Part shown: positions 1 through 61,034 of the stretch, piece by piece
Numbering within the stretch: the first letter of the stretch is position 1
How the letters are laid out: every line of letters starts with the position of its first letter
From: an uncultured Muribaculaceae bacterium
GTDB taxonomy: Bacteria; Bacillota_I; Bacilli_A; RF39; UBA660
Assembly (NCBI GenBank): GCA_964349455.1
Contig: CAYGGG010000002.1
Location: 1 to 61,034, forward strand
DNA: 61,034 nucleotides
Reading direction: 5' to 3'
Made by a program: the position numbers and the translations under genes
The notes under the pieces: generated by a model
What the model was told of the DNA's origin: nothing
The model's database searches: none
What the model saw: only the letters and a program-made list of their open reading frames with translations

Positions 1-1
1 A

Positions 2-748
2 TATAAAATAAATGAATTTTTACCAATTGACGATGCGGAAATCGCAGAATATTATAATAAGTTAAATAAAACAATTATTATAAATTACATAAATAATGAA
101 TATCAATTTGCATATATTGGAGTACATTTGTTGTTTATGACTTATTTATATTATGCGGTTTGGCAAATAAGTAAAATGTCCTCAGAAATGTATGGGGTAG
201 CCTCGCTATTTGTTAGACCTTTTAACAACACTGAGCTAAACTTTGATGATATTCAGTCAGTATTTGATTATAAAGATATTCCCGAAAAGGATATAATTAA
301 TTTTTTGCATTTGGCTGGAATTGATAAAAGTTACTTGGGAATTTTAAAAAAACAAATTAAAATTCGAAATGGAATGGCGCATGCCAGTGGAGATTATGAT
401 ATTCTCGAAGAAGAACCGTTTCAATTGGAAATAAATAATGTGATTTCAATAATTAAAAAATGTAATAAGAATATATGTGAAAATTTACTTTTAAATGAAT
501 ATTCAAATAGTTTATATTTATATTTTGCTAAAGGTAAAAATTTTGAGATTGAAATAATTAATAATTTTGTTGATAATAAGTTTATAACGGAGTTATCTTT
601 GTCTTGTGAGGAAATCAAGTATTTAGTTAATATTAGTAAGAAAATACTTTTTTCTAATTTTAAACATTTAAGTGATAAACAATGTGTGAATTTAAAAAAA
701 GCTCACTTGTTAATTTGCAAAATATGCAATTCAAGATATTTATCCTAA
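2..748 (+). CDS. HEPN-like (R-x4-H motif) protein, 5'-truncated by the window edge
   Basis: Frame 2 is open from nt 2 (YKINEFLPIDDAEIAEYYNK...), so the ORF-track TTG start at 128 is probably internal. IRNGMAHASG (R 365-367, H 380-382) fits the HEPN Rx4-6H signature. No other family signature was recognised. Confidence 0.45.
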   Translation, partial: YKINEFLPIDDAEIAEYYNKLNKTIIINYINNEYQFAYIGVHLLFMTYLYYAVWQISKMSSEMYGVASLFVRPFNNTELNFDDIQSVFDYKDIPEKDIINFLHLAGIDKSYLGILKKQIKIRNGMAHASGDYDILEEEPFQLEINNVISIIKKCNKNICENLLLNEYSNSLYLYFAKGKNFEIEIINNFVDNKFITELSLSCEEIKYLVNISKKILFSNFKHLSDKQCVNLKKAHLLICKICNSRYLS

Positions 749-890
749 ATATTAATTTTGCCATTATTTTTTGAGATAAAGCAAAACAACTGAATAACGA
801 AAACATCAATATATACAATGGTTTGAGACCCCTTGAGATAAAGTGGGATGCCCTCAAGTGAGCACCTTTAATGTGTGGGTACTATAAGGA

Positions 891-924
891 AAAAGGCAAA
901 TTATTATTTGTCTTTTGTTTTTTA
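891..924 (+). terminator. Rho-independent terminator after the HEPN-like gene
   Basis: AAAAGGCAAA (891-900) pairs with TTTGTCTTTT (908-917), giving a 10-bp stem with one G-U pair and loop TTATTAT, followed by GTTTTTT. Confidence 0.5.
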
Positions 925-978
925 TCTAAATTGTATAAAACACGCAAAAATGTGATAAAATTATAGTAGGTGGTTGTA

Positions 979-3111
979 GTGATTGATATAAATATTAAAT
1001 TAGAAAAAAATAAAGATTATTTTGATAACTTATTTTTAAAATATGATCCTCAAATTAACCTCGATGAAGAACAGCGAAAATCAGTACTTCTTGAAGCTGA
1101 TAATTTACTTGTAATAGCTGGTGCCGGTAGCGGCAAGACGACTACAATGGTAGCAAAAGTTTTATACTTAATAGAAAAAGAAAACTACAAAGAAACTGAC
1201 ATAGTCGTTATTTCTTTTACAAGAAAAGTGAAAGAAGAAATAGAAAAAATAATTCATGAAGTATTTGGATATAAAGGTGTATCAGTTCATACGTTTCACG
1301 CACTTGGCTTAAAAATAATTAATGCCTCTGGTTATAATTATGAAAAAATAATTGATGAGGGTGGGCAGTATACAATATTAACAGAATATATAAAAGAAGT
1401 TCTATTTAATGATAAAGAAAAATTTGGTAGATTTGTAAAATCTTTTAAAAAATATTTGTTTTTTAAAGCTGGATGGGAAAAATTCTCTAGTTTTGCCGAA
1501 TACCATGATTATGCATATAGGCTTGGTTTGAAGGAAAATGAATCAGATATAAAAAAATATAATCGCGAGCAAATAAAAAAAAGACGCAGGTATAAAAAAA
1601 CAATAAAAGGAGAATATTTAAAATCTCAAGAAGAGGTTGATATCGCAAATCTACTTTATATTAACGGAATTGAATATGAATATGAAAAAAGATATGAGGA
1701 TAGATTAAATTACCATCCTGATTTTTACATTCATCAACGGGGTAATGGCAATTATATAGAACACTTTGGAGTGGACGAAAATGGTCACAATGGTATGCAT
1801 ACAAAAGAAGATCTGAAAAGATATCTTGAGACACTGCAATTAAAAAAGGATTTTTTTCAAAGCCTCCCATCAGAAAATCTATTTATAGTTACGTATTCAA
1901 AGTATAACGATAAAAGGACATATAAAGAAGAATTAGTTAATCAATTAAACAAGAGGGGTTACAAGGCTTTTAAAAGAAGTGAAGAAGAAATTTATGAAAG
2001 CCTAAAAGAAACTGATAAAGAAAAATATACTAACGTGTTTGTAAACAAAATAATAATTCCTTTCATAGCTTCATTTAAACAACAGGGTTTTGAAGAACCT
2101 GAGTTTGATAAATTAATTTTTGAAAGTAAAGATGAAATTCAAGAACAGTTGATAATACTAAAAGATTTCTTTTCATACTATCAAAATGAATTAGCTACAA
2201 AACACCGTATAGATTTTGAAGACATGATTTCTAGAGCATATCAAGTAATGCCAAAATTAGTTGAAAAAAAACTAGGAGTTGATTTTAAATATTTAATAAT
2301 TGATGAATATCAAGATATCTCTTCTAGTAGATTAGATCTTGTAAGAAGAATGTCTAATTTATTTGATGCTAAAGTAATGGCGGTTGGGGATGATTGGCAA
2401 ACTATATTTGGATACTCGGGATCTAGAATCGATTTATTCAAAAATTTTGTTGATGAAATGGAAAGTGCCGAAAGCGTTGCTATTCAAAATACATATCGAA
2501 ATAGTCAGGAATTAATTGATATTGCTGGCGAGTTTGTTCTTAAAAATGAAAATCAAATTGTAAAAAGACTAAAATCAACAAAACACCTAGAAAACCCACT
2601 TGAAATTTTTATTTATAATGATGGAACAGACGAGGATGTGAATAAAAACAGGGCACAAGCTGTTGAAGAAATTTTAGATGAAATAACTAGAGACGTAAGC
2701 GTTAAAAAAATTCTTTTCATGGGAAGATATAAAAAAGATGTTTATAAAATTGCCAGTCCAGCTATGTTCAAATCTTATCCGAACAAAGTTGAATCAAAAA
2801 AATATCCCGAATTAGCAATTGATTTTCTAACAATTCATCAATCAAAAGGGATTGGATATGATTACTGTGTTTTACTAGATATGAGTAGTGACACGTACGG
2901 TTTTCCCTCGAGAATAGAGGACATTCCAGTTGTTAAATATATAAAGCCTAAAATTGATGAACCAATTGCTTATCCAGAAGAAAGAAGGTTGTTTTACGTG
3001 GCCTTAACAAGAACAAAAAACAAAATATATGTTCTAGTTCCCAAAAGTAAGAAATCATCATTCTTCTACGAAATAAGGGGTTATAAGAATGTTGAAACCA
3101 TTGATATGTAA
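979..3111 (+). CDS. UvrD/Rep-family SF1 helicase (helicase IV-like) with an inserted restriction-endonuclease-like module
   Basis: Walker A AGAGSGKTTT (~1117-1143). Other helicase motifs are IIDEYQDIS, VGDDWQTIFGYSG, TIHQSKG and FYVALTRTK. The insert carries YHPDFYIH...YIEHFG (1711-1770), resembling the [YF]xPDF...IExxG nuclease-fold pattern. The ORF track starts at GTG 970, but AGGTGG at 968-973 favours GTG 979. Confidence 0.85.
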   Translation: MIDINIKLEKNKDYFDNLFLKYDPQINLDEEQRKSVLLEADNLLVIAGAGSGKTTTMVAKVLYLIEKENYKETDIVVISFTRKVKEEIEKIIHEVFGYKGVSVHTFHALGLKIINASGYNYEKIIDEGGQYTILTEYIKEVLFNDKEKFGRFVKSFKKYLFFKAGWEKFSSFAEYHDYAYRLGLKENESDIKKYNREQIKKRRRYKKTIKGEYLKSQEEVDIANLLYINGIEYEYEKRYEDRLNYHPDFYIHQRGNGNYIEHFGVDENGHNGMHTKEDLKRYLETLQLKKDFFQSLPSENLFIVTYSKYNDKRTYKEELVNQLNKRGYKAFKRSEEEIYESLKETDKEKYTNVFVNKIIIPFIASFKQQGFEEPEFDKLIFESKDEIQEQLIILKDFFSYYQNELATKHRIDFEDMISRAYQVMPKLVEKKLGVDFKYLIIDEYQDISSSRLDLVRRMSNLFDAKVMAVGDDWQTIFGYSGSRIDLFKNFVDEMESAESVAIQNTYRNSQELIDIAGEFVLKNENQIVKRLKSTKHLENPLEIFIYNDGTDEDVNKNRAQAVEEILDEITRDVSVKKILFMGRYKKDVYKIASPAMFKSYPNKVESKKYPELAIDFLTIHQSKGIGYDYCVLLDMSSDTYGFPSRIEDIPVVKYIKPKIDEPIAYPEERRLFYVALTRTKNKIYVLVPKSKKSSFFYEIRGYKNVETIDM

Positions 3112-3157
3112 TCACTAACAAAGTTTAACCCCCCCCAACCAATAACTGAGGTGAAAT

Positions 3158-5059
3158 ATGGGAATAGAAAGATTATATGAAAGTACGGCTATGGATATAA
3201 ACATAGATGCATTAGTATCTTTATCAGGAATTGATTTAACAAATTATGTAATTGCGACATCTTCAATGAGAAAAAAAGCATTGCTTAAGAATGAAAAAGT
3301 AAGAGCTTTATTTTTTGAAGCCCAAAATCATTATGCTTTTATATGGTTAATTCAAAAATTAAAAGAAGAAGAATTATTATATTTTTGTGATGAAGAATTA
3401 ATTTCTTTTTTAGAAAAAGATTTAAGATTAGCTGATAAATTAAATGCAATCATCTCTTCTGAAAATAAAAGTGCTTCTTCTTTTTTAAGTCATCCGGTAG
3501 TAATAGAGTTAATTTTTAAAGAAAATTCTAGTCTTAATTTCATTATGAATAGTAGTGTATTAGATATTGATTTTGGAAAAAAATATTTTTCTTTTTTAAA
3601 AAATAATCATCCTGAAGCAATTGATGATCTTAATTATTTAGCTGATGATGTGGTAATTGAATTAATGTCAGAAAATCTTGATTATGTGATTGAAAGTGGT
3701 TATTTAAAAGAATATTTAATTAGTGCTAGTCCAAAAGTAACTGAAAAAATAATTGAAAATAGTTTGGTTGAATTAGAATTTTTAAAATTAAGTGTTATGG
3801 AAATTGATATGAAAATTGAAAAGGGTCTAGTTTTGCCAGCTCATGTTTATAATAATTCGCTTTTTTTAAAAAAATATTTAGAAATAGAAGATGTTAGTCA
3901 GTATCGTAATAAGATTAATAGACTAGCTTCTGTTTCATTAAGTAGTGTTGATTTAATTGAGAAAAAAAGAAAACAATATTATTTAGAACAATTGAATGGT
4001 CTTAATTTAGAAAATGGAATGTTGCCTAAATATCAAAATCTTTATGATCGTTTGGAAACTGATTTAGATTTTCGCCAGTTTAAATATGGTGATGGACGGG
4101 TTCTTTTTGAAGATATTTCAAAGATTAGTAATAAAGAAGATTTATATCAAATAATGTTAAAAAAGTCTGAAAAAGAAGCATTAGAAATGATGATTGATTT
4201 TGTTTATGAAGAAGTGGCATTTGATTTTATTAGTGCGACAAGAATTATGTTAGAGTATAATAATTCATTAGCAGAATCTGTTTTATCTAATGAACGGCTT
4301 GCTTTATATCAAATGTTTGATCAATATGCTGATTTATCAGTTAGTGAAAGAATTAATTTTTTTAATTCTTTAGCTGGTAATGAGATGGAAAACTTTTATG
4401 ATGATTTTAAAGTTTGTCGGGAAAAAAGTTATCAAGCAATTAATGATAATTTGTTTAGAATTGAAAATATGAGTGGTTTGAAAAATAATGATTTATCAGA
4501 AAAATATCAACTTCCAATTTATCAATTAGAAGGTGAACAGTTTCAAATGTTGGTAACAGCTACTGCAATGGATCGAAAAAAAGAAAAACTAAATTTAAAC
4601 CATGATCGATCAACTTCTTCTTGTAGTGTAATTGGGGATAAACATATTAAGGTCAAAAATGAAAATAATATTGTGCTTGGGTTTGCTGATTTTGATATTG
4701 ATAAAGTACTTCATTTGCATCAAACGGATTCTTTTACTGCTTATGAAAGTTTATCAACGCTTCATACCAAAGTTTTTACACCAGATCAATTACTTAGAAA
4801 TACAAGCGGATATAATGAATTATTATATTCTAATACTAACTTTGTTGATGGTGAAAAAGAGCATCAATCTTTAAAACCAAGTTATGTTGTTGCTTATGAT
4901 AGGATTGAGACAGGCGATCTTTTATATGCTCGTTCTTGTAATATTCCAATTGTTGTAATTAATTCTAGTAAGTATCAAAAAAAAGACGGTGTTCTTGGAA
5001 CTAGTTATGGTTTATCTAATTATGGTGGGATTGATGATGATTATTATCGAAAGCGGTAA
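3158..5059 (+). CDS. Hypothetical 633-aa protein with no recognisable motif, predicted soluble and mostly helical
   Basis: Long ORF with a GAGGTGA RBS 5 nt upstream, 46 nt after the helicase stop. No catalytic signature was recognised. Confidence 0.6.
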   Translation: MGIERLYESTAMDINIDALVSLSGIDLTNYVIATSSMRKKALLKNEKVRALFFEAQNHYAFIWLIQKLKEEELLYFCDEELISFLEKDLRLADKLNAIISSENKSASSFLSHPVVIELIFKENSSLNFIMNSSVLDIDFGKKYFSFLKNNHPEAIDDLNYLADDVVIELMSENLDYVIESGYLKEYLISASPKVTEKIIENSLVELEFLKLSVMEIDMKIEKGLVLPAHVYNNSLFLKKYLEIEDVSQYRNKINRLASVSLSSVDLIEKKRKQYYLEQLNGLNLENGMLPKYQNLYDRLETDLDFRQFKYGDGRVLFEDISKISNKEDLYQIMLKKSEKEALEMMIDFVYEEVAFDFISATRIMLEYNNSLAESVLSNERLALYQMFDQYADLSVSERINFFNSLAGNEMENFYDDFKVCREKSYQAINDNLFRIENMSGLKNNDLSEKYQLPIYQLEGEQFQMLVTATAMDRKKEKLNLNHDRSTSSCSVIGDKHIKVKNENNIVLGFADFDIDKVLHLHQTDSFTAYESLSTLHTKVFTPDQLLRNTSGYNELLYSNTNFVDGEKEHQSLKPSYVVAYDRIETGDLLYARSCNIPIVVINSSKYQKKDGVLGTSYGLSNYGGIDDDYYRKR

Positions 5060-5136
5060 TTTGATTTAATTTTTTTATATTGTTAAAATTATAATAATTT
5101 AAAGAAAAGTTTTTTTTGAAAAAAGGAGCGGATTAA

Positions 5137-5946
5137 ATGTTTAGTTTGGGGCGAAGTGTTGATATTAAAAATTCGAGTAATCGGTGGCTTGTTATAATTA
5201 GTTTTTTGGTTGCTAGTGTGATGGCTTTTTTTTTAATGAATTTAATTGATGGATTATTGATTGCATTTGGGTTCTTTCTTTGTTGGGCGTTAGCTAGAGA
5301 GATTGATCCAAAGTATGAAAATGCTGCTTTTGTGGCGGCTTTTATTTTTTTAGGTTCAACTTTTTTAATCAATGATGGCTTGCAAATTGCTTTGCTTTTG
5401 TGGTTACTTCTAGCGATTAGATTTATTAGTAAAATATGTGGTAAAATCCCAACATTATTTGATGTGATTACGGTTGTTGGGTTTAGTGCTTATTTAGGAT
5501 ATGCTTTTTTAAGTCCGTTATTTCTGTTGCTTTCATTTTTGATGTTAATTTTTGCTTGGATTAGGTATGGCAGAGCAAAACTATATATTAGTTCTGCCAT
5601 TGTTGTATTATTTTTACTGGTGATGATTAGTTTAATTATTCCTTGGCAATTTAGTGAACTGTTTTATTTAATGATGGTCGATATTAAAATATTTATTTTA
5701 TGGTTAATTAGTATTTTAATATTGTTTTATTTTCAGATGCAGGTGTTGTCCTGGAATAAAACATATGAAGATGATTTAGGTGGTAGTTTAGAATATAATT
5801 GGCTACAGTTAGCATTAGTTTTTTATGGTGTGGCATTAATTGGAATTATTTTGTTTGTAAATATTAGTTATAGTTCATTGTCTTTGTTGTTAGCTACTAT
5901 TATTGGTGTTAATTTACATGCTTTATATATTGTTTTTAACAAGTGA
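5137..5946 (+). CDS. Polytopic integral membrane protein of unknown family
   Basis: AAAGGAG RBS. The sequence is almost entirely hydrophobic segments (about 8 predicted TM helices by eye). Confidence 0.6.
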   Translation: MFSLGRSVDIKNSSNRWLVIISFLVASVMAFFLMNLIDGLLIAFGFFLCWALAREIDPKYENAAFVAAFIFLGSTFLINDGLQIALLLWLLLAIRFISKICGKIPTLFDVITVVGFSAYLGYAFLSPLFLLLSFLMLIFAWIRYGRAKLYISSAIVVLFLLVMISLIIPWQFSELFYLMMVDIKIFILWLISILILFYFQMQVLSWNKTYEDDLGGSLEYNWLQLALVFYGVALIGIILFVNISYSSLSLLLATIIGVNLHALYIVFNK

Positions 5947-5991
5947 TGGGTTGAGTTTAATTTTTTTTTTTTTGAAAAATGTGATATTATT

Positions 5992-6432
5992 ATGCTAGGT
6001 GATGATATGGTTGAAATATTGGATTTTGATCTTGATGAAGAAGTAACTGATAATTATTATGGGATTAAGAATAAAGCAATTATGACTGAAATGGAAATCA
6101 AATGGTTTAAATTGTTTGAAAAATTAATTAGTGATGATTTTTTCATCTGGCCCCAAATCAATCTTGCTTCAATTATGGATATTGAAGCAAAATATCAGCA
6201 AAAGTTATTTCATAATATAGATTTTGGTATTTTTCGTAAAACGGATTTTAAATTAATGTTGTTAATTGAAACAAATGATTTTCGTCATAAAAAAGAAAAA
6301 GGTTTTTTAAGAGACAAAAAAGTAAGTGATTGTTGTAAAATGGCCGGTTATCCATTTATAAAATTAAGTTATTCGCAAATTAAAAAAGAAACGCATATTA
6401 AGAAAATTTTGAATGCGAGAGGACTTGTTTAA
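5992..6432 (+). CDS. DUF2726-like (PD-(D/E)xK nuclease fold) protein
   Basis: NIDFGIFRKTDFKLMLLIETNDFRH...RDKKVSDCCKMAGYPFIKL matches the DUF2726 pattern (DF..., IE.D..H, RD..., aGyP). An alternative start is ATG 6007, behind AGGTGA. Confidence 0.6.
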   Translation: MLGDDMVEILDFDLDEEVTDNYYGIKNKAIMTEMEIKWFKLFEKLISDDFFIWPQINLASIMDIEAKYQQKLFHNIDFGIFRKTDFKLMLLIETNDFRHKKEKGFLRDKKVSDCCKMAGYPFIKLSYSQIKKETHIKKILNARGLV

Positions 6433-6477
6433 GGGGTTAGTGATTTTTTAAATTAATTATAGAAAAGAGGAATAGTA

Positions 6478-7260
6478 ATGATTTTAGATGATTTTGATAG
6501 TGACCCAGATGCAATTATTAACCCAAATTTAACAGTTGAAAAAATAAATGATTTTCCGAAAATTGGTGTATCTTGGTTTTCGAAAAGATTATTTGATAAG
6601 TATATTGAAATACTAAATCCTAAGAAAATAGGAGAAATTGCAAGTGGGAATGGGAAAAGTCCTGTTTATGAAATTGATTACAAGGGAGTTAAAATAGCAT
6701 TGTTTATGGCCAAGGTGGGCGCGCCAATATGTGTAATGGGGTATGAGGAATTACTAGTGATGGGTTTAGAAAAATTGGTGTTATTTGGTACTTGTGGTGT
6801 GCTTGACAAAGAAATTGAAGATTGTTCGATTATTATTCCAACTTCGGCAATTCGTGATGAAGGAACTAGTTATCATTACATGAGTGCTAGTGAAGAAATT
6901 GTAGTAAATGAAAAATATGTTGAATTGTTTGAAGAAGTATTGAATGAACATAATTATTCGCATGTTAAGGGGAAGGTTTGGACAACTGATGCACCGTATC
7001 GTGAAACTAGAGACAAAATGAAAAAACGAAAAGAACAAGGCTGTGTTTGTGTTGATATGGAGTGTGCTTCAATGGCGGCGGTTGCTAAATTTCGAAATAA
7101 AGATCTTTTTCAATTCTTTTATGCGGCTGATAATTTAGATTCAACTAATTGGGATGTACGAAGTTTAGGGAAAGATATAAAGTTAGACGAAAAAGAAAAG
7201 ATGGTGCTACTTGCTTTAGAGTTAGCTAAAAGAATTAGTGAACAAGATGAAAAAGTTTAG
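6478..7260 (+). CDS. Nucleoside phosphorylase (PNP_UDP_1 family, uridine/purine phosphorylase-like)
   Basis: GTCGVL..., IIPTSAIRDEGTSYHY, TTDAPYRET and VCVDMECASMAAVA are typical of PNP/UDP family 1. Confidence 0.75.
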   Translation: MILDDFDSDPDAIINPNLTVEKINDFPKIGVSWFSKRLFDKYIEILNPKKIGEIASGNGKSPVYEIDYKGVKIALFMAKVGAPICVMGYEELLVMGLEKLVLFGTCGVLDKEIEDCSIIIPTSAIRDEGTSYHYMSASEEIVVNEKYVELFEEVLNEHNYSHVKGKVWTTDAPYRETRDKMKKRKEQGCVCVDMECASMAAVAKFRNKDLFQFFYAADNLDSTNWDVRSLGKDIKLDEKEKMVLLALELAKRISEQDEKV

Positions 7261-7271
7261 AAGGAGATATT

Positions 7272-8054
7272 ATGAAAAAAAATGAAATATTAAAGGAATA
7301 TTATGAAAAAGGTGGCGAAAAAGAGAGATTAACGAAAGATAAAAGTCATCAAGTTGAATTTTTGACAACCACTAGGTATATTGATAAGTACTTAAAAAAA
7401 GATGATAAGATTATAGAAATTGGTGCTGGAACAGGAATTTATTCACTTCACTATGCACAAAGAGGTTACTTTGTTGAGGCAGTCGAATTAATTCAATATA
7501 ATATTGATGTTTTGAAAGAACAAGTAACATCATCAATGAATATAAATGTTAGACAAGGAGATGCAATTGATTTATCTTTTTATGAAGATAATAGTTTTGA
7601 TATTACACTTGTATTAGGACCTTTATATCATTTATATAATGAAGAAGACAAAGAAAAAGCAATTAGCGAAGCAATTAGAGTTACTAAAAAAAATGGTTTA
7701 ATATTTATTGCATATTTAACTCATGGTTCGATTGTATTAGGTTACGGTTTAAAAAAAGGAAATATGTTGGATTTAAAAAGACAATGTGATGAACAATATC
7801 GATTTGTAGATGATGTAGTTGAAGTTTTCTCAGCTTTCTTTGTTGATGAATTTGAAAAGATGATGGAAAAATTTAATTGTGAGCATGTTGCAAGTGTTGG
7901 TGCTGATGGAATTACTAATTCAATGGGGGAATGGATTAATCAATTAACTGATGAAGAGTATGATGTTTGGCTTGATTACCATTATAAATCTTGTGAACGA
8001 AAAGATATTCAAGGATATAGTTGTCATATGTTGCATATATGTCGAAAGAATTGA
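7272..8054 (+). CDS. Class I SAM-dependent methyltransferase
   Basis: Motif I IIEIGAGTGIYSL, an acidic residue at the end of beta-2 (VEAVE), and post-I/II motifs DAIDLSF...FDITLVLGPLYH. Confidence 0.8.
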   Translation: MKKNEILKEYYEKGGEKERLTKDKSHQVEFLTTTRYIDKYLKKDDKIIEIGAGTGIYSLHYAQRGYFVEAVELIQYNIDVLKEQVTSSMNINVRQGDAIDLSFYEDNSFDITLVLGPLYHLYNEEDKEKAISEAIRVTKKNGLIFIAYLTHGSIVLGYGLKKGNMLDLKRQCDEQYRFVDDVVEVFSAFFVDEFEKMMEKFNCEHVASVGADGITNSMGEWINQLTDEEYDVWLDYHYKSCERKDIQGYSCHMLHICRKN

Positions 8055-8067
8055 AAGGAATTGAAAA

Positions 8068-8514
8068 ATGTTTTATGATGAATTTGATTATATAAAAGGA
8101 GAAGTAGTTGATTTAAAAATTGTCGAAAAAAGAGAAGAGGACAGAGAAAAAGGTTTCTGTCCAATGTATATTTGGCATATAATAAAAGATAATCAAGTAG
8201 TTGGCGAGATTTTGTTTCGTTTTGGATTTAACGAAAATATTTATTACGGTGGGAATATTGGAATTACAGTATTTGAGGAATATCGTGGTAATCGATATGC
8301 AGGATTTGCTTCCAAAATGGTGCTTAAAGTTGTTAAAAAACATAATATGAAAGAAATATATATTACTTGTAACCCAGATAATATTGCTTCAAAAAAAACA
8401 ATTGAAACCAGTCCTAATTGCCAATTTATTGAAAAAGCTTTGCTTCCTAAACATAATGATCAATATAAAAAAGGAATGAGAGAAAAGTTGATTTATAAAT
8501 TAGTGATTGAATAA
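8068..8514 (+). CDS. GNAT-family N-acetyltransferase
   Basis: GNIGITVFEEYRGNRYAGFASKMV resembles GNAT motif A (acetyl-CoA binding). The size is typical. Confidence 0.65.
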   Translation: MFYDEFDYIKGEVVDLKIVEKREEDREKGFCPMYIWHIIKDNQVVGEILFRFGFNENIYYGGNIGITVFEEYRGNRYAGFASKMVLKVVKKHNMKEIYITCNPDNIASKKTIETSPNCQFIEKALLPKHNDQYKKGMREKLIYKLVIE

Positions 8515-8593
8515 AGGGTCTAAAATGATTGAGTTAAAAGCAGGGTGTTAAAATAGAAAAAAAGAGTTTTATAAAAAATTTGAATTTAAAAAT

Positions 8594-8624
8594 TAAAAAA
8601 AATGAGTGTTTTAACACTCGTTTT
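8594..8624. terminator. Bidirectional terminator between the convergent GNAT and VanW genes
   Basis: An A8 run, then the GAGTGT/ACACTC hairpin (8604-8619), then TTTT. Confidence 0.55.
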
Positions 8625-8632
8625 AAATTAAA

Positions 8633-9457
8633 CTAATTATTTGTTCTAATCTCAAGATTTGATGAATCATATAAAACACGGGCGTGATTTTTTTTAATTA
8701 GTACTCTGCTAGTTAAATTCCCTGTTTTCTTATCAATACATTCTTGGTAAATCTCACCATTCCGATAAATAATTTCATTTTCATTAGAAAAATATTCGTT
8801 TTCTTTTTTAATATGATATTTTACATCTATTTCTTGGCTAGATCTTATTTCAGCACATAAATATTCTGGAGTTAACCAAACGATTAGTTGAAATGTTGAA
8901 TCGGTATTATTGAAAAATCGATAATCAAGATAATTATAAGCAATTGAAGTCCCAAGTCCAAACGGTACTTGTCTTCCATAATCTGGAAACAAATCGATCC
9001 CGTTGTGGTGATGATGCTCAGTAATTTCTAGAGGTGTGTGGATTACAAGCCAATGAATTAAATTAGTAAATTGGCATATGCCACCACCGATTCCCTTTGA
9101 GGCATGACCTTTTAAAATTGTCAGGCCATCTTTATAGCCCCTTTTTTCTGAACATGGACCGACAAGGGACCAAAAAGAAAAAGTTTCGCCTGGAGCAATT
9201 GTAATATTAGAAACTTTTGGTGCCGCAATCGCTAAATTAATGGCTTTATTATTTTGTAGATTGGGATCGACATCACCAAGTTTGCGGTGAATTAATGATT
9301 TGTGTGCGTATATTAGATATGGCAGTTTTTCATCTAATTTCGTTTTGGCAATTTTTTGAAACCGAAAAATATTTTTTGAGTGTCTTAAAGTTGTACATTT
9401 AAACACGGATATTTTATATGTAGTTGGTGATATTTGACAAAAAAGTTTTCGACTCAT
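8633..9457 (-). CDS. VanW-family protein
   Basis: GETFSFW..., GYKDGLTI and KGIGGGICQFTNLIHW match the conserved VanW core. Confidence 0.8.
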   Translation of the reverse strand: MSRKLFCQISPTTYKISVFKCTTLRHSKNIFRFQKIAKTKLDEKLPYLIYAHKSLIHRKLGDVDPNLQNNKAINLAIAAPKVSNITIAPGETFSFWSLVGPCSEKRGYKDGLTILKGHASKGIGGGICQFTNLIHWLVIHTPLEITEHHHHNGIDLFPDYGRQVPFGLGTSIAYNYLDYRFFNNTDSTFQLIVWLTPEYLCAEIRSSQEIDVKYHIKKENEYFSNENEIIYRNGEIYQECIDKKTGNLTSRVLIKKNHARVLYDSSNLEIRTNN

Positions 9458-9717
9458 GATGGCCCCCCCTGATTTGATTAATAATAATTTAAATTATTTT
9501 TGAGAAAAGTCTTAAATTATTGGTTAAATCTAACAAAAAGAATATAGCATAATATTTATAAAAGTACAATCATTTTATGCTTTTTTTTTTTGAATTATGA
9601 AAAGGGACGGGTTTATGATAAAATACAGATTGAAAGTGGATTTATGGAAAATACTGTTATCATGGTAGTTTCAGCATTAGTTAAAAAAAATATTTTTAAT
9701 GAAAAAAAAGTTAGGTA

Positions 9718-9748
9718 TTGACTCTATAGGTTACTCTAATGTTAATAT
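9718..9748 (+). promoter_or_regulatory. MerR-type promoter with a 19-bp spacer
   Basis: TTGACT (9718-9723), a 19-nt spacer containing the CTATAG palindrome and two ACTCTA copies, then TAATAT (9743-9748). It sits about 20 nt upstream of the merR-family start at 9769. Confidence 0.5.
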
Positions 9749-9768
9749 CGAGATGTGGAGGAAATTAT

Positions 9769-10578
9769 ATGTATCAAATTAGTCAATTTTCAAAAATTAG
9801 CAATACGTCAATTCAAACTTTGCGCTATTATGATAGTTTGCAATTATTAAAACCAAAAGTAATTGGTGAGTCTAATAATTATCGCTATTATACTAATGAA
9901 GAATTGGTGAAATTAAGAATCATTAAAAGATTAAAAAAGATGGGTTTTCAGTTAAAAGAAATTGCTGAAATAATCAAAAAATATGATGAAAAAAAATTAG
10001 TAAGTCATAAAAGTAAATTGGAAATGGAAATTGCTAATAAAATACAATATGTTAAGGAAATTAAGAAAATGATTAAAAAAATGAAAAACGGTAATCATAA
10101 TTTTGAAAAAGAATTAACTTTTCTCGCAAAAAATGAAGAAAGGAGAGTAAATATGAAAGAAAAATATATTTTAGCAAAAGCAAAATTACTTGAATGTTAT
10201 GACTTATATCAGCAAAAAAACTTTGAGGAATCGATAACAGCTCTAGAAGAATTAAAAGAAGAAATTTTTGCTTCAGATGAAGGACAGGATCCTTTTTGGA
10301 ATCATACGGCGGGGAATTTGTTTATGGGAATTGCTTTTGAAGTTTTTAAAGCAAGTAAAAAAGAAGAAGTTTCTTTTTTAACTATTTTTGATTTTAACAT
10401 TAATGGTAAGTCACAGATTGACAATTTAAAAGAATATACTGATTTGTTGGCAAAGGATAGTTATGCTTATTTGTGCTTAGTAAGTATAAGTTCGGCTCCA
10501 CTTGAAACAAAGGAAGCTGTAATTCGTATTTTTCGCCAAATAATAAAGGCCTATGCTGGAAGAGAAACGAAGAATTAA
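9769..10578 (+). CDS. MerR-family transcriptional regulator with a long C-terminal domain
   Basis: MYQISQFSKISNTSIQTLRYYDSLQLLKP is the MerR wHTH. The GGAGG RBS sits before ATG 9769. The ORF-track start at 9739 lies inside the promoter. Confidence 0.85.
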   Translation: MYQISQFSKISNTSIQTLRYYDSLQLLKPKVIGESNNYRYYTNEELVKLRIIKRLKKMGFQLKEIAEIIKKYDEKKLVSHKSKLEMEIANKIQYVKEIKKMIKKMKNGNHNFEKELTFLAKNEERRVNMKEKYILAKAKLLECYDLYQQKNFEESITALEELKEEIFASDEGQDPFWNHTAGNLFMGIAFEVFKASKKEEVSFLTIFDFNINGKSQIDNLKEYTDLLAKDSYAYLCLVSISSAPLETKEAVIRIFRQIIKAYAGRETKN

Positions 10579-10579
10579 A

Positions 10580-10601
10580 TAAATAGTCTTTAGAAAAATT
10601 A
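10580..10601 (+). repeat. 22-bp direct repeat, copy 1 (flanks the ABC-F gene)
   Basis: TAAATAGTCTTTAGAAAAATTA differs at 1 of 22 positions from the copy at 12266-12287. Confidence 0.8.
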
Positions 10602-10623
10602 AACTGTTGTTTAATTTTTTTTT
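10598..10623 (+). terminator. Terminator after the merR-family gene
   Basis: ATTAAAC/GTTTAAT stem (10598-10604 and 10609-10615), a 4-nt loop and a T9 run. Confidence 0.5.
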
Positions 10624-10650
10624 ATGATAAAATATTGCTTAGGTGATAAC

Positions 10651-12195
10651 ATGCTAGAAATGCGGAATATTAACATATTTTTAAAGCAAAATGATCGTTC
10701 TTTAGTAGAAGACTTTAATTTTGTTTTAAACCGAGACAATAAAGTAGCAATAATTGGTGAAGAGGGAAATGGCAAAAGCACTTTATTGAAAATGATTTTT
10801 GATAGCAATATGATTGAAGAGTATTGTGATTTTTCTGGTGAAATAAATAAAAAAAATTTAAAAATTAGTTACTTAGAACAACTATTAGATTTAAAATGGT
10901 ATCAATATGGTGTTTGCGATTATTTTATAAATGATTCGTTTTTTAATATAGATTATGAAAAATATAATCAATTAAATGAAATAATGAATATATTTGCTGA
11001 TTTAAAATTAGATACTAATTTAATTGAAGAAAATCGAATAATAAGTAGTTTATCAGGTGGTGAAAAAGTAAAAATGCAGATTGCCAAAATACTTTTTGAA
11101 AAACCAGATATAATTCTTCTTGACGAGCCCACAAATGATTTGGATATTGAGACGTTAGAATGGCTTGAAATTTTTATAAAAAAAAGTAAAACACCAATTA
11201 TTTTTATTTCTCACGATGAAACATTATTAAGTAAAACGGCTAATGTAATTATTCACTTTGAACAAATAAAGAAGAAAAGTGGTTCACGCTATACAATTTA
11301 TCGAAGTGGTTATGAAGATTATGTTAAACAAAGAGAAAGTTTATTAAACAAGCAGGAAATGGTTGCCTGCAAACAAAGAGAGGATTATAATAAACAAAAA
11401 GAAAAATGGATGCAAGTGTACCAAAAAGTTGACTATCAACAAGAAACCATTTCAAGAAAGGATCCTCATGGTGCCAAATTGTTGAAGAAAAAAATGAAAA
11501 CTTTAAAGGCTCAAGAAAAAAGATTAGAAAAAGAAAAGGAAGATTTTTTAGCAATTCCTGATGTTGAAGAAGCAATTAATTTTTTCTTTTCTAAAAAAAT
11601 AATACGGAGAAAAAAGATGGTGCTCAATTTTGAATTGGAAAAGTTAAAAATAGACGAAAAATTATTAGCACAAAATATTAAACTATTAGTTAGTGATGGT
11701 GAACATGTTGTAATTATTGGTCGAAATGGAATTGGCAAGAGCACATTGTTAAGAAGGATTAAAGAGAATCTAAGTCAAACTGATTTTTCAATTGGCTACA
11801 TGCCTCAAAACTATGAAGATATAATTGATTTAAAACAAACACCAATAGATTTTTTAGTTGATGGGGTTGAAAAAGAAAGAATAACTCGTGCTCGTAATTT
11901 AATGGGATGTATGAAGTTTACTAGTGAAGAAATGGAAACGAAAATTAGGAATTTAAGCGGTGGACAGAGAGCGAAGTTGTTGATTATAAAATTTATTATT
12001 GATGAAAATGATTTTTTAATTTTAGATGAGCCAACAAGAAATTTAAGTCCTTTGTCAAATCCAATTATTAGAAAAGTTTTAAGAAGTTTTTCGGGAGCGA
12101 TTATTAGCGTTTCGCATGATCGAAAGTTTATAAATGAAGTTTGTGACGTATGTTATGAATTAACTAATGAGGGGATTAAAAAAACTGATATATAG
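10651..12195 (+). CDS. ABC-F family ATPase (two ABC domains, no TM domain); possible ribosome-protection/ARE type
   Basis: Domain 1 has GEEGNGKST, LSGGEKVKM and LLDEPTNDLD. A K/E-rich linker follows. Domain 2 has GRNGIGKSTLL, LSGGQRAKL and LILDEPTRNL. AGGTGA lies before ATG 10651. Confidence 0.85.
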   Translation: MLEMRNINIFLKQNDRSLVEDFNFVLNRDNKVAIIGEEGNGKSTLLKMIFDSNMIEEYCDFSGEINKKNLKISYLEQLLDLKWYQYGVCDYFINDSFFNIDYEKYNQLNEIMNIFADLKLDTNLIEENRIISSLSGGEKVKMQIAKILFEKPDIILLDEPTNDLDIETLEWLEIFIKKSKTPIIFISHDETLLSKTANVIIHFEQIKKKSGSRYTIYRSGYEDYVKQRESLLNKQEMVACKQREDYNKQKEKWMQVYQKVDYQQETISRKDPHGAKLLKKKMKTLKAQEKRLEKEKEDFLAIPDVEEAINFFFSKKIIRRKKMVLNFELEKLKIDEKLLAQNIKLLVSDGEHVVIIGRNGIGKSTLLRRIKENLSQTDFSIGYMPQNYEDIIDLKQTPIDFLVDGVEKERITRARNLMGCMKFTSEEMETKIRNLSGGQRAKLLIIKFIIDENDFLILDEPTRNLSPLSNPIIRKVLRSFSGAIISVSHDRKFINEVCDVCYELTNEGIKKTDI

Positions 12196-12265
12196 AAGTT
12201 GATTTTATGGAAAACATTGTTTATTATGATGGTAGCGTAAGCGACTTAAAAGAATATAATTTGAT

Positions 12266-12287
12266 TAAATAGTCTTTAGGAAAATTA
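12266..12287 (+). repeat. 22-bp direct repeat, copy 2
   Basis: TAAATAGTCTTTAGGAAAATTA, immediately upstream of the ASCH gene RBS. Confidence 0.8.
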
Positions 12288-12304
12288 TTAAAGGAGAAAT
12301 TTTA

Positions 12305-12706
12305 ATGAAAACAATTAGTTTGCGCGAGCCCTTTGCTAGTTTAGTAAAAGAAGGAATTAAAAAGACTGAAACGAGAAGTTGGCAAACAAAATATCGTGGA
12401 GAGTTATATATTCATGCTAGTAAGCGGAAGTTAACTAAAAAAGATGAGGTTGTTTATAAAAAAATATTAGATTTTTTAAATGATCTTGATTTTAAGTATG
12501 GATATATTATTGCTAAATGCCAGTTAGTTGATTGTGTGTTAATTGATCAAAAATTTATTAAAAAAATAAATAAAAAAGATTATCTTTGTGGTGATTATCA
12601 AGTCGGAAGATATGCTTGGTTTTTAGAAGAAATTGAAGTGTTAGATGTGCCGATTATTGCTAAAGGTCAATTGGGAATTTGGGAGTATAAAAAAAATAGA
12701 AATTAA
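12305..12706 (+). CDS. ASCH-domain protein
   Basis: ISLREPFASLVKEGIKKTETRSW...GELYIHAS is the typical ASCH/PUA-like N-terminal signature. Confidence 0.65.
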   Translation: MKTISLREPFASLVKEGIKKTETRSWQTKYRGELYIHASKRKLTKKDEVVYKKILDFLNDLDFKYGYIIAKCQLVDCVLIDQKFIKKINKKDYLCGDYQVGRYAWFLEEIEVLDVPIIAKGQLGIWEYKKNRN

Positions 12707-12707
12707 T

Positions 12708-13142
12708 CTATTTTTTTGTTTTACAATGGATATTATTGTTGTTATGAAAGTAATAGTTATTATCAATAACGGTATTAATATCAACCGGAGTTATATGTTT
12801 ATTTCCTTGATTTATTTTAATAGGAATATATGGGATTTGATAATGTTGTAAAAGTAATAATCTGTTTTTATTGAGTAAATTTGCATAAACTTCTTGACAT
12901 GCGATTAAAAAAGTTTTTTCGTATTTTTGATTTAATTCAATTCCTAAACTAGTTAAAGTGGTAATAAAAATCGCATGATGATCAAAGTTTAGAAAAGAAA
13001 TTATTTCGGTTTTTTGATCTTGCGAAAAAAATGGTTTTTTGTCACAAATAATAACTGGTTCTTCATATTTGTGGTAGAAATTTTGAGCAATGTGAAGTGC
13101 CGTTTCATTGGCTCCTAATAAAACTAATTTATATTTATTCAT
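12708..13142 (-). CDS. Short protein resembling only the pre-ATP-grasp N-terminal part of an ATP-grasp ligase (possible remnant)
   Basis: KLVLLGANETALHIAQNF...PVIICDKK... resembles the Rossmann-like pre-ATP-grasp domain. The ORF ends where the ATP-grasp core would start. Confidence 0.3.
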   Translation of the reverse strand: MNKYKLVLLGANETALHIAQNFYHKYEEPVIICDKKPFFSQDQKTEIISFLNFDHHAIFITTLTSLGIELNQKYEKTFLIACQEVYANLLNKNRLLLLQHYQIPYIPIKINQGNKHITPVDINTVIDNNYYFHNNNNIHCKTKK

Positions 13143-13226
13143 CGTTCCTCCTAATAAGCTTGTATTCTATCACATTTTATCAATTTGTCAAGAAGGATTA
13201 TGTTATAATGCAATTGAGGTGTAATT

Positions 13227-14213
13227 ATGAATAAATATATTGTTACTTATGCACCATGTTTTGAAAAGAACATGCTTTTGGAATTAGAAAAGGGTGTTGG
13301 TGAGGTAAGAATTGTTAAAAAATTTGATCATGATTTATTATTAATTGAATGTGATAAAATGGTTGATTCGGATTTAATTTTTGTTAAACATTTAATGCCA
13401 GTAATGAAAAGCGGAATTGTTATCGAAAAAGAAATGTTTTTTGAAAATTTATTAGAAGAAGTAATAAAAATTGTTGAATTAAAAAATGAAAAGTTTGCTG
13501 TTCAATGTCGGATTAAAAAAGGGGATGGGGCGTTTAGTGCGAAAGATGTTGAGGTATTTTTAGGAACATATTTTGAAAAAAATGGTGCTGTTCCTGCTTT
13601 TGTTGAAACTGAGTCAGTGATAAAAATAATTTCCGTTTTTATTTTTGAAAAAGAATATTATATTGGTTTTTCAACTAACGTTGAAAATCTTAATTATCAT
13701 TGTGATGAATATCGTCTTTTTTCAAAGAATGGTCGTCAAGTTTCAAGAGCTGAAAATAAATTAAAAGAAGCGATTGCTAAATTTAAAATTCCTTTGATAA
13801 AAAATGGAATGGCCTTAGATATTGGGGCGGCACCTGGGGGATGGTCGTTAGTTTTAGCAGATTATGGGTATCATGTTTTAGCAGTTGATCCAGGTAATTT
13901 AAAGGAATCAGTTTTAAATAATCCTTTGATTAAGCATTTTAAAGGGCGGATTGAGGATTTAAAAATAAATGAGCAGTTTGATATGATTGTTAATGATATG
14001 AATGTGGATCCAAAAGAAACGTCTTTGATAATGAATCAAATTGCTTCTTTGTTAAAAAAAGATGGAATCGTGATTTTAACTTTAAAATTACCAATTAAAT
14101 CAACTAATCTTATTTTTGAAACAATATCAATATTAGAAGAGCAGTATCAGGTGGTGGCGATTAAGAGTTTGTTTCATAATCGTCAAGAAGTGACTTTGGT
14201 TTTGAAAAAATAA
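13227..14213 (+). CDS. RlmM-like/FtsJ-family SAM-dependent RNA 2'-O-methyltransferase with a THUMP-like N-terminal domain
   Basis: SRAENKLKEA...LDIGAAPGGWS...VDPG...DMNV matches the FtsJ/RlmM motifs. Confidence 0.7.
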   Translation: MNKYIVTYAPCFEKNMLLELEKGVGEVRIVKKFDHDLLLIECDKMVDSDLIFVKHLMPVMKSGIVIEKEMFFENLLEEVIKIVELKNEKFAVQCRIKKGDGAFSAKDVEVFLGTYFEKNGAVPAFVETESVIKIISVFIFEKEYYIGFSTNVENLNYHCDEYRLFSKNGRQVSRAENKLKEAIAKFKIPLIKNGMALDIGAAPGGWSLVLADYGYHVLAVDPGNLKESVLNNPLIKHFKGRIEDLKINEQFDMIVNDMNVDPKETSLIMNQIASLLKKDGIVILTLKLPIKSTNLIFETISILEEQYQVVAIKSLFHNRQEVTLVLKK

Positions 14214-14272
14214 TTTTTTATTTTTGTTTGACAAGAACATATGTTTTGGTGTATATTGGAAGTGGTGATAAA

Positions 14273-14806
14273 ATGTATAGTTATTTAAAAGGTTTAGTGA
14301 GTGAAATATTAGCTGATGGAATTACGTTAGAAGTCGGTGATGTTGGCTATTATATTCATTGTGCTAATCCATATCAGTTTAAAAAAAATGATTTGGTTTG
14401 TATTTATTTGTATCAATTGGTAAAGGAAGATGAAATAAGTTTGTATGGTTTTTCTAGTCGTGAAGATTTAAGTTTGTTTTTGAAATTAATTAGTGTTAAG
14501 GGCCTTGGTTGTAAGATGGCCTTGCCGATGTTTGCGGCTTCGGAAACTAAAAAAATAATTGCTTCGATTGAAAATGAAGATTTAGTTTTTTTGCAAAAAT
14601 TTCCAAAAATTGGTTTAAAACTTGCTAGTCAAATTATTTTGGATTTAAAAGGAAAATTAGTTAGTAAAAATAAAAGTAGTGATGATTTAATTGAAACTTT
14701 AAAGGCTTTGGGGTATAAGAAGAGTAGTATTGATCAAGTTGTTTTAGAAATTGATCATTTGTTACCAATTGAATTACAAATTAAAGAAGCTTTGAAAAAA
14801 TTATAG
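14273..14806 (+). CDS. ruvA: Holliday junction branch-migration complex subunit RuvA
   Basis: MYSYLKGLV...GVGYYI..., helix-hairpin-helix motifs VKGLGCKMA and FPKIGLKLA. The ORF-track start at 14228 adds a non-homologous leader. Confidence 0.9.
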   Translation: MYSYLKGLVSEILADGITLEVGDVGYYIHCANPYQFKKNDLVCIYLYQLVKEDEISLYGFSSREDLSLFLKLISVKGLGCKMALPMFAASETKKIIASIENEDLVFLQKFPKIGLKLASQIILDLKGKLVSKNKSSDDLIETLKALGYKKSSIDQVVLEIDHLLPIELQIKEALKKL

Positions 14807-14814
14807 GAGGATTT

Positions 14815-15771
14815 ATGGATAATTTTGAAATGACAATTAGACCAAAAACGTTAGATGAATATATTGGTCAAAGTGAAATGAAAAATAATTTAGCAATTTT
14901 TATGCAAGCTGCTAAAATGCGAAACCAAGTATTAGATCATGTTTTATTATATGGCCCACCTGGTCTTGGTAAGACAACGATGGCCTATATTATTGCTAAT
15001 GAAATGGATAGTCAAATTAGAACAATTAGTGGCCCTACAATTGAAAAGATTGGTGATATAGCATCAGTTCTTTCCTCAATTGAAGAAGGTGATATTGTTT
15101 TTATTGATGAGATTCATCGAATTCCTAAATTTGTTGAAGAAGTTTTATATTCGGCAATGGAAGATTTTTTTATTGATATTATGATTGGTGGCGAAGGGAA
15201 TAGTCGCAGTGTCCGAATTGAAATTCCTAATTTCACATTAGTTGGGGCGACGACTCGTTTTGGTGATTTAACCGGGCCTTTGCGTGATCGATTTGGCATT
15301 GTTGCGAAATTAGATTATTATAGTGATATAGAGTTAATGCAAATTGTAACAAGAACGAGTAAGGTGTTAGATGTTATGATTACGAAAGAAGCAATTAAAA
15401 TTTTAGCAAGTCGTAGTCGTGGAACTCCGAGAGTTTCTAATCGGTTATTTAAACGAGTTAGTGATTTTGCTTTGGTGTTAGGAACTGGTTCAATTGAAAA
15501 GGATATTTGTAATTTAGCGTTAGAAAAAATGCAAGTTGATCGAATGGGACTTGATAATACCGACTATAATTTGTTAAAATCAATTATAGAGAAGTTTAAT
15601 GGTGGCCCGGTTGGGATTGAAGCGATAGCTGCTAGTATTGGTGAAGAGGTAACAACGATTGAAGATGTTCACGAGCCCTTTCTTCTCCAACATGGTTTGC
15701 TTAAAAGAACCGTTCGTGGTCGTTGTGCAACTAATAAAGCTTATGAACATTTAGGAATTAAGAAGGAGTGA
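14815..15771 (+). CDS. ruvB: Holliday junction DNA helicase RuvB
   Basis: RPKTLDEYIGQ, LLYGPPGLGKTT, FIDEIHR, TLVGATTR and SRGTPRVSNRL. Confidence 0.97.
   Translation: MDNFEMTIRPKTLDEYIGQSEMKNNLAIFMQAAKMRNQVLDHVLLYGPPGLGKTTMAYIIANEMDSQIRTISGPTIEKIGDIASVLSSIEEGDIVFIDEIHRIPKFVEEVLYSAMEDFFIDIMIGGEGNSRSVRIEIPNFTLVGATTRFGDLTGPLRDRFGIVAKLDYYSDIELMQIVTRTSKVLDVMITKEAIKILASRSRGTPRVSNRLFKRVSDFALVLGTGSIEKDICNLALEKMQVDRMGLDNTDYNLLKSIIEKFNGGPVGIEAIAASIGEEVTTIEDVHEPFLLQHGLLKRTVRGRCATNKAYEHLGIKKE
15743..15771 (+). repeat. 29-bp direct repeat, copy 1 (3' end of ruvB including RBS-like AAGGAG and stop)
   Basis: ATGAACATTTAGGAATTAAGAAGGAGTGA is identical to 16766-16794. Confidence 0.95.
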
Positions 15772-16655
15772 TGTATGTGAAAAAAAGAAAGTTAATTTTT
15801 ATCTTGATTAGTATTGTGGTAATGATTGGAGGGGTGGTTGCTTTTTATCAATTAAATGAAAAAGAAGTTGAAAAAATTGATAAACCGATTAAAAATGAAA
15901 AAGAAGTTGAGTTAGATGATGTTGAAGAACAAAAATTTGAAGAAGTTCTTTTGACTGATGATGAAAAGTTAGCATTAGTTATTTTTATGCTTGAACATGA
16001 GAGTTTTACACGGGCTATATATGATAGTACGAGTTCAATTGAACTAGATTGGATAGTAACAAATTTGTGTGATGATACTCCTCAAAATTACAAAGTTAGA
16101 ATGACGAATGAAATGGAAAATGATATCACAAAGTTGAATCTTAATTTTACTGAAGACTATGGTCAACTATCAAAATATTATATTTCACTTTCCTCAGTAA
16201 CTGAATATTATGAAAAAATGACCGGCAAAACAGCAATTGTGGAGGAAGATTCTTTTGTTGATTATCCTGAATTAGCCGTGAGTTATTTATATGTTTCAAA
16301 ACATAAAATATTTGTGTGTTACGAAAATTGGTACGAAAATTTTGGATTGCCCGAATATTTAATATATCGGGATTCTTCTAATATAGCAACTATTTCAATT
16401 GACCAACTATTAAAAAAAGTGGATGAGGATATATATGTTTTGAAAACTACTGAAAGAAGTTTTACATATAAGTTGGGAAGCGGAGAACAAGCGGAAAAAT
16501 ATGATAAAGAATTATTACAAAAAACTCTAGAAGATATATCATTGAATAAACAAACAGAAATAGATTTGGGAATGTATTATTATCGTAATGATGCTTATGT
16601 GATGAAAAAGAAAGATGGAGAGTGGCAATTTGTCTCGGCTAAAAATGAATATTGA
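15768..16655 (+). CDS. N-terminally membrane-anchored hypothetical protein, inserted between ruvB and queA
   Basis: The start (GTG 15768 or ATG 15771) overlaps the ruvB stop. A single TM (LIFILISIVVMIGGVVAF) is followed by an acidic linker and a ~230-aa domain with no recognisable motif. Confidence 0.6.
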   Translation: MMYVKKRKLIFILISIVVMIGGVVAFYQLNEKEVEKIDKPIKNEKEVELDDVEEQKFEEVLLTDDEKLALVIFMLEHESFTRAIYDSTSSIELDWIVTNLCDDTPQNYKVRMTNEMENDITKLNLNFTEDYGQLSKYYISLSSVTEYYEKMTGKTAIVEEDSFVDYPELAVSYLYVSKHKIFVCYENWYENFGLPEYLIYRDSSNIATISIDQLLKKVDEDIYVLKTTERSFTYKLGSGEQAEKYDKELLQKTLEDISLNKQTEIDLGMYYYRNDAYVMKKKDGEWQFVSAKNEY

Positions 16656-16765
16656 AAATTTTTGGATTAACAGTTTTTTGTTTGGCCAGTTGTGCTATAT
16701 GGATTTTTTACAATAAGTTGGGTTGGCGGTTGATAGTGTAAATTCTATTAGCATCATTAATAAAC

Positions 16766-16794
16766 ATGAACATTTAGGAATTAAGAAGGAGTGA
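16766..16794 (+). repeat. 29-bp direct repeat, copy 2 (supplies the queA RBS)
   Basis: Identical to 15743-15771. The flanking bases differ on both sides. Confidence 0.95.
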
Positions 16795-16798
16795 AATT

Positions 16799-17800
16799 AT
16801 GCATTTGAGTGATTTTGATTATCATTTACCGAAAAGTTTAATTGCGCAAGATCCATTGATGAAAAGAGATAGTTCAAAATTACTAGTGCTTGATAAAGAA
16901 ACCGGTTTAGTTGAACATAAAGATTTTGTTGATATTGTTTCTTATTTGAAAAAAGATGATGTCTTAGTTTTAAATGATACGAAGGTAATTCCAGCGCGGT
17001 TGATTGGGAAGAAGGCAACTGGTGGTGTGATTGAAGTTTTGTTGATTCGTGATTTAGGTGATGATGTTTGGCAGTGTTTGGTTAAACCGTTTAAAAAAAT
17101 TAAAGTAGATACCGTTTTGTGGTTTGGTTCTTTAAAAGGTGAATGCATTTTTAAGGGTGAGGAAGGAATTGCTCATTTTCGTTTTTTTTATGAAGGTGAT
17201 TTTATCGAGTTGTTAGATCAGTTAGGTGAAATGCCCCTCCCCCCTTATATTGTTAAAAAGTTAGTTGATAAAAATCGTTATCAAACAGTTTATGCTAAAA
17301 ATATTGGTAGTGTTGCTGCACCAACAGCTGGACTTCATTTTACGGATCATTTGTTAAAAAAAATTGAAGATATGGGTGTTAAAATTGTTTATATTACGCT
17401 TCATGTTGGAATTGGTACGTTTCGTCCGGTAACGGTTTCTAATATCAAAGAACATAAAATGCATGATGAATTTTTCTTTGTTTCAGAAGAAGTTGTTTCT
17501 GTTTTGAATAATTGTCAGGGGCGGATTATTGGAGTTGGGACAACGGTTGTGCGGACTTTAGAAAGTATTTATGAAAATAAGTTTGTTTGTAAGAGTGGTT
17601 TTACTGATTTGTTTATTTATCCTGGTTATCAATTTAAAGCAATTGATATGATGATTACTAATTTTCATCTTCCGAAATCAACTTTATTGATGATGGTTAG
17701 TGCTTTTGCAAAAAGAGAATTTATTTTAGAAGCTTATAAGGAGGCAGTGTCACGAAAGTATCGATTTTTTTCGTTTGGTGATGCGATGTTAATTAAATGA
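16799..17800 (+). CDS. queA: S-adenosylmethionine:tRNA ribosyltransferase-isomerase QueA
   Basis: MHLSDFDYHLPKSLIAQDP, LPPYI, YQTVYA, APTAGLHFT, GVGTTVVRTLES and FHLPKSTLLMMVSAF. Confidence 0.97.
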   Translation: MHLSDFDYHLPKSLIAQDPLMKRDSSKLLVLDKETGLVEHKDFVDIVSYLKKDDVLVLNDTKVIPARLIGKKATGGVIEVLLIRDLGDDVWQCLVKPFKKIKVDTVLWFGSLKGECIFKGEEGIAHFRFFYEGDFIELLDQLGEMPLPPYIVKKLVDKNRYQTVYAKNIGSVAAPTAGLHFTDHLLKKIEDMGVKIVYITLHVGIGTFRPVTVSNIKEHKMHDEFFFVSEEVVSVLNNCQGRIIGVGTTVVRTLESIYENKFVCKSGFTDLFIYPGYQFKAIDMMITNFHLPKSTLLMMVSAFAKREFILEAYKEAVSRKYRFFSFGDAMLIK

Positions 17801-18675
17801 AAGTATTAGTTATTTTAGGACCAACCGGAGTTGGTAAAACAAAGATGAGTATTGAACTTGCAAAAGCGTTAAATGGTGAGATTATTAATGCCGATAGTAC
17901 CCAAGTTTATAAGGGACTGGCGATTGCAACTGCTAAAGTAAGGGAAGATGAAATGGATGGGGTTTTGCATCATCTTTTTAGTTTTGTTGATTTGGAAAAA
18001 GATTATTCGGTGTTTGATTATCAAAGGGATTGTCGTTTGAAAATTGAAGAAATTTTAAAAAGAAAAAAAACGCCCATCCTAGTTGGTGGAACTGGTTTAT
18101 ATATTAAAGCGGCTTTGTATGATTATCAGTTAGGTGATGAAACAAAAGAGCAGTTTGATAGTTATACTAATTTAGAATTGTATAATGAGTTGAAAAAGCA
18201 TGATCCTGATTGTACAATCCATCTTAATAATCGAAAAAGAATGATTAGAGCTTTAAATTATTGTTTGCAGTATAGTCAACCGTTTTCGAAAAAAGAAAAA
18301 AATTCTAAATTATTGTATGATGCTGTTTTTATTGGTTTAACAATTGATCGTGATGTTTTATATCAAAGAATTAATCAAAGAGTTGATTTAATGATTAGGA
18401 AAGGTTTGATTGATGAGGCATTTGATTTATATGAAAGAGGAATTAGAACGAAAGCAGTTTTAACTCCAATTGGTTATCGACAATTGTTTTTGTTTTTTGA
18501 TAAGTTGATTAGTCAAGATGAAGTAATTGCTTTAATTAAAAAAGCAAGTCGTAATTATGCAAAAAGACAGTATACGTGGTTTAATCATCAGTTAGATGTT
18601 AAATGGTTTGATGTGAGTGATTTTTTGAAAACAAAAAAAGAGATTGTTGGTTGGATAAAGGGTGAAAATAAATAG
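17797..18675 (+). CDS. miaA: tRNA dimethylallyltransferase MiaA
   Basis: ILGPTGVGKT..., INADSTQVYKGLAIATAK, HHL and VGGTGLYIKA. It overlaps queA by ATGA. Confidence 0.95.
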   Translation: MKVLVILGPTGVGKTKMSIELAKALNGEIINADSTQVYKGLAIATAKVREDEMDGVLHHLFSFVDLEKDYSVFDYQRDCRLKIEEILKRKKTPILVGGTGLYIKAALYDYQLGDETKEQFDSYTNLELYNELKKHDPDCTIHLNNRKRMIRALNYCLQYSQPFSKKEKNSKLLYDAVFIGLTIDRDVLYQRINQRVDLMIRKGLIDEAFDLYERGIRTKAVLTPIGYRQLFLFFDKLISQDEVIALIKKASRNYAKRQYTWFNHQLDVKWFDVSDFLKTKKEIVGWIKGENK

Positions 18676-18707
18676 GTTAATGTGTTATAATGAAAACAGG
18701 TGATATC

Positions 18708-21700
18708 ATGAATGAGCAGTTATTATTGTTATTAAAAAAAATTGAATTGAAAGAGGATTATTATCCTCTTTTCGAAAGTGGTTTGATTACTAAAGTAGAA
18801 CATTTTAAGAAAAATGATCGTTATCTTTTTCATATTGAAATTGATGATTACCTGCCCACTGAAATATATGATTTAATGTTTTCAAATATTAAATCATGCT
18901 TTCCTTCGTCAGATGATGTTGATATCAAATTTGCTGTTCGAAAACATGATTATCAAAAAATGAAATTATATTTTATTTATGTTTTGCAAAAAGTATTGGG
19001 AATGACACCGTTAATTGAAATTTATCGTGAATGTGATATGCGAACTGAGGAAAATAAATTATGTTTAGTGGTTGCTAATAAAGCGGAAAAATCAAAAATA
19101 ACTAATTCTTTAAAAGAGATTGTTGATTTTTTTGAAAAGCTTGGTTTTAAAGATATTAAAATTGAAGTTTTAATTGATTTTGCAAAAGGAGCGGCTATTT
19201 TAGTTGATGATGAAAAACCCATTATTATTAAAAAAGAAAAAAAAGAGAAAAAAGCAATTATCGGAAATGAAATAAAAGAAACTTCTCAATTAATTGAAAG
19301 TATTACCAAAGAAGTGCCTTTGGTGGTAATTGAAGGAATGTTGTTTGGCGTTGATTTTTTTGAAACAAGAAAAAATAATTTTAAAATTATCACTTTAAAA
19401 TTAACTGATTTTTCAAATAGTATGTATGCGAAAATATTTGTCAATAAAGATGAATTATATAATGAACTAAAAAAAGACTTAAAAGTTTCTGGTTGGTATA
19501 AAATTAAAGGTTCGGTCAAATATGATAATTATGCCAAAGAATTAATTTTAAATGTTCGTGATATTAATATAGTTGAAAAAGAAGAAGAAATTGTTGATTT
19601 ATCAGCTGAAAAAAGAGTTGAATTACATACGCATTCGTTTATGAGTCAAATGGATGGTTTATCAGCGGTAAAAGACATCATTGCTTTTGCAAAGAAATTA
19701 GGCCATAAAGCGGTGGCGATTACTGATCATAATAGTGTGCAATCATTTCCGGAAGCTTATAATGAAATAAGATATGGGAAAGATGATTTCAAAGTTATTT
19801 TTGGTTGTGAAATGGTAATGATTGATGACCAAATAAAGATTATTAGTCAAAAAGATGATCGTGCAATAGATGAGGTTACTTTTGTTGTTTTTGATTTTGA
19901 AACAACTGGTTTTAATGCGGGTGCTAATGATCAGATTATTGAAATTGGTGCTGTTAAAATAAAAAATGGCGAAATAATTGATCAATTTTCAGAGTTAATT
20001 AATCCTGGGAAACCGTTACCGGCAATTATTACTGATATTACTAAAATTACTGATGCGATGTTAGTTGGCATGCCTAGTGAAGAAGAAGTAATTAGAAAGT
20101 TTATTGCTTGGTTTGGTGACTGCCCATTAGTTGCTCATAATGCTAAGTTTGATCTTTCTTTTTTGGAAAGGGCTTATAAAGTTTATAATTTAGGGGAGTT
20201 TAAAAATACGCTAATTGATACTTTAGAGTTATCAAGAGCATTTGATTCTTCTAATACAAAACATAGTTTATCGGCTTTGGTAAAGAGATATAATATTCCT
20301 TTTGCCGAAGATGAACATCATCGTGCTGAGTATGATGCAAAAGCAACGGCTTTGGTATTTGCTGCTATTTTAAAAAAATTAATTAGTCAAAATTATCAAA
20401 CGATAAGTAGTTTAGATAATTTAGTTTCAGAAGAAGATGTTTATAAGTTTGGTCGTAGTTATCATATTAATATTTTGTGTAAGAATCGTGATGGTCTTAA
20501 AAATTTGTTTAAGTTAGTGTCTTACGCTAATACTGATTATTTATATAAAAGTCCGCGAATTCTTCGTAGTAAGGTTGTTGAATTAAGAGAAAATTTATTA
20601 ATTGGTAGTGGTTGTTATTTGTCAGAGGTGTTTGTTGAAGCAAGAAGTCAAACAACTGAAGATTTGCGTAATATTATTAGTTTTTATGATTTTGTTGAAA
20701 TCCAGCCGATTGATATGTATGATCATTTGTTACAGATGGGTGAGTTTGCTGATACAAAGGAATTAGTTGATACGGTTAAAAAAATTGTTAATGTTGCTGA
20801 TGAAGCGGGCGTAATGGTGGTGGCGACTGGTGATGTTCATCATTTAAAAAAAGAGGATCGTTTATACCGGGAAATTGTCGTTAATCAAAAAGTTCCTGGT
20901 GGTGGGTTGCATCCTTTAGCGAGAAGTAATATTAAAAAAATTCCTTCAGCATATTTTAGGACTACTGAAGAAATGTTAAATGCTTTTTCTTTTTTAGGGG
21001 AGGACAAAGCGTATCAGATTGTTGTTGAAAATACTAATTTAATTACTGATCAAATTGAAAAAATAAAAGTGATTTTGGATACTGATGGAATTCCATTTAC
21101 GCCAACGATTGAAAATTCTGATCAACAAGTTCGGGATATTGTTTATCGTGAGGCGTATAAGATTTATGGTGATCCGTTACCAGAGATTGTTTTAAAACGA
21201 ATTGAAGATGAGTTAAAAGGAATTATTGGTGGCAAGTTTGATGTTATTTATTTGATTTGTCACAAGTTGGTTACGAAATCAAATGAGGATGGTTATTTGG
21301 TTGGTAGTCGTGGTTCAGTTGGTTCATCATTGGTGGCAACGTTAATGGGATTGACTGAAGTAAATCCGTTAGAACCGCATTATTTGTGTCCAAAGTGTCA
21401 TAAGACAATTTTTGTTGATGGATATGATAGTGGTTATGATTTACCATTGAAAAAATGTGAGAAGTGCCAAGTTGAAATGTTGCGCGAGGGGCAGAATATG
21501 CCGTTTGCTACTTTTTTAGGGTTTAATGCTGATAAGGTACCTGATATTGATTTGAATTTTTCGGGTGAATATCAAGCAAGAGCACATGAGTATACAAGAA
21601 CTTTGTTCGGGCCTGATAATGTTTTTCGGGCGGGAACAATTGGAACGGTTGCTGATAAAACGGCTTATGGTTTTGTGCGGGGATTTTTGGAGGACAAGAA

Positions 21701-22979
21701 CTTAACGATGCGAAGTGCGGAAATCGAGCGACTGGCAATTGGTTGTACCGGCGTAAAAAGAACAACTGGTCAACATCCGGGGGGAATTATTGTTATTCCG
21801 CATGATAAGGAAATTTTTGATTTTACGCCGTATCAATTTCCAGCTGATGATGTTAAAGCTAGTTGGCGAACAACGCATTTTGATTATCATGCAATTGATG
21901 AGAGTTTAGTTAAATTAGATATTTTGGGTCATGATGATCCAACGATGTTAAAGATGTTGGGTGATTTGTCAAAGTTGGATGTGACAAAGTTAAATATTAC
22001 TGATGATAAGATTATGAAAATGTTTTCTTCACCAAAGGTGTTGGGTGTGACTAGTGATGATATTTTTTGTGAAACGGGAACATTAGGTGTCCCTGAGTTT
22101 GGTACTAAATTTGTCATTGCTATGTTGATGGATACGAAACCAAAAACATTTGGTGAACTAGTTAAAATATCAGGTCTTTCACACGGAACTGATGTTTGGC
22201 TTGGGAATGCGCAAGAATTAATTAAAAATAATGTCTGCCCGTTTAAGGATGTAATTGGTTGTCGTGATGATATTATGGTTTATTTAATTGATAATGATCT
22301 TGATGCGAAAGATGCTTTTCAGATTATGGAGTTTGTTCGTAAAGGAAAACCGAGTAAGGAACTTGATAAGTGGCGTGTCTTTGAGAAAAAAATGGAAGAA
22401 AAGAAAATTCCAAGATGGTACATTGATTCTTGTTATAAAATTAAATATATGTTTCCAAAAGCCCATGCGGTTGCTTATGTAATTAGTGCTTTGCGAATTG
22501 CTTGGTTTAAGGTTCATAAACCGATTTATTATTATGCGGCTTATTTTTCAGTTCGTTGTCATGATTTTGATGTTGATGCTTTGTTAAATGGATATAAGCA
22601 TACCAGGAATTTGGTTAATGATTTGTTTAATCGGGGCAGTGATTTGACAAATAAAGAAGTGGCTACTTTAGAGGTAATGCATGTTGCATTAGAAGCAATG
22701 GCTCGTGGAATTAAGTTTGCACCAATTGATGTGGAAAAAAGTGACGCAATGAATTTTATTGTTTTGGATGACAATACATTACTTCCGCCGTTTCGAATTT
22801 TAGATGGGCTTGGTGAACAGGTTGCTAATAAAATCGTTAGCGAACGAATCAAGAAACCTTTTTTAAGTATTGAGGATTTGCAAAAAAGAGGAAAAGTCAA
22901 TGCAACGACAATCGAAAAAATGCGTTTTATGGGGATGCTTGATCATTTAGATGAGTCAAGTCAGATGACACTATTTTGA
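18708..22979 (+). CDS. polC: DNA polymerase III alpha subunit, PolC type
   Basis: PHP domain (VELHTHSFMS), inserted 3'-5' exonuclease (FVVFDFETTG...HNAKFDLSFL...HRAEYDA), a Zn-finger (CPKCHK...CEKC) and the polymerase core. ATG 18708 aligns with known PolC N-termini. Confidence 0.97.
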   Translation: MNEQLLLLLKKIELKEDYYPLFESGLITKVEHFKKNDRYLFHIEIDDYLPTEIYDLMFSNIKSCFPSSDDVDIKFAVRKHDYQKMKLYFIYVLQKVLGMTPLIEIYRECDMRTEENKLCLVVANKAEKSKITNSLKEIVDFFEKLGFKDIKIEVLIDFAKGAAILVDDEKPIIIKKEKKEKKAIIGNEIKETSQLIESITKEVPLVVIEGMLFGVDFFETRKNNFKIITLKLTDFSNSMYAKIFVNKDELYNELKKDLKVSGWYKIKGSVKYDNYAKELILNVRDINIVEKEEEIVDLSAEKRVELHTHSFMSQMDGLSAVKDIIAFAKKLGHKAVAITDHNSVQSFPEAYNEIRYGKDDFKVIFGCEMVMIDDQIKIISQKDDRAIDEVTFVVFDFETTGFNAGANDQIIEIGAVKIKNGEIIDQFSELINPGKPLPAIITDITKITDAMLVGMPSEEEVIRKFIAWFGDCPLVAHNAKFDLSFLERAYKVYNLGEFKNTLIDTLELSRAFDSSNTKHSLSALVKRYNIPFAEDEHHRAEYDAKATALVFAAILKKLISQNYQTISSLDNLVSEEDVYKFGRSYHINILCKNRDGLKNLFKLVSYANTDYLYKSPRILRSKVVELRENLLIGSGCYLSEVFVEARSQTTEDLRNIISFYDFVEIQPIDMYDHLLQMGEFADTKELVDTVKKIVNVADEAGVMVVATGDVHHLKKEDRLYREIVVNQKVPGGGLHPLARSNIKKIPSAYFRTTEEMLNAFSFLGEDKAYQIVVENTNLITDQIEKIKVILDTDGIPFTPTIENSDQQVRDIVYREAYKIYGDPLPEIVLKRIEDELKGIIGGKFDVIYLICHKLVTKSNEDGYLVGSRGSVGSSLVATLMGLTEVNPLEPHYLCPKCHKTIFVDGYDSGYDLPLKKCEKCQVEMLREGQNMPFATFLGFNADKVPDIDLNFSGEYQARAHEYTRTLFGPDNVFRAGTIGTVADKTAYGFVRGFLEDKNLTMRSAEIERLAIGCTGVKRTTGQHPGGIIVIPHDKEIFDFTPYQFPADDVKASWRTTHFDYHAIDESLVKLDILGHDDPTMLKMLGDLSKLDVTKLNITDDKIMKMFSSPKVLGVTSDDIFCETGTLGVPEFGTKFVIAMLMDTKPKTFGELVKISGLSHGTDVWLGNAQELIKNNVCPFKDVIGCRDDIMVYLIDNDLDAKDAFQIMEFVRKGKPSKELDKWRVFEKKMEEKKIPRWYIDSCYKIKYMFPKAHAVAYVISALRIAWFKVHKPIYYYAAYFSVRCHDFDVDALLNGYKHTRNLVNDLFNRGSDLTNKEVATLEVMHVALEAMARGIKFAPIDVEKSDAMNFIVLDDNTLLPPFRILDGLGEQVANKIVSERIKKPFLSIEDLQKRGKVNATTIEKMRFMGMLDHLDESSQMTLF

Positions 22980-24067
22980 CAACTAGTGTTTATCTTCATG
23001 TTCCTTTTTGTAAATCAATCTGCCCATATTGTGATTTTTGTAAAATAGTTTACAATAAAAAATTGGTAAAAGAGTATTTTGTTTATTTAAGGAAAGAAGT
23101 TTCAACTTTTTATAAGGGGGAACGGTTAAAAACGATTTATATTGGTGGTGGAACACCAAGTGCTTTATCGTTAAGTGAATTAAAGGAATTGTTTTTGATT
23201 ATTGATTTGTTTAAAAAAGAAAAAAATTGTGAAGTTACGATTGAAGTAAATCCAGATACGATTAGTTTACAAAAGTTGCAGTTTTTACGAGATAAAGTTA
23301 ATCGAATTAGCGTTGGTGTTCAAACTTTTAATGATCAGCATTTGTTTTTTTTAAATAGAAATTATAATAAAAAGGTAATTTTATCTAAAATTAAGTTAAT
23401 GAAAGAGATTGGTTTTAAAAATATTAGTATTGATTTAATTTATGGTTTTAAAAATCAGACGTTAGATGATTTGAAAAAAGATTTATTAATGGTGAAAAAA
23501 TTAGATGTGTCGCATCTTTCAATTTATAATTTAATTGTTAAGGAGAATACTGTTTTTTCTGATTATGAGGGTGATCCGGATTTGGATTATCAAATGTATT
23601 GTCTATTGGAAAAAGAGTTAACTGATTTTATTCATTATGAAATAAGTAGTTTTGGGGAAAAAGGATTTTTTAGTAGACATAATTTGGTTTATTGGCATAA
23701 TCAACCTTATTATGGATTTGGTTTGGGTGCGAGTGGTTTTGTTGATTTGATTAGGTATCAAAATAGTGATAATTTTAATTTGTATAAAAAAGGAGTTAGG
23801 GTTTTAGAAAAGGTGTCTTTTTCGGATATGATTGTTAATCAATTTATTATGAATTTACGCTTGTTAAAGGGAATTAGTGAAAAAGCGTTTATTAATAGAT
23901 ATGGGATTAGTTTTTTAAGTTTTAAAAATGTTGAGCGTTTAATTATGGAAAAAAAGTTAATCTTTAAGAATGGTTATTTGCGGATTTCGAAAAAAAAGAT
24001 GTTTGTTAGTAATGAGGTTTTGTTAAGATTAGTGGAAGATTATGAGGTGGGAAATGGAAAAGATTAG
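22976..24067 (+). CDS. hemW: Radical SAM heme chaperone HemW (HemN-like)
   Basis: YLHVPFCKSICPYCDF (CxxxCxxC), IYIGGGTPS and RISVGVQTF. The TTG start overlaps the polC stop, so the start is less certain. Confidence 0.9.
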   Translation: MTTSVYLHVPFCKSICPYCDFCKIVYNKKLVKEYFVYLRKEVSTFYKGERLKTIYIGGGTPSALSLSELKELFLIIDLFKKEKNCEVTIEVNPDTISLQKLQFLRDKVNRISVGVQTFNDQHLFFLNRNYNKKVILSKIKLMKEIGFKNISIDLIYGFKNQTLDDLKKDLLMVKKLDVSHLSIYNLIVKENTVFSDYEGDPDLDYQMYCLLEKELTDFIHYEISSFGEKGFFSRHNLVYWHNQPYYGFGLGASGFVDLIRYQNSDNFNLYKKGVRVLEKVSFSDMIVNQFIMNLRLLKGISEKAFINRYGISFLSFKNVERLIMEKKLIFKNGYLRISKKKMFVSNEVLLRLVEDYEVGNGKD

Positions 24068-24602
24068 TGTGTTTGAAGAAGAATTAAATTATATTAGTGA
24101 TTTAAGGATAAAGAATAGCTTGATTAATTATATTGAAACATTACCTGATTATTTCTTTTTAATTGCTGCTAGTTCTAGTGGTAAGTATCATCCTAGTTAT
24201 GCTTTGGGCGAGGGTGGTTTAGTAAGGCACACGAAAGTGGCTTTGAAAATTGCTAATGCTTTATTTAGAAATGATTCTATTCAGTCATTTAGCAGTTTGG
24301 AAAAGGATTTGATTTTTTATGCATTATTAATTCATGATAGTTATAAGTTGGGTTTAAATCAGGTTGAGCATACAAGATTTGATCATCCGTTAGTGGCGGC
24401 TGATCAGTTTGTTGTAAATAGTGTTGGTTTGATGGAGAATGAAAAGAAATTAATTAAAGGGATGGTTGAAAGTCATATGGGACAGTGGAATGAAAATGTG
24501 TATGAGAAAATTCAATTGCCAAAGCCTGCTAATGAATTGGAACGGTTTGTGCATTTGTGTGATTATTTGGCTAGTCAAAAGTTTTTGGAAATAAAGTTTT
24601 AA
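24054..24602 (+). CDS. HD-domain phosphohydrolase-like protein
   Basis: SSSGKYHP...GGLVRHT...LLIHDSYK...HLCDYLAS carries the H...HD...D pattern. GAGGTGG lies before ATG 24054. Confidence 0.7.
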   Translation: MEKISVFEEELNYISDLRIKNSLINYIETLPDYFFLIAASSSGKYHPSYALGEGGLVRHTKVALKIANALFRNDSIQSFSSLEKDLIFYALLIHDSYKLGLNQVEHTRFDHPLVAADQFVVNSVGLMENEKKLIKGMVESHMGQWNENVYEKIQLPKPANELERFVHLCDYLASQKFLEIKF

Positions 24603-24650
24603 CTTTATTTTTTTTATATTTTATTGTATACTTATTATAGGAGTGGTAAG

Positions 24651-26255
24651 ATGATTTTTCGTAAACCATATGCAATCTTTATTAAATATTTTAAATTAAT
24701 CCATTTGGCCTTAGCAACGGCAACGATTTATTTAATTTATCGAATGGTTTTAATTTTGAATTTTTTAAATGAATCAATTACAACTCCGCGATTTAATTTA
24801 AGTGGATCAGTTAATATTGATCTTTTTGATTTTTGGATTTATTTAACGCCCGTTTTGATAATTTTAGTTTCGATTATGGTTTTAAGTGTTTTGGTTTATA
24901 AACAAAAACCCTATCGTTTTTATGCGATTGCTTTAATTGCATTTATTGTTATTTTTTTGTTTGGTTTTTATTTAGCTGATTATTTACAAGTGATGGAAGT
25001 TCGAATTATGCCGGGCCAGAGTTTGAGTTTAGTCCGTGATTTGGTTTTGTTATGTATTGTTATTGAAGCTATTGCGGCGATTAAGTTTTTAATAACGGGA
25101 ATTGGTTTTGATATTAGAAGTTTTGATTTTGGAAAAGATTTAGCGGAACTTGAAATTGATGATATTGATCGTGAAGAATTTGAAGTTGAGGTTAAGGTTG
25201 ATATTAATAAAGCAAAACGAGATGTTTTTCGTAATGTTCGTAGTTTTAAATATGCTTATTATGAAAACAAATTTCGTTATAATGTTGCTATTTTTATGGC
25301 TATTGTAATGCTTTCGTTTGTTCTTTTTAATACTTATCGTAATCGAGTGATTGCTTTAAGCGAGGGCGATTGGTTTGTTGGTCGACAATTAGAGCTAACT
25401 GTTAGGGAAAGTTATTTGACAACAAAAAATTATGCTAATGTTAAAATGATTGACGATACGGTATTGTTAATTTTAAAAATGGATCTTGTTTCAAAAAGTA
25501 ATCTCCCTAAACCTTTGGAAAATGCTTATTTTAGAATTGAAGTGGGAAATTATTCGTTTTATCATTCTAAAAAATATCGCGACAGTTTGTTTGATTTAGG
25601 AATTGTTTATGATGATCAAAAAATTGGTAATGAGAGTCAGTCTTATTTGTTTGTGTTTGAAATTCCAGAGGCTTTTGTTGATCGGTTATTAGTTTTTAAG
25701 TATGTTGATGATTTTCGTTTTGTTAGTAAAAAAAGAGGCCCAGGTATTCAAAATTTTTTCATAGATCCGGTTAGTTTAGATAATAATGATGATATTTATG
25801 TAACAAAACTTGGTGATAACGTTTATTTTCGCGAACCGATTCTGGTTAGTTCCTTAAGTGTTGAAGAATATGAGTTAAAAGAAGAAATAAAATTAGATTA
25901 TCGTTTCTGTATTAGTAGTAATAATTGTTTTATTTCTCATGAATATTTAAGACCGGGTTATTATGGAAATGAGGAAATGGCTATTTTAAGATTAAAGGGT
26001 GATTTTAATTTAGATGAACGAGTTAAGCATCTTAATCTTTCTTATGTTGAATTTCTTCGTTCTTTTGGTAAGTTAGAATATGTTGTAAATGGTCAGAAAA
26101 AGTGGGTTGGGTTTAGTCAAGAAGCAAAGGCGGTTCGTGTTAATACTGGAAAAAATGTTTATTTGGAAGTGCCGAAAGATTTGTTAAAAGCCGAAAAAAT
26201 TGAGTTAGTAGTTAATCTTCGCAATTATACTTATAAACATCTTTTAAAATATTAG
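24651..26255 (+). CDS. Membrane protein (4-5 N-terminal TM helices, ~300-aa extracytoplasmic C-terminal domain), unknown family; first gene of the island
   Basis: AGGAGTGG RBS before ATG 24651. Hydrophobic segments span the first ~240 aa. Confidence 0.55.
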   Translation: MIFRKPYAIFIKYFKLIHLALATATIYLIYRMVLILNFLNESITTPRFNLSGSVNIDLFDFWIYLTPVLIILVSIMVLSVLVYKQKPYRFYAIALIAFIVIFLFGFYLADYLQVMEVRIMPGQSLSLVRDLVLLCIVIEAIAAIKFLITGIGFDIRSFDFGKDLAELEIDDIDREEFEVEVKVDINKAKRDVFRNVRSFKYAYYENKFRYNVAIFMAIVMLSFVLFNTYRNRVIALSEGDWFVGRQLELTVRESYLTTKNYANVKMIDDTVLLILKMDLVSKSNLPKPLENAYFRIEVGNYSFYHSKKYRDSLFDLGIVYDDQKIGNESQSYLFVFEIPEAFVDRLLVFKYVDDFRFVSKKRGPGIQNFFIDPVSLDNNDDIYVTKLGDNVYFREPILVSSLSVEEYELKEEIKLDYRFCISSNNCFISHEYLRPGYYGNEEMAILRLKGDFNLDERVKHLNLSYVEFLRSFGKLEYVVNGQKKWVGFSQEAKAVRVNTGKNVYLEVPKDLLKAEKIELVVNLRNYTYKHLLKY

Positions 26256-26303
26256 TAAATAAGGTATAATGAAAAGAGTAGGCAAGGGTGCAGGTGGGTG
26301 AGC

Positions 26304-26978
26304 ATGAAAAAGATTGATGGGTTATTACTGATAATTGCTTTTTTAGTGTTAATGCCGATGCAAATTAATGCTTTTTGTGATACAATGATTGTGAATAGTG
26401 AAAAGGCTACTTTGAAAAAGATTGCTTCAAATGTTACTTTTAGTACTTTTTATGAAGAAACTGATGATCAACTGGTGTTTAGTATTAGAATAAATAATCT
26501 CGATAAAAGTTTAAAAGTAGTTGATAATAAAACAAAAGAAGAAATTTTTTATGGACTTAATACTAAAGATATGCGTGAGTATATCGTTGGCAATTATCAG
26601 CCCGGTCAATCAGTTCAATTTAATTTTTTTGTACTAGGTAGTGATTGTATTAGTGAAGAAGAAATTTTAATGGTTAGGTATGTTAATCTACCTTATTACA
26701 ACAAATACTATAAAGATCCGCTGTGTGTTGGTTTAAGTAATAATTTAATTTGTCGTAAATGGGCGAATGTTAAATTAGATTATGATGATTTTAAAAATGA
26801 GATTGTGAAACTAAAAGAAGAGGTTAATGAAGAGAATGATAAAGAAGAAGATGATGAAATAGGGTTTATTTCGTTGTTTGAATTAATTAAGGAATATTAT
26901 ATATATTTACTTGGTTTAGGGATATTAGTTGTCGGATATCGAATGTATATGCGAAGAAAAGATGATTTTAAATTATAG
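26304..26978 (+). CDS. Secreted/bitopic protein with a signal peptide, conserved Cys residues and a C-terminal TM anchor
   Basis: MKKIDGLLLIIAFLVLMPMQINA signal sequence. C-terminal YIYLLGLGILVVGYRMYMRRKDD. AGGTGG lies 6 nt before ATG 26304. Confidence 0.55.
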   Translation: MKKIDGLLLIIAFLVLMPMQINAFCDTMIVNSEKATLKKIASNVTFSTFYEETDDQLVFSIRINNLDKSLKVVDNKTKEEIFYGLNTKDMREYIVGNYQPGQSVQFNFFVLGSDCISEEEILMVRYVNLPYYNKYYKDPLCVGLSNNLICRKWANVKLDYDDFKNEIVKLKEEVNEENDKEEDDEIGFISLFELIKEYYIYLLGLGILVVGYRMYMRRKDDFKL

Positions 26979-26987
26979 GAGGTTTTG

Positions 26988-29900
26988 ATGAAAATAAATA
27001 AAAAATATTTAGTAATTATTAGTATATTTTTAATTATGATTTTTCTTAGCCCCATAATTGGTTTTAGTTGGACGGGTCCAATTGATGATTGGATTAGACC
27101 TCCTGGTGATAAAAGATTAACTGGAACAAAGTATGGTCTTAATGATAAATCAAACGCAATTCGAATTTATGTTGTTAAACAAACGGGAAACAATGTAAAA
27201 GTGGTTTCAGCGGTTAAAGATTTTCGTTCGTCAGTTGTTTCTAAGGAAGGACATATTACCCATTATTCGGTTTCTGCTAATGGTTTGGGGACGAGAATTA
27301 ATGGTGATAGTCGGTTGGTGAGCGATGGTAATTACAAGAAATATGTTGAAACAAAGTCATCATATTTTGACAAGGCGCTACCAAAAGTTTTTGTTGATGG
27401 TGGAACACAGGATGTGAAAAAGTTTATTATCGATTTATATGCTGATGAGGGAAATTGTAAACCAAATTGTTTGTCTGAATTTTTAATTAATGTGTTAGGT
27501 GGAATGGATGCTACAACCAAAAGTGATTTTCGTAATTTGAATAATTTTAGTAGTTATTTTATTATCGTCGAACCAGTGCATTATTATTGGCGGATAAGTG
27601 GTGCTCCTGATGCAATTGCTTTTTCTTCAACTGATGGAGCTTTGTATTATAATAATTTTGGAACGGCTTTGTCAGATGTTCGAACAAGAATTTATAATAT
27701 GGCGCCGTTGGCAATTATGAATGTTGATATTCATCAACAATTAAGTGTATTAGATCGAGTGACAATGCCACCATTAAAGCCAGCAATTTATGATCCAGAT
27801 GTTTGTTATTCAGCTTGCTTTTATACAAAAGATGAAATGATTGGTCGTTCTGGATATGGAATTGGATATTTTTATATGAATGACTTTGTTGAAAAAATTC
27901 CACCAGATGACACACCAAAAACTTGTCAAACAATGATTAACCAGTTTCCAAATGCAACTGAATATTGGAAATTTGTTGAAGAATATTTAAATAAAACAAG
28001 TGAACGTTATCAAGGAGATAAATTTAATTGTTGTACTGATTTTGATAATTATATTAAGTCAATTGAAAAAACGAAACCAGAGTCGAAAATTATTATTTCC
28101 TATAAAACAGACTATGAGTTGTATTGCAAATCAAATGTGACACCACCAACGCCAATCCCAGAAGATCCAGATGGAAAAGAATGTCGTTATTCGGTAGCGG
28201 TTTCTTGTCCAGATTGTACCGAAAATCAATCGGGTATAATTAAGGATATTGATGATTGGGATTGTATTTTTGCTAGTGATAAGGTGGCATCGGTTCCGTT
28301 TAAAAATCATTATAATTCAAACCTCAATAATCGTTATTGTAAGGTTTATTGTCGTGAAGAAATGGGCTATGTGTATCCGAAAGAAACATTTACGGTTTAT
28401 GCTGGGTCGCATTTTACCATGGGAGATTTTCCGAGTGATTCATCAACGCTAGTACCAAATTGGGGAAGTGTTGCTTTTCAGGGAACAGCCAATTGTCGTC
28501 CTTCGACTGATCGGGATTTGAAAACTGATAAATTAGCGGGTGATCATGATTACTTAAATATTGATCATGTTCTATTTGCAAAAGATTGGAAAGAATTAAA
28601 TCAAAAATTAGGTGATGCTTGGGATAAGTATCAAGTTGCTGTTTTACAAGATTGGGCAAAAAGTAATGCAAAATTTGATGGGAAAACGTGTGGTTTAGTT
28701 TTTGATGATAGTTATTCAAATAAAGATGGCTGTGTTAACGAGGAAAAAATGTACAAGTGTCCACAAGGGGTACCGGTTGATCGAGGAACTGATCCAAGAA
28801 ATACGGAGTTTAAATGTACCTATACAACCGATGCTAAAGAGGTGTCTGGCCGATATGAATGTTTAAGTGGCGTTTTGGAAGGTTCTTTGTGTCGCCATCA
28901 AGTTGATGCAATATATTCGCATTATCGTTGTTTGGGGACTAGTAATGCTAAGTATGAAAAAGTTAAAACACCAAAGTATGAATATGCGAAAGCAAATATT
29001 AGAGGAAATGAAAGTAGTGGTTCATTTAGTTGGTGTACTGGGCGAAATGATGTAACTTATAGTTGGGAAGATGATTACGGTTCTGCTGGTTATCATCGGC
29101 GGTATGTTATTGATAGTCAGGTAACTAGTTTACGAACTTCAACTGAGTTATATCGTAATGCGGCAAGCACTTTACCTAGTAATTTAATTACTTCACCAAC
29201 GGTTGAAGATAGTAAAAAATTATATGATGATTATTATAATCAGTTGGAAAATCGCTTGCTTCAAATAAGAGCTTGCCAAAGTTTTGAATATAGTTATGAT
29301 CATCTTAGTCCAAAGATGCTAGTTGGATATAAAGATTATAAATATCCAGAACCAAAGGAATTTGAATTAGATTTGGTTGTTACTGAACAAAAAGACACAG
29401 ATTACTTGTTAAAAGGAAAAAAGGTTGATTATTCGACTGCAGATATTGATCGATTTGTTTGTGCTACACCAATTAGTCCAGGGCGGACGGAAAGTTTATT
29501 GATGGTTGGAAGGGCTTTTAATTGTCCGGTTGAAAAGCAAGAGTATCCTAATAATGATTCCTTTTATCATACAAAAGACCGAGTGATTAATTATGAGTTA
29601 AATAAAGATGTTTATCGATATGTTGTAAAACATAGCGAAAAGGGGAAGTTCACGTTTGACTCGGTTTCTTATCATCAAAAACCAAGTAGTGGTAATTTTA
29701 TTGATATTGGTTATGGTAATTTTCCAATTCATTATTATCAAGGGGAAAATTATCCAAGTACAAGTACGGTTTGGTTGCGGCTAGCAAATAGTCCTAGTGA
29801 AAGTTTTGGGTTCAATAATCGGTTTGATAAATTTGTTTTCGGAATGTACAAACCAGCGTTTGTTGATTCTGAATGCATGCGTTATGAGTGTGATTATAAT

Positions 29901-30326
29901 ATTAAATATCGAATTATTCCCCCTGATGATGGTGGACCTACTGAAACAATCGATATTTTGGTTAAATTTAGACCAATTGATCTTGTTGAACCATTCCCTG
30001 GGAATGATGGTTTGGGTAGGATGCCAGGGTGGAATTGGCAAGGTGACCATGTAATTGAGAGTGTGATTGTTAATAATCGTGGTGTTAGTGGAAGTCGGGT
30101 CTATTTTGATGTCGACCCAATGTATACAATTAATTTAAATTTTAGTAATATTTTTGAGATTAGGGGTTATAATAGAGGTAGAGACTATTTTGATTTTAAT
30201 TTAAATTGTCGAACGGGGCTCACTAGCGAAGGAAGACATCGCGAGTGTCAAAGTAGTTTTGTCGATCAATTTGTAACAAGAAATAGTTGTTTGCTTAATT
30301 CATGGGATGGTTGTCATAATTTATAA
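26988..30326 (+). CDS. Giant Cys-rich secreted protein, paralog A (1112 aa), unknown family
   Basis: AGGAGG RBS. N-terminal signal/anchor LVIISIFLIMIFLSPIIG. No LPXTG motif or C-terminal TM. Collinear with 30338-33925. Confidence 0.7.
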   Translation: MKINKKYLVIISIFLIMIFLSPIIGFSWTGPIDDWIRPPGDKRLTGTKYGLNDKSNAIRIYVVKQTGNNVKVVSAVKDFRSSVVSKEGHITHYSVSANGLGTRINGDSRLVSDGNYKKYVETKSSYFDKALPKVFVDGGTQDVKKFIIDLYADEGNCKPNCLSEFLINVLGGMDATTKSDFRNLNNFSSYFIIVEPVHYYWRISGAPDAIAFSSTDGALYYNNFGTALSDVRTRIYNMAPLAIMNVDIHQQLSVLDRVTMPPLKPAIYDPDVCYSACFYTKDEMIGRSGYGIGYFYMNDFVEKIPPDDTPKTCQTMINQFPNATEYWKFVEEYLNKTSERYQGDKFNCCTDFDNYIKSIEKTKPESKIIISYKTDYELYCKSNVTPPTPIPEDPDGKECRYSVAVSCPDCTENQSGIIKDIDDWDCIFASDKVASVPFKNHYNSNLNNRYCKVYCREEMGYVYPKETFTVYAGSHFTMGDFPSDSSTLVPNWGSVAFQGTANCRPSTDRDLKTDKLAGDHDYLNIDHVLFAKDWKELNQKLGDAWDKYQVAVLQDWAKSNAKFDGKTCGLVFDDSYSNKDGCVNEEKMYKCPQGVPVDRGTDPRNTEFKCTYTTDAKEVSGRYECLSGVLEGSLCRHQVDAIYSHYRCLGTSNAKYEKVKTPKYEYAKANIRGNESSGSFSWCTGRNDVTYSWEDDYGSAGYHRRYVIDSQVTSLRTSTELYRNAASTLPSNLITSPTVEDSKKLYDDYYNQLENRLLQIRACQSFEYSYDHLSPKMLVGYKDYKYPEPKEFELDLVVTEQKDTDYLLKGKKVDYSTADIDRFVCATPISPGRTESLLMVGRAFNCPVEKQEYPNNDSFYHTKDRVINYELNKDVYRYVVKHSEKGKFTFDSVSYHQKPSSGNFIDIGYGNFPIHYYQGENYPSTSTVWLRLANSPSESFGFNNRFDKFVFGMYKPAFVDSECMRYECDYNIKYRIIPPDDGGPTETIDILVKFRPIDLVEPFPGNDGLGRMPGWNWQGDHVIESVIVNNRGVSGSRVYFDVDPMYTINLNFSNIFEIRGYNRGRDYFDFNLNCRTGLTSEGRHRECQSSFVDQFVTRNSCLLNSWDGCHNL

Positions 30327-30337
30327 AGGAGGCTTTT

Positions 30338-33300
30338 ATGAAAAAATTTAGCAGAATTATATTAGGAGTTTTTGTTTTAACAATTGGGATATTGTTGTTT
30401 CAAGAAACAATTTTTGCTGGATGGCAGGGCTCAATTGGTGGTACAGGTGGAAATCAAGGAGGAAGTGGGACAACCGCTAATGTTTATATTACAAATAGTG
30501 GTGCACATGCAATGAGAGTGTATATGGTTAAACAAGTCGGCGGCAGTGTAACAGTTGTTTCTAATGTAAAAGATTTTCGAAAACAAGATGGGTGGCAGTA
30601 TAAGACGGTTTTAAATTATTCTACTTCAGGTAACGGCCTTGGGACGAGATTTGGCAGTAATTTGGTAAAAAACAATTCGGGATATAATGCCCACGTTGTT
30701 ACAAAATCTTCTCAGGAGGGAGTTCCGCTTCCCACCTTATATGTAGAGGGGGCAGGACAGGCAGTTCGTAATTTTTTCTTGGCGTTGAATCGTAATCAAA
30801 CTAATTGTAGTCCAAATTGCTTACATAAATTTTTAGTTGAAACACTGGGTGTTAATAGTGAATTGAAAGGTATTTTGGAAAAACAAGGAGATGTTAGTAA
30901 TTATTTTATTGTGGTTGAACCAGTTCATTATTTTTGGAAAAATCCAAGTGGTAATGCAATTGCCTTTTCTTCAACTGATGGTGCTAAATTTTATAAAGAT
31001 TTTGTAAGTGGCGGAATACATAATGTGCAATCGCGAATTTTTAATCATTCCCCGTTGACACTTGTCAATTTAAATTCGAAGCCTTTAAATGCATTATCGG
31101 CAGCTGGGACACCATTAAAACCATGGTGTAGCAATGCAGCTGTTTGTTATAGTAATCGAAGTCAGTATTTTTATACCTCGGCTCAAATGATGGGTAGTTC
31201 TGGATTGGGAATTGGTTATTTATGGGCGAAGGAAACTGATTTGGGTAAGGAATGCGATCCTAAGGATCCAAAAAATCCGTGTGAGGATGATGACGAAGAT
31301 ATTCCTAAAACTTGTGCTTCAATGATGTCAAACATTTCTGATTATAAAGCATATTGGGATTTTGTTAGATGGGGTTTGAATAAAACGGATAAGGATTATA
31401 AGATGAATTGTTGTAGTGATTTTAAAAATTATATTGAAAGGCAAAAAGCAACTAATCCTACTTCTCTAATTTTATCAGCACATCAAGTTGATTATGAGTT
31501 GTATTGTGAAAGTCCGACAACAACAGTCCCGCCACCAACACCAAAAGATCCGCAATGTGCGTATTCGGTTCTGGTTTCATGTCCAGAATGTACTGAGATT
31601 CAATCTGGTGCGATTAAGGATATTGATAATTGGGATTGTATTTTTTTAAGTGATCGTTCGCCAAATGTGCCTGTTCAATTTAGAAATCATTATATTCAAG
31701 CATCGATTGGTGATAATCGTTATTGTAAGGTATATTGTCGTGAAGAAATGGGCTATGTTTTTCCAGAGGAAACATTTACGGTTAAGGCAGGACTTCATTT
31801 TACAATGGGAAGTACTTCTGTTGATACACCATTTGGAATTCCAAACTGGGGGAATGCTGCTTTTCAAGGAACCGCAAATTGTATGCCAGATATAAAGAGA
31901 GATAAGAAAATAGAGCCTTTAGCTGGAATTGATCGAACTAAGACAGGTGATCATGATGATTTACATATTGACCACGTGAAATTTACACATGATTGGAAGG
32001 ATGTTAATATTCGTTTGGGGACGGCTTGGGATAAATGGCAAGTTGGTGTTTTACAAGATTGGACTAAGAATAATGCCCAATATGCCGGACGGGATTCATC
32101 ATGTGGATTGGTTTTTAATGATAGTGAGTCAAGAGCAGCAGGCTGTGTTGATGAAAATAAAATATATTCATGTAGTTATGGGAAACCGAAAGATGGCTCA
32201 TCCAATAATAGTCGAAAAACTATATTTGAATGTCGCCATGTAGTACCCGCTACCGCGCATTATACGTGTTCTTCAGGAACTTTCAATGGGGTCGATTGTG
32301 ATACACAATGCACAAGAATGATTGATTGTTATAATTCTGTCACTAAAAAATGGGAGAAGTGTCCTCAAAATTATAGTTGTTCTGTTGCGGCAACATTTTC
32401 TCATTACACTTGTGATGAACCACAATATGATAAACCATTACCAGGGGATTCTTCTCAATGTTATTATGATTTTACCTCAGATTCAACTAGATGGCAGTGT
32501 AACAGTACAAGCGGTGCATATTATCAAAGAGTGAGAACTCCTTCATATAATTATAATAATCCAAATATACGAGGAAATGAAAGTAGTGGGTCGTATAATT
32601 GGTGTACAATAAGGAGCGATGTTAATTATGATTGGACTAACGATCCGAATACAGCAAGTGGATTTACTCGTCGCTTTGTTTCAAATACTCAGGTGAGTAG
32701 TTTATCGTCTAATACAAATTTATATGATCCCGCTCCAAATACAGCAAGAAGACCGGCAACGAGACCATCTGTTAATTCGTTGCGAAATGCCTATGATGTA
32801 ATTTATCGTGAACGGGAAGGTTATTTGCAACAAATAAGAGCTTGTCAAAATTATGATTATAACTATAATCATTTAAATCCGCAAATGCGAATGGGGTATA
32901 ATGATTTTAAATATCCGTTACCGCCTGATGTTGATTATGCATTAGAATCAAAAATAACCGAAACTTCAGAAATTGATTATCTGGTAAAAGGACAATATGT
33001 CAGTAGTTCATCAGATGTGATTGATCGATTTTCGTGTAATCCACCAACTACACCAGCGACTACTACTAGTTGGCAAACTGTTGGGACGGCTGTTAAATGT
33101 CCAATTACAAAACAAGATTATCCAGATAATGATGCTTTCTTCTATACTAAAGATCGAGTTATTAATTATGAGTTAAATCAAAATATTCATCGTTTTGTTA
33201 TTAAACATAGTGAAAAAGGAAATTTTACTGATGATTCGGTTTCGGTTCACAGAAGACCTGCAACCGGAAATTATATTGACATTGGATATCCAAATTTACC

Positions 33301-33925
33301 GGTTCATTATTTTCAGGGAGACCATTATCCTGATACTAGTCAAGTATGGATTAGATTAGTCGATGTACCAAGCCCTAGTTTAGGTTCAAATAATAGATTT
33401 GACAAGTTTATTTTTGGGCAATATAAACCAGCAACCATTAATGCAAGAGAATGTATGCGTTATGAATGTGACTATAATATTACCTATCGGTTTATTCCGC
33501 CTGATGATGGTAATCCTAATCCGGGAGGTCCTAATCCAGGAGACCCAACAGGGGTTATTGATATATTAGTTAAATTTCGACCAATCGATTTAGGAGATCC
33601 TTTTCCAGGTCATTCAGGGACAGGGCGAACGCCAGGATGGAATTGGAATTCAGACAATGTTATTACGCAAGTTATTAGTAATAATCGAGGGGTAACGGAA
33701 GATAGACTTTATCGCGACCGAAATCCGATGTATACGATTGATTTAAGATTTAATGCAATTTCAGCAATTCGTTCATATAATAGGAATCGTGATTATAATG
33801 ATTTTACGCTTACTTGCCGAACCGGATTAACTGGTAATAGTCGGCATCGTGAATGTCGAAGTACATTTGTAAATCAGTTTGTAAAAAGAGATTCATGTTT
33901 AAGCACTTGGAACGGTTGTCATTGA
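30338..33925 (+). CDS. Giant Cys-rich secreted protein, paralog B (1195 aa), unknown family
   Basis: AGGAGG RBS and signal/anchor IILGVFVLTIGILLF. Blocks shared with paralog A include VEPVHY, AIAFSSTDGA, YCKVYCREEMGYV, FQGTANC, NIRGNESSGS, LQIRACQ, TKDRVINYELN, ECMRYECDYNI and IDILVKFRPIDL. Confidence 0.7.
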   Translation: MKKFSRIILGVFVLTIGILLFQETIFAGWQGSIGGTGGNQGGSGTTANVYITNSGAHAMRVYMVKQVGGSVTVVSNVKDFRKQDGWQYKTVLNYSTSGNGLGTRFGSNLVKNNSGYNAHVVTKSSQEGVPLPTLYVEGAGQAVRNFFLALNRNQTNCSPNCLHKFLVETLGVNSELKGILEKQGDVSNYFIVVEPVHYFWKNPSGNAIAFSSTDGAKFYKDFVSGGIHNVQSRIFNHSPLTLVNLNSKPLNALSAAGTPLKPWCSNAAVCYSNRSQYFYTSAQMMGSSGLGIGYLWAKETDLGKECDPKDPKNPCEDDDEDIPKTCASMMSNISDYKAYWDFVRWGLNKTDKDYKMNCCSDFKNYIERQKATNPTSLILSAHQVDYELYCESPTTTVPPPTPKDPQCAYSVLVSCPECTEIQSGAIKDIDNWDCIFLSDRSPNVPVQFRNHYIQASIGDNRYCKVYCREEMGYVFPEETFTVKAGLHFTMGSTSVDTPFGIPNWGNAAFQGTANCMPDIKRDKKIEPLAGIDRTKTGDHDDLHIDHVKFTHDWKDVNIRLGTAWDKWQVGVLQDWTKNNAQYAGRDSSCGLVFNDSESRAAGCVDENKIYSCSYGKPKDGSSNNSRKTIFECRHVVPATAHYTCSSGTFNGVDCDTQCTRMIDCYNSVTKKWEKCPQNYSCSVAATFSHYTCDEPQYDKPLPGDSSQCYYDFTSDSTRWQCNSTSGAYYQRVRTPSYNYNNPNIRGNESSGSYNWCTIRSDVNYDWTNDPNTASGFTRRFVSNTQVSSLSSNTNLYDPAPNTARRPATRPSVNSLRNAYDVIYREREGYLQQIRACQNYDYNYNHLNPQMRMGYNDFKYPLPPDVDYALESKITETSEIDYLVKGQYVSSSSDVIDRFSCNPPTTPATTTSWQTVGTAVKCPITKQDYPDNDAFFYTKDRVINYELNQNIHRFVIKHSEKGNFTDDSVSVHRRPATGNYIDIGYPNLPVHYFQGDHYPDTSQVWIRLVDVPSPSLGSNNRFDKFIFGQYKPATINARECMRYECDYNITYRFIPPDDGNPNPGGPNPGDPTGVIDILVKFRPIDLGDPFPGHSGTGRTPGWNWNSDNVITQVISNNRGVTEDRLYRDRNPMYTIDLRFNAISAIRSYNRNRDYNDFTLTCRTGLTGNSRHRECRSTFVNQFVKRDSCLSTWNGCH

Positions 33926-33945
33926 GAAAAAGGAGGGAATAGATT

Positions 33946-34359
33946 ATGAAAGAGTCGTTATGGGGGACATTTGTAATTATGTTTGGAATTACTGCTGTGT
34001 TTTTTGTCTTATTGTTTCAAAGAATTGTTACAACGAGTGAACATAATTATCATATATTGAAGGAGGCTACTGAGGGTGCGATGTACGATGCACTTGATTA
34101 TGCTGAATATCGTGCTTATGGAACAGTCCGAATCGATCGTGAAAAATTTGTTGAAAATTTTGTTCGCCGATTTGCTGAGAGCGCGTCATTAACTGATCGA
34201 TATTTTATTGAAATATATGATGTGTTCGAGGAACCACCAAAAGTAAGCATTCAAGTTTCCAGTGTTGAATCCGGAAACCCTGGAACGAATGAACGCTTTG
34301 AATTTAATATTGTGAATCGAATTGATGCAATATTAGAAACGATGTATGTTAATCCATAG
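33946..34359 (+). CDS. TadE/pseudopilin-like protein (N-terminal MKESLWG leader plus hydrophobic helix)
   Basis: MKESLWG-TFVIMFGITAVFFVLLF followed by a ~110-aa soluble domain. It shares the leader pattern with 38100, 38304 and 38774. Confidence 0.45.
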   Translation: MKESLWGTFVIMFGITAVFFVLLFQRIVTTSEHNYHILKEATEGAMYDALDYAEYRAYGTVRIDREKFVENFVRRFAESASLTDRYFIEIYDVFEEPPKVSIQVSSVESGNPGTNERFEFNIVNRIDAILETMYVNP

Positions 34360-34377
34360 TAAGAAAGGAATGAGAAA

Positions 34378-35247
34378 ATGAATGGTATAGTAAATGGTTT
34401 ACAAGGTTTTTTAAAAAACAAGAATATTGTTACAATTTTGGGCGTAATTGCAATTTTGGGTATTTTGTATTTTACTTATAATAATCAAATTGAGAAGCAG
34501 GTTCGTCCATATCGTAATATTCCGGTTGCAAGAGAGGCAATCCAGCCCGGGACAATGATCACTGATGAAATGATTGATTATGTTGATATATCACCAATTG
34601 TCTTTAATCATGGCCGTGTTGCTCGATTTTCAAACGAAGTTGTTGGGAAATATGCTGATTATAATACGGTAATTCCAGCAGGAAGCTTGTTTTATCTAGA
34701 TGTTTTAATTAGTGAAGAACAATTGCCTGATTCGGTATTTACCAAAGTTAAGGATGGCGATGTTGTAACAAGATTTGCGGTTACAACGGAAACAACATAT
34801 GGAAATTCAATTTTTCCGGGAAATAGAATTGATATTTATATGAAAGTAATTGTGCCTAGTACAAGAACAATAATGGTTGGAAAATTATTAGAAAATATTA
34901 CAATTATTGCCGTAAAAGATAATAGCGGTAAAGATGTATTTGTTAGTAGAGAAGATGAGTCACAATCAGCAATGTTAATTTTTGGATTAGACCCAATTTT
35001 ACATAATCTTTTGTTGAAGGCGAGTTATATGCGAGATTTCGAAGTGGAATTAATTCCGGTACCACATGGTGGAACAGTTGAGAATACTGGTGGAACGCAA
35101 ATAAAATCAGAAGCATTGAAATTGTTGATTGAAGCAAACTCTGAACCAAATGAAGAGTTATTTAGTGATCAAGATATTGTGGTTGACGATTTAATAATTG
35201 AAGATGAAAATATTGATTTAGAGGATTTAATAGACGGAGTTGAGTAA
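34378..35247 (+). CDS. CpaB/RcpC-like SAF-domain pilus assembly protein
   Basis: An N-terminal TM (IVTILGVIAILGILYF) is followed by the SAF-like IPVAREAIQPGTMITDEMI...VVGKYA...IPAGSLF. The C-terminal tail is acidic. Confidence 0.55.
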   Translation: MNGIVNGLQGFLKNKNIVTILGVIAILGILYFTYNNQIEKQVRPYRNIPVAREAIQPGTMITDEMIDYVDISPIVFNHGRVARFSNEVVGKYADYNTVIPAGSLFYLDVLISEEQLPDSVFTKVKDGDVVTRFAVTTETTYGNSIFPGNRIDIYMKVIVPSTRTIMVGKLLENITIIAVKDNSGKDVFVSREDESQSAMLIFGLDPILHNLLLKASYMRDFEVELIPVPHGGTVENTGGTQIKSEALKLLIEANSEPNEELFSDQDIVVDDLIIEDENIDLEDLIDGVE

Positions 35248-35249
35248 AA

Positions 35250-36347
35250 ATGAATGACAACATGTTTGCCCAAATTGATTTTGGCGCGTTAAAACCTTAT
35301 TTGGAAAGCGATGACATAACGGATATATCATATAGTAATGGTGGTCAGATATGGCTTAAAACACTTTCTAAAGGGATTTTTCGAGTTGAAAATCCAAGTA
35401 TTGATGATACTTTTATTGAAAAAGTCGCTTTCCAGTGTTCAAACGTGATGGGAAAGACCTTCAATATGGCTCATCCTTTTCTTGATGCAGAAGGAGCAGA
35501 GTTACGTTTAAACTTTGTTCATCGCTCAATTGCAACAAATGGTGTAGCGGTTGTTTTTAGAAAGACACCAGCTAAAATTAGATTGCAAAAAGATAAAATA
35601 TTAGAAGAACAATATATTACAATTGACATTCTTGATTTTTTAATAAAGTGTGTTGAAGGACATTGTAATATTATTGTTTGTGGTGAAACTGGTTCTGGTA
35701 AAACCGAACTTGTCAAGTATTTAGCGTCGCATACAAAAGAAAACGAAAAGATAATTACGATTGAGGATACTTTAGAATTACATTTAGATCGAATTTTTCC
35801 AATGCGCGATATTGTCGCAATGAAAACAAATAATATTGCTTCGTATACTGATGTGTTGGTTACTTGTATGCGCCAAAATCCAAGATGGATTTTATTATCA
35901 GAGGTTCGTAGTGCGGAAGCGGTAATGGCGGTTCGAAATTCAATTTCATCGGGTCATTATATTTTATCAACAATTCATGCCGAAAAAGCAGCTTCTATTC
36001 CAAACCGAATGTATAGTTTGCTTGAATCTAATCAAGATATTGAACAATTTTTAAAATCAATATATCGTTATATTCAATTAGGGGTTTATGTTCGTGGTTT
36101 TCAAGACAAAGAAACCAAAAAGTTTAGACGTGAGGTTGCTGAAGTAACCGAGTTTTATGTTACTGATGATAATGAAGCTAAATATAATATAATTTATAAA
36201 AAAATGGCAACCGGTAATGTTGTGCGAAGAAAACCAAGTAAGTATTTATTTGAATATCTTGAAATACAAGGTGTTAGTTTGGAAGAAGATGCGATTAAAC
36301 CATCGGGTGAAACCGAAAAAGAGGAAAAAGTTGAAGTTTTAATATAA
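35250..36347 (+). CDS. TadA/CpaF/VirB11-superfamily secretion ATPase (T2SSE)
   Basis: Walker A VCGETGSGKTE (~35681-35708), IITIEDTLEL, Walker B/Arg RQNPRWILLSEVR and His box ILSTIHA. Confidence 0.85.
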   Translation: MNDNMFAQIDFGALKPYLESDDITDISYSNGGQIWLKTLSKGIFRVENPSIDDTFIEKVAFQCSNVMGKTFNMAHPFLDAEGAELRLNFVHRSIATNGVAVVFRKTPAKIRLQKDKILEEQYITIDILDFLIKCVEGHCNIIVCGETGSGKTELVKYLASHTKENEKIITIEDTLELHLDRIFPMRDIVAMKTNNIASYTDVLVTCMRQNPRWILLSEVRSAEAVMAVRNSISSGHYILSTIHAEKAASIPNRMYSLLESNQDIEQFLKSIYRYIQLGVYVRGFQDKETKKFRREVAEVTEFYVTDDNEAKYNIIYKKMATGNVVRRKPSKYLFEYLEIQGVSLEEDAIKPSGETEKEEKVEVLI

Positions 36348-36359
36348 AGGAGGCGAAAT

Positions 36360-37265
36360 ATGGGAACATTAGCAGCATTTTTATTGATTAGTGTTTTATT
36401 TGTTTTTTTGGTAGCCTATCGAAAAAACACTGGCGATAGTGTTTACAAATATATTTCAGGACAGGTTGTTGGTGTGTATGAAAAATATGCCCCCTATTCT
36501 TTTCAATCAGTTAGAGAAAAAGTAAAAGGATTGGGTCAGGAATATTCATCAAGGCAGTATGCAATGCAGTTTTCTATTTTTGCAATTGCCGCGTTTGCAA
36601 TATCATATTTATATTTTTACAGCGTAATTACATCTTTAATTTATGCGTTGTTAGCAATTATGGTAATACCATATTTAACTTATTTAAGATGTAAGCGTAT
36701 TTATAGTGAGTTTTTGTTTGAACAAATTCAAGTATATACGACTAACGTTATTATGGAATTTGCCACAACTCAAGCGTTTGTTAAAGCACTAGAAGGGGTC
36801 TATGAATCAGGTGTTTTAGAAGACCCAGTTAAAGGTGATGTAAAGATAATGATTGACATGGCCTATGAAAGCGGAACGATTGAGGGAGCGCTTGATTATA
36901 TGAATAGTAGATATGATTATTTTGTTGTAAAAAATATGCATCAATTATTTTTACAAATTACAAATGAAGGTTCGAAAGATTCTGGGGATGCTTTAGAAAA
37001 TATGTCGTTAGATATTGATATGTTAGTCGAGAATGTTTATCGTGACCGAATGGATCGTTCGAGTTTTCACAAAAAGTTTTTACAATTTGGAATTATTTTA
37101 TATTTAATGGTAATGATGGTTCAATTTTTGTTAGGAATTGAGTCATACATTAAATTGTTAAATAGTGGCTGGGTGCAGCTGTTGATTCATGGTGTGGTAG
37201 CCATTAATACTTATTTTTTGTTGAATGGTGAAAAATATTATAATGAGAATGTAGGTGCAGAATAA
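36360..37265 (+). CDS. TadB-like inner-membrane platform protein (T2SSF-like)
   Basis: Topology is TM, cytoplasmic helical domain (...VKALEGVYESG...IEGALDYMNSRY...DSGDALENMSLDID...), then C-terminal TMs. It lies directly after the ATPase. Confidence 0.5.
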   Translation: MGTLAAFLLISVLFVFLVAYRKNTGDSVYKYISGQVVGVYEKYAPYSFQSVREKVKGLGQEYSSRQYAMQFSIFAIAAFAISYLYFYSVITSLIYALLAIMVIPYLTYLRCKRIYSEFLFEQIQVYTTNVIMEFATTQAFVKALEGVYESGVLEDPVKGDVKIMIDMAYESGTIEGALDYMNSRYDYFVVKNMHQLFLQITNEGSKDSGDALENMSLDIDMLVENVYRDRMDRSSFHKKFLQFGIILYLMVMMVQFLLGIESYIKLLNSGWVQLLIHGVVAINTYFLLNGEKYYNENVGAE

Positions 37266-38047
37266 TGGAATTTGTTATTATAGCAATAATTTTTGTTTAT
37301 ATTTTAGAAGTAAATAATCGTGTTAGTACAAGGAAATTTGTTAAAGAGGCAGAACCATATTTCCGGTTTATGATGGAAGATGATTATAAATTTTTACTGA
37401 CGGTTCGTTATGGGAATGATGTTATTGTTGATGACTTGTACGGAACAAGAGTTCGTAATGGGATAATAACAACCATTGCGCTGGCTTTTATTTTTGTATC
37501 GAGATTAGATTTATTGTATATTGCAATTTGTTTAGTTGCAGGATTCGTGATATTTAAACAACCTTATATGAAATTACAAAAATACTATCAAAAAAATCTT
37601 CATTCTATCAATTTAATGCTTCCTTATTATTTAAAAAGTTTAGAAATATTGATCCAGCATTATACGGTTCCAGTGGCATTATCAAAATCAATTTTAACAG
37701 CACCTGATATTTTTAAATCTGGTTTAGAGAAATTGGTTCATAAAATTGAAGCTGGTGATTCAACGGTTGACCCATATATGGATTTTGCTAAAGAATATCC
37801 TGTTCGTGATTCAATGCGAATGATGCGACTTTTATATCGTTTGGGGCTTGGTTCTCAAGAGAATAAGCATCAACAATTAATGATGTTTTCGCGAACTGTT
37901 TCGACATTACAAAATAAATCACGAGAGACTAAGTATAAAGATCGTTTGGAAATGATGGAAAAGAAAACAATGTTGATGTTGGGGTGTACCGGTGGTGGCA
38001 TTATGATGATAATGTTAATGGCAATTATGATGATGATGGAGTTATAG
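37265..38047 (+). CDS. TadC-like inner-membrane platform protein (T2SSF-like)
   Basis: ATAATG overlap with the preceding gene. Same TM/helical/TM architecture (LPYYLKSLEILIQHYTVPVALSKSI...). Confidence 0.5.
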   Translation: MEFVIIAIIFVYILEVNNRVSTRKFVKEAEPYFRFMMEDDYKFLLTVRYGNDVIVDDLYGTRVRNGIITTIALAFIFVSRLDLLYIAICLVAGFVIFKQPYMKLQKYYQKNLHSINLMLPYYLKSLEILIQHYTVPVALSKSILTAPDIFKSGLEKLVHKIEAGDSTVDPYMDFAKEYPVRDSMRMMRLLYRLGLGSQENKHQQLMMFSRTVSTLQNKSRETKYKDRLEMMEKKTMLMLGCTGGGIMMIMLMAIMMMMEL

Positions 38048-38048
38048 A

Positions 38049-38077
38049 TTGAATTTTAAATTTGCCTATGTTATAAT
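38049..38077 (+). promoter_or_regulatory. Near-consensus sigma-A promoter with an extended -10, in front of the pilin ORF
   Basis: TTGAAT (38049-38054), a 17-nt spacer, TGt then TATAAT (38072-38077). Confidence 0.65.
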
Positions 38078-38099
38078 TCTATAGAAAGGTGGTGAGATA

Positions 38100-38270
38100 G
38101 TGAAAGAAGCAGCAGGAGAAGCGAACTTAACAGTTGTAGCTATTATTTTAATTGGGGTGATTGCAGCAGTTGTTACACCGCTAATTACAAGAATGATGAA
38201 TACAACGAGAGAAAGAGGCGAATGCATGGATACTGGTGGTGTCTGGGTAAATGGCCGATGTCAGCGATAA
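38100..38270 (+). CDS. Flp/type IVc-like major pilin candidate, 56 aa (absent from the supplied ORF track)
   Basis: GTG start 7 nt after AGGTGG. It translates to MKEAAGEANLTVVAIILIGVIAAVVTPLITRMMNTTRERGECMDTGGVWVNGRCQR: a short polar leader, a ~22-aa hydrophobic helix and a C-terminal Cys-x11-Cys loop. It holds the flp position between tadC-like and tadE/F-like genes. Confidence 0.55.
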   Translation: MKEAAGEANLTVVAIILIGVIAAVVTPLITRMMNTTRERGECMDTGGVWVNGRCQR

Positions 38271-38303
38271 GATAACAATTAAAGAATAAATAGGAGGTGT
38301 TTG

Positions 38304-38771
38304 ATGCGCGAAGGTATTGGTAGTATTCAAATGTACAATATCATTATCTTGTTTTTCTTGATCGTGGTAGCATTTTTATTTGCAACAATTAGCTATCAAC
38401 GAGCGTTTAAAGTAAACACTTTAATTACAAGTAGTATTGAAAGATATGAAGGGTATAATGGACTTGCAATTCCAGTTATTGAACGAGATTTAAATACAAT
38501 TGCTTATCAGAGATTACGAGGGGGCGTGACACCAAATTGTCCAGCAAAAGATCCTTTGGTATTAGTGTCAGGTTCTAATTTATCTCATAAGTATTGTGTT
38601 TATGAAGGGGCTTTAGAAACAGTTACTTTTTCGGACGGCTTACAGGTTTCTTTTAGACAATATACAATTGTAACGTACGTTACATTTGACCTGCCCTTAA
38701 TAACTGATTTAATTGAAATTCCTGTCATTTCAAAAACAAATCGAATTGTCTGTTTTGAGGGCGGCTGTTAA
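38304..38771 (+). CDS. TadE/TadF-like pseudopilin
   Basis: AGGAGGTG RBS. MREGIGS-IQMYNIIILFFLIVVAFLF leader and helix, with conserved Cys residues. Confidence 0.45.
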   Translation: MREGIGSIQMYNIIILFFLIVVAFLFATISYQRAFKVNTLITSSIERYEGYNGLAIPVIERDLNTIAYQRLRGGVTPNCPAKDPLVLVSGSNLSHKYCVYEGALETVTFSDGLQVSFRQYTIVTYVTFDLPLITDLIEIPVISKTNRIVCFEGGC

Positions 38772-38773
38772 TT

Positions 38774-39229
38774 ATGAAAGAGTCAATTGGCAACACGATG
38801 GTTTTTACTTGGGTTATCATTTTTCTTTTTTTAATAATGCTTTTAATTATGGGGTCTTTAATGTACTCAAGAGCATTTAAAAATAGAAATGAAATAATAA
38901 CAATTATTGAAAAACATCGTGGATTTAATCTTCAGGCTAGAAATGAAATTGATGAGTTTTTAAGAATGGTTGGATATCGTCAAGCAAAAGATTTTCATAA
39001 TCGAGATGTTAATAATAGTTGTCAACCACCAAGTGGTTGGTCTAACGAGCCAGTACAAAGTGTATATTTGTATTGTGTTTATCGAAATAATAACGCCGAT
39101 TTATATCAGGTTGTTATTTTCTTGTATTTGGATATCCCGATTGTTGGTGAATTTATTTCTTTTCCAGTTCGTGGTGAAACAAGGGTATTTGTTAATTGGC
39201 GAAGCCAAAGTCTTGAGGTGATTAGATGA
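38774..39229 (+). CDS. TadE/TadF-like pseudopilin (paralog of the previous gene)
   Basis: MKESIGN-TMVFTWVIIFLFLIMLLIMG. It shares ...YSRAFK.N..I...IE...G... and YCVY with 38304-38771. Confidence 0.45.
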   Translation: MKESIGNTMVFTWVIIFLFLIMLLIMGSLMYSRAFKNRNEIITIIEKHRGFNLQARNEIDEFLRMVGYRQAKDFHNRDVNNSCQPPSGWSNEPVQSVYLYCVYRNNNADLYQVVIFLYLDIPIVGEFISFPVRGETRVFVNWRSQSLEVIR

Positions 39230-40239
39230 ATGTTATTATAACTAATAAAAATCAAAGTAGTATTCAAACTTTAAATATGGAAATAATTAAAGAAATGAAC
39301 GGTGAATTTTCAGCTGATGAAATTGTTGCTGCGTTTAAGAACTTTTTTTATCAAAGAATGATTTTAGATATTACGGCGTTAAAAGATTTTAAAGAATTAA
39401 GTAATTTGCAAAAATTATCAATTTCATTAGATATGGATAAGTTAATTTTATTTTTAGGAAATGTTGAAATTGGTTCTTCAAATGAATTTTTATCGAGTTT
39501 AATATCAATGGGAATATATAATTTTACCAAAAATGTTGATGGAATTATGTATTTGTATAATAATCCAAATTCATATCGCGATGTGGCACATTTTCATAAT
39601 TTGGATATTTTTAAAGAAGAAGTCCCAACAGCAACTCATTCAACAAAAACTTTAAAAGAATATGGGACACAAATTATTGGTATTGAAAATGTTACGGTTA
39701 ACTCCGGTGCAACGACATTAACATATTTGATGAAAAGGCAATTAGAAAGTAATTATTCAGTGATTGCGATTGAAATGAATAAAAGAGATTTCAGCTATTT
39801 CAATAATGAAAAAGAGATGTATTCATCGACTGATGATCATTTTTTAGGGTTATTAAGTAAGCATGCTGATAAAGATGTTATTTTAATTGATTTGAACGGA
39901 AGTAAGGTTGCAAAAGAACGATGTAATGATGTAATTTACTTGATTGAGCCATCAATTATTAAATTAAATAAGTTAATGGTTTTATATCGTTCGAAATTGC
40001 AAGATATTAGTAAGAAAAAAATTATTTTAAATCAAAGTATGTTAACTTCGAAAGATGTTTTAGATTTTGAATATGAGGCAAGATCAAAGGTGTTTTTTAA
40101 TATGCCACCACTTGACGAGCGGCAAAAAAACATTTTGGTTTTGAATATGTTTTTAAAAAAATTAGGATTTGATCGTCAATATACCGAAAATAGTGATAAA
40201 AAGAGTAAAATCCTTGGTATTTTTAATATTAATAATTGA
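39226..40239 (+). CDS. TadZ/CpaE-like protein (receiver-like N-domain plus degenerate ParA/MinD-like domain)
   Basis: ATGA overlap with the upstream gene. IIGIENVTVNSGATTLTYLM sits where the deviant Walker A should be, with no conserved Lys. DVILIDLNGS is a Walker B-like strand. Confidence 0.35.
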   Translation: MNVIITNKNQSSIQTLNMEIIKEMNGEFSADEIVAAFKNFFYQRMILDITALKDFKELSNLQKLSISLDMDKLILFLGNVEIGSSNEFLSSLISMGIYNFTKNVDGIMYLYNNPNSYRDVAHFHNLDIFKEEVPTATHSTKTLKEYGTQIIGIENVTVNSGATTLTYLMKRQLESNYSVIAIEMNKRDFSYFNNEKEMYSSTDDHFLGLLSKHADKDVILIDLNGSKVAKERCNDVIYLIEPSIIKLNKLMVLYRSKLQDISKKKIILNQSMLTSKDVLDFEYEARSKVFFNMPPLDERQKNILVLNMFLKKLGFDRQYTENSDKKSKILGIFNINN

Positions 40240-40282
40240 CATACATAGTATTGTATGATAAAGTAAATCTAAGGAGGAGATT

Positions 40283-40603
40283 ATGGAATTATACGTTTTA
40301 GCCACGGGACCATGCATGGGCATGCCAACTGTTTTGATTGATTTGTTAGGAATAGTTATTCAGGTGATAAAAATTGTTATTCCGATTGTTTTAGTTCTTT
40401 TCGGAATGCTTGATTTAGGGAAGGCTGTTTTTGAACAAAAAGAAGAAGATATAACAAAAGCTCAAAAAATGTTTGTTAAAAGACTAGTAGCAGCTATTTT
40501 GGTATTTTTAGTAGTTGTAATTGTTCAATTTGTAATCGGCGTTATTGCGAATGCAACAGGCGATTCAGAAGTGATTACATGCTTTGATCATATTTTTAAT
40601 TAA
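40283..40603 (+). CDS. Small two-TM hairpin protein, VirB2/TrbC-like pilin-like candidate
   Basis: AGGAGG RBS. Two long hydrophobic helices are separated by the charged loop LGKAVFEQKEEDITKAQKMFVKR. Confidence 0.4.
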   Translation: MELYVLATGPCMGMPTVLIDLLGIVIQVIKIVIPIVLVLFGMLDLGKAVFEQKEEDITKAQKMFVKRLVAAILVFLVVVIVQFVIGVIANATGDSEVITCFDHIFN

Positions 40604-40626
40604 GAAACTTTGGTTTCTTTTTTTTT
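40602..40626 (+). terminator. Rho-independent terminator ending operon 1
   Basis: AAGAAAC/GTTTCTT 7-bp stem, a 4-nt loop and a T run. Confidence 0.7.
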
Positions 40627-40667
40627 GTAATAATATATTATTTTCTATTTATTATTTAGAAATACTA

Positions 40668-40676
40668 TGATATAAT
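40668..40676 (+). promoter_or_regulatory. Extended -10 promoter (TGaTATAAT) for the T4SS operon
   Basis: TG at 40668-40669 and TATAAT at 40671-40676, 24 nt upstream of ATG 40700. The -35 is weak (TTTATT). Confidence 0.5.
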
Positions 40677-40699
40677 AAATATATGTTAGAGGTGAATAT

Positions 40700-41818
40700 A
40701 TGAAATTAAAACGTCATTTTTTAGTTTTTTGTTTAATTGTAATTTCTTTTTTTATTTTTAATCCAATTGAGGTAAATGCTGAGATAAATGGCTGTGTTTA
40801 TGAAGTTAAGGGTAGCGGGAGTGAAAAATTAATTATTAATGCAAGTAAATCCGTTTTTAAACTATCTGCTGACGGAAAACTCGAGGAAAAATCTTTAGGG
40901 ACGGTTAATATTGCCGGTACCGAAAAGGCAGATGGGAATTTTGCAGCACCATTTAAAAGTTGTCCAGGTAACTTATATAAATATGAATTAGGAGCTAGTG
41001 GTGGCGCAAGAGGCGATGCAAAATCGGTGTATTCTGTTTCATTATGTGAAATAGAAACAGTAAATGATATTAATGATGATTTTAGAAAAAGATGTGATTT
41101 TCTTTTTGATTATATATACATTAAACCTGTGATAGGTGGTACAGAAAAAGAGGAAATGACACTTCGCGAATCAATTGAAGAATATGGTGAAATGGCAGGA
41201 GCACTTTTTAAATATGATTCTCTAAAAAAACAATATCAAATAAAAGATTTGTATAAGGCAATTTCAATTACTGAAGCACAAGAAGATGCTGCTAAGGAAA
41301 ATATGGAGGCAGCGGCGACAGCTTTTGCAAGTTGTGTGAAAAAGAACCATCCTTATGTGAGTAATTGTAATGAAAATGAGTATGATGAGTATGTAAGTTG
41401 TGTTATGGCAGCGGTTGAAGCAAAAGGGGATGAATTTAAATGTAGTGCTGAAAAAAATCAATACGAGGAAGCTTCAAAAGAACTTACTACTGCTCGAGAA
41501 TTGAAATTAATTGAGTGGAATTTAAAGGAATTATCATGCGAGGAAATATTGGGGACAGATTTAATTGAGTTTTTAAAGAGGCTTTTCTTTTATATAATGA
41601 TTATTGGGATTGGTATTACTGTTGTAATGACAATGTTAGATTATGGAAAAGCAATTGCTAGTTCCGATGAAGAAATTTATAAAAAAGCGAATAAGAAAAT
41701 GGGGCGAAGAATAATAATATTGATTATTCTAATACTATTGCCAGTGTTAATTGAATATATTCTTATAATATTTGGTGGGGCAATAGGAATTACAAATGCT
41801 CATCCTTTCTGCGAGTAG
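40700..41818 (+). CDS. Secreted protein with a signal peptide and a C-terminal two-TM VirB2-like hairpin module
   Basis: MKLKRHFLVFCLIVISFFIFNPIEVNA signal sequence. The C-terminal ...VMTMLDYGKAIASSDEEIYKKANKKMGRRIIILIILILL... parallels the 106-aa protein. Confidence 0.5.
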   Translation: MKLKRHFLVFCLIVISFFIFNPIEVNAEINGCVYEVKGSGSEKLIINASKSVFKLSADGKLEEKSLGTVNIAGTEKADGNFAAPFKSCPGNLYKYELGASGGARGDAKSVYSVSLCEIETVNDINDDFRKRCDFLFDYIYIKPVIGGTEKEEMTLRESIEEYGEMAGALFKYDSLKKQYQIKDLYKAISITEAQEDAAKENMEAAATAFASCVKKNHPYVSNCNENEYDEYVSCVMAAVEAKGDEFKCSAEKNQYEEASKELTTARELKLIEWNLKELSCEEILGTDLIEFLKRLFFYIMIIGIGITVVMTMLDYGKAIASSDEEIYKKANKKMGRRIIILIILILLPVLIEYILIIFGGAIGITNAHPFCE

Positions 41819-41826
41819 GTGAAGAA

Positions 41827-43845
41827 ATGATAGTTGGTTTAGTTAATAGTTTTATGAGTATCTCTTCGGGAATTTGGGGTTTTGTATTAGAAACTACGGC
41901 AACAGGGGAAACAACTGGCCAGGCTAATATTTTTTTGTCAATGCTACGAATATTTTTTGCAGCTGTTGACCGAATAATCATTAGTCTTATTAATCAGGTT
42001 TTTGATTTGTTAATGGCAATTGCCGATACTAATATTTTTGGAGACGAAATAATTAGATTGGTTGGGACAAGGATATATGCTTTAGTAGCAATTTTTATGT
42101 TGTTTAAAATTGCGATTACGATGATTAAATATTTAGCGGAACCTGATTCGTTTGACGATCAAAAATCAGGCTTCGGGAAATTAATTTCTAAGGTAATGAT
42201 TGCGTTGTTTATGCTTGCTTTTGTACCAACTATTTTTGATTGGGCGTTTGATATACAAACCTTTGTTATAAAAAATAAGACTTTGGAAAGAATTGTTTTT
42301 GGAACAACTGATACTTTGGGTTCAAATCAATCAAGATCGCTTTCTTTTTCTTTATTTAGTGCTTTTTTTGTCCCTGATCCAAGAGTAGTCGGTTCTGATT
42401 GTGATGGAGCATACTTTGCAAATTCTATTCCAGAATCATGTCTCAGCGCAATAGAGGCAGCGAATGAAGCAGAAGGTGCTTCAGTGAACCAAAATTTCAG
42501 AGTCGCTTATGAAGATAGTGATGCGGAAATATTATTATCCCCGGTACTGATTGATGCAAAAAATGAAACAAATGACTATATATTTCGGTATGATTGGCTG
42601 ATCTCCACAATTGTTGGAGGAATTGCCTTGTTAATATTGGTATCATTTTGTTTTGATATAGCAATTCGTTCTGTTAAACTAGGTTTTTTGCAATTAATTG
42701 CACCAATTCCAATTTTATCCTCAATAGATCCAAGCAGTGAAATTTTTAAAAAATGGTATGAGAGTTGTTTTAAAACATATTTGGATTTATTTATTAGGTT
42801 GATTGCAGTATTTTTTGCTGTTTTTGTAATTGCAGTTGTAAAATCAGGAATTAATTCGGAAGGAATTAAAACATATTCTGGGAATGATAGCGTGGATAAC
42901 TCATTAGTGATGATTGCAATAATATTAGGGTCATTACTTTTTGCAAAAGAACTACCAAAATTAATTTCAGATATAACAGGGCTAAAATTGGATGGTGGCG
43001 GATTCTCTTTAAATCCACTAGATCGATTAAAGCAAGTACCAATTGCAGGAACAGTGGCAGCTGGTGCAATTGGTGGGGCTGGTGGTGCACTTGGAGGTTT
43101 TGTTGGAGGCAGAGAATCGGGGATGGGCCTTTGGAAAGGAGTCCACGGTTTAACGGGCGGAATTGGTGCGGGAATTAGTGCTGTACCAATGAAAGGCACA
43201 AAAGAGGGCGAAAAAGCACAATCTGTGTTTGGTGCTGCAAGAGGAAAGGCTTATAAGGATGCTACTGGTAATGAAATGGCAATATTAAGTAGTGAAAAAA
43301 TGATGGCTGGTTTATTTCCTGAATATACTAAAGGGGTAGTGGATAAGAGAACTGAGAAGCCAAAACAGATGTTAAAACAGATAAAACAGGATCAAGCTTT
43401 TATCGAAAATGAATTGGCCGTAAAAAAAGATGATTACATTGAATATAGTAAAACAGCGCCAGCTGCAACAGCGCCAGCCAGTGAGCGAGAAGCATGGGAA
43501 ACAGGTAGACAAGATCGTGCTAAAGTAATTGCTGATTTGCAAAAACGGTCTGGATTCTTGGAAAAACAAGCAAAACCGTTTGAAAATCAAATAGAGCAAG
43601 TTAAAAAAGCGATGAAAGTGGATGAATCAACAACAAAAACAATGGCTCAAGCTGAGATTGAAGCAAATAAGCAAAGAGAAAAATTAAAGACAGATTATAA
43701 TTATAAGCCACCAGAACCAGATGATACGAGTACACCACCGAGCACACCGCCAGTAGCACCACCGAGTACACCACCGAGTACACCACCTCCAGGTGGTGGT
43801 TCGGATGATACCGATGATACATTGGGGCGTGGAACATATTTTTAA
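41827..43845 (+). CDS. VirB6-like polytopic T4SS channel protein with a Gly-rich segment and a Pro/Ser/Thr-rich C-terminal tail
   Basis: There are at least 6 hydrophobic helices in the first ~400 aa. It sits just upstream of the VirB3/VirB4-like genes, as with ConG/TcpH-type proteins. Assignment rests on architecture and position only. Confidence 0.5.
   Translation: MIVGLVNSFMSISSGIWGFVLETTATGETTGQANIFLSMLRIFFAAVDRIIISLINQVFDLLMAIADTNIFGDEIIRLVGTRIYALVAIFMLFKIAITMIKYLAEPDSFDDQKSGFGKLISKVMIALFMLAFVPTIFDWAFDIQTFVIKNKTLERIVFGTTDTLGSNQSRSLSFSLFSAFFVPDPRVVGSDCDGAYFANSIPESCLSAIEAANEAEGASVNQNFRVAYEDSDAEILLSPVLIDAKNETNDYIFRYDWLISTIVGGIALLILVSFCFDIAIRSVKLGFLQLIAPIPILSSIDPSSEIFKKWYESCFKTYLDLFIRLIAVFFAVFVIAVVKSGINSEGIKTYSGNDSVDNSLVMIAIILGSLLFAKELPKLISDITGLKLDGGGFSLNPLDRLKQVPIAGTVAAGAIGGAGGALGGFVGGRESGMGLWKGVHGLTGGIGAGISAVPMKGTKEGEKAQSVFGAARGKAYKDATGNEMAILSSEKMMAGLFPEYTKGVVDKRTEKPKQMLKQIKQDQAFIENELAVKKDDYIEYSKTAPAATAPASEREAWETGRQDRAKVIADLQKRSGFLEKQAKPFENQIEQVKKAMKVDESTTKTMAQAEIEANKQREKLKTDYNYKPPEPDDTSTPPSTPPVAPPSTPPSTPPPGGGSDDTDDTLGRGTYF
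43728..43790 (+). repeat. Short in-frame tandem repeat encoding (S/V)(T/A)PP units
   Basis: GAGTACACCACCG occurs at 43728 and 43764, and a 12-nt version lacking the final G at 43776. The encoded peptide is TSTPPSTPPVAPPSTPPSTPPP. Confidence 0.7.
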
Positions 43846-43863
43846 AAAAAGGGGTGATTTAAA

Positions 43864-44181
43864 TTGAATGAAGGATTTTTAATTCCGGCAAATTCAAAAA
43901 AATCGATATTAATTTTTGGTTTATTTAAGACATTTGACTTGATCTTGTTTAGCATAGGATTAGGGTTAACATTTTTGTTGTTGATAACCGTTCCGATGCA
44001 AGATCTAACATGGTCGGTAATTGCAATAGCACCAGGAATGATTTGTGGTTTTCTGGTATTGCCATTACCTAATTACTATAATGTTCGAACATTTATTATG
44101 AGTGCATGGCGCTTTTATACAATAAGGCAGAAATTTATATGGAAAGGTTGGTGTGTAATTAATGAGCAAGGCAGAGAGTAG
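43864..44181 (+). CDS. VirB3/PrgI-like small two-TM protein
   Basis: TTG start after AGGGGTGA. It is 105 aa with two TM helices and overlaps the start of the VirB4 N-domain ORF. Confidence 0.45.
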   Translation: MNEGFLIPANSKKSILIFGLFKTFDLILFSIGLGLTFLLLITVPMQDLTWSVIAIAPGMICGFLVLPLPNYYNVRTFIMSAWRFYTIRQKFIWKGWCVINEQGRE

Positions 44182-44710
44182 AAGTAAGTATACAAATGAT
44201 TTAATTCCAGTTAAAAATATTACAAATGGAATGATTTATTTGGACAATGGTGAAAAAGTTGCTGGGGTTAAGATAATGCCCAGAAATATTTTCATTTTGG
44301 ATCAAGATTCGCAATATGGAATAATTGTTAATCTAAAAAATGTTTATAATTTAATTGATTATGAATTTTGGGTGATAGTTGCTGATCGTCCGGTAGATAT
44401 TAATGTATATCTATCACAATTGCAATTATTATATAATAATACAAGTGACCCAGTTAAGCGAAAATTAATTGGTGAGGATATTAGTAAGGGGAATTTTTTT
44501 ATGAGTAGTGATGTGGTTGATACTGAATATTTCTTGTTGTTTAAAGAAAGGGACGATGAATTAATTCAAAAAAGAATTAGAACATTAATTACTAGTTTGG
44601 CAAATGCAGGTTTAACTTCATATCAAACAACCAACGATGATTTAAGAATGGTTTTGGATAATTTCTTAAATGCAGGGAGTACGACAGGATTTGGGACGGT
44701 GATTGCATAA
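44162..44710 (+). CDS. VirB4-family ATPase, N-terminal domain as a separate ORF
   Basis: LIPVKNITNGMIYLDNGEKVAGVKIMPRNIFILDQDSQ...FWVIVADRPVDINVYL resembles the N-terminal region of Gram-positive VirB4 proteins (Tn916 Orf16/PrgJ/ConE type). Confidence 0.55.
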   Translation: MSKAESRSKYTNDLIPVKNITNGMIYLDNGEKVAGVKIMPRNIFILDQDSQYGIIVNLKNVYNLIDYEFWVIVADRPVDINVYLSQLQLLYNNTSDPVKRKLIGEDISKGNFFMSSDVVDTEYFLLFKERDDELIQKRIRTLITSLANAGLTSYQTTNDDLRMVLDNFLNAGSTTGFGTVIA

Positions 44711-46494
44711 TGAATATTAAGAGTCAAATAGCGCCTAAGGGCCTAGAATTTAGAGCAGCTGATTTTATTATTAGTGATAAGTATGCCACTATTTTTACAG
44801 TTATTTCTTTTCCAAAAAGAATATCTATTGCTTATCTTTCTAATTTAACAAGTATGTCAGGAGTTAAGCTAGTGATTAAGCATATTCCAATGCAATTTTC
44901 GGTTATTAGTAAAATGTTGAACAAAGAAATTGTTGATTTAAAAGAAAGATACCAAACGGAAAGAGATCGGACTTTGCAAGAACGAATTAGACAAGATTAT
45001 GAATCTTTGGAACAATTTATTTCCGCTTTAGCATCAAGTCAAGCAAAGATTTATGATTTTCAAATGCATGTAATGGTAACTGCCAATTCTGAAGATGAGT
45101 TAATGACCCGTAAATTACAAATTAGAAACTATATTGAAGCGATGGAAATGCGTGCTTTTCCACTTCGCTTTGAACAGGAAAAAGTTTTTAAATCAATGTT
45201 ACCAATCTTCCCGGCACAAGATATTGAGGAAAGAATTGGGACACCAATTCCAGCACCAACGATTGCAGCAATGTATCCGTTTATTTTTAATAGTGTAAAA
45301 GATCCGGGACTTTCAACTTTACTAGGTGTTGACTTTTCAAGAGGTGTAATTTTATTTAATCAATTTTTGTATCAAATTAAAAAAGAACATAATCGTAATA
45401 ATGCTAATATGATTATTTTAGGAACTTCGGGTAGTGGTAAATCAACCGCGGCTAAGATTATGTTACGTTCTAGTATTCGTAATGATTATCAAATTGTAGT
45501 AATTGATCCAGAAGGTGAATTAGATGAAATGACTAAAATGTATGGTGGTGATTTTATTGATTTGGGTAAAGGTGGACAATTTGGAATGATTAATCCATTG
45601 GAAATAATAATGGATTATGATGAAGAAGAAATAAAAGAAGGACTTGGATATACGGTTTTAACAAGAACGTTACAAACATTAAAAGCATTTCTAAAATATT
45701 ATGATCCAAGTGTTGAGGAAGATGTTATTACTTTGTTTAGTGAAGTTTTACAAGATACTTATCGTCGGTTTGGAATGAACTTTGAAACTGATTACACTAA
45801 GTTTACTTCAACTGATTATCCAACTTTTAAAGATGTTTATGCAACAATTAAGGGACGATTATTATCAATGGCTGATCAATCACATGAAAAAGCAATTATG
45901 GAAAAGTTAGAAATGAAAATCCGTTCAATTGTTAAAGAATTAAAATATTATTTTGATGGTCATACAACTATAAAAACAAATAGTAATTTCATTGTATTTA
46001 ATATTCGTGAATTAATGAATGCTGATAACAATATTCGAAATGCTTTGTTTTTTAACATTTTAAAGTATGCTTGGGGATTAACATTAAATAAAAATGTTAA
46101 TACGGTCTTGATGGTTGATGAAGCGCATGTTTTAATTAGTGGTAGTAATACATTAGGTGCTGAATTTTTAGCACAAGTCCAAAGAAGATCAAGAAAATAT
46201 AATACGGGAACAATTATTATTACGCAACAACCAAGTGATTTTTCTGATCAAAAAGTAATTACACAAGGTAAAGCGATTTTTGATAATGCTGCGTATTATT
46301 TAGTAATGGGTCTTAAAAAGCAAGCAGTTGAAGATTTAGGAAAATTAATCGATTTAAATGATAATGAAAAAGAAAGTATTAAGCGATATAGTCAAGGGGA
46401 AGCTTTGTTTGTTTGTGGTAACCGAAGAATGAGAATGAATGTATATGCATCCGAGCAAGAACTTGATTCGTTTGGTGGGGGCGGTGGCTTATAA
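44710..46494 (+). CDS. VirB4-family T4SS ATPase, C-terminal ATPase part
   Basis: IAPKGLEF...YATIFTVISFP. Walker A ILGTSGSGKSTAAK (~45421-45447) and Walker B VLMVDEAH, followed by RKYNTGTIIITQQPSD. Confidence 0.85.
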   Translation: MNIKSQIAPKGLEFRAADFIISDKYATIFTVISFPKRISIAYLSNLTSMSGVKLVIKHIPMQFSVISKMLNKEIVDLKERYQTERDRTLQERIRQDYESLEQFISALASSQAKIYDFQMHVMVTANSEDELMTRKLQIRNYIEAMEMRAFPLRFEQEKVFKSMLPIFPAQDIEERIGTPIPAPTIAAMYPFIFNSVKDPGLSTLLGVDFSRGVILFNQFLYQIKKEHNRNNANMIILGTSGSGKSTAAKIMLRSSIRNDYQIVVIDPEGELDEMTKMYGGDFIDLGKGGQFGMINPLEIIMDYDEEEIKEGLGYTVLTRTLQTLKAFLKYYDPSVEEDVITLFSEVLQDTYRRFGMNFETDYTKFTSTDYPTFKDVYATIKGRLLSMADQSHEKAIMEKLEMKIRSIVKELKYYFDGHTTIKTNSNFIVFNIRELMNADNNIRNALFFNILKYAWGLTLNKNVNTVLMVDEAHVLISGSNTLGAEFLAQVQRRSRKYNTGTIIITQQPSDFSDQKVITQGKAIFDNAAYYLVMGLKKQAVEDLGKLIDLNDNEKESIKRYSQGEALFVCGNRRMRMNVYASEQELDSFGGGGGL

Positions 46495-46512
46495 TAGGCA
46501 GGCGGTGATAAA

Positions 46513-49302
46513 ATGGATGATGAAAAACAAGAAGAGATAGGGGAAGAGTTAGAAGAAAATGATTCACCTAAGCAAGAGGAATTAAGGGTTGACACTAGTG
46601 ATGATACTCAAAGTAGTATAATTCAAAAGGCAACTGAGGCAAAAGAAATCATTGACAAAGCTAAAAAAATAAAGATGGTTGCTGCTGCATTGTCGGCAAT
46701 GTCACCTCTTTTTTTAATATTACTAAAAATAATGCTAGTTTTTGCGATTGCGCTTTTAATTTTAACAACCATTTTATCTTTTGTTGATCGTATTTATATT
46801 GGAATGGACAAAACATATAATTTTTTGAAATATGGAACGGCTATGGAAAGTGAAGATTTGTTTGTTGAAAAATTAAGAGCAGAATACAGGAAATACCATA
46901 CTTTTTCGAATGTTGAAGAAGAATTTGATCTGCCCTTAATTATGGCAACAGTTAATTATGCTCGCGTGATTGAACCAGAAGGACTTAATATTGAACATAT
47001 TGATACATCAATTTCACCAAAAGATACTTGGCAAATGCTTATTCCCGACAATAATGTTCGTTTTTTTTATCACGTGATGCATGATGAATTAGGTGAAATT
47101 TATACATTTAATCCGTTTGAGCGAAAGCTATTAGCACATATGGTTGGATTTAGAGTTGATAAAAAATGTGTTAAAAAACCAAAATTGGGTGCTGGTTTTT
47201 TTAATGATGTCTCTGAATTGGGTTTTGAGGTTGCAAATAGTTTAGAAGATATTACTAAGTTATTAGAAACGGTTAAATTAGAGATGACGGCTCATGATGA
47301 AACATTAAATAAAATTATAAGTTATACCCCATTTTTAAAAAATATTATTAATAAATATGGACCTGCATATACCTTTTTAATTGATATGATGGGCGCGCAA
47401 GATGCAAGTGTCGGTACTAAATTTTGGGAACGTAAAATCGAAGGTTGGGCCGCATCGTTAGACAAACAAAATCCCGCTGCGTTTATTAGTCGAATTCATG
47501 AAGCGTCACAAGAGAGTGAAGTTGTATGTAGTGATGATGAATTTGCCGTTCCGGTCCTAGTTGTTTTTATGGATTATGAATTGTATAAGCAATATTTAAT
47601 TGATTACTTTATTCCACTGTTTTACATTGATTGCAAAAACTGTCCTTATCGAGGTTTAGAAGAAGATGATCCATTTCGCCAATTGGTAATTACAAGAATG
47701 GCAAATGAAATATTTACAATGCGAGATTTGTATCGTGAATTTATTCCAAAGAATATTACTGCTTCGGGCGATATGTTTATTGGAATGGGAGCATTTATTC
47801 TTGATCCACAAAAGTGTTCACCAGCGCAAACTTTAGAAACGATTTTAGATTCGCCTTGTTTTTCCAGTTCTTATGGACCTAGAGGAAGTTTTTGGACACC
47901 AGGAGGAATGACCGGATTTTTTCATCAAGGAATTGATTTTACTCAAGCAGAAGGATCGCCGATTTTTGCTATGGCAAGTGGTAAGGTGGTTGCAAATGGA
48001 TATGGTTTTGTTAGTGGATATGGGTGGCATGTTTATATTGATCATGGTGAAATTGAGGGGAAACATTTTTTAACGCGGTATGCTCATATGGTAAAGCAAA
48101 GTGATTTGAAGGTTAATGATATTGTACATGGTGGCGATTTAATTGGCTACGTTGGAAAAACAGGAAGATCAACTGGGGATCATCTTCATTTTGAAATTCA
48201 TGTTGATGGTAGGCATACCGATCCTATTCCATATTTGCGTGATATTTTAAGCGGAACTTCACAATTTAATAATGGTGGGAATATTCAACATTATTTGATG
48301 TCTGATCATGCGAATGTACCTTATTGTGAATTACCTGATACTTTAGAAACGAATGGACAGTTACCAACTTCTTATGCAATGATTGCACATAGTTTAGTTC
48401 AAAAAACTGAACCAAGAGAAGTGGCAGAATTTATTTGTGAAAAAATGCCGGATAATCGACAAAGTATTATTAATTCGACGTTAGCTTCACAAAAATTTGA
48501 AATATATTCAGAAAAAATTCCCCCAGGCCTTCAATCAATTAGCCAAGCATTGGATGCTGGGGGACAGATATTGGTACATGTAAATGGGGGACCGTTTGAT
48601 CAAAATAAAAAAGGGAACTATTTAGCAATTGTTAAGTATGCAAATGGGCGATACTTGGTACTAGATCCAACAAGCGAATTTAGAACCCAGCCCCAAGGAT
48701 ATCTTGGTAATGATGTTTCAACAAGAATTTTAAACTTTATTGTTTCGGATGATATTTGGGCTTTTACTAGTTCAAGTGCTGGAATTGGTAATCCGGGAGG
48801 AACGCTTACAGCTTTTAATGATAAAGGATGGGCAAATCATTTGGCTGCTGAGGTGAAAAAATCTAAATTAGGATCTTTAAAACCTAAAGATGCAAATCAA
48901 TTTTTTCAAAGGGGAGTGGTTACAAATGATGGTTGGGGGAAAATATTAACAGCAATGTCTTATTTAGAATCAAGCCATCAACCAGGGTTAACGTATGATG
49001 AGGGACCAAAAATAATGGATAGAACAACAGGAAAACCGGCTCTTTCAACAGGATTGTTTCAAATGTCGCAAGGGTCAATTAGAGGATATAAGTTTCCGGG
49101 TTATGAAAAAGTGACAACTAATGATTTAAAAGACCCTTATAAAAATATTTCGATTGCTGTTCAACTTTTGGAACATTGGGTTGAAAAAGATGGATGTATT
49201 TCTTGTAAAGCAGCTAACAGTTGGCGTGGCGGAGCTCGCTATTGGGCGGTGTTAAGAGATGGAAAAGTTGAGACAATAAGAGCAGCGGTGTTAAAAAAAT
49301 AA
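46513..49302 (+). CDS. Membrane-anchored multidomain cell-wall hydrolase (M23 metallopeptidase plus C-terminal lytic-transglycosylase-like domain)
   Basis: An acidic N-terminus and one TM. M23 motifs HQGIDF (~47922) and GDHLHFEIH (~48181). SLT-like YLESS...TGLFQMSQ (~48961-49075). Confidence 0.85.
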   Translation: MDDEKQEEIGEELEENDSPKQEELRVDTSDDTQSSIIQKATEAKEIIDKAKKIKMVAAALSAMSPLFLILLKIMLVFAIALLILTTILSFVDRIYIGMDKTYNFLKYGTAMESEDLFVEKLRAEYRKYHTFSNVEEEFDLPLIMATVNYARVIEPEGLNIEHIDTSISPKDTWQMLIPDNNVRFFYHVMHDELGEIYTFNPFERKLLAHMVGFRVDKKCVKKPKLGAGFFNDVSELGFEVANSLEDITKLLETVKLEMTAHDETLNKIISYTPFLKNIINKYGPAYTFLIDMMGAQDASVGTKFWERKIEGWAASLDKQNPAAFISRIHEASQESEVVCSDDEFAVPVLVVFMDYELYKQYLIDYFIPLFYIDCKNCPYRGLEEDDPFRQLVITRMANEIFTMRDLYREFIPKNITASGDMFIGMGAFILDPQKCSPAQTLETILDSPCFSSSYGPRGSFWTPGGMTGFFHQGIDFTQAEGSPIFAMASGKVVANGYGFVSGYGWHVYIDHGEIEGKHFLTRYAHMVKQSDLKVNDIVHGGDLIGYVGKTGRSTGDHLHFEIHVDGRHTDPIPYLRDILSGTSQFNNGGNIQHYLMSDHANVPYCELPDTLETNGQLPTSYAMIAHSLVQKTEPREVAEFICEKMPDNRQSIINSTLASQKFEIYSEKIPPGLQSISQALDAGGQILVHVNGGPFDQNKKGNYLAIVKYANGRYLVLDPTSEFRTQPQGYLGNDVSTRILNFIVSDDIWAFTSSSAGIGNPGGTLTAFNDKGWANHLAAEVKKSKLGSLKPKDANQFFQRGVVTNDGWGKILTAMSYLESSHQPGLTYDEGPKIMDRTTGKPALSTGLFQMSQGSIRGYKFPGYEKVTTNDLKDPYKNISIAVQLLEHWVEKDGCISCKAANSWRGGARYWAVLRDGKVETIRAAVLKK

Positions 49303-49314
49303 GGACGGTGAAAT

Positions 49315-50016
49315 ATGAAGAATATGTTTAAAATAGTATTATTATGTTTGATTTTTTTAGGAACTTCTTGTTCTGTTAATTATGATTTAATTGTTACATC
49401 TGATAAGAAATATATTGAAAAATTAGTTGTAACAATGCCAAGAGAAGCTTATTATGAAGATGATAAGCTTGCTGAAAAACAGATTGAAGACTTAATTGAT
49501 GATTTTAAGAATTTGGAACGTGGTGCTAATTTGTATAAATACAATTACCAAATAACGAAAGAATGGGTTTATTTTACGATTAGTCAAAAACATTCTAGTT
49601 TCTTTGGTTATAAAAATTCTTTAATTTATAGTAAATTATTTGAACAAATGGAATTAGTTGAAGAGAACACTTATAAATTAACTGTTAAAGGATATTTGGT
49701 TGATAATGAAGAGGGATTGCCCTTAATATGGGAAAAAGAGATGGCTATAGAAATCCAATTTCATAATGAAGTAATATCTTCCAACGCGAATGAAACAAAT
49801 AATTTTGATAACACATATACGTGGTATTTGGATGAAAATTTAGTTGATAATGGTATTAATGTTGAATTAAGTGACAAAATTAGATATGATGTAGTGGCAA
49901 GGTATTATTTTATGCAAAATATTTTAACAATTGGTTTGGTTACAACTATTACATTATTTGCTGGATTTATTTATTATCGATGGCACAAACAAGAACAAAT
50001 TAGGAATCAATTGTAA
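49315..50016 (+). CDS. Lipoprotein with a C-terminal TM anchor, paralog 1
   Basis: LLCLIFLGTSC lipobox-like sequence and CSVNYDLIVTSDKKYIEK. C-terminal TM ILTIGLVTTITLFAGFIYY. Confidence 0.55.
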   Translation: MKNMFKIVLLCLIFLGTSCSVNYDLIVTSDKKYIEKLVVTMPREAYYEDDKLAEKQIEDLIDDFKNLERGANLYKYNYQITKEWVYFTISQKHSSFFGYKNSLIYSKLFEQMELVEENTYKLTVKGYLVDNEEGLPLIWEKEMAIEIQFHNEVISSNANETNNFDNTYTWYLDENLVDNGINVELSDKIRYDVVARYYFMQNILTIGLVTTITLFAGFIYYRWHKQEQIRNQL

Positions 50017-50028
50017 AGGAATGATATA

Positions 50029-50733
50029 ATGAAATTAAAATTATTGGGTTTATTAATTTTTGTCTTTGTTTTTTGTGGTTGTTCAATTGATTATCATTTG
50101 AAAATTACTAGTGATAAGAAATTTATTGAAGAAGTAATTTTTCGAATTGATCGAGGGGCATATCCTGAAGATGATAAAATCGCCGAAAAAATGATTAAAG
50201 ATGAATTAGATGCATACCAAGAATATGAAGAATACAACCAATATAGTTATAAACTGCGAATTACAAAAGATATTATTTACATCATTATTAATGGCGAACA
50301 TCAGAATATTGAACAATATATGGATTCGCCCCTGTATAAAAATGTATTCCAGTGGGTTGCTGCGTTTGAAGGTAGTACCTATCAATTTGAAACAACTGGA
50401 TCAAGATATGATGTAAATATGGGTGCTGATTCTGATTCATATTTTTATGTTTCGGATTTAAATGTTTATATAAAAACTCATAATAAAGTGATAAAAACAA
50501 ATGCATTAGATGAAAATTATCGAAAAAACGTTTTTCAATGGCAAATTGAAAATAATGATGTTCCTAATAAAATTGAAATCGAACTAGATTATTCGAAAAG
50601 ATATGATATAATAATGCTTGACTTTGTTTTTAATAATTTAATTACTGTTATTTCTTTTACAATTATTATTGGAACGTTAGTTGTCGTTGGTGGATATTTT
50701 ATGATGCAAAATAGATTAAAAAATAAATTATAG
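50029..50733 (+). CDS. Lipoprotein with a C-terminal TM anchor, paralog 2
   Basis: LLIFVFVFCGC lipobox-like sequence and CSIDYHLKITSDKKFIEE. Same length and architecture as 49315-50016. Confidence 0.55.
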   Translation: MKLKLLGLLIFVFVFCGCSIDYHLKITSDKKFIEEVIFRIDRGAYPEDDKIAEKMIKDELDAYQEYEEYNQYSYKLRITKDIIYIIINGEHQNIEQYMDSPLYKNVFQWVAAFEGSTYQFETTGSRYDVNMGADSDSYFYVSDLNVYIKTHNKVIKTNALDENYRKNVFQWQIENNDVPNKIEIELDYSKRYDIIMLDFVFNNLITVISFTIIIGTLVVVGGYFMMQNRLKNKL

Positions 50734-50742
50734 GAGGGTTCT

Positions 50743-52980
50743 ATGAAATTGAAGTTTAAAACTGAAGATAAAGATATTATGATATTTGCTATTTTTTGTG
50801 TTGTTCTTTTTTATATTGTAGCAATTGGATATTTAAATATTTCATTGTTAATTGCTGAAGAAAAAATTCATGGTTTCAATCCTCTCCCAGCTTTTTCTTC
50901 GACAAATTTTCCACCAGTAATGGTTTTCTTTATTGTTTTTTTAATTGTAATTGTTGCTAGTGTATCATCTTATTTTTTTAGAATGGAAAAAGGGATTGGT
51001 TTTGAAATTGGTGCAAAAGATGAAAAAGGATATACAAGATGGGCGACTGAAAAAGAAATGAAAAAACAAACCAAAATGGTGTTACCAACTGCTAAAACAA
51101 GTGAGTATGCCGGGATTCCTTTAATTAATAATGGTCGTGAAATTTGGGTTGATGATGGCGAAGCCCATAGTTTAATAATCGGTTCAACTGGTTCTGGTAA
51201 AACAGCTGGGATTGTTCATCCAATGGTTAAGATTCTTGCTAAAAAGGGAGAGTCAATGATTATTACTGATCCAAAAGGCGAGATTTATGAAGAAAATGGG
51301 GTTATGTTAAAAGAAAAGGGATATAACATTATATTACTAAATTTTCGTAATCCGCAAAGAGGTAATTCTTGGAATCCAATGCAGCTTCCTTATCAATTAT
51401 ATAAAGAGGGTAATCAGGATAAGGCAAATGAGCTTTTAGATGACTTAGCGGTTAATATTTTGTATGAAGAAGTTAAAAATGATGATCCGTTTTGGGAGAA
51501 AACTTCAGCTGATTATTTTGCAGGACTTGCTTTGGGATTGTTTGAGGATGCAAAACCAGAGGAAATAAATTTAAATAGTATTAGTTATATGGCAACTGTT
51601 GGAGAAGAGAAGTCTTTGGGGACAACTTATATTAAAGAGTACTTTAGTCATAAGAGTCAAAAATCAACTTCATATATAAGTGCAAATAGTACTTTGATTG
51701 CACCAACTGAAACAAAGGGTGGGATTTTAGCTGTTTTTCATCAAAAAATGAAAATATTTTCAGCAAGAGAGAATTTAGCTGAAATGCTTTCGCATAGTGA
51801 TTTTGATATGAAAGATATTGGGCGTAAAAAAACAGCTGTATTTTTGCTAATTCATGATGAAAAGAAAACGTATCACCCGTTGATGACAATTTTTATTAAG
51901 CAGTGTTATGAAACTTTAATTGATGTTGCTCAAGAAATGGGAGGGAAACTAGCTTTTCGTACTAATTTTATTTTAGATGAGTTTGCCAATATGCCCCCGT
52001 TAAAAGACGCAACAACGATGGTAACAGCAGCACGAAGTCGTTTGATTCGGTTTAATTTTTTTATTCAAAATTATGCTCAATTAACTCAAGTATATGGTAA
52101 AGAGAATGCTGATACGATAAAGGGCAATTGTGGGAACACGGTTTATTTAATTAGTAGTGAGCTAAGCGCCCTAGAAGAAATTAGTAAGCTTTGTGGCGAA
52201 TCAAAATCAAAGGAAAAAGATAAGACCGATTCACGTCCATTAATTACAGTGAGTGATTTACAAAGGCTAAAATTGTGGGAAGTGCTTATTATGCGGGATC
52301 GAATGATGCCATTTAAAACAAAATTTACGCCAAATTTTAAAATTGATTGGGGCTACGAAACTGATAAAGCAGAGTATATTACACGGATTAAAAATCCAAT
52401 TGATGTTTTTGATATAAAAATGTTTGTTGAAAACAAAAGAAAATCATTGTTTGAAACGGCTACCAAAGCACTAGATGATAAACCAAAACCAATGGCATCG
52501 AATGCAAAACCAGAGTTGGATTTGGATGCTTTAATTCAAAGAATGGATCAAAAGATTGCTGAACTTGAAAAAGAAGAACTTGAAAAAACGAAACAAGGAA
52601 AGGGACAAAGAGCGATTGCAATTAGTGATAAAAAGGACGAAAAACTTCCTTTTGAAAAAGAATCTGAAATTGTTAAAGACGATATATTCATTGTAAATGA
52701 AGAACCCGTTGTAAAAGAAGAACCAAAGATAGAAGTAAAAATACCGGTGAAAGAAGAAATAAAGGTAGAAGTAAAACCACTAGTGAAGGAAGAACCGAAA
52801 ATGGAAATAAAACCGCCAGTGGTTGCTAAACCTGAGGAAAAAGTAAAACCAAAAATCGATTTAACTGATTTTGATGAGGAAGATGGTAATTTAGAGAAAC
52901 ATGAAGAAAATATTAAAACTGAGAAAAAAGGATTTATTACCGATGATCAATTTTTTGATGATTTCTTTGGTGATGAATAG
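50743..52980 (+). CDS. VirD4/TraG-family type IV coupling protein with a K/E/P-rich repetitive C-terminal tail
   Basis: Two N-terminal TMs. Walker A IIGSTGSGKTAG (~51181-51207) and Walker B FILDEFANMP, followed by GNCGNTVYL. Confidence 0.85.
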   Translation: MKLKFKTEDKDIMIFAIFCVVLFYIVAIGYLNISLLIAEEKIHGFNPLPAFSSTNFPPVMVFFIVFLIVIVASVSSYFFRMEKGIGFEIGAKDEKGYTRWATEKEMKKQTKMVLPTAKTSEYAGIPLINNGREIWVDDGEAHSLIIGSTGSGKTAGIVHPMVKILAKKGESMIITDPKGEIYEENGVMLKEKGYNIILLNFRNPQRGNSWNPMQLPYQLYKEGNQDKANELLDDLAVNILYEEVKNDDPFWEKTSADYFAGLALGLFEDAKPEEINLNSISYMATVGEEKSLGTTYIKEYFSHKSQKSTSYISANSTLIAPTETKGGILAVFHQKMKIFSARENLAEMLSHSDFDMKDIGRKKTAVFLLIHDEKKTYHPLMTIFIKQCYETLIDVAQEMGGKLAFRTNFILDEFANMPPLKDATTMVTAARSRLIRFNFFIQNYAQLTQVYGKENADTIKGNCGNTVYLISSELSALEEISKLCGESKSKEKDKTDSRPLITVSDLQRLKLWEVLIMRDRMMPFKTKFTPNFKIDWGYETDKAEYITRIKNPIDVFDIKMFVENKRKSLFETATKALDDKPKPMASNAKPELDLDALIQRMDQKIAELEKEELEKTKQGKGQRAIAISDKKDEKLPFEKESEIVKDDIFIVNEEPVVKEEPKIEVKIPVKEEIKVEVKPLVKEEPKMEIKPPVVAKPEEKVKPKIDLTDFDEEDGNLEKHEENIKTEKKGFITDDQFFDDFFGDE
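52699..52856 (+). repeat. Imperfect in-frame repeats encoding VKEEPK(I/M)E(V/I)K-like units
   Basis: EEPVVKEEPKIEVKIPVKEEIKVEVKPLVKEEPKMEIKPPVVAKPEEKVKPK. Coordinates are approximate. Confidence 0.6.
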
Positions 52981-52999
52981 TGCTTTTAAGCACTTTTTT
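52979..52999 (+). terminator. Terminator ending the island
   Basis: AGTGCTT/AAGCACT inverted repeat overlapping the stop codon, followed by T6. Confidence 0.6.
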
Positions 53000-53001
53000 G
53001 T

Positions 53002-53030
53002 TTGAATTTTTTCTTTTTAAATGCTATACT
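53002..53030 (+). promoter_or_regulatory. Sigma-A promoter of rmuC
   Basis: TTGAAT (53002-53007), a 17-nt spacer, TGc then TATACT (53025-53030). Confidence 0.6.
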
Positions 53031-53046
53031 ACAAGGGAGGGATAAT

Positions 53047-54114
53047 ATGGAAATAGTTTTATTGGGTGTTGTAGTAGTTTTTAATTTGTTTGTTTTATTA
53101 AGTCTTTATTTAAAAAAGAACAATAGTAATGATATGATTGAAAAGATGGGTAAGTTAGAAACAACAATGGTTAAGGAATTTGGCGAGTTTCGTAATAATT
53201 TTTCGCGTGATTTAAATAGTGATTTTGAAAAATTAAATGAAAAGATAGAAACAAGACTAAATTATATAAATGAACGAGTTAATGAACGCTTGGATGCTAA
53301 TTTTAAGGAAACTAATAAAACATTTACTTCGGTTTTAGAGAGGCTTTCAAGAATTGATGAGGCTCAGAAAAAAATTGATAGTTTGTCAACTAATATTGTT
53401 TCATTGCAAGATATTTTAACTGACAAAAAATCAAGGGGAACTTTTGGCGAAGTAAATTTAAAAAATATTATGACTAGTGTTTTTGGTGAAAGAAATGATA
53501 AATTGTATCAACTACAGTATTCTTATCCAAATGGGACAACGGTTGATTGTGTTTTATTTGCACCAATACCTTTAGGACCAGTTTCAATTGATTCAAAATT
53601 CCCGTTAGAAAATTTTCGACGTCTTTTTGATGATAATAATATTGATGCTCGTAAAAGGTTTAAAAATGATTTAAAAAAACATGTTGATGATATTGCAAGT
53701 AAATATATTATTAATGGTATTACCTCAGATCAAGCAATTATGTTTATTCCCGCCGAAGCTGTTTTTGCTGAGGTTCATGCATATCATTCTGATGTTGTTG
53801 ACTATGCTTTTCGAAAGAAAGTTTTTATTGCTTCGCCAACAACTTTAATGAGTGTTTTATCAACGGTGCAAATGGTAATGATGAATTTAGAAAGAGATAA
53901 GTATGCTAGCGTTATTCATAAGGAATTAATTAATTTAGATGAAGAATTTAAAAGATATAAAGAAAGATGGGACAAGTTATCAAGAAGTATAGATACAGTT
54001 AGTCGTGATGTGCATGAAATTCATACGACAACTGATAAGATTACGAAACGATTTAGTTCAATTAGTCAAGTTGAAATTAAAAAAGAAATTGAAGGAGGAG
54101 AGACAAATGAATGA
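53047..54114 (+). CDS. rmuC: DNA recombination protein RmuC
   Basis: N-terminal TM, coiled coil, then KSRGTFGE...MFIPAEAVF...ASPTTLM. GGGAGGG lies before ATG 53047. The ORF-track TTG at 53002 is the -35 box. Confidence 0.9.
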   Translation: MEIVLLGVVVVFNLFVLLSLYLKKNNSNDMIEKMGKLETTMVKEFGEFRNNFSRDLNSDFEKLNEKIETRLNYINERVNERLDANFKETNKTFTSVLERLSRIDEAQKKIDSLSTNIVSLQDILTDKKSRGTFGEVNLKNIMTSVFGERNDKLYQLQYSYPNGTTVDCVLFAPIPLGPVSIDSKFPLENFRRLFDDNNIDARKRFKNDLKKHVDDIASKYIINGITSDQAIMFIPAEAVFAEVHAYHSDVVDYAFRKKVFIASPTTLMSVLSTVQMVMMNLERDKYASVIHKELINLDEEFKRYKERWDKLSRSIDTVSRDVHEIHTTTDKITKRFSSISQVEIKKEIEGGETNE

Positions 54115-54340
54115 AAAAGAAAAGTTAAGAAAATTAAAAGAGCAGTTACTGCAACTTGACCGAATGAGGGGTGGCGAAATCGAACGGGTTCAGGCCTCGC
54201 CAGAAGTTGTAAAACAAAAAGTAAAGCGGTTAAAAGAGCGTGATAAAAGCAACATCCGCGATGGATTGATGTTTTTGTTTGTGTTGTTTCTTTCACAGAT
54301 TAGTTTTGTGGTAATGATGTATATGGTTTTTAAAAAGTAA
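54107..54340 (+). CDS. Small tail-anchored membrane protein (77 aa), unknown
   Basis: ATG 54107 lies behind GAAGGAGGAG and overlaps the rmuC end. A charged helix is followed by the TM LMFLFVLFLSQISFVVMMYMVF. Confidence 0.45.
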   Translation: MNEKEKLRKLKEQLLQLDRMRGGEIERVQASPEVVKQKVKRLKERDKSNIRDGLMFLFVLFLSQISFVVMMYMVFKK

Positions 54341-54352
54341 GGACGGTTTAAG

Positions 54353-55483
54353 ATGATAGAACAAGCGCCAATAGGGCCTTTAATAATACCAAAAGTGGTT
54401 AAACAGCCACTTCTTTTATCTATTATAATTCCGACACTAAATGAAAAAGAAAATATTGTTTTTTTAGTAAAAGAATTAGTAAAACTATTAGATAAAGTAA
54501 AAGATTATGAAATCATTGTGGTTGATGATGATAGTGAAGATTTAACATGGCAAGTTGCTTATGATTTGGCAAAAAAAGTTAAGCAGTTAAGAGTTGTCAG
54601 AAGAGTTAATGAAAAGGGGTTAGCAACAGCTGTTATTCGTGGTTTTCAGGTTGCCAGAGGTGATTTGTTAGCAGTGATTAATAGTGATTTAGAGCACCCG
54701 GTTAAACCAGTTATAAAAATGATTGCTGAAATTGAAAAAGATGTTGATTTGGTTGTTGGCTGTTGTGAAAATAAGAAAAGTTCGTTTTTTTCATTGGCTA
54801 AGTTGCTCGGTTTAGTTTTATTGCCAAAAGTATTTAAAAAAACAACTGATCCAATGAGTGGTTATTTTATGGTGAAAAGAAAAGCAATTGCTGATGTTGA
54901 GTTATATCCGGTGGGTTATAAGACAATGCTTGAGGTAATTGCCAGAGGTGATGTTAAAAAAGTAAAAGAAATTGGCGTTACTTTTTCTCATCAAAAAAAC
55001 GGCCATAATAAACTGTTGCGAAAAAAGGATTTAGAATATTTACAGCATTTGTTTAGATTGCAAATTTCGTCATGGCCCTTAGTTAGATTTGGTCGTTGGT
55101 TTTTAGTGGGAACAAGTGGTTTTGTGGTTGACATGTTGCTTTTTTCGATTCTTTTTTCATTGATTGGTTTTTCATTAACAATTAGTACTTTAATTTCTGC
55201 TGAAATTGCCCTTATTAATAATTTTATTTGGAATGATCGATGGACGTTTGGTGATATTTCAAAAAGCATTCCGAGTCTATATCAGAAGGGAATGCGGTTT
55301 TGGAAGTTTAATCTTATTTGTTTAAGTGGCCTTCTTTTTCATGTTTTATTACTTCGTTGGTTTGTTAATACAGTAGAGATAAATCCATATATTGCAAAAA
55401 TTATGACAATTTTGATTGTTGCAATGTGGAATATTATTTTAAATTTTCGTTTTAATTGGAGAGTAAAATCTGATTTAAAGTAG
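54353..55483 (+). CDS. Family-2 glycosyltransferase (Dpm1/polyprenol-phosphate glycosyltransferase-like) fused to a GtrA-like membrane domain
   Basis: SIIIPTLNEKENI and IVVDDDSED (DxD). The C-terminal 4-TM region FLVGTSGFVVDMLLF...NNFIWNDRWTF is GtrA-like. Confidence 0.8.
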   Translation: MIEQAPIGPLIIPKVVKQPLLLSIIIPTLNEKENIVFLVKELVKLLDKVKDYEIIVVDDDSEDLTWQVAYDLAKKVKQLRVVRRVNEKGLATAVIRGFQVARGDLLAVINSDLEHPVKPVIKMIAEIEKDVDLVVGCCENKKSSFFSLAKLLGLVLLPKVFKKTTDPMSGYFMVKRKAIADVELYPVGYKTMLEVIARGDVKKVKEIGVTFSHQKNGHNKLLRKKDLEYLQHLFRLQISSWPLVRFGRWFLVGTSGFVVDMLLFSILFSLIGFSLTISTLISAEIALINNFIWNDRWTFGDISKSIPSLYQKGMRFWKFNLICLSGLLFHVLLLRWFVNTVEINPYIAKIMTILIVAMWNIILNFRFNWRVKSDLK

Positions 55484-55534
55484 ATTTTGCTTTTTTTTAT
55501 TAAAGAAATGGTCTATAATTAAGAAGAGGTGTTT

Positions 55535-57610
55535 ATGAGAGAAAATTTGTTGCATTATTTAAAAGAGAAATCAGTTGCTGCTTCGTTTGATGAAATTAAG
55601 GAAATCTTAAATATTTCGTCAACAGAACAAGTAAAACAATTGCTTAAGGAAATTGATTTGTTGGAAAAGGAAATGGTTGTTTATCGTACGAGAAAAAACA
55701 AATATATGTTATTGGAAAATTCTCATTTAAAAATAGGGCGATTGATGGTTAATAAAAAGGGATTCGGTTTTGTGATAATGGATGAAGGCGATGACATATA
55801 TGTTAGTGAAAAAAATATGAATCAAGCGATTCATGGTGATTTGGTTGCGGTTGAAGTTACTCGCCAAAATGTTAAGGTTGAGGGACAGGTTATTAAGATT
55901 ATTAAACGTGAGTTAAATGAAGTTATCGGTGAAATCTATTTGCTAGAAAATAAATGGATGGTAAGAGCTGATGATTTAAGATTAAATTTTTTAATTGAAG
56001 TTAAAGACGGGAATTATAATTTTGTTGAGGGTAGTAAGGTTTTAGTGAAATTAGCTGAACATGAAAAAAATTATTTTGGTGAAGTGATAAAGGTTTTAGG
56101 ACATAAAAATGATCCTGGAGTTGATATCTTAGCACTCGTTTATAAATATAATTTTAGTGATCAATTTTCTGATAAAACATTAACTGAAATTGAAAAAATT
56201 GCTAATCAAATTGGTGAAATTGGTGGTCGAAAAGATTTACGACAGGAAATCATTTTTACAATTGATGGTGATGATACAAAAGATATTGATGATGCAATTT
56301 CTTTATCGATTTTGGAAAATAAAAATTACTTGCTGGGGGTTCATATTGCTGATGTAAGTTATTATGTTAGGGAAGAAATGGGACTTGATCAAGATGCTTT
56401 TTTTAGAGGAACAAGTGTATATTTAGCGGACCGGGTTGTGCCAATGCTCCCGCATAAGTTATCAAACGGAATTTGTTCTTTAAATCCAGACGTTGATCGT
56501 TATGCCATTAGTTGTGAAATGGAAATTGATTTGAGTGGTGAAGTTGTTGCTTATCAAATTTTTGAAAGTGTTATTTGTTCGAAAAAACAAATGACTTATA
56601 GTAAAGTTAATAAGCTTTTAGAAGAAAATATGATTGATGATGATTACCAAGAGTTTGTTTCAGTTTTACGCGATATGGCTGATTTAGCAAAGATTTTAAG
56701 AAATAATAAAATTAAAAGAGGCTATATTGATTTTGATATTGATGAGTCGAAGATTATTGTTGATCAGTATGGAAAAGTAATTGATATTAAGTTAAGAGAA
56801 CGAAGAACTGGTGAAATGTTAATTGAGGATTTTATGATTGCTGCAAATGAAACGGTGGCAACGGCAATTAATGATTTAGAACTTCCTTTCATTTACCGGG
56901 TTCATGGTAAACCAAGTGAAGAAAAAATGAATAGTTTTTTTGGGTTTGTTAAAAGTTTGGGCTATCAAATTCCAGTTCCTAATGTTAAAAAGATTTCATC
57001 ATTGGACATGCAGTTAGTTTTAGAAGAATTGAAAAAACAAACAAAGCATGATATTTTTTCAAAGTTATTGCTTAGAAGTATGCAAAAAGCAATTTACGAT
57101 AAAAACAATATTGGTCATTTTGGGATTGGTAGTGATTGTTATACGCATTTTACTTCACCAATTAGACGATATCCAGATTTAATTGTTCATCGCTTACTTA
57201 GAAAGTATTTGTTTGAGCATAAGATTGATAGAAGAGTAGTTGATGAATGGGAGAAAAAGCTAGTTGTGATTGGTGAGCACTCTTCACAAAAGGAAAGAGA
57301 CGCAATTGAATGTGAGCGGGAAGTTGACGATATGAAGAAAGCGGAATATATGCAAGATCATATTGGTGAAATTTTTAAGGGAATTATTAGTGGCGTAATG
57401 AGTTTTGGTCTTTTTGTTGAGCTTGATAACGGGATTGAAGGTTTAATTAAAATTGAAAGTATTAATGATGATTATTATCTTTTTAATGAAATAAACATGT
57501 CATTAAAGGGTGAGCGTGGCAAAAAAGTATATCAATTGGGTGATGAGGTAAAAGTTGAAGTGGTAAGTGTTTCTAAAGCACTGCGAACAATTGATTTTGT
57601 TTTAAGATGA
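55535..57610 (+). CDS. rnr: Ribonuclease R
   Basis: Cold-shock/OB N-terminus, RNB domain (FTIDGDDTKDIDDAIS, MLP..LSNGICSLNP, HFGIGSDCYTHFTSPIRRYPDLIVHR) and a C-terminal S1 domain. Confidence 0.95.
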   Translation: MRENLLHYLKEKSVAASFDEIKEILNISSTEQVKQLLKEIDLLEKEMVVYRTRKNKYMLLENSHLKIGRLMVNKKGFGFVIMDEGDDIYVSEKNMNQAIHGDLVAVEVTRQNVKVEGQVIKIIKRELNEVIGEIYLLENKWMVRADDLRLNFLIEVKDGNYNFVEGSKVLVKLAEHEKNYFGEVIKVLGHKNDPGVDILALVYKYNFSDQFSDKTLTEIEKIANQIGEIGGRKDLRQEIIFTIDGDDTKDIDDAISLSILENKNYLLGVHIADVSYYVREEMGLDQDAFFRGTSVYLADRVVPMLPHKLSNGICSLNPDVDRYAISCEMEIDLSGEVVAYQIFESVICSKKQMTYSKVNKLLEENMIDDDYQEFVSVLRDMADLAKILRNNKIKRGYIDFDIDESKIIVDQYGKVIDIKLRERRTGEMLIEDFMIAANETVATAINDLELPFIYRVHGKPSEEKMNSFFGFVKSLGYQIPVPNVKKISSLDMQLVLEELKKQTKHDIFSKLLLRSMQKAIYDKNNIGHFGIGSDCYTHFTSPIRRYPDLIVHRLLRKYLFEHKIDRRVVDEWEKKLVVIGEHSSQKERDAIECEREVDDMKKAEYMQDHIGEIFKGIISGVMSFGLFVELDNGIEGLIKIESINDDYYLFNEINMSLKGERGKKVYQLGDEVKVEVVSVSKALRTIDFVLR

Positions 57611-57616
57611 GGTGAT

Positions 57617-58069
57617 ATGATGGAAATTAATAATCGAAAGGCCTATTTTGATTATCAGGTGCTCGACACTTTTGAGTGTGGGGTTGTTTTAAAGGGAACT
57701 GAAATTAAATCAATTAGATTGGGCAAGGCTAATATTAGGGATAGTTACGGAATTATTAAAGATAATGAGTTATTTGTTTTAAATATGCATATTAGTCATT
57801 ATGATAAGGGCAATATTAATAATCATGAGGAAACAAGGACAAGGAAATTATTAATGCATAAAAGGGAAATTGTTAAAATCGAAAATCGAATAAAGTTAGA
57901 GGGGTTAACTTTGGTTCCTTTAAAAGTTTATTTTAAAAAAAATATTGTGAAGATTTTATTGGGATTGGTTCGTGGTAAAAAACTTTATGATAAAAGAAGA
58001 GTTATTAAAGAAAGAGATATCAAAAGGGAAACTGATCGTGAGTTAAAAGATTTTACAAAAAATCAATAA
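57617..58069 (+). CDS. smpB: SsrA-binding protein SmpB
   Basis: NRKAYFDYQVLDTFECGVVLKGTEIKSIR...RTRKLLMHKREI. Confidence 0.96.
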   Translation: MMEINNRKAYFDYQVLDTFECGVVLKGTEIKSIRLGKANIRDSYGIIKDNELFVLNMHISHYDKGNINNHEETRTRKLLMHKREIVKIENRIKLEGLTLVPLKVYFKKNIVKILLGLVRGKKLYDKRRVIKERDIKRETDRELKDFTKNQ

Positions 58070-58071
58070 TG

Positions 58072-58080
58072 TGCTAATAT
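58072..58080 (+). promoter_or_regulatory. Extended -10 promoter (TGcTAATAT) for ssrA
   Basis: It ends 8 nt before the mature 5' GGGG at 58089. Confidence 0.45.
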
Positions 58081-58088
58081 ATTGGCAC

Positions 58089-58464
58089 GGGGTTGCTTGG
58101 ATTCGACGGGAATATGAAGAAATTAGATGGCAAGTCGTGTGAGATACGTAAAATCTTACAGAAAAATAACTGGCAAAAATATTTTATCAAGTGTTTTTGG
58201 TTCTCAACCAAGCTACGGGGTGGCTTACGCCTAACTGAAGTCTTAACACTACTTCGTTAACTTTCGCTCTTGGGGTTAATTGAGGTTCGATTAAAGAGCT
58301 ATATTATTATTTTGCTTAGCAATAATAATGAATTTAATAAGCTACTTAAAAAGTAGTTTGTTGGTTAAATCTACTTTTTAGGGAATTTTGATAACTAACT
58401 AAACTTGTAGATGTCTAATTGTCTTAATTTTCGGACAGGGGTTCAATTCCCCTCAACTCCACCA
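58089..58464 (+). ncRNA. ssrA: tmRNA (SsrA)
   Basis: The 5' GGGGUUGCUUGGAUUCGACGGG pairs with the 3' ...GGUUCAAUUCCCCUCAACUCCACCA, with a G3-U pair in the acceptor stem and a T-arm GGUUCAAUUCC. The tag ORF 58172-58231 encodes GKNILSSVFGSQPSYGVAYA, followed by TAA. Confidence 0.93.
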
Positions 58465-58474
58465 AAGTGATATT

Positions 58475-58499
58475 AACTTCTAGTGATAGAAGTTTTTTT
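58475..58499 (+). terminator. ssrA terminator
   Basis: AACTTCTA/TAGAAGTT 8-bp stem, GTGA loop and a T7 run. Confidence 0.8.
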
Positions 58500-58557
58500 A
58501 TGTTAAAATAAGAGGAGATAAAATTTATTATATTTTGAAAAGAATGGGTGTTTAGAA

Positions 58558-59343
58558 ATGGATTTTGTAAGAATTGGTAAAGGGAGATTAAAAATAATTG
58601 TTTTTCATGGTTGGATGTCGTCATCGGGTCGTTATTTGCAACTCGCAGAAGATTTAGTGGTTAATTATGATTGTGAGGTTACTTTATATAATATACCGGG
58701 TTTTGGTGGAAATAAAGCGATCGAAACAGAAGATAATTTGATAGTTGCAATCGTTGAACAAATTTCGAAAACAATAAATATCCATGATTATCAAGTTTTG
58801 ATTGGTCATTCTTTTGGTTCAAATTTAATTTTAAGAATGATTGAGAATAGTAATAAAGAGTTTGATGGAAAAATTATTCTCACCAACCCAGCTTATTTAG
58901 GAATTGATCGATTAAAACATATTTCCTTGTTATGGCCCTTTAACACATTTGTATTGAAATTTTTACAAAGGATGTTAGGATTTGTTGCTCAGTTTTTTGT
59001 AAAGGTAGGGGCGTTGTTAACGATTAATGATTGGGGCAAAATTGATGATATTATTGTTGAAGATGCCCTAAAAGCAGATTCAAAAATGGCGGCAAAGGTA
59101 ATCAAAGAAATTGCAAATGATCGGTGGCAAGTTAGCAAACCTAGTTTGTTTAAAAATGTTACGATTATTTTAGGCGAAAAAGATCGGATTATTGCTTACG
59201 AGAAAGTGAAGCAGCTTGGTGAAAAATTGAATTGCGAGATTAAAATAATTCCAAAGATAGGTCATACGCCAATTGTTGAAGCTTATTTAGAATATAAGGA
59301 AATGATTGTTCAATCGATTGGTTTGAATGATAAAAAAGAATAG
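58558..59343 (+). CDS. Alpha/beta-fold hydrolase
   Basis: IVFHGW..., nucleophile elbow GHSFGS and C-terminal GHTP. Confidence 0.75.
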   Translation: MDFVRIGKGRLKIIVFHGWMSSSGRYLQLAEDLVVNYDCEVTLYNIPGFGGNKAIETEDNLIVAIVEQISKTINIHDYQVLIGHSFGSNLILRMIENSNKEFDGKIILTNPAYLGIDRLKHISLLWPFNTFVLKFLQRMLGFVAQFFVKVGALLTINDWGKIDDIIVEDALKADSKMAAKVIKEIANDRWQVSKPSLFKNVTIILGEKDRIIAYEKVKQLGEKLNCEIKIIPKIGHTPIVEAYLEYKEMIVQSIGLNDKKE

Positions 59344-59364
59344 TTAGAATTTATTGTTTGTGAA

Positions 59365-59373
59365 TGATATAAT
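59365..59373 (+). promoter_or_regulatory. Extended -10 promoter (TGaTATAAT) upstream of the IMPase-family gene
   Basis: TG at 59365-59366 and TATAAT at 59368-59373. It lies downstream of the ORF-track TTG start at 59354, which supports ATG 59390. Confidence 0.45.
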
Positions 59374-59389
59374 ATTGTTAGGAGATAAA

Positions 59390-60250
59390 ATGAAGCAAGA
59401 ATTAATTGAAGTGATTAAAAAAACTATTATTGAGGCTGGTAGAATAGCTTTGGCTTCATATTATCAAAATTTAGATGTTAAGATTAAAAAAGATCAATCT
59501 GTTTTTACGGAAATTGATTTAAAAATCGAAAAGTATATTTATCAGGAGTTAAATGATTTGGTTTTTAATTCAATTTTTATTGGTGAAGAAGATTCTGAAG
59601 AGTTGAGGGTTGATGCTAAAAAAAAATTAGCTAATAAAGCATTTGCAGGAGAATATATTTGGGCGATTGATCCAATTGATGGGACAACAAATTATTTGTG
59701 TCATTTTGCTGATTTTACGATTTCAATCGGATTGTTAAAAAAAGGAATTAAAGGTTTTAAACCTTTTCTTGGTTTTATTTATAAACCTTGTCATGACAAA
59801 TTATATTATACTGATGGGGAACATGCTTATTTGGTGATTAACGCGAGTAAAAAGGGTAAAAAAACTAAAATAAACCCTTTTCTGTTTTCAAAAAATGATT
59901 TTCTTCATCAAATCTTTGTGATTGATAGTACTAGAATCGGAAAATATGATTTAAAAAACTTTAGACATGTTCGAGCACTAGGGGGAATGGCTGAGCAAAT
60001 TGCGTCAGTGGCAGCTGGTGAGGCAATGGCGACAGTTATTCATGCTCATTTGTGGGATGTTGCTGCTGGTTTAGCAATTGCACAAGTCAACGATATTTTT
60101 ATTTACGATTTTGACAGTGGTCAAAGGGTTGAGGAATTTATCTTGTCTGATTTTGTGTTTAGTGAAAAACTAAGTTGGGTTATCAAGAAAGATTATTTGT
60201 TAGTAAATGAAAAAATGAGAGAATTATTTATAAAAGAGGTGAAAAAATGA
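59390..60250 (+). CDS. Inositol monophosphatase/SuhB-family phosphatase
   Basis: FIGEE..., WAIDPIDGTTNY and WDVAAGLAIA. Confidence 0.8.
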   Translation: MKQELIEVIKKTIIEAGRIALASYYQNLDVKIKKDQSVFTEIDLKIEKYIYQELNDLVFNSIFIGEEDSEELRVDAKKKLANKAFAGEYIWAIDPIDGTTNYLCHFADFTISIGLLKKGIKGFKPFLGFIYKPCHDKLYYTDGEHAYLVINASKKGKKTKINPFLFSKNDFLHQIFVIDSTRIGKYDLKNFRHVRALGGMAEQIASVAAGEAMATVIHAHLWDVAAGLAIAQVNDIFIYDFDSGQRVEEFILSDFVFSEKLSWVIKKDYLLVNEKMRELFIKEVKK

Positions 60251-61034
60251 AACTAATAAAGTTAAAGACAAGTGACAATATTGAGTTAGCAGGAGTTTTG
60301 TATGAAAGTGATTCAAAAAAAATTGTAATTCATGTTCATGGTTTTGCTGAGAATTTTTATGAAAATCGCTTTTTAGATTCTCAAGCAAAAATATATAATC
60401 AAAATAATTATAGTTTGTTAGCGTTTAATAATCGAGGTAGTGGTTATATTAAAGATTTAATTAAAAGAGAGGGTGCTAAAATTGATTATATGATTGGTGG
60501 ATCTGCTTATGAAAGTTTTGTTGATTGTTATTTAGATATTGATTGTGCGGTTAATTATGCAAAAAGTTTGGGCTATAGAGAGATTGTTTTGCAAGGACAT
60601 AGTTATGGTTGTAATAAAGTGATTTATTATTATCATCAAACTTTAGATGAGGCAATTAAAAAAATTATTTTGTTAGCACCTTGTGATATGGTCGAAATGT
60701 TACGAAACGAAGCAGAATATATTAAGGAATGTGTTAGAAATCTTGAGGCTAATAAGGTGGTTTTAAATGAAATGTTTCCACCAGTTATTCTGTCACCGAA
60801 AACAGTTGTGAAAGATTATTTGGAAAATAGTGTTAGTGATTTTTTTCGTTATCGTGATGTGAGTTATCAAAGTGATGTTTTAAATAAGATTGAAATCCCA
60901 GTATTAATTGTAATTGGTGAAGATGATGAATATGTTTTTTCAAAAGAAAGAAGTGATATTGAAAAATATTTTATTCGTAATTTAAAAAAGGTTAGTTTTC
61001 TTTTTATTGAGGGAACTGGTCATGATTATAATAA
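60247..61034 (+). CDS. Alpha/beta-fold hydrolase, 3'-truncated by the window end (not in the ORF track)
   Basis: ATGA overlap with the previous gene. My translation runs to the last base with no stop. Motifs are IHVHGFAENF, the nucleophile elbow GHSYGC and GTGHDY. Confidence 0.65.
   Translation, partial: MKLIKLKTSDNIELAGVLYESDSKKIVIHVHGFAENFYENRFLDSQAKIYNQNNYSLLAFNNRGSGYIKDLIKREGAKIDYMIGGSAYESFVDCYLDIDCAVNYAKSLGYREIVLQGHSYGCNKVIYYYHQTLDEAIKKIILLAPCDMVEMLRNEAEYIKECVRNLEANKVVLNEMFPPVILSPKTVVKDYLENSVSDFFRYRDVSYQSDVLNKIEIPVLIVIGEDDEYVFSKERSDIEKYFIRNLKKVSFLFIEGTGHDYN

Follow-up and report, generated by a model that had tools for sequence, protein, structure and literature searches.

The window, that is, the whole 61,034-nt stretch of DNA analysed, contains a block of 23 co-directional, tightly packed ORFs on the + strand (24651-52980, ~28 kb; intergenic gaps of -20 to +96 nt), which the preliminary description had counted as 25. 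The 28-kb block consists of a pilus-like assembly module linked to a conjugation-type secretion machine (type IV secretion system, T4SS). The flanking genes previously reported are borne out, with polC-hemW-HD to the left and rmuC-GT2-rnr-smpB-tmRNA to the right. The features are given below, where pBMB67 (locus L092) is a Bacillus thuringiensis plasmid.

24651..26255, +: g01, polytopic membrane protein (~5 N-terminal TM segments and a large C-terminal domain); opens the conserved block
26298..26978, +: g02, protein with a signal peptide and a membrane anchor at its C-terminus; position kept in relatives (208-227 aa)
26985..30326, +: g03, Cys-rich giant A, secreted (1113 aa with 32 Cys); probably an adhesin
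30338..33925, +: g04, Cys-rich giant B, secreted (1195 aa with 40 Cys); paralogue of g03
33946..34359, +: g05, DUF5411 (PF17424, 171 bits), minor-pilin-like; leader MKESLWG, then a hydrophobic helix
34378..35247, +: g06, CpaB/RcpC-SAF-like (RcpC 19 bits, SAF 19.5 bits, TIGR03177 E 1e-6; all below cut-off)
35250..36347, +: g07, secretion ATPase of the CpaF/TadA/VirB11 family (PF00437, 95.5 bits)
36360..37265, +: g08, polytopic membrane protein standing where TadB would be expected, homologous to Priestia and pBMB67 plasmid proteins
37265..38047, +: g09, polytopic membrane protein standing where TadC would be expected, homologous to pBMB67 and Priestia proteins
38100..38270, +: g10, 56-aa major-pilin candidate (MKEAAG/EANLTVVAIILIGVIAAV..., Cys pair at the C-terminus)
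38301..38771, +: g11, minor-pilin-like; M(K/R)E..G leader; weak profile match to the pBMB67 DUF4320 protein (6 bits)
38774..39229, +: g12, minor-pilin-like; profile match to the pBMB67 DUF4320 protein (13 bits)
39226..40239, +: g13, cytoplasmic protein, possibly ParA/TadZ-like and degenerate (unproven; weak plasmid-profile match)
40283..40603, +: g14, VirB2/PrgF-like two-helix membrane protein; conserved hairpin loop FGMLDLGKAV..QKEDEIKKGQ
40602..40628, +: 7-bp hairpin and U9 run at the g14-g15 junction, perhaps a terminator or attenuator; TGATATAAT next
40700..41818, +: g15, Cys-rich secreted domain joined at its C-terminal side to a VirB2-like two-helix domain (g14 profile match)
41827..43845, +: g16, VirB6-like, polytopic, ending in a Pro-rich tail (TrbL_4 22 bits, Mbov_0396 42.7 bits, MMCAP2_0566 39 bits)
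43864..44181, +: g17, VirB3/PrgI-like; profile matches the pBMB67 PrgI protein (17.8 bits)
44162..44710, +: g18, VirB4 N-terminal domain as a separate ORF (TraC-like; VirB4_plasma residues 96-276, 45 bits)
44710..46494, +: g19, VirB4 ATPase domain (AAA_10, P-loop_TraG, NCBIfam VirB4_plasma 353 bits)
46513..49302, +: g20, cell-wall hydrolase (M23 peptidase and SLT domain matches), VirB1 equivalent
49315..50016, +: g21, lipoprotein with a C-terminal TM; lipobox G-C invariant
50029..50733, +: g22, lipoprotein, paralogue of g21; lipobox G-C invariant
50743..52980, +: g23, VirD4 coupling protein of the CD1115 family (PF02534, 171 bits), with a repetitive acidic/lysine-rich tail
53002..54114, +: rmuC (PF02646, 193 bits), flanking gene that keeps its synteny with the block in most relatives; membership in the system not established

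Motifs previously noted in the ATPases (GETGSGKTE, ILLSEVR, STIHA, GTSGSGKST, VDEAH, GSTGSGKTAG and LDEFANMP) were all located in the translations, and family searches bore out the g07 secretion ATPase, VirB4, the M23+SLT hydrolase and VirD4, the last also by an NCBIfam CD1115 match of 299 bits, above the cut-off of 250. VirB4 is split over three ORFs, a split kept in all loci. The g17 protein aligns with residues 4-83 of the mycoplasma VirB4 model, and its orthologues weakly match PF26592 (PrgI_like); orthologues of g18 match PF26593, and the g18 profile matches a 227-aa pBMB67 protein (72 bits). The VirB6-like label of g16 is backed by three families, but all matches fall below curated cut-offs. 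The g14 profile recognises g15 at its C-terminus (residues 276-357; 28.5 bits, whole protein). Weak NCBIfam matches tie g14 to the N-terminal part of the Mbov_0396 family of mycoplasma ICE membrane proteins and g15 to the pilin-like Mbov_0395 family, and PF18895 (T4SS_pilin) weakly matches the L011 protein at the g15 position and L076 proteins upstream of VirB6. Mycoplasma ICE families are the closest curated T4SS families to the block. At the g20 position, orthologues feature other catalytic domains (SpoIID+CHAP, or CHAP alone). Family and PDB searches with g21 and g22 gave no match.

In the pilus-like module, g07 scores 106 bits against VirB11, almost the same against the TadA family (96 bits), and also matches ComGA (82 bits). 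DUF5411 proteins, found together with CpaF/PilC in Clostridia (PMC9523054), precede the SAF protein on pBMB67 and on a Priestia plasmid, as g05 precedes g06. The SAF/CpaB-like assignment of g06 had been made earlier; the curated matches are weak, but its family profile scores 105 bits against the SAF protein of pBMB67 and 117 bits against that of the Priestia plasmid. The labels "T2SSF-like" (two platform proteins), Flp-type pilin or pseudopilin, and "TadZ-like" found no Pfam, NCBIfam or PDB-sequence match. For g08, Pfam and PDB searches were negative and the AF2 model (pLDDT 67) gave no fold match; the protein is homologous to a 305-aa pBMB67 protein and to a Priestia plasmid protein named "type II secretion system F family" in RefSeq (hhalign 94.7%). 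Likewise, g09, negative in Pfam and PDB searches, is homologous to a 244-aa pBMB67 protein (hhalign 96%) and a 279-aa Priestia protein (56 bits). An alignment of 24 orthologues revealed an invariant MKE..GEAN(L/M)TV leader and helix in g10, which has no Flp/TadE Pfam match. The g13 protein (48-62% identity across relatives) matches the AAA_31 ATPase of pBMB67 weakly (10.6 bits; hhalign 5%) and does not match MinD; it may be a degenerate ParA/TadZ-like protein. The window ORFs scanned, all but about nine small flanking ones, yielded no prepilin peptidase.

Upstream of these genes lie g01-g04. As called, the g01 ORF begins with a TTG at 24624; in orthologues, however, the start is the Met of MI(F/L)RKPYA, which corresponds to 24651. 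The position of g01 at the head of the block is kept in L005-L008 and L089-L091. Neither g01 (Pfam/NCBIfam) nor g02 matched any family. The paralogues g03 and g04 (~47-52% identity) correspond in relatives to a single copy of 864-1075 aa and 28-37% identity; the C-terminal ~120 aa of g04 are conserved, and Pfam and PDB searches gave no match for either. The suggestion that these Cys-rich giants are secreted cargo found no support. They occupy the slot of an 851-aa protein on pBMB67 and of an Ig-like 993-aa protein on the Priestia plasmid, which are large surface proteins encoded ahead of that module; on this positional ground, g03 and g04 are more likely to be adhesins than cargo.

The transfer region of pBMB67 features homologues of both modules. 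The plasmid encodes MobP3, VirD4 (CD1115), TrbL, PrgI, the 227-aa protein and VirB4, along with the 851-aa protein, DUF5411-like, SAF and AAA_31 proteins, a T2SSE ATPase, the proteins of 305 and 244 aa, DUF4320 and a protein of pilin size. Family profiles built from the window match these proteins one-to-one (293, 284, 124, 105, 72, 43 and 37 bits, and lower). Whereas pBMB67 carries the MobP3 relaxase, the block does not carry any relaxase. The layout around the "VirB11" gene of pAW63, as the ATPase of such systems is called in the literature, is the same (PMC1196294), and by gene layout pBMB67 is of the pAW63/pXO2 type. It had been assumed that Tad pili and Gram-positive T4SSs are normally separate; these plasmids contradict the idea that the two are never linked, and the pairing is not unprecedented. 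The further premise that Gram-positive T4SSs are pilus-less is under revision (PrgF/VirB2-like preprint, 10.64898/2025.12.18.695078).

A VirB4 query of a one-genome-per-species collection returned 464 matching stretches in metagenome-assembled genomes (MAGs) of the RF39 order. The best 80 of the 464 (77-83% identity) all derive from MAGs of uncultured Bacilli, Tenericutes or Mollicutes; among them are Ca. Faecisoma as well as Ca. Fimihabitans, both of which belong to GTDB order RF39 (PMC8035907). Gene order is identical across the compared RF39 loci. Pilin-side genes lie directly upstream of VirB4 in 60/64 loci with enough upstream sequence, VirD4 is downstream in 67 of 68, and the linkage of the modules is therefore real rather than a chance adjacency. 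On the right, rmuC follows VirD4 in 52/63 loci, with rnr-smpB next where the sequence reaches; on the left, ScpA-ScpB (five loci), HD-CinA (two) or, in the window, hemW-HD are found. Median identities to the window are 79% for VirB4, 80% for the g07 ATPase (range 75-84%) and 72% for g08; VirB4 and the ATPase are thus better conserved than the flanking rmuC (62%), rnr (56%) and smpB (63%), while surface parts reach 25-37%. In principle, gene flow among RF39 members might explain the high ATPase identity, but this is disfavoured because the surface components are divergent and because block proteins and rmuC show correlated pairwise identities (Spearman 0.33-0.56).

The block had been described as an island between housekeeping genes, and an ordinary, recently acquired ICE or genomic island, with relaxase and integrase just outside or too divergent to be recognised, would account for the resemblance of every component to conjugation genes, for several proteins lacking annotation and for a G+C content ~3 points above the flanks. 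The previously noted G+C rise is real (32.5% vs 28.9% and 30.2%). However, the excess sits in codon positions 1 and 2, and GC3 is native (0.213 vs 0.205 in the flanks); the rise is consequently not a signal of foreign DNA. No border or att-like repeats were found at the block ends; 36-nt repeats at 52711-52818 lie inside g23. A relaxase is the enzyme that normally initiates DNA transfer. As had been claimed, the block lacks DNA-processing genes: none of its 23 proteins matches a relaxase, recombinase or transposase family (Pfam/NCBIfam), recombinase and relaxase Pfam searches were also negative in the ten upstream window ORFs scanned, and homologues of plasmid relaxases are absent from the 61-kb window and from ~90 loci of ~20 kb. 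Viral contigs did not match the block, and the best plasmid relative of the g19 VirB4 is only 29% identical. Recent acquisition is rejected by the RF39-wide gene order, the right flank shared by most species-level genomes examined, the lineage-specific conserved left flanks and the native codon composition. The island reading is thus largely refuted already, and we regard it as very remote. On this evidence, the block is a conserved, vertically inherited chromosomal feature of RF39, an order of uncultured gut bacteria.

Two independent systems, one an adhesive Tad-like pilus and the other a T4SS, might also have stayed adjacent by descent. Two transcription units parted by a terminator and a promoter had been proposed between g14 and g15. 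The hairpin with its U9 run and the promoter-like TGATATAAT (~40668) exist, but the hairpin (40602-40619) is weak (-5.8 kcal/mol, z -2.2) and was not called by a consensus terminator scanner. Because pilin and ATPase genes do not adjoin the T4SS genes in L033, L049 and L076, the modules may be separable; L033 and L049 have T4SS genes with no adjoining pilus genes, and the Clostridia DUF5411/CpaF systems were described with T4SS genes unmentioned (PMC9523054). Against independence, the linkage is held across RF39 and on pBMB67, and the Priestia plasmid has a pilus-type module near a coupling protein (no VirB4 within 20 kb). Moreover, an insertion between g09 and the pilin gene in L094 leaves the pilin, the minor pilins and g13 joined to the T4SS genes, which argues for functional coupling. 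Independence is improbable, and an integrated filament-plus-translocon apparatus, as first proposed, is plausible, though the filament is hypothetical.

We consider that the block is probably a chromosomally fixed, vertically inherited descendant of Gram-positive conjugation machinery of the pBMB67 type, DNA being the guessed cargo. The analysis establishes gene content, conservation, synteny, plasmid homology and the local absence of DNA-processing genes; from homology and gene order we infer the following mechanism. The g07 ATPase, with the membrane proteins g08 and g09, the CpaB/SAF protein g06 and g13, would assemble a short hypothetical filament built of the 56-aa pilin g10 and the minor pilin-like g05, g11 and g12. 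The fast-evolving giants g03 and g04, together with g01 and g02, would serve as target-cell adhesins, and the g20 hydrolase would open the cell wall. The translocon would comprise VirB2-like g14 and g15, VirB6-like g16, VirB3-like g17, the split VirB4 (g18 and g19) and the lipoproteins g21 and g22, to which VirD4 (g23) would deliver a cytoplasmic substrate. Since the block has no linked relaxase, oriT or recombinase (61-kb window and ~20-kb loci), although a relaxase may be encoded elsewhere in these genomes, the leading guess is DNA that related cells exchange with no relaxase encoded in cis, by analogy with mycoplasma elements, whose chromosomal transfer is independent of relaxase and oriT (PMC6030558, PMC12857230).

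The same absence of a relaxase would fit a DNA-uptake (competence) machine, in which the filament captures and the T4SS imports DNA, as in Helicobacter ComB and archaeal Ced/Ted. The ComGA score of the ATPase, the synteny of the recombination gene rmuC and precedents for T4SS-based import (PMC12857230) are consistent with uptake. However, ComB lacks VirD4, the receptor of cytoplasmic export substrates, which is retained here, and the giant adhesin-like proteins point to cell contact, not free-DNA capture; we consider uptake very improbable.

For the conjugation-derived cell-to-cell transfer machine favoured here, the main rival to DNA as cargo is protein or other exchange, as in Patescibacteria. 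A filament and translocon could attach a small-genome RF39 cell to another, delivering effectors or exchanging molecules. Such an obligately partner-dependent lifestyle, in place of gene transfer, is unlikely, yet deserves consideration. Neither effector candidates nor secretion signals were identified, the VirD4 family CD1115 is named a conjugal transfer protein family by NCBI, the closest curated T4SS families come from conjugative elements, and an epibiont state of RF39 cells is not seen in the present data. Conversely, RF39 is an uncultured clade with reduced genome sizes (PMC11680825), purifying selection on the ATPases is very strong, and the surface proteins diverge rapidly, as expected for partner recognition. 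Furthermore, the Patescibacteria T4SS, which with a pilin array is essential for epibiotic growth, is, like the RF39 block, chromosomal, relaxase-less and lineage-wide (PMC12102498, PMC12857230).

The interval between the HD-domain gene and rmuC contains 23 ORFs, all oriented in one direction and spaced by -20 to +96 nt. The window is AT-rich (27–36% G+C) with a strongly positive GC skew all along its length, and almost all of its sizeable ORFs lie on the + strand. The start of the block at 24651, proposed in the preliminary description, is supported by the orthologues, which begin at the matching methionine; a mechanical ORF call starts at a TTG codon at 24624. Annotation likewise confirmed the reported flanks, polC-hemW-HD on the left and rmuC-rnr-smpB-tmRNA on the right, and added a GT2 glycosyltransferase gene after rmuC. 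The upstream HD-domain gene was considered as a member of the system and dropped, being unrelated to the HD gene in the cluster of the Priestia koreensis plasmid. The main features are listed below (window coordinates unless a locus is named).

24602, end of the HD-domain gene, left neighbour of the block
24651-52980 (+), block of 23 ORFs (g01-g23), with the pilus-like module ahead of the T4SS module
26985-33925 (+), g03 and g04, tandemly duplicated gene for giant Cys-rich proteins
43727-43787 (+), tail of g16 (VirB6-like), in-frame 12-nt tandem units coding a Pro/Ser/Thr-rich stretch
43864-46494 (+), g17-g19, VirB4 split into three consecutive, overlapping ORFs (18910-21824 in L092, the Bacillus thuringiensis plasmid pBMB67)
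46513-49302 (+), g20, wall hydrolase (orthologues in the relatives' loci L036, 11806-14340, and L072, 11812-13638)
52711-52818 (+), tail of g23 (VirD4), in-frame tandem repeat of three 36-nt units coding VKEEPK-type repeats
53002, start of rmuC, right neighbour of the block

The motifs previously quoted for the secretion ATPase (g07), VirB4 and VirD4 were all found in the translations. The VirB4 ATPase matches the AAA_10, P-loop_TraG and DUF87 models and, within NCBIfam, scores 353 bits with VirB4_plasma versus 165 bits with CD1110. VirD4 (g23) scores 171 bits with PF02534 and 299 bits with conju_CD1115 (cut-off 250). Three ORFs together encode VirB4. Their products, a VirB3/PrgI-like protein (105 aa), an N-domain (182 aa) and the ATPase (594 aa), correspond one after another to residues 4-83, 96-276 and 294-891 in the VirB4 model of mycoplasma ICEs. 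In the mycoplasma ICE family, the VirB3/PrgI-like and VirB4 parts are fused in a single 894-aa protein. Pseudogenisation of VirB4 was rejected, as the three-ORF split is kept in all of the loci L005-L091 of relatives and in pBMB67.

The VirB6-like g16 matches TrbL_4 weakly (22 bits, cut-off 27), as it does Mbov_0396, and PrgI_like matches to g17 are weak and found in orthologues only; the topology and position of the two proteins fit VirB6 and VirB3/PrgI. The wall hydrolase combines M23 (92 bits) and SLT (21.5 bits) domains and is the VirB1 equivalent. In relatives, the position of the hydrolase after VirB4 and its N-terminal part are constant, and the catalytic domains are swapped among lineages (M23+SLT, SpoIID+CHAP or CHAP only). 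Retention of the hydrolase with swapped catalytic domains is consistent with walled cells. No match was found in Pfam, NCBIfam or PDB sequences for the VirB8-like (NTF2-fold) candidates, the lipoproteins g21 and g22. The g14 protein is related to the C-terminus of g15, both being two-helix proteins, and the T4SS_pilin Pfam model weakly matches proteins encoded in loci L011 and L076 where g15 would lie, or close by; on these grounds, the T4SS module possesses its own VirB2/PrgF-like proteins.

The pilus-like module contains few components that curated models recognise. The DUF5411 model matches g05 at 171 bits, and g07 is a T2SSE-superfamily ATPase (95 bits). Compared with curated subfamilies, g07 scores 106 bits with VirB11, 96 with the TadA family and 88 with TrbB, all far under the cut-offs. 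The g06 protein matches CpaB/RcpC-SAF models weakly, under cut-off, and plasmid SAF proteins strongly.

The preliminary description recognised two T2SSF-like platform proteins, a TadZ-like protein and a pilin with pseudopilins of the Flp/Tad kind, none of which was borne out by the models searched. Neither g08 nor g09 has any match in Pfam or NCBIfam, and family profiles found no counterpart among PDB sequences; the same is true of full-length distant relatives of g08 against T2SSF in Pfam, and of a broadened g08 family profile against PDB sequences. Run exhaustively against 1.84 billion representatives with HMMER, the g08 profile retrieved only 292 proteins, for the most part fragments. The AF2 model of g08 (pLDDT 67, pTM 0.49, from an alignment of 65 sequences that is nonetheless shallow) had no Foldseek match in the PDB under E=1, and paralogy between g08 and g09 was not detectable by hhalign. 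A protein of the Priestia plasmid that RefSeq annotation calls "type II secretion system F family protein" is homologous to g08 (hhalign, 94.7%); this name is the sole tie of g08 to T2SSF, and an indirect one. The size, topology and position of g08 and g09 fit TadB/TadC platform proteins. The TadZ-like candidate, g13, has no match in Pfam, NCBIfam or PDB sequences, even by family profile, nor does it match E. coli MinD by hhalign; its single-sequence AF2 model (pLDDT 33) is unusable.

No Pfam, NCBIfam or PDB-sequence match, and none to Flp or TadE models, was obtained for the pilin candidate g10 and the pseudopilin-like proteins. The latter show DUF5411 and weak DUF4320 similarity rather than TadE similarity. 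Proteins g05, g10, g11 and g12 all start with M(K/R)E..G and continue into a hydrophobic helix of ~20 residues; this common N-terminus resembles a short prepilin leader. In g10, the stretch MKE..GEAN(L/M)TV is invariant in 24 orthologues and the Gly at position 6 is conserved; the Flp processing motif G/xxxxEY is absent, there being no Glu at +5 and no Tyr at +6. A TadV/CpaA prepilin (A24) peptidase was not found in the block proteins or the other scanned window ORFs, which comprised all but about nine small ones.

The two giant Cys-rich proteins are ~47-52% identical and contain 32 and 40 Cys residues. In the relatives examined, the gene is single-copy and encodes 864-1075 aa, of which only the last ~120 residues are well conserved. 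A homologue search with g04 retrieved g04 itself, its paralogue and one weak match; eight giants had no match in Pfam, and profile searches of PDB sequences with the giants were equally negative.

The view that the linkage of a pilus module to a T4SS is unprecedented is refuted by conjugative plasmids of the Bacillus cereus group. The best plasmid matches for VirB4 are B. thuringiensis plasmids. The transfer region of pBMB67 encodes, in a first group, a MobP3 relaxase, VirD4 (CD1115), a small protein, TrbL, PrgI, a 227-aa protein and VirB4 and, further on, an 851-aa protein, a DUF5411-like protein, SAF/RcpC, an AAA_31 ATPase, a T2SSE ATPase, membrane proteins of 305 and 244 aa, an 89-aa protein and DUF4320. 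Profiles of RF39 orthologues were compared with 20 pBMB67 proteins and, because the database was this small, bit scores were used rather than E-values. Eleven one-to-one matches were obtained, seven of them at ≥37 bits.

Matches between RF39-orthologue profiles and pBMB67 proteins (profile, plasmid protein, score)
VirB4, DUF87 VirB4, 293 bits
VirD4, VirD4 (CD1115), 284 bits
g07 ATPase, T2SSE ATPase, 124 bits
g06, SAF, 105 bits
g18 VirB4 N-domain, 227-aa protein, 72 bits
g09, 244-aa protein, 43 bits
g08, 305-aa protein, 37 bits
g05 DUF5411, 134-aa protein, 18.5 bits
g17, PrgI, 17.8 bits
g12, DUF4320, 13 bits
g13, AAA_31 ATPase, 10.6 bits only

The matches of g08 (85%) and g09 (96%) are supported by hhalign. 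Thus, pBMB67 resembles the block in carrying both modules in one transfer region, with a large surface protein ahead of the ATPase module, and in possessing homologues of VirD4, VirB3, a separate VirB4 N-domain ORF, VirB4, SAF, the ATPase, the two membrane proteins and the DUF5411-/DUF4320-like proteins. On the Priestia koreensis plasmid, this ATPase module recurs in the vicinity of a coupling protein gene. Plasmid pAW63 has the same layout, with the same gene run around the "VirB11" gene CDS22 and a 1416-aa surface protein ahead (PMC1196294); the likeness of pAW63, pXO2 and pBT9727 to the block is drawn from published description, that of pBMB67 from our own sequence comparison. A 2022 review of Bacillus conjugation repeats the "VirB11" label and never mentions a pilus, and we found no paper in the literature searched that describes the plasmid ATPase module as a pilus. 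The same pairing on conjugative plasmids indicates that the linkage of the two modules is real, older than RF39 and under-described.

The systems differ in several respects. The B. cereus-group systems are plasmid-borne with a relaxase beside VirD4 (MobP3 on pBMB67), whereas the RF39 block is chromosomal, relaxase-less and conserved across the order. The order of the two modules is reversed between plasmids and block, and identities are low (29% for VirB4, this being the nearest plasmid VirB4 to that of the window, and 25-33% for the ATPase).

Within RF39, the block is widespread. The relatives of g07 number in the thousands; the best 120 are 78-87% identical, and those with names are MAG proteins of a "Bacilli bacterium" or a "Mollicutes bacterium". 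When a collection with one genome per species was scanned with VirB4, 464 matching stretches were obtained; the best 80 (77-83% identity) all belong to MAGs of uncultured Bacilli, Tenericutes or Mollicutes, recovered from animal guts and digesters. Among these 80 are Ca. Faecisoma (GTDB CAG-878) and Ca. Fimihabitans, both of the GTDB order RF39 (PMC8035907). Gene order is alike in all loci mapped. The minor-pilin gene g11 and g13 lie directly upstream of the T4SS genes in 60 of the 64 loci with enough upstream sequence, and VirD4 is present in 67/68 loci. After VirD4, rmuC is found in 52 of 63 loci, usually with a rhodanese gene in between, and rnr and smpB come next; on the left, ScpA-ScpB flank the block in five loci and HD-CinA in two. 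Relatives carry an ORF of ~96-99 aa between VirD4 and rmuC, the copy in L011 (17815-18114) being rhodanese-like, where the window has a 21-nt gap (52981-53001).

Median identity to the window is 79% for VirB4, 80% for the g07 ATPase and 72% for g08, compared with 62% for rmuC, 56% for rnr and 63% for smpB, and 25-37% for exposed parts of the block. The cytoplasmic motors of the block are therefore better conserved than the adjoining housekeeping genes. Pairwise identities for block proteins and for rmuC vary together (Spearman 0.33-0.56).

The block had been described as an island of raised G+C content between housekeeping genes. G+C is indeed higher in the block (32.5% versus 29-30% in the flanks), but the excess arises only at codon positions 1 and 2, and GC3 is 0.213 in the block versus 0.205 outside. 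Elsewhere in the window, 970-5946 encodes a UvrD/PcrA-like helicase (713 aa) followed by proteins of 633 and 269 aa that have no Pfam match, the 633-aa protein having an unusually low GC3 (0.12). Repeats, either att-like or inverted, are absent from the block edges. No recombinase, integrase or DDE transposase family matched the block proteins or ten scanned upstream window ORFs, and a scan of viral contigs with g07 was negative. Among the 23 proteins of the block, those of the flanking genes and the same ten ORFs, none matched a relaxase family of any MOB class, and tblastn with the pBMB67 MobP3 relaxase and the Priestia replication-relaxation protein found no match in the window or in ~90 loci. 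The relaxase-less character first reported is thus upheld throughout these sequences. Flank synteny with relatives, the GC3 values and the absence of repeats, of a relaxase and of an integrase from the sequences scanned lead us to reject a recent island or ICE.

Variants among relatives bear on the coupling of the modules. In L094 (11913-15033), a small ORF, a PemK-family toxin gene and a YfhO-family membrane protein gene lie between the TadC-position gene g09 and the pilin gene, so that the genes for the pilin, the minor pilins and g13 stay joined to those of the T4SS. This insertion point suggests that the pilus and translocon parts are coupled. The idea of a single apparatus, already put forward, survives. 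Twelve loci lack a nearby ATPase and were considered as evidence of module independence, a reading that we rejected; at least one of them is explained by this 3.4-kb PemK/YfhO insertion. The g09-pilin junction is also where other lineages have different upstream genes. In L045 (1123-3267), L033 (1532-5099) and L049, the pilin/T4SS part, or the T4SS part by itself, is immediately preceded by housekeeping genes (Tex in one lineage, NusA plus IF-2 in the others), the ATPase part being displaced or lost.

The anatomy of the block most likely reads as one conjugation-type apparatus, and we regard the block as a plasmid-type conjugation system that has been domesticated on the chromosome throughout the order and whose parts include a CpaF/VirB11-type filament module. 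The ATPase, the two membrane proteins, the CpaB-like protein, the pilin and the minor pilins would assemble a filament. The large, fast-evolving, Cys-rich secreted proteins encoded ahead of this part, in place of the surface proteins of plasmids, are probably adhesins. The VirB2-, VirB6- and VirB3-like proteins, VirB4, the wall hydrolase, the two lipoproteins and VirD4 would form the translocon.

The filament module recalls known pili to different degrees. Its gene order (CpaB-like, ATPase, two membrane proteins, small pilin, several pilin-like proteins) is that of Tad/Flp (type IVc) systems, and DUF5411 is common to the block and the DUF5411-CpaF-PilC operons of Roseburia, Ruminococcus and Eubacterium (PMC9523054), which are among the poorly characterised Tad versions of Firmicutes; components of the Tad-like cluster of TANB77 are likewise recognisable by structure alone (PMC11680825). 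Unlike Tad/Flp systems, the block has no T2SSF, Flp or TadE match, no G/xxxxEY motif and no prepilin peptidase, and its ATPase scores about equally with VirB11 and TadA. The R64/IncI thin pilus, TP114 and PAPI-1 also feature a type IV filament beside a T4SS, for mating-pair formation (PMC12102498; PMC9045228; PMC12857230), but these are type IVb pili of diderms, encoded by mobile elements with relaxases, and the likeness is an analogy only.

That VirD4 is retained speaks for a cytoplasmic substrate being exported, and the lack of a relaxase in cis argues against ordinary self-transfer. As a first guess, the cargo would be DNA, in relaxase-independent exchange. This is favoured because the nearest curated T4SS families are the mycoplasma ICEs, which drive T4SS-dependent, location-independent and oriT-independent exchange of chromosomal DNA (PMC6030558). 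NCBI taxonomy files RF39 under Mycoplasmatota. The mycoplasma ICEs (ICEA/MICE) provide the nearest families for VirB4 (VirB4_plasma) and g16, and pilin-like proteins match weakly; the window proteins all score under the MICE equivalog cut-offs (Mbov_0397 VirB4, 353 vs 590; Mbov_0396, 42.7 vs 70; Mbov_0395, 12.5 vs 40). Moreover, MICE have fused VirB3 and VirB4, no wall hydrolase, no CpaF-type module and a DDE transposase with inverted repeats, and the RF39 block shows none of these features; a MICE-type transposase (CDS22) was not found in the block.

The main rival, by analogy, is that the apparatus may exchange protein or other material with partner cells. Its precedent is found in Patescibacteria, which cannot grow as epibionts without a chromosomal MPF_FATA-like T4SS that has no relaxase (PMC12102498; PMC12857230). 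That system resembles the block in being lineage-wide, with VirB2-like pilins, in uncultured hosts with small genomes. In contrast, it belongs to another phylum, has no CpaF-type module reported in the cluster and has separate T4P genes; it is likened to the block at the level of T4SS class. The block would be another chromosomally co-opted T4SS kept without a relaxase, beside this phylum-wide case.

RF39 bacteria are prevalent in human and animal guts and uncultured. A 28-kb machine with ATPases more conserved than rnr and smpB is likely central to their biology, and might explain their dependence on other cells or their mode of gene exchange. A 2025 review describes Gram-positive T4SSs as devoid of VirB11 homologues; here, in monoderm T4SSs, a CpaF/VirB11-family ATPase and pilin-like genes are stably coupled to VirB4/VirD4 on both a B. 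thuringiensis plasmid and the RF39 chromosome. A bolder proposal, which we consider rather doubtful as a whole, is that the entire order relies on a conjugation machine that has been domesticated and has a type IV filament of its own. The machine would serve either for relaxase-independent "sexual" chromosomal exchange, as a walled-cell counterpart of mycoplasma transfer, or, in the manner of Patescibacteria, as an obligate link to partner cells; in both cases, the CpaF/VirB11-type module would be an integral, previously unrecognised part of a Gram-positive T4SS class. The role of the module is directly accessible in the genetically tractable Bacillus plasmids. In the literature searched, we found no description of this RF39 cluster.

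Some loci deviate from the common pattern. In L047 (2272-3507, Acholeplasma sp. CAG:878), a second, short VirD4-like gene (411 aa) and a Big_3_2 surface protein gene lie just upstream of the minor-pilin genes. L076 (573-6689, Firmicutes bacterium CAG:884) is a divergent cluster in which several proteins upstream of VirB6 have C-terminal T4SS_pilin-like domains, the hydrolase reaches 1419 aa and VirD4 is absent within 10 kb downstream. In L004 (GCA_900198705.1, FZPS01000142.1, 1.36 Mb), the segment that begins with the TadB-position gene runs in the opposite orientation to the giant-DUF5411-CpaB-ATPase part, through either a real inversion or a misassembly. Finally, L009, L013, L024, L025, L035 and L038 carry the Bacilli-type cluster in MAGs deposited as "uncultured Muribaculaceae bacterium", which looks like taxon mislabelling.

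Follow-up and report, generated by a model that had tools for sequence, protein, structure and literature searches.

Large tip proteins whose genes neighbour those of minor pilins have been described (PilY1, MshQ, CpaL), and so have Tad pili with interchangeable tips (PMC13533445, PMC12075869). In PilC/PilY1, a C-terminal beta-strand of about 10 residues is donated to a PilK-type minor pilin (PMC13533445), and PilC/GspF has been reported in DUF5411 operons (PMC9523054). The window considered here, that is, the whole stretch of 61,034 nucleotides that was analysed, carries two adjacent genes for giant Cys-rich proteins next to DUF5411 and pilin-like genes. As these giants belong to a large unnamed family that lies almost always inside a divergent Tad-type operon, they are most likely pilus-associated, adhesin-like surface proteins of a new kind.

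The giant paralogs and their family

Paralog A occupies positions 26988..30326 of the forward strand (1112 aa, 32 Cys, Sec-type N-terminus, ATG start) and paralog B positions 30338..33925 of the same strand (1195 aa, 40 Cys), the latter having a signal peptide followed by a Gly-rich linker and then the architecture of A plus an insertion. The ORF list also holds an in-frame TTG at 26985 for A, and we take the ATG at 26988 as the start because the AGGAGG at 26977-26982 fits it. The gap between the two genes is exactly 11 nt (AGGAGGCTTTT) and contains the Shine-Dalgarno sequence of B; coordinates and sequences thus agree with an earlier sequence-only reading of this DNA, which had described adjacent ORFs 11 nt apart, each with an AGGAGG. 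That reading had also called the two proteins collinear paralogs, and BLASTP bears this out with a collinear alignment over the full length (1011 bits, 47% identity, 62% positives). Among the 23 shared motifs that it quoted, 22 are present in both proteins at collinear positions, the odd one out being LQIRACQ, which reads QQIRACQ in B. In the paralog alignment, which it had proposed as a check, 31 Cys are aligned between the two proteins, so its “dozens” of conserved Cys are valid between A and B; in a set of 58 family members the invariant Cys number only 8, with about 16 others shared by 43-70% of members. Extensive disulfide bonding of A and B is plausible on sequence grounds.

Both proteins have a single N-terminal hydrophobic segment in a hydropathy scan, which revealed no further TM segment, at the C-terminus or elsewhere, while a regex search returned no LPXTG-like motif and Pfam no wall-anchor domain (choline-binding, SLH or LysM repeats); an N-terminal signal unaccompanied by any of these anchors, as first read from the letters, is therefore confirmed. 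An LPXTG/sortase-anchored adhesin was rejected as a candidate, motif and C-terminal TM segment both being absent from A and B. Conserved core 1 of A comprises residues ~400-512 and includes a VYCREE motif, its conserved C-terminal domain comprises residues ~996-1112 with the motif RPIDL..PFPG...G.NW, and its model has predicted helices at 527-559 and 739-764. A variable insert segment sits between two predicted long helices, and gaps in the A/B alignment delimit a B-specific, Cys-rich expansion of it (32258..32520, forward strand; B residues ~641-728), with HYTCSSGTFNGVDC running from nt 32258 and SHYTCDEPQYD from nt 32399. This extra insertion was located where it had been reported, as were the Gly-/Pro-rich linkers of B, GGTGGNQGGSG (B34-44) and GNPNPGGPNPGDP (B1058-1070).

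The giants are neither rare nor peculiar to the window, as might have been supposed from the first reading: an exhaustive HMMER scan identified a family of at least 950 cluster representatives (clusters at 50% identity), 752 of them at E <= 1e-10 and none of them named. Alignments give A and B the signature of this family, namely a Sec signal peptide, core 1 with the invariant pattern C..D...W..I...C-R-E...P...G..F...C, and the C-terminal domain with R.I.L..PFPG...R..G.NW and four invariant Cys. A Sec-type signal peptide is present in all 55 alignment members that have a start codon and an N-terminal segment, closed in most members by a VxA-type site, and no alignment member has an additional TM segment beyond the N-terminus. 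The two conserved cores are nearly fixed in length (93-143 and 111-150 aa), and the N-terminal region (163-661 aa), the insert (0-263 aa) and a Cys-rich linker (13-166 aa) are variable, as one would expect if a conserved docking part is combined with a variable binding part. The C-terminal domain is the most conserved part of the giants; at its extreme end there are two invariant Cys, the last followed by 0-12 residues in tails that are not conserved, so a terminal beta-strand donation in the style of PilY1 is not evident. Copy number has changed repeatedly, with the tandem pair in the window, an older independent pair in a second locus (L015) and an orphan copy (P0031) in which the C-terminal signature is retained, and this fits interchangeable surface modules. 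Comparison across loci indicates that the pair in the window is a lineage-specific duplication and that a single copy is the normal state.

Searches for a known family or fold

The earlier statement that the giants belong to no recognisable family stood up to every search made. With hmmscan, A, B and six clear relatives matched no Pfam family at E <= 0.01; NCBIfam, PHROGs and PDB sequence profiles contained no curated family matching A or B; and Foldseek searches with two AlphaFold models, full-length and C-terminal, gave a best E of 0.087 and no PDB match at E <= 0.001, the models being of moderate confidence (pLDDT 70-75), such that a fold match could have been missed. Nor did a confident match appear to any family unrelated to pili or secretion, which the first reading had named as evidence against its pilus link. 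Two specific candidates were set aside on the same searches: PilC/PilY1 (PF05567), for which A, B and the six relatives gave no Pfam match and Foldseek against PDB no beta-propeller, and a TadG/CpaL-type tip protein, given the lack of TadE, Tad and vWA Pfam matches and the classical Sec signal peptides at the N-termini. Pfam and Foldseek likewise detected no likeness to MshQ.

These results bear on whether the giants could instead be secreted cargo or effectors, such as enzymes, toxins or nutrient-binding proteins, that, once exported by Sec, are set free or driven through the wall by the Tad-type machine acting as a T2SS-like piston; the first reading had itself raised cargo beside a tip adhesin. 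T2SS substrates have Sec signals and are frequently encoded beside their machine, the giants carry no anchor motif, related DUF5411 operons have been classed as “secretion-related” (PMC9523054), and the two top Foldseek matches, though not significant, are MACPF/perforin-like. However, TM-scores of 0.04 and probabilities of 0.02 identify the MACPF matches as noise, searches of the giants against Pfam, NCBIfam, PHROGs, PDB and BFVD revealed no catalytic or toxin domain, and Cys, Gly, Pro and aromatics make up most of the invariant residues of the family, His not being among them. Polymorphic effectors are, moreover, usually variable at the C-terminus, which in the giants is the best conserved end, and the release of a Sec substrate in a monoderm requires no T2SS. 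We regard the cargo explanation as quite improbable, and the evidence favours an exposed protein associated with the pilus or machine over cargo.

The Tad-type module and its neighbours

The giants had been placed at the head of the pilus operon, but they are genes 3 and 4 of a conserved 14-gene module that begins with genes for a 543-aa membrane protein and a 226-aa anchored protein. The first of these (24624..26255, forward strand, as are all module genes below) encodes a polytopic protein of ~535 aa when read from its likely true start, ATG 24651 (MIFRKPYA); its first ~240 residues contain 5-6 predicted TM segments, and a non-hydrophobic C-terminal domain of ~300 aa comes next. The protein has no Pfam match and is 29-44% identical to the products of equally placed genes in those related loci that extend over this position. 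The second (26298..26978; 23-38% identity to its counterpart immediately 5' of the giant gene in related loci) encodes an N-terminal signal peptide, an ectodomain with 4 Cys, an acidic linker and a hydrophobic C-terminal stretch, YYIYLLGLGILVV, which is a possible membrane anchor as read from the residues, the 19-residue hydropathy scan having left it unflagged as TM.

Downstream of the giants, the module continues with a 137-aa DUF5411 protein (33946..34359; Pfam PF17424, E = 1.3e-50), in which a short polar leader, MKESLWG, precedes a hydrophobic helix, and which is 53-68% identical, immediately after the giant, in 13 related loci; an hhalign probability of 5.9% shows no homology between it and the minor-pilin-like proteins. 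A 289-aa CpaB/RcpC-like protein with one N-terminal TM segment follows (34378..35247), whose match to TIGR03177 pilus_cpaB (E = 9.6e-7) falls below the curated cut-off and which has weak SAF and RcpC matches, the weak RcpC match recurring in its homologues. The 365-aa CpaF/TadA-type secretion ATPase (35250..36347; Pfam T2SSE, E = 3.5e-27) has its best PDB matches in archaeal GspE 2oap, CpaF 8rkd and FlaI, with VirB11 slightly weaker, and is 75-87% identical across loci. Next come two 3-TM proteins of 301 and 260 aa (36360..38047), a candidate TadB/TadC-type platform by TM pattern, with a faint T2SSF match (E = 0.07) and 65-76% identity across loci.

The sequence-only reading had called pseudopilins here, and the pilin-like N-terminal features on which such calls depend are present, conserved across loci as a short M[KR]E..G leader and a hydrophobic helix, although Pfam Flp and TadE lend the calls no support. 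They comprise a 56-aa Flp-sized pilin candidate, MKEAAG|EANLTVVAIILIGVIAAVV...C...C (38100..38270; 56-75% identity in 10 loci; no match to Pfam Flp), and two minor-pilin-like proteins of 156 and 151 aa (38301..39229), in which M[KR]E.IG precedes a hydrophobic helix and two Cys are invariant and which have no TadE match in Pfam. The last two module genes (39226..40603) encode a 337-aa cytoplasmic and a 106-aa 2-TM protein (46-62% and 40-52% identity across loci), the latter with a faint T4SS_pilin match (E = 0.048). A domain search of the window found no prepilin peptidase (A24/TadV).

The giant gene lies between the gene for a ~215-aa anchored protein and that for DUF5411, upstream of a CpaF-type ATPase gene, in the window and in 13/14 other informative loci, with the same 14-gene order around it. 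DUF5411 is directly 3' of the family member in 13/14 informative loci outside the window (12 if two loci of the same species are merged), the contexts sampled being 14 loci set against 950 clusters, and the sole exception is the orphan copy, which is far from any Tad genes. Homologs occurring mostly apart from Tad genes would have spoken against the original proposal, and the linkage in these loci is the opposite. The loci belong to genomes of Mycoplasmatota, Bacilli and “Firmicutes CAG:822” or stem from metagenomes of sediment and gut, and their giants are only 26-38% identical to A and B, as against 65-87% for the core machinery across loci. This gene order supports a genetic link between the giant genes and a divergent Tad-type pilus operon. 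The support for a pilus association of the giants is all genomic.

Such regularity would also suit a different role, in which the giant, 543-aa and 226-aa proteins together build a scaffold, conduit or cap for the filament that is extracellular or spans the wall, a monoderm counterpart of the RcpA/RcpB/TadD layer. The three genes always co-occur in the same order right before the DUF5411, CpaB-like and ATPase genes, their products have diverged to a similar degree (23-44%), a rigid architecture is suggested by the conserved cores and invariant Cys of the giants, and the module is otherwise without a known wall-spanning component. Yet the isolated orphan, the repeated duplication of the giant gene and the huge variation in segment length would be unusual for a stoichiometric component of a ring or conduit, and Foldseek detected no oligomerisation or secretin-like fold, so we consider a scaffold unlikely.

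Pfam matches place a set of T4SS-like genes (40700..52980, forward strand) directly after the module, encoding a 372-aa Cys-rich membrane protein, a TrbL/VirB6-like protein, a VirB4-like ATPase, an M23+SLT hydrolase and a VirD4-type coupling protein, and they are possibly a functional partner of it. The giants might then be mating or contact adhesins for this apparatus, the filament and giant together bringing a partner cell close for transfer of DNA or protein. The genes share the strand of the module, the first two of them (372-aa and TrbL-like) also follow it in the Mycoplasmatota locus L005, large surface adhesins are used by Gram-positive conjugation systems, and a Tad pilus coupled to T3SS* in the Kil system provides a precedent (PMC12075869). 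Against this, the module in the CAG:822 locus L006 is followed by an opposite-strand gene and no T4SS genes, which means that the link is not obligatory, most related loci ending before the region where T4SS genes would lie; and the window contains no relaxase or integrase. A mating adhesin thus seems improbable to us. Still more speculative, and very unlikely in our judgement, is a composite, chromosomally fixed apparatus of reduced-genome Bacilli and Mycoplasmatota, in which a leader-poor Tad-type filament would be functionally coupled to a relaxase-less VirB4, VirB6-like, VirD4 and wall-hydrolase machine that exchanges DNA or protein with other cells, or kills them, on contact; this would be the monoderm equivalent of the Myxococcus Kil-Tad/T3SS*, with the giants, of a previously unseen fold, as its interchangeable target-recognition heads.

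A proposed role and its known counterparts

We tentatively propose, at somewhat less than even confidence, that A and B are Sec-exported, pilus-associated surface proteins that act as a functional analogue, not a homologue, of PilY1/MshQ/CpaL. As such they would be a constant accessory of a Tad-type (type IVc-like) filament system that is divergent and belongs to monoderms. Once exported, the conserved body of the giant, consisting of core 1 (the VYCREE domain), a beta-rich domain and the ~120-aa C-terminal domain with its four invariant Cys, would dock onto an exposed part of the machine, either a tip/minor-pilin complex (DUF5411 and the two minor-pilin-like proteins of ~150 aa) or the two membrane partners of 226 and 543 aa. 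Those parts of the giant that evolve fast and vary in length, namely its N-terminal region, the Cys-rich insert flanked by the two long helices and the Cys-rich linker, would face outward and bind cells or substrates, and the tandem copies A and B could confer two alternative or combined specificities. What the analysis establishes is the paralogy, the size of the family, the Sec-type N-terminus, the conserved synteny and pattern of conservation, and the lack of a match to any known family or fold, whereas extracellular docking, a filament or tip location, the adhesin role and the disulfide bonds are all inferred.

If this proposal is true, the giants make up a class of large, pilus-associated surface proteins that is both new and abundant, with at least 950 clusters at 50% identity, and bear on how uncultured reduced-genome Bacillota and Mycoplasmatota of gut and sediment attach to hosts, partners or prey. 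The gene set (543-aa, 226-aa, giant, DUF5411) is defined well enough to suit curation as new families and multimer modelling, and linkage to the relaxase-less T4SS-like cluster offers another lead that can be tested.

Large secreted surface proteins tied to adhesion or conjugation are familiar as LPXTG MSCRAMMs and PrgB-type aggregation substance, but A and B have no LPXTG, C-terminal TM segment or Ig-like, Cna or adhesin Pfam domains. The DUF5411 operon predicted in Roseburia, Ruminococcus and Eubacterium, itself uncharacterised, likewise belongs to gut Firmicutes and shares CpaF, PilC/GspF-like genes and DUF5411 with the module (Miller et al. 2022, PMC9523054); it differs in having 8-9 genes and an internalin-like protein, and a member of the giant family is not among the genes reported for it. 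TadG/CpaL and the Myxococcus Kil Tips are Tad-type accessory proteins, needed or displayed at the tip, with variable domains and exchangeable versions (PMC13533445, PMC12607857, PMC12075869), but they are themselves pilin-like proteins that start with a pilin helix and in many cases have a vWA domain, whereas A and B have an ordinary signal peptide and neither feature. PilC/PilY1 and MshQ resemble the giants in being Sec-exported, non-pilin proteins of ~1000-1200 aa with minor-pilin neighbours, and in combining a conserved machine-docking part with a variable binding part and occurring in paralogous copies (PMC13533445; PMC7541494), docking and binding being proposed in the case of the giants. 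Unlike these proteins, the giants are Cys-rich, share no sequence or fold similarity with them and belong to monoderm, Tad-like rather than T4aP systems, and their extreme C-terminus appears to be pinned by invariant Cys where PilY1 has a free donor strand. The giants would, if our proposal is true, carry over to monoderm type IVc-like filaments, by means of an unrelated protein, the arrangement known from PilY1, MshQ and CpaL, in which a large non-pilin protein sits at the tip of the filament.

Two tandem giants and their family

ORF A (26988-30326, forward strand; 1112 aa) and ORF B (30338-33925, forward strand; 1195 aa) adjoin one another across a gap of 11 nt (AGGAGGCTTTT) that holds the ribosome-binding site of B. 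An in-frame TTG at 26985 is also listed as a start for A; ATG 26988 fits the AGGAGG at 26977-26982, five bases 5' of it. The sequence-only reading had described the two as adjacent, collinear paralogs each preceded by AGGAGG, and BLASTP bears this out, aligning them end to end at 47% identity (1011 bits). Of the 23 shared motifs it quoted, 22 recur at corresponding places in A and B, and the other differs by a single residue; the Cys conservation it noted amounts to 31 aligned positions (32 Cys in A, 40 in B). Its account of an N-terminal signal or anchor with no LPXTG and no C-terminal transmembrane (TM) segment also holds for both proteins, each having a single, N-terminal hydrophobic segment and no further TM segment or LPXTG-like motif, and the B-specific Cys-rich stretch and Gly-/Pro-rich linkers lie where it placed them. 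GC content is 34-36% at 28000-36000 and 42000-44000 (the giants and a TrbL-like gene), higher than the 27-31% of the flanks; coding rich in Gly, Cys and Pro may account for this, instead of a foreign origin. Promoter and terminator scans gave results not above shuffled sequence.

Searches of Pfam, NCBIfam and PHROGs returned zero matches for A, B and the related protein P0003, as did Pfam for six more clear relatives; PDB sequence profiles, one from 3 and one from 58 sequences, were also without a match. Word-indexed protein searches gave only 3-5 proteins, one of them recovering for a giant just itself, its paralog and one weak relative; the near-orphan status this implied was overturned when 1.84 billion representatives were scanned exhaustively with HMMER, yielding 950 family proteins, mostly 800-1340 aa long, at E <= 1e-3 (752 of them at E <= 1e-10, 123 at E <= 1e-30). 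Ten family clusters that we looked up are named by no source. An AlphaFold2 model of A, computed from a 58-sequence alignment, has a mean pLDDT of 70.5 with confident cores at about 120-200, 400-560 and 740-975, and a model of residues 737-1112 from 107 sequences has a pLDDT of 74.5. With these models, of moderate confidence only, Foldseek found nothing at E <= 0.001 in PDB and BFVD (best E 0.087 for full length in PDB, 0.12 for full length in BFVD and 0.27 for the C-terminal half in PDB); the best matches have TM-scores <= 0.11, and the perforin/MACPF fold suggested by the top ones was discarded as noise. The family is uncurated, as is its fold, and both appear undescribed.

Among the 58 aligned members, 55 have a start codon and a Sec-type signal peptide, none has a further TM segment, and Cys content is 2.2-4.5%, with eight invariant Cys (C410, C455, C503, C968, C1074, C1087, C1101 and C1109 in A). 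Two conserved cores are each near-fixed in length: core 1 (A 400-512), carrying ...C..C...I.D..DW..IF...VYCREE...P...G.YFT...C, and the C-terminal domain (A 996-1112), carrying R.I.L..PFPG...R..G.NW...IR.YN...Y.D..L.C...C.S.F...C...C. The segments that separate the cores vary widely in length across the family: an N-terminal region of 163-661 aa, an insert of 0-263 aa placed between two predicted long helices, and a Cys-rich linker of 13-166 aa. In P0003 (locus L001, 2461-5502), the linker ahead of the C-terminal domain contains, at residues ~700-830, three tandem four-Cys repeats of ~37 aa (C..E.DA...G.DWNP....CCP.GT.YN..TGKC), a pattern compatible with small disulfide modules.

Most loci contain a single giant. 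A and B are reciprocal best matches (1011 bits, with the next relative at 505 bits), which makes the tandem pair a lineage-specific duplication. A second pair, in locus L015, comprises P0072 and P0060 (510-4496 and 9323-13306), which are 44% identical, non-tandem and accompanied by two paralogous ~540-aa membrane proteins. Given this other arrangement, and that each copy is closer to proteins of other genomes, the L015 duplication is independent of that in the window and older.

A conserved module around the giants

The giants reside inside a 14-gene module with all genes on one strand, whose members differ widely in identity across loci: a 543-aa polytopic membrane protein (29-44%), a 226-aa anchored protein (23-38%), the giant itself (26-38%), DUF5411 (53-68%), a CpaB-like protein (48-60%), a CpaF-clade ATPase (75-87%), two 3-TM proteins (65-76%), a 56-aa pilin-like ORF (56-75%), two ~150-aa minor-pilin-like proteins (32-42%), a 337-aa protein (46-62%) and a 106-aa 2-TM protein (40-52%). 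The same gene order is shared by a Mycoplasmatota MAG, 'Firmicutes bacterium CAG:822', several uncultured Bacilli MAGs and an NCBI MAG assembly, and it recurs in a JGI sediment metagenome and in assemblies from Logan and ENA; a scan of metagenome contigs added one locus only. DUF5411 lies immediately 3' of the family member in 13 of the 14 informative loci outside the window (12 when L009 and L016, which look like one species, are merged). The sole exception is P0031 (L019/L020, 395-3793; 1132 aa), an orphan beside a patatin-like gene that keeps the C-terminal signature and has no Tad genes downstream.

The TTG start listed for the 543-aa gene (24624-26255) is probably mistaken: its homologues start at the counterpart of ATG 24651 (MIFRKPYA / MILRKPYA), from which the protein has ~534 aa. 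Between a radical-SAM gene and the module is a 186-aa ORF (24042-24602, forward strand) with an HD-like motif (LLIHDSYK) and no Pfam match; it is unconserved in related loci and thus lies outside the module.

A divergent filament system in a chromosomal setting

The best matches of the module ATPase are archaeal GspE, CpaF and FlaI. The pilin candidate, both minor-pilin-like proteins and DUF5411 share an N-terminus of the form M-[KR]-E-x-x-[G/W] followed by ~20 hydrophobic residues, with E3 invariant in all four (33946, 38100, 38301 and 38774); this is a class-III-like signature, whose leader is perhaps exceptionally short or left unprocessed. The 56-aa ORF (38100-38270, forward strand; MKEAAGEANLTVVAIILIGVIAAVV...C...C), shorter than usual ORF-length cut-offs, keeps 56-75% identity in 10 related loci and is the probable major pilin of the system. 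Pfam Flp, TadE and T2SSF are absent or only faint in the small and membrane proteins of the module, Flp being absent from the 56-aa ORF, and no prepilin peptidase gene occurs within the window. From the ATPase affinity, the N-termini, the poor Pfam recognition and the lack of a prepilin peptidase gene in the window, we read the module as a very divergent Tad-type filament system. Homology between DUF5411 and the minor-pilin-like proteins found no support (hhalign probability 5.9%), and PDB profiles of either found no match. For a related operon of gut Clostridia that contains DUF5411, a 'secretion-related' role has been predicted but not characterised (PMC9523054); the tad locus of Bulleidia, a canonical tadV-pilA-tadEFG operon, is a different system (PMC12786226).

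The window is chromosomal. Its flanks carry housekeeping genes, namely RuvA, RuvB, QueA, MiaA, PolC and a HemN-like radical-SAM gene upstream and RmuC, a GT2, RNase R, SmpB and tmRNA downstream, and plasmid and phage collections, searched by megablast and tblastn with the region and with protein A, contain nothing similar; on both grounds we dismissed plasmid, ICE and phage origins for the window taken whole. The tmRNA gene (58089-58464, forward strand; tag peptide GKNILSSVFGSQPSYGVAYA) is directly 3' of smpB (57617-58069).

Directly 3' of the Tad-like module is a T4SS-like set (40700-52980, forward strand) encoding a Cys-rich 372-aa membrane protein, a TrbL/VirB6-like protein, a VirB4-like ATPase, a 929-aa M23+SLT hydrolase and a VirD4-type coupling protein, with no relaxase or integrase detected within the window. 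That the giants are contact adhesins serving these genes seems distinctly unlikely: the first two (372-aa and TrbL-like) do follow the module in locus L005 as well, whereas in CAG:822 no T4SS-like genes come after it. We consider very improbable a composite Tad/T4SS contact apparatus with the giants as exchangeable recognition heads.

The role of the giants

The giant is Sec-exported, has no anchor of its own and is synteny-locked to a filament machine. It evolves 2-3x faster than the filament machine of its module, has conserved cores alongside segments that vary greatly, and has been repeatedly duplicated or orphaned. These features lead us to favour, tentatively, an exposed protein that would dock to the machine and whose variable segments would form a binding surface. 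A structural scaffold or conduit built with its module neighbours, the 543-aa and 226-aa proteins, strikes us as rather unlikely, and a secreted cargo or effector as improbable.

Large surface proteins accessory to a type IV filament are already known as a kind. While the giants fall in none of the PilC/PilY1, MshQ, CpaL/TadG or Myxococcus Tad tip families, because the defining domains were looked for and not found, an exposed, machine-docked giant would be the functional counterpart of PilC/PilY1, MshQ and CpaL/TadG (PMC13533445) and, in Myxococcus, of the exchangeable Tad tips (PMC12075869).

What the first reader, a model, noticed from the sequence alone, without database searches (positions are those of the whole stretch)
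33946..39229. Four proteins share an M-[KR]-E-x-x-(x)-G leader followed by a hydrophobic helix, yet no prepilin peptidase is visible
- The N-termini read directly from the sequence are MKESLWG|TFVIMFGITAVFFVLLF (33946), MKEAAGE|ANLTVVAIILIGVIAAVV (38100), MREGIGS|IQMYNIIILFFLIVVAFLF (38304) and MKESIGN|TMVFTWVIIFLFLIMLLIMG (38774).
- A common short charged leader ending at or near a Gly, followed by a TM-length hydrophobic stretch, is the logic of class III (prepilin) signal peptides processed by TadV/PilD-type aspartic peptidases.
- No polytopic protein with the two-Asp A24 signature is recognisable in the island or elsewhere in the window.
- Three explanations are possible. The peptidase may be encoded elsewhere, the subunits may be used unprocessed, or another island membrane protein may do the job.
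Basis: partly seen in the sequence, partly recalled or inferred. Interest (0 to 1): 0.6.

Follow-up and report, generated by a model that had tools for sequence, protein, structure and literature searches.

The report
Pilin-like subunits with trimmed, Glu5-less leader
Four small membrane-anchored proteins of a pilus-plus-secretion gene cluster in a tiny-genome gut bacterium share a strictly conserved six- to seven-residue start that looks like a pilin leader, and the enzyme that could trim it does exist, but on another contig of the genome.

Summary
All four ORFs start as written, each behind a Shine-Dalgarno-like purine-rich stretch. In the whole 0.8-Mb genome, M-[KR]-E-x(2,3)-G followed by a hydrophobic stretch occurs at 5 of 14,410 candidate starts, and 4 of those are these genes. 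The motif is kept in orthologues from 79 related loci.

The genes sit in a Tad-like module: a CpaB-like protein, a VirB11/TadA-like ATPase and two polytopic proteins. This module runs straight into a Gram-positive-type T4SS. AlphaFold models give the pilin "lollipop" shape.

The "missing" peptidase is found. One PilD-type A24 gene lies next to pilC on contig 41. A24 occurs in 297 of 301 genomes of the order, and in 242 of 244 that carry the island marker DUF5411.

Whether it cuts these proteins is not shown. They lack Glu5. Their leader is fixed in length and differs from the host's 29 canonical prepilins. The Gly is not invariant in two of the four families.

Best reading (about 0.5): they are type IV filament subunits processed in trans. 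This scan has met the same motif before on other genomes. I class it as a new variant of a known kind, of moderate interest.

The parts
33946..34359 (+). DUF5411 protein (137 aa), MKESLWG + TM helix. Read as a minor-pilin-like subunit, genetically coupled to the giant secreted proteins upstream.
   Evidence: PF17424 E 1.3e-50. AF2 pLDDT 85, helix 2-48 plus a 3-stranded sheet. Pilins are 7 of the top 50 VIA rows, Z 4.5-6.0, not above background. The motif is conserved.
34378..35247 (+). CpaB/RcpC-like protein (289 aa).
   Evidence: TIGR03177 E 9.6e-7; PF16976 and SAF at E about 1e-3. All are below the curated cut-offs.
35250..36347 (+). T2SSE-family secretion ATPase (365 aa), VirB11/TadA-like.
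   Evidence: PF00437 E 3.5e-27. Closest NCBIfam models are VirB11, TadA-conjugal, TrbB, ComGA and FlaI, all below cut-off. 26-34% identity to the 'CpaF/VirB11 family' genes of the 25 listed of 650 matching Gram-positive plasmids.
36360..37265 (+). Polytopic membrane protein (301 aa), TadB-like platform candidate.
   Evidence: No Pfam hit. ESM Atlas neighbours are auto-named TadB; one cluster carries PF00482 in 25% of members. hhalign to the genome's PilC aligns the GspF-type motif but is not significant. 80% mean column identity over 38 orthologues.
37265..38047 (+). Polytopic membrane protein (260 aa), TadC-like platform candidate.
   Evidence: 9 of 40 orthologues give sub-threshold T2SSF hits, E>=0.057. 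hhalign to PilC is not significant.
38100..38270 (+). 56-aa major-pilin candidate: MKEAAG-EANLTVVAIILIGVIAAVVTPL followed by a short variable Cys-rich head.
   Evidence: The N-terminal 28 residues are nearly invariant and the C-terminus is variable. Tandem duplicates occur in 4 loci. No hit to Flp, N_methyl or TadE. 2 of 58 members hit archaeal Pilin_N weakly.
38304..38771 (+). Minor-pilin-like protein mp1 (155 aa), MREGIGS + TM helix.
   Evidence: AF2 pLDDT 92.7, helix 2-47 plus a beta-sheet. 14 of the top 50 VIA rows are pilins or pseudopilins, Z<=4.7. ESM Atlas structural neighbours are TadE/TadG and N_methyl clusters, TM 0.54-0.58.
38774..39229 (+). Minor-pilin-like protein mp2 (151 aa), MKESIGN + TM helix; paralogue of mp1.
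   Evidence: Aligns with mp1 in A2, with two conserved Cys positions (one invariant, one in at least 90% of rows). Motif conservation.
39226..40239 (+). 337-aa cytoplasmic protein at the position of TadZ/CpaE; family unassigned.
   Evidence: No Pfam or PDB match. 1 of 36 orthologues hits ParA-type domains at E 0.017.
26985..33925 (+). Two paralogous giant secreted Cys-rich proteins (1113 and 1195 aa) directly upstream of DUF5411; adhesin candidates.
   Evidence: Sec-type N-termini and no Pfam hit. In G032 each of two DUF5411 copies follows such a gene.
40283..52980 (+). Gram-positive-type T4SS block. It holds small 2-TM proteins, a TrbL/VirB6-like protein, a VirB3-like protein, a split VirB4, an M23+SLT wall hydrolase, two lipoprotein-like proteins and the VirD4 coupling protein.
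   Evidence: VirB4_plasma E 1.9e-105; T4SS-DNA_transf E 3.8e-50; Peptidase_M23 E 2.7e-26. The same order of genes is seen in G032 and, as far as VirB4 (the end of the fetched stretch), in G068.

Best explanation
The four proteins are the filament subunits of a diverged Tad-like (type IVc-like) machine that is built into a chromosomal Gram-positive-type T4SS cluster. There is one small major pilin (38100-38270) and three minor, probably tip-forming, pilins (33946, 38304, 38774).

Their shared M-[KR]-E-x-x-(x)-G start is a minimal class III signal peptide. It is inserted N-in. It is most likely cut after the Gly, on the cytoplasmic face, by the genome's only A24 prepilin peptidase. That enzyme is a PilD-type protein encoded next to pilC on contig 41, and it also serves the host's 29 canonical prepilins.

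Cleavage of the major pilin would expose an invariant Glu at +1. None of the four has Glu5.

- **Shown:** the motif, its conservation, the gene context, the pilin-like models, and the presence of the peptidase in trans.
- **Inferred:** filament formation, N-in topology, cleavage, and which enzyme does it.
For: - **Motif.** It is specific to these four genes in the genome and conserved across 79 loci. It is also kept in a diverged sub-lineage in which the ATPase is about 72% identical to the window's.
- **Context.** A CpaB-like protein, a T2SSE ATPase and two single-domain platform-like proteins surround the genes. The order matches TadA-TadB-TadC-pilin-pseudopilins as tabulated in PMC10191384 (passages).
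- **Major pilin.** The 56-aa protein has the pattern expected of a major pilin: an invariant hydrophobic N-terminus, a variable Cys-rich head and tandem duplicates.
- **Fold.** AF2 models at pLDDT 85 and 93 show a 46-47-residue N-terminal helix packed on a beta-sheet. Structural neighbours include TadE/TadG, N_methyl, GspI/EpsI and PilX.
- **Fit to the definition.** The leader ends in Gly or Ala in 57/58, 57/58, 50/58 and 72/81 orthologues. [quoted passage not shown] Glu5 is "always dispensable for processing" (PMC4471445).
- **Peptidase.** A PilD homologue with the Zn-finger Cys residues and GGGD is present. A24 is found in 43 of 45 island-bearing genomes. It is found in 242 of 244 DUF5411-positive genomes of the order (cross-read by handle).
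Against: - No Glu5 in any of the four. There is no Pfam hit to N_methyl, Flp or TadE at any threshold tried.
- The leader differs from the host's canonical prepilins. Those are K/R-rich, have K at -2 and vary in length from about 4 to 12 residues. The island leader is net-neutral (K+E), has a hydrophobic or small residue at -2, and has an invariant length. All 147 DUF5411 cluster representatives counted start at Met1. Such constraint is unusual for a peptide that is thrown away.
- The Gly is not invariant. In DUF5411, G7 is 61/81 in the loci and 113/147 in the representatives, with L, M, I, T and W also seen. G14 is better kept (142/147). In mp2, G6 is 39/58 with N in 5. One sub-lineage has MKWSF[AT][SA] in DUF5411.
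- Basic residues follow the hydrophobic stretch directly (e.g. YQRAFK), which weakens the positive-inside argument.
- A24 presence does not discriminate. It is present in 55 of 57 genomes without DUF5411 too.
- Fold matches do not rise above background: Z<=6.0 against a best unrelated Z of 6.9. Foldseek found nothing at E<=0.001.
Confidence: 0.5

Rival explanations
1. These are leaderless or "pre-trimmed" pilins. They are filament subunits of the same machine but are not cut. The fixed M-K-E N-terminus stays on the mature protein, and Glu3 (plus Glu7 in the major subunit) takes over the charge-neutralising or docking role of Glu5. No prepilin peptidase is then needed.
For: - The distance from Met1 to the hydrophobic helix never varies in 58-81 orthologues per family, nor in 147 DUF5411 cluster representatives.
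- K2, E3 and [SA]4 are as conserved as the helix itself.
- The Gly is replaceable by L, M, I, N or T in some DUF5411 and mp2 orthologues.
- G14 counted from Met1 is the best-kept Gly of DUF5411 (142/147). As I recall, position 14 is the usual position of the helix-breaking Gly in mature type IVa pilins; no call checked this.
- The leader is unlike the PilD substrates of the same genome.
- No island or related locus carries a peptidase of its own, and most of the genomes searched have a single A24 match.
Against: - All studied type IV filament subunits need leader removal before assembly (PMC10191384 and PMC4471445, passages).
- Pulling K2/E3 through the membrane is costly.
- Small residues (G, A or S) still hold the position in 58/58, 58/58, 53/58 and 77/81 orthologues, as expected of a cleavage site.
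- No A24-free genome with the island could be established. G068 lacks A24 but also lacks PilB, PilT and PilC, while keeping 16 canonical prepilin genes. That points to an assembly gap.
Confidence: 0.28
2. These are not pilins. They are ordinary bitopic membrane proteins of the T4SS channel or wall-spanning scaffold, and the shared start is a membrane-insertion or assembly tag. The VirB11-like ATPase and its two polytopic partners would belong to the secretion channel and not to a filament motor.
For: - The ATPase scores best against VirB11 (TIGR02788 E 1.6e-30).
- The platform identity of the two polytopic proteins is only weakly supported.
- There is no significant sequence or Foldseek match to any pilin family.
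- In the pLS20 family the equivalent genes 36-41 are listed as "Unknown". The paper states that Gram-positive elements form no conjugative pili (PMC8557374, passages).
Against: - A 56-aa protein with an invariant helix and a hypervariable Cys-rich head, sometimes duplicated in tandem, is the typical picture of an exposed polymer subunit.
- Four paralogous or analogous proteins share one N-terminal signal next to a T2SSE ATPase and a CpaB-like protein, which is the type IV filament layout.
- The models have the lollipop shape, and TadE/TadG and pseudopilin clusters are among the neighbours.
- Many DUF5411 homologues carry long C-terminal modules, like modular pilins.
Confidence: 0.15
3. The proteins are processed by an unrecognised, non-A24 peptidase encoded in the island, for example one of the two very conserved polytopic proteins.
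For: - The leader is distinct from the PilD substrates of the host and is extremely conserved, as expected for a dedicated enzyme.
- The two polytopic proteins have 75-80% mean column identity and many invariant Asp and Glu residues.
Against: - Both polytopic proteins have the layout of single-domain platform proteins (TM, soluble helical domain, TM) and weak TadB/T2SSF leads.
- No protease family is hit at E<=1.
- No precedent is known to me (from recall, no call).
Confidence: 0.05

Closest known systems
Tad/Flp (type IVc) pilus systems: Flp pilin, TadE/TadF pseudopilins, TadA, TadB/TadC, RcpC/CpaB, TadZ, TadV
   Same: - Gene order: ATPase, two single-domain platform-like proteins, a small pilin of about 50 aa, then two pseudopilin-sized proteins.
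- A CpaB-like protein is present.
- The pilins share a short N-terminal signal ending in Gly.
- The peptidase need not lie in the locus. From recall, tadV of Bifidobacterium breve lies apart from its tad locus; I did not check this.
   Different: - No match to the Flp, TadE or T2SSF models above cut-off.
- No Glu5-Tyr6.
- The leader is only 6-7 residues and of fixed length.
- The only A24 enzyme in the genome is a PilD type with the Zn-finger N-domain, not a TadV type.
- The TadZ position is held by an unassignable protein.
- The module is fused to a VirB4/VirD4 T4SS.
Genes 36-41 of the conjugation operon of pLS20-family Bacillus plasmids (Val-Calvo et al. 2021, PMC8557374; example pBatNRS213, OK210094.1)
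   Same: - Same order: adhesin, a 126-aa N-terminal-TM protein, a VirB11-like ATPase (32% identical over 81% of the query), two polytopic proteins, a 120-aa N-terminal-TM protein (DUF4320), then tiny TM proteins. VirD4, VirB6 and VirB4 genes follow.
- Gene 36 aligns to the DUF5411 profile from residue 1 (hhalign E 2.4e-4, probability 43%).
- 4 of 89 mp1/mp2 orthologues hit DUF4320 weakly.
   Different: - The plasmid versions start MKGSIM..., MLEGSVMAIG... and MLDQNADRMYW..., so the M-[KR]-E-x-x-G motif is not kept as such.
- No CpaB-like gene and no gene at the TadZ position.
- Profile matches of the other four proteins are weak or not significant.
- The plasmids are mobile and have a relaxase. 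The island here has none that Pfam recognises.
DUF5411/CpaF operons predicted by gene-embedding in gut Clostridia (Miller et al. 2022, PMC9523054)
   Same: An uncharacterised 8-9-gene operon with a CpaF-type ATPase, a PilC/GspF-like protein, a DUF5411 protein and a large surface protein (passages).
   Different: - It is described for Roseburia, Ruminococcus and Eubacterium.
- The passages I read mention no leader motif, no prepilin peptidase and no T4SS link.
- I did not open its Supplementary Table 9 or Supplementary Fig. 7, which may list further genes.
Archaeal type IV pilins (Epd/EppA type) and their class III signals
   Same: - Glu5 is often absent.
- The M. maripaludis major pilin begins with Gln, which is converted to pyroglutamate (PMC4471445, passage). 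The major subunit here would begin with an invariant Glu after cleavage.
- 2 of 58 orthologues of the 56-aa protein hit archaeal Pilin_N at E 0.002, and 1 hits Arch_flagellin.
   Different: - The hits are far below the cut-offs.
- There is no K/R at -2.
- The only peptidase is bacterial PilD-like.

Membership tests
Class III (prepilin) signal peptide | Short hydrophilic or neutral leader (6-26 aa) at the very N-terminus | tested here: met
   Leaders are 6 aa in three proteins and 7 aa in DUF5411. Definition taken from PMC4471445.
Class III (prepilin) signal peptide | Leader ends in Gly (or Ala) | tested here: met
   All four window proteins have Gly. G+A in orthologues: 57/58, 57/58, 50/58 and 72/81. 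Exceptions (N, S, L, M, I) exist in mp2 and DUF5411.
Class III (prepilin) signal peptide | About 20-25 mainly hydrophobic residues follow, forming a long alpha-helix | tested here: met
   17-25 uncharged hydrophobic residues follow the Gly. AF2 gives continuous helices 2-48 and 2-47.
Class III (prepilin) signal peptide | Glu at position +5 (frequent, not obligatory) | tested here: not met
   None of the four has Glu at +5. The 56-aa protein has an invariant Glu at +1 (58/58).
Class III (prepilin) signal peptide | Cleaved by an A24 prepilin peptidase | not testable with these tools
   A PilD-type gene exists in trans. Cleavage needs an experiment.
Pfam pilin families N_methyl (PF07963), Flp_Fap, TadE (PF07811) | Profile match above the gathering score | tested here: not met
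   No hit for the four proteins at E<=0.01. None among the 89 mp1/mp2 or 58 small-pilin orthologues at E<=1. The same genome gives 29 N_methyl matches elsewhere.
Type IV pilin fold (lollipop) | Long N-terminal helix whose C-terminal half packs on an antiparallel beta-sheet; structural match to solved pilins | tested here: inconclusive
   The shape is present. Pilins are 7 of 50 rows at Z<=6.0 for DUF5411 and 14 of 50 rows at Z<=4.7 for mp1, not above unrelated rows. Foldseek found nothing at E<=0.001. ESM Atlas neighbours from TadE and N_methyl clusters have TM 0.54-0.58.
Tad (type IVc) machinery | TadA/CpaF-type ATPase | tested here: inconclusive
   PF00437 is met at E 3.5e-27. Subfamily models (VirB11, TadA-conjugal, TrbB, FlaI) are all below cut-off and close to each other.
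Tad (type IVc) machinery | Two single-domain platform proteins TadB and TadC (T2SSF) | tested here: inconclusive
   0 of 38 and 9 of 40 orthologues give sub-threshold PF00482 hits. ESM Atlas neighbours are auto-named TadB. hhalign to PilC is not significant.
Tad (type IVc) machinery | Dedicated TadV peptidase without methylase domain | tested here: not met
   Only one A24 match in the genome at E<=10. It has the Cys4 N-domain of the PilD type and lies next to pilC.
DUF5411 (PF17424) | Profile match above the gathering score | tested here: met
   E 1.3e-50, 171 bits against a cut-off of 30, covering profile positions 1-133 of 134.
Integrative conjugative element | Relaxase and integrase/transposase with the T4SS; variable insertion site | tested here: not met
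   Pfam recognises no relaxase or integrase among the 53 window ORFs. The same right flank (RmuC, RNase R, SmpB) is seen in G032. DUF5411 is present in 244 of 301 genomes and 106 of 127 genera of the order. Divergent relaxases cannot be excluded.

The most novel reading that the evidence does not exclude
The subunits are never cut. They would be a class of "pre-trimmed" type IV filament subunits in which a fixed Met-Lys-Glu N-terminus replaces both the leader and Glu5. That would make the pilus module of Gram-positive conjugation-type machines independent of any prepilin peptidase. This applies to the chromosomal version in small-genome gut Bacilli and possibly to genes 36-41 of pLS20-like plasmids. 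It would mean that Gram-positive T4SSs, textbook "pilus-less" systems, build a Tad-derived filament by a route not yet described.
Probability: 0.25. Interest if true: 0.8.

Novelty: new variant of a known kind. Interest (0 to 1): 0.5.

Why it matters
Gram-positive conjugation systems are described as lacking pili (PMC8557374, passage). Here a Tad-like module with a full set of pilin-like subunits is welded to such a system. It is nearly core in a whole order of small-genome gut bacteria (244 of 301 genomes).

The shared, unusually rigid leader gives a simple handle for testing whether these subunits are processed and assembled. It also tests whether one housekeeping PilD can serve two very different substrate sets. 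The related block in pLS20-family plasmids is genetically tractable, so the question can be put to experiment directly.

The peptidase gene lies elsewhere in the genome.

Tried and rejected
- **Complex prediction of the PilD homologue (A5) with the 56-aa protein (A6).** The tool was declared unavailable. Nothing was folded, so the step is left open.
- **A natural experiment.** I looked for island-bearing genomes without A24.
  - G068 (95% complete) has an intact island with the motif. It has no A24, PilB/PilT or PilC match. It still has 16 canonical N_methyl prepilin genes, so an assembly gap is the likelier cause. Inconclusive.
  - G141 lacks PilC as well as A24.
  - In G005, pilC lies near the end of the stretch fetched (L109 and L111 both stop at base 24618 of that contig), so pilD may lie beyond a contig end; the contig length was not checked.
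  - In G001 (0.6 Mb, completeness unknown) no A24 gene follows pilC.
- **A24 co-occurrence.** It is not informative, because A24 is present in 55 of 57 DUF5411-negative genomes too.
- **Foldseek against PDB for both models.** No match at E<=0.001.
- **Profile searches of the two polytopic proteins against PDB.** Nothing relevant.
- **hhalign comparisons.** TM1 against TM2, and each against PilC, were not significant.
- **TadZ/CpaE identity of the 337-aa protein.** Not supported.
- **tblastn of DUF5411 against PLSDB plasmids.** No match.
- **A more distant context with its own peptidase.** The loci of a diverged DUF5411 representative were again from Bacilli and Tenericutes MAGs with the same layout. 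I did not reach the Clostridial operons of Miller et al.
- **Literature searches.**
  - "DUF5411" gave 1 paper.
  - "DUF4320" gave 0 papers.
  - The Tad/VirB4/Firmicutes, Tad-like/monoderm and pLS20/VirB11/pilin searches listed no paper whose title or abstract start describes this leader motif or these proteins as pilins; apart from the passages cited, I did not open the listed papers.
  - PMC12306168 was not relevant.

Full report
**1. What is there**

The window is contig 2 of a genome of 806,659 bases in 59 contigs, 95% complete and about 30% G+C. Related loci come from MAGs labelled Mollicutes, Tenericutes or Bacilli.

From about 24.6 kb to 53.0 kb, all genes lie on the + strand and form one block. 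In order, the block holds:
- a 543-aa polytopic protein and a 226-aa protein;
- two paralogous giant secreted proteins (26985-30326 and 30338-33925), with no Pfam hit;
- a DUF5411 protein (33946-34359; PF17424, E 1.3e-50);
- a CpaB/RcpC-like protein (34378-35247; sub-threshold);
- a T2SSE ATPase (35250-36347);
- two polytopic proteins (36360-37265 and 37265-38047);
- a 56-aa protein (38100-38270);
- two paralogous 150-aa proteins (38304-38771 and 38774-39229);
- a 337-aa cytoplasmic protein;
- a Gram-positive-type T4SS. Its parts are TrbL/VirB6-like, VirB3-like, a split VirB4 (NF045975, E 1.9e-105), an M23+SLT hydrolase and VirD4.

Pfam recognises no relaxase or integrase among the 53 ORFs scanned.

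**2. The observation**

Each start codon sits behind a Shine-Dalgarno-like purine-rich stretch. In the 56-aa protein the Gly is residue 6 and Glu7 follows it.

Genome-wide, 5 of 14,410 candidate starts fit M-[KR]-E-x(2,3)-G plus an uncharged hydrophobic 18-mer. Four of the five are these genes.

I fetched 79 related loci with the DUF5411 protein and identified orthologues by blastp of all ORFs. Orthologues were found in:
- 79 loci for DUF5411;
- 54 loci for the 56-aa protein;
- 59 loci for each 150-aa protein.

Many loci end at contig borders, which limits these counts.

Position counts:

| Family | n | Position 2 | Position 3 | Gly position | Other |
|---|---|---|---|---|---|
| 56-aa protein | 58 | K 58 | E 57 | G6 57 | A4 58, E7 58, T11 58 |
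| mp1 | 58 | R/K 57 | E 45 (Q 11) | G6 55 (A 2, S 1) | |
| mp2 | 58 | R/K 55 | E 48 (D 6) | G6 39 (A 11, N 5, S 3) | |
| DUF5411 | 81 | K/R 67 | E 67 | G7 61 (A 11, S 5, L 2, M 1, I 1) | S4 78, W6 80, G14 80 |

No orthologue has an insertion or deletion in the leader.

A profile search of 1.84 billion cluster representatives found 723 DUF5411 proteins at E<=0.001. I dropped three of the best 150 because their match does not begin at residue 1. In the remaining 147 the counts are M1 147, K2 127, E3 107, W6 128, G7 113 and G14 142.

A diverged sub-lineage (ATPase about 72% identical) keeps MKEATGE... in the small protein and MR[DE]A.GG in a single 150-aa protein. Its DUF5411 starts MKWSF[AT][SA].

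**3. The peptidase**

A six-frame search of the whole genome with PF01478 at E<=10 gives one match (E 2.5e-16), on contig 41.
- The ORF is 260 aa. It has the CxxC...CxxC N-domain of PilD-type enzymes.
- It lies directly downstream of a PilC-type gene and upstream of nusB.
- In an alignment with 10 orthologues, four Asp residues are invariant (D117, D125, D170 and D182, the last in a GGGD motif).
- PilB- and PilT-type ATPases lie on contigs 30 and 17.
- The genome has 29 N_methyl matches. Most begin MKKG|FTLIELLAVIV..., and many belong to proteins of 500-2170 aa.

So a prepilin peptidase is available in trans, with many canonical substrates.

A24 was found in 43 of the 45 island-bearing genomes searched. 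These were 45 of the 79 loci; the other 34 were not searched. It was also found in 297 of 301 genomes sampled from the order.

I cross-read the handles. 242 of 244 DUF5411-positive genomes and 55 of 57 DUF5411-negative genomes have A24. Presence is therefore compatible with processing in trans but does not discriminate.

Most of these genomes have a single A24 match, so the island does not bring a second, dedicated peptidase anywhere in the genome.

**4. Are they pilins?**

Evidence in favour:
- The operon layout matches the T4cP parts list (PMC10191384, passages).
- The 56-aa protein has an almost invariant N-terminal 28 residues, a variable Cys-rich C-terminus (consensus CC..GG.W..G.C) and tandem duplicates in 4 loci.
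- The 150-aa proteins have two conserved Cys positions, one invariant and one kept in at least 90% of rows. This would fit an extracytoplasmic C-terminal domain and hence N-in topology, but that is inference.
- AlphaFold2 models from 67- and 89-sequence alignments have pLDDT 85.1 and 92.7. Each has one helix (2-48 or 2-47) followed by a beta-sheet.
- ESM Atlas structural neighbours of mp1 include clusters carrying TadE (TM 0.54), Tad (TM 0.55) and N_methyl (TM 0.58 by query).
- Many DUF5411 homologues are the N-terminal 132 residues of proteins of 200-1664 aa, like modular pilins. In G032 each of two DUF5411 copies follows a large secreted-protein gene.

Evidence against or neutral:
- Foldseek finds nothing at E<=0.001.
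- The exhaustive aligner lists 7 pilin entries among the top 50 for DUF5411 (Z 4.5-6.0; best unrelated row 6.9). It lists 14 among the top 50 for mp1 (Z<=4.7; best row 5.0). Neither set rises above background.
- No Pfam pilin family is hit.
- The platform identity of the two polytopic proteins rests on weak leads.

**5. Processed or not?**

By the current definition, a class III signal has a leader ending in Gly or Ala, followed by 20-25 hydrophobic residues, with Glu5 "often, but not always" present (PMC10191384). Glu5 is "always dispensable for processing", while the last Gly is "absolutely critical" (PMC4471445). By this definition the four proteins qualify, and a PilD enzyme could cut them.

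Four facts keep the question open:
- the invariant leader length and sequence;
- the neutral charge of the leader;
- its dissimilarity to the host's own prepilin leaders;
- the replaceable Gly in DUF5411 and mp2.

If the major subunit is cut, it would begin with an invariant Glu. The M. maripaludis major pilin begins with Gln converted to pyroglutamate (PMC4471445). A similar neutralisation here is speculation.

I recall that Flp prepilins often carry acidic residues just before the Gly. I did not verify this in any call.

**6. Wider setting**

DUF5411 is found in 244 of 301 genomes and 106 of 127 genera of the order.

In the closed chromosome G032 the same gene string runs from the 543-aa membrane protein to VirD4. 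It is followed by RmuC, RNase R and SmpB, as in the window. VirB4 is split in the same way there and in G068.

The block therefore looks like a fixed chromosomal machine and not a recently mobile element. This resembles what was reported for Patescibacteria T4SS clusters that lack a relaxase (PMC12102498, passages).

Notes from earlier in this scan pointed to the pLS20 family, and I tested that lead.
- The ATPase has homologues on 650 Gram-positive plasmids; the 25 listed are 26-34% identical.
- In pBatNRS213 the block adhesin, gene 36, VirB11-like ATPase, two polytopic proteins, DUF4320, tiny TM proteins is syntenic with the island.
- Gene 36 aligns to the DUF5411 profile (E 2.4e-4). The other comparisons are weak.
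- The exact motif is not kept.
- Val-Calvo et al. list these genes as "Unknown" and state that Gram-positive elements form no conjugative pili (PMC8557374, passages).
- Miller et al. predicted DUF5411/CpaF operons in Clostridia (PMC9523054, passages). I did not open their supplements.

**7. Verdict**

Cleavage itself is untested, and the leaderless alternative remains live.

This scan has already met the same motif on other genomes (e1-1212461, e1-2887353).
- the peptidase locus and its distribution;
- the genome-wide specificity of the motif;
- family-wide motif statistics;
- a failed natural experiment (G068).

Noticed in passing
G000 contigs C3, C4, C5, C7-C11, C13, C21, C24, C26, C28, C35, C38, C40, C54 and others (not in the window): A 0.8-Mb genome carries 29 N_methyl (canonical prepilin) matches. 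Most share an almost identical start, MKKG|FTLIELLAVIVILAIILLIAMPIVLNVI. Many belong to giant proteins of 500-2170 aa, so this is a large family of pilin-fused surface proteins.
   Followed up: partly
window 44162-44710 and 44710-46494: VirB4 is encoded as two ORFs (182 + 594 aa) with an ATGA stop/start overlap. The same split is present in G032 and G068, so it is a conserved arrangement and not a sequencing error.
   Followed up: partly
window 40283-40603; also the C-terminus of 40700-41818: A 106-aa protein has two TM helices around a charged loop. The resemblance to VirB2 is in topology only, and there is no Pfam hit. It is amplified to about six tandem paralogues in G032 and two to three in L105-L107. 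The 372-aa neighbour ends in the same domain.
   Followed up: no
window 24624-52980 and flanks: The whole pilus+T4SS block has no relaxase or integrase that Pfam recognises. It keeps the same right flank (RmuC, RNase R, SmpB) in the closed chromosome G032. Its marker DUF5411 is present in 244 of 301 genomes of the order. It looks like a fixed, near-core machine.
   Followed up: partly
proteins P0122-P0270 (cluster representatives): In many representatives the DUF5411 domain is the N-terminal 132 aa or so of proteins of 200-1664 aa. One 5436-aa protein (P0121) matches profile positions 50-113 in 35 stretches, so part of the domain also occurs as a repeat.
   Followed up: no
window 26985-30326 and 30338-33925: Two paralogous Cys-rich secreted proteins of 1113 and 1195 aa have no Pfam or NCBIfam match. 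They lie directly upstream of DUF5411.
   Followed up: no
G068:C6 (L113) and genome G068: A 95%-complete genome has an intact island and the conserved motif. It has no match to A24, PilB/PilT or PilC, yet it has 16 canonical prepilin genes. This is probably an assembly gap, but it is worth re-checking in a closed genome of that genus.
   Followed up: partly
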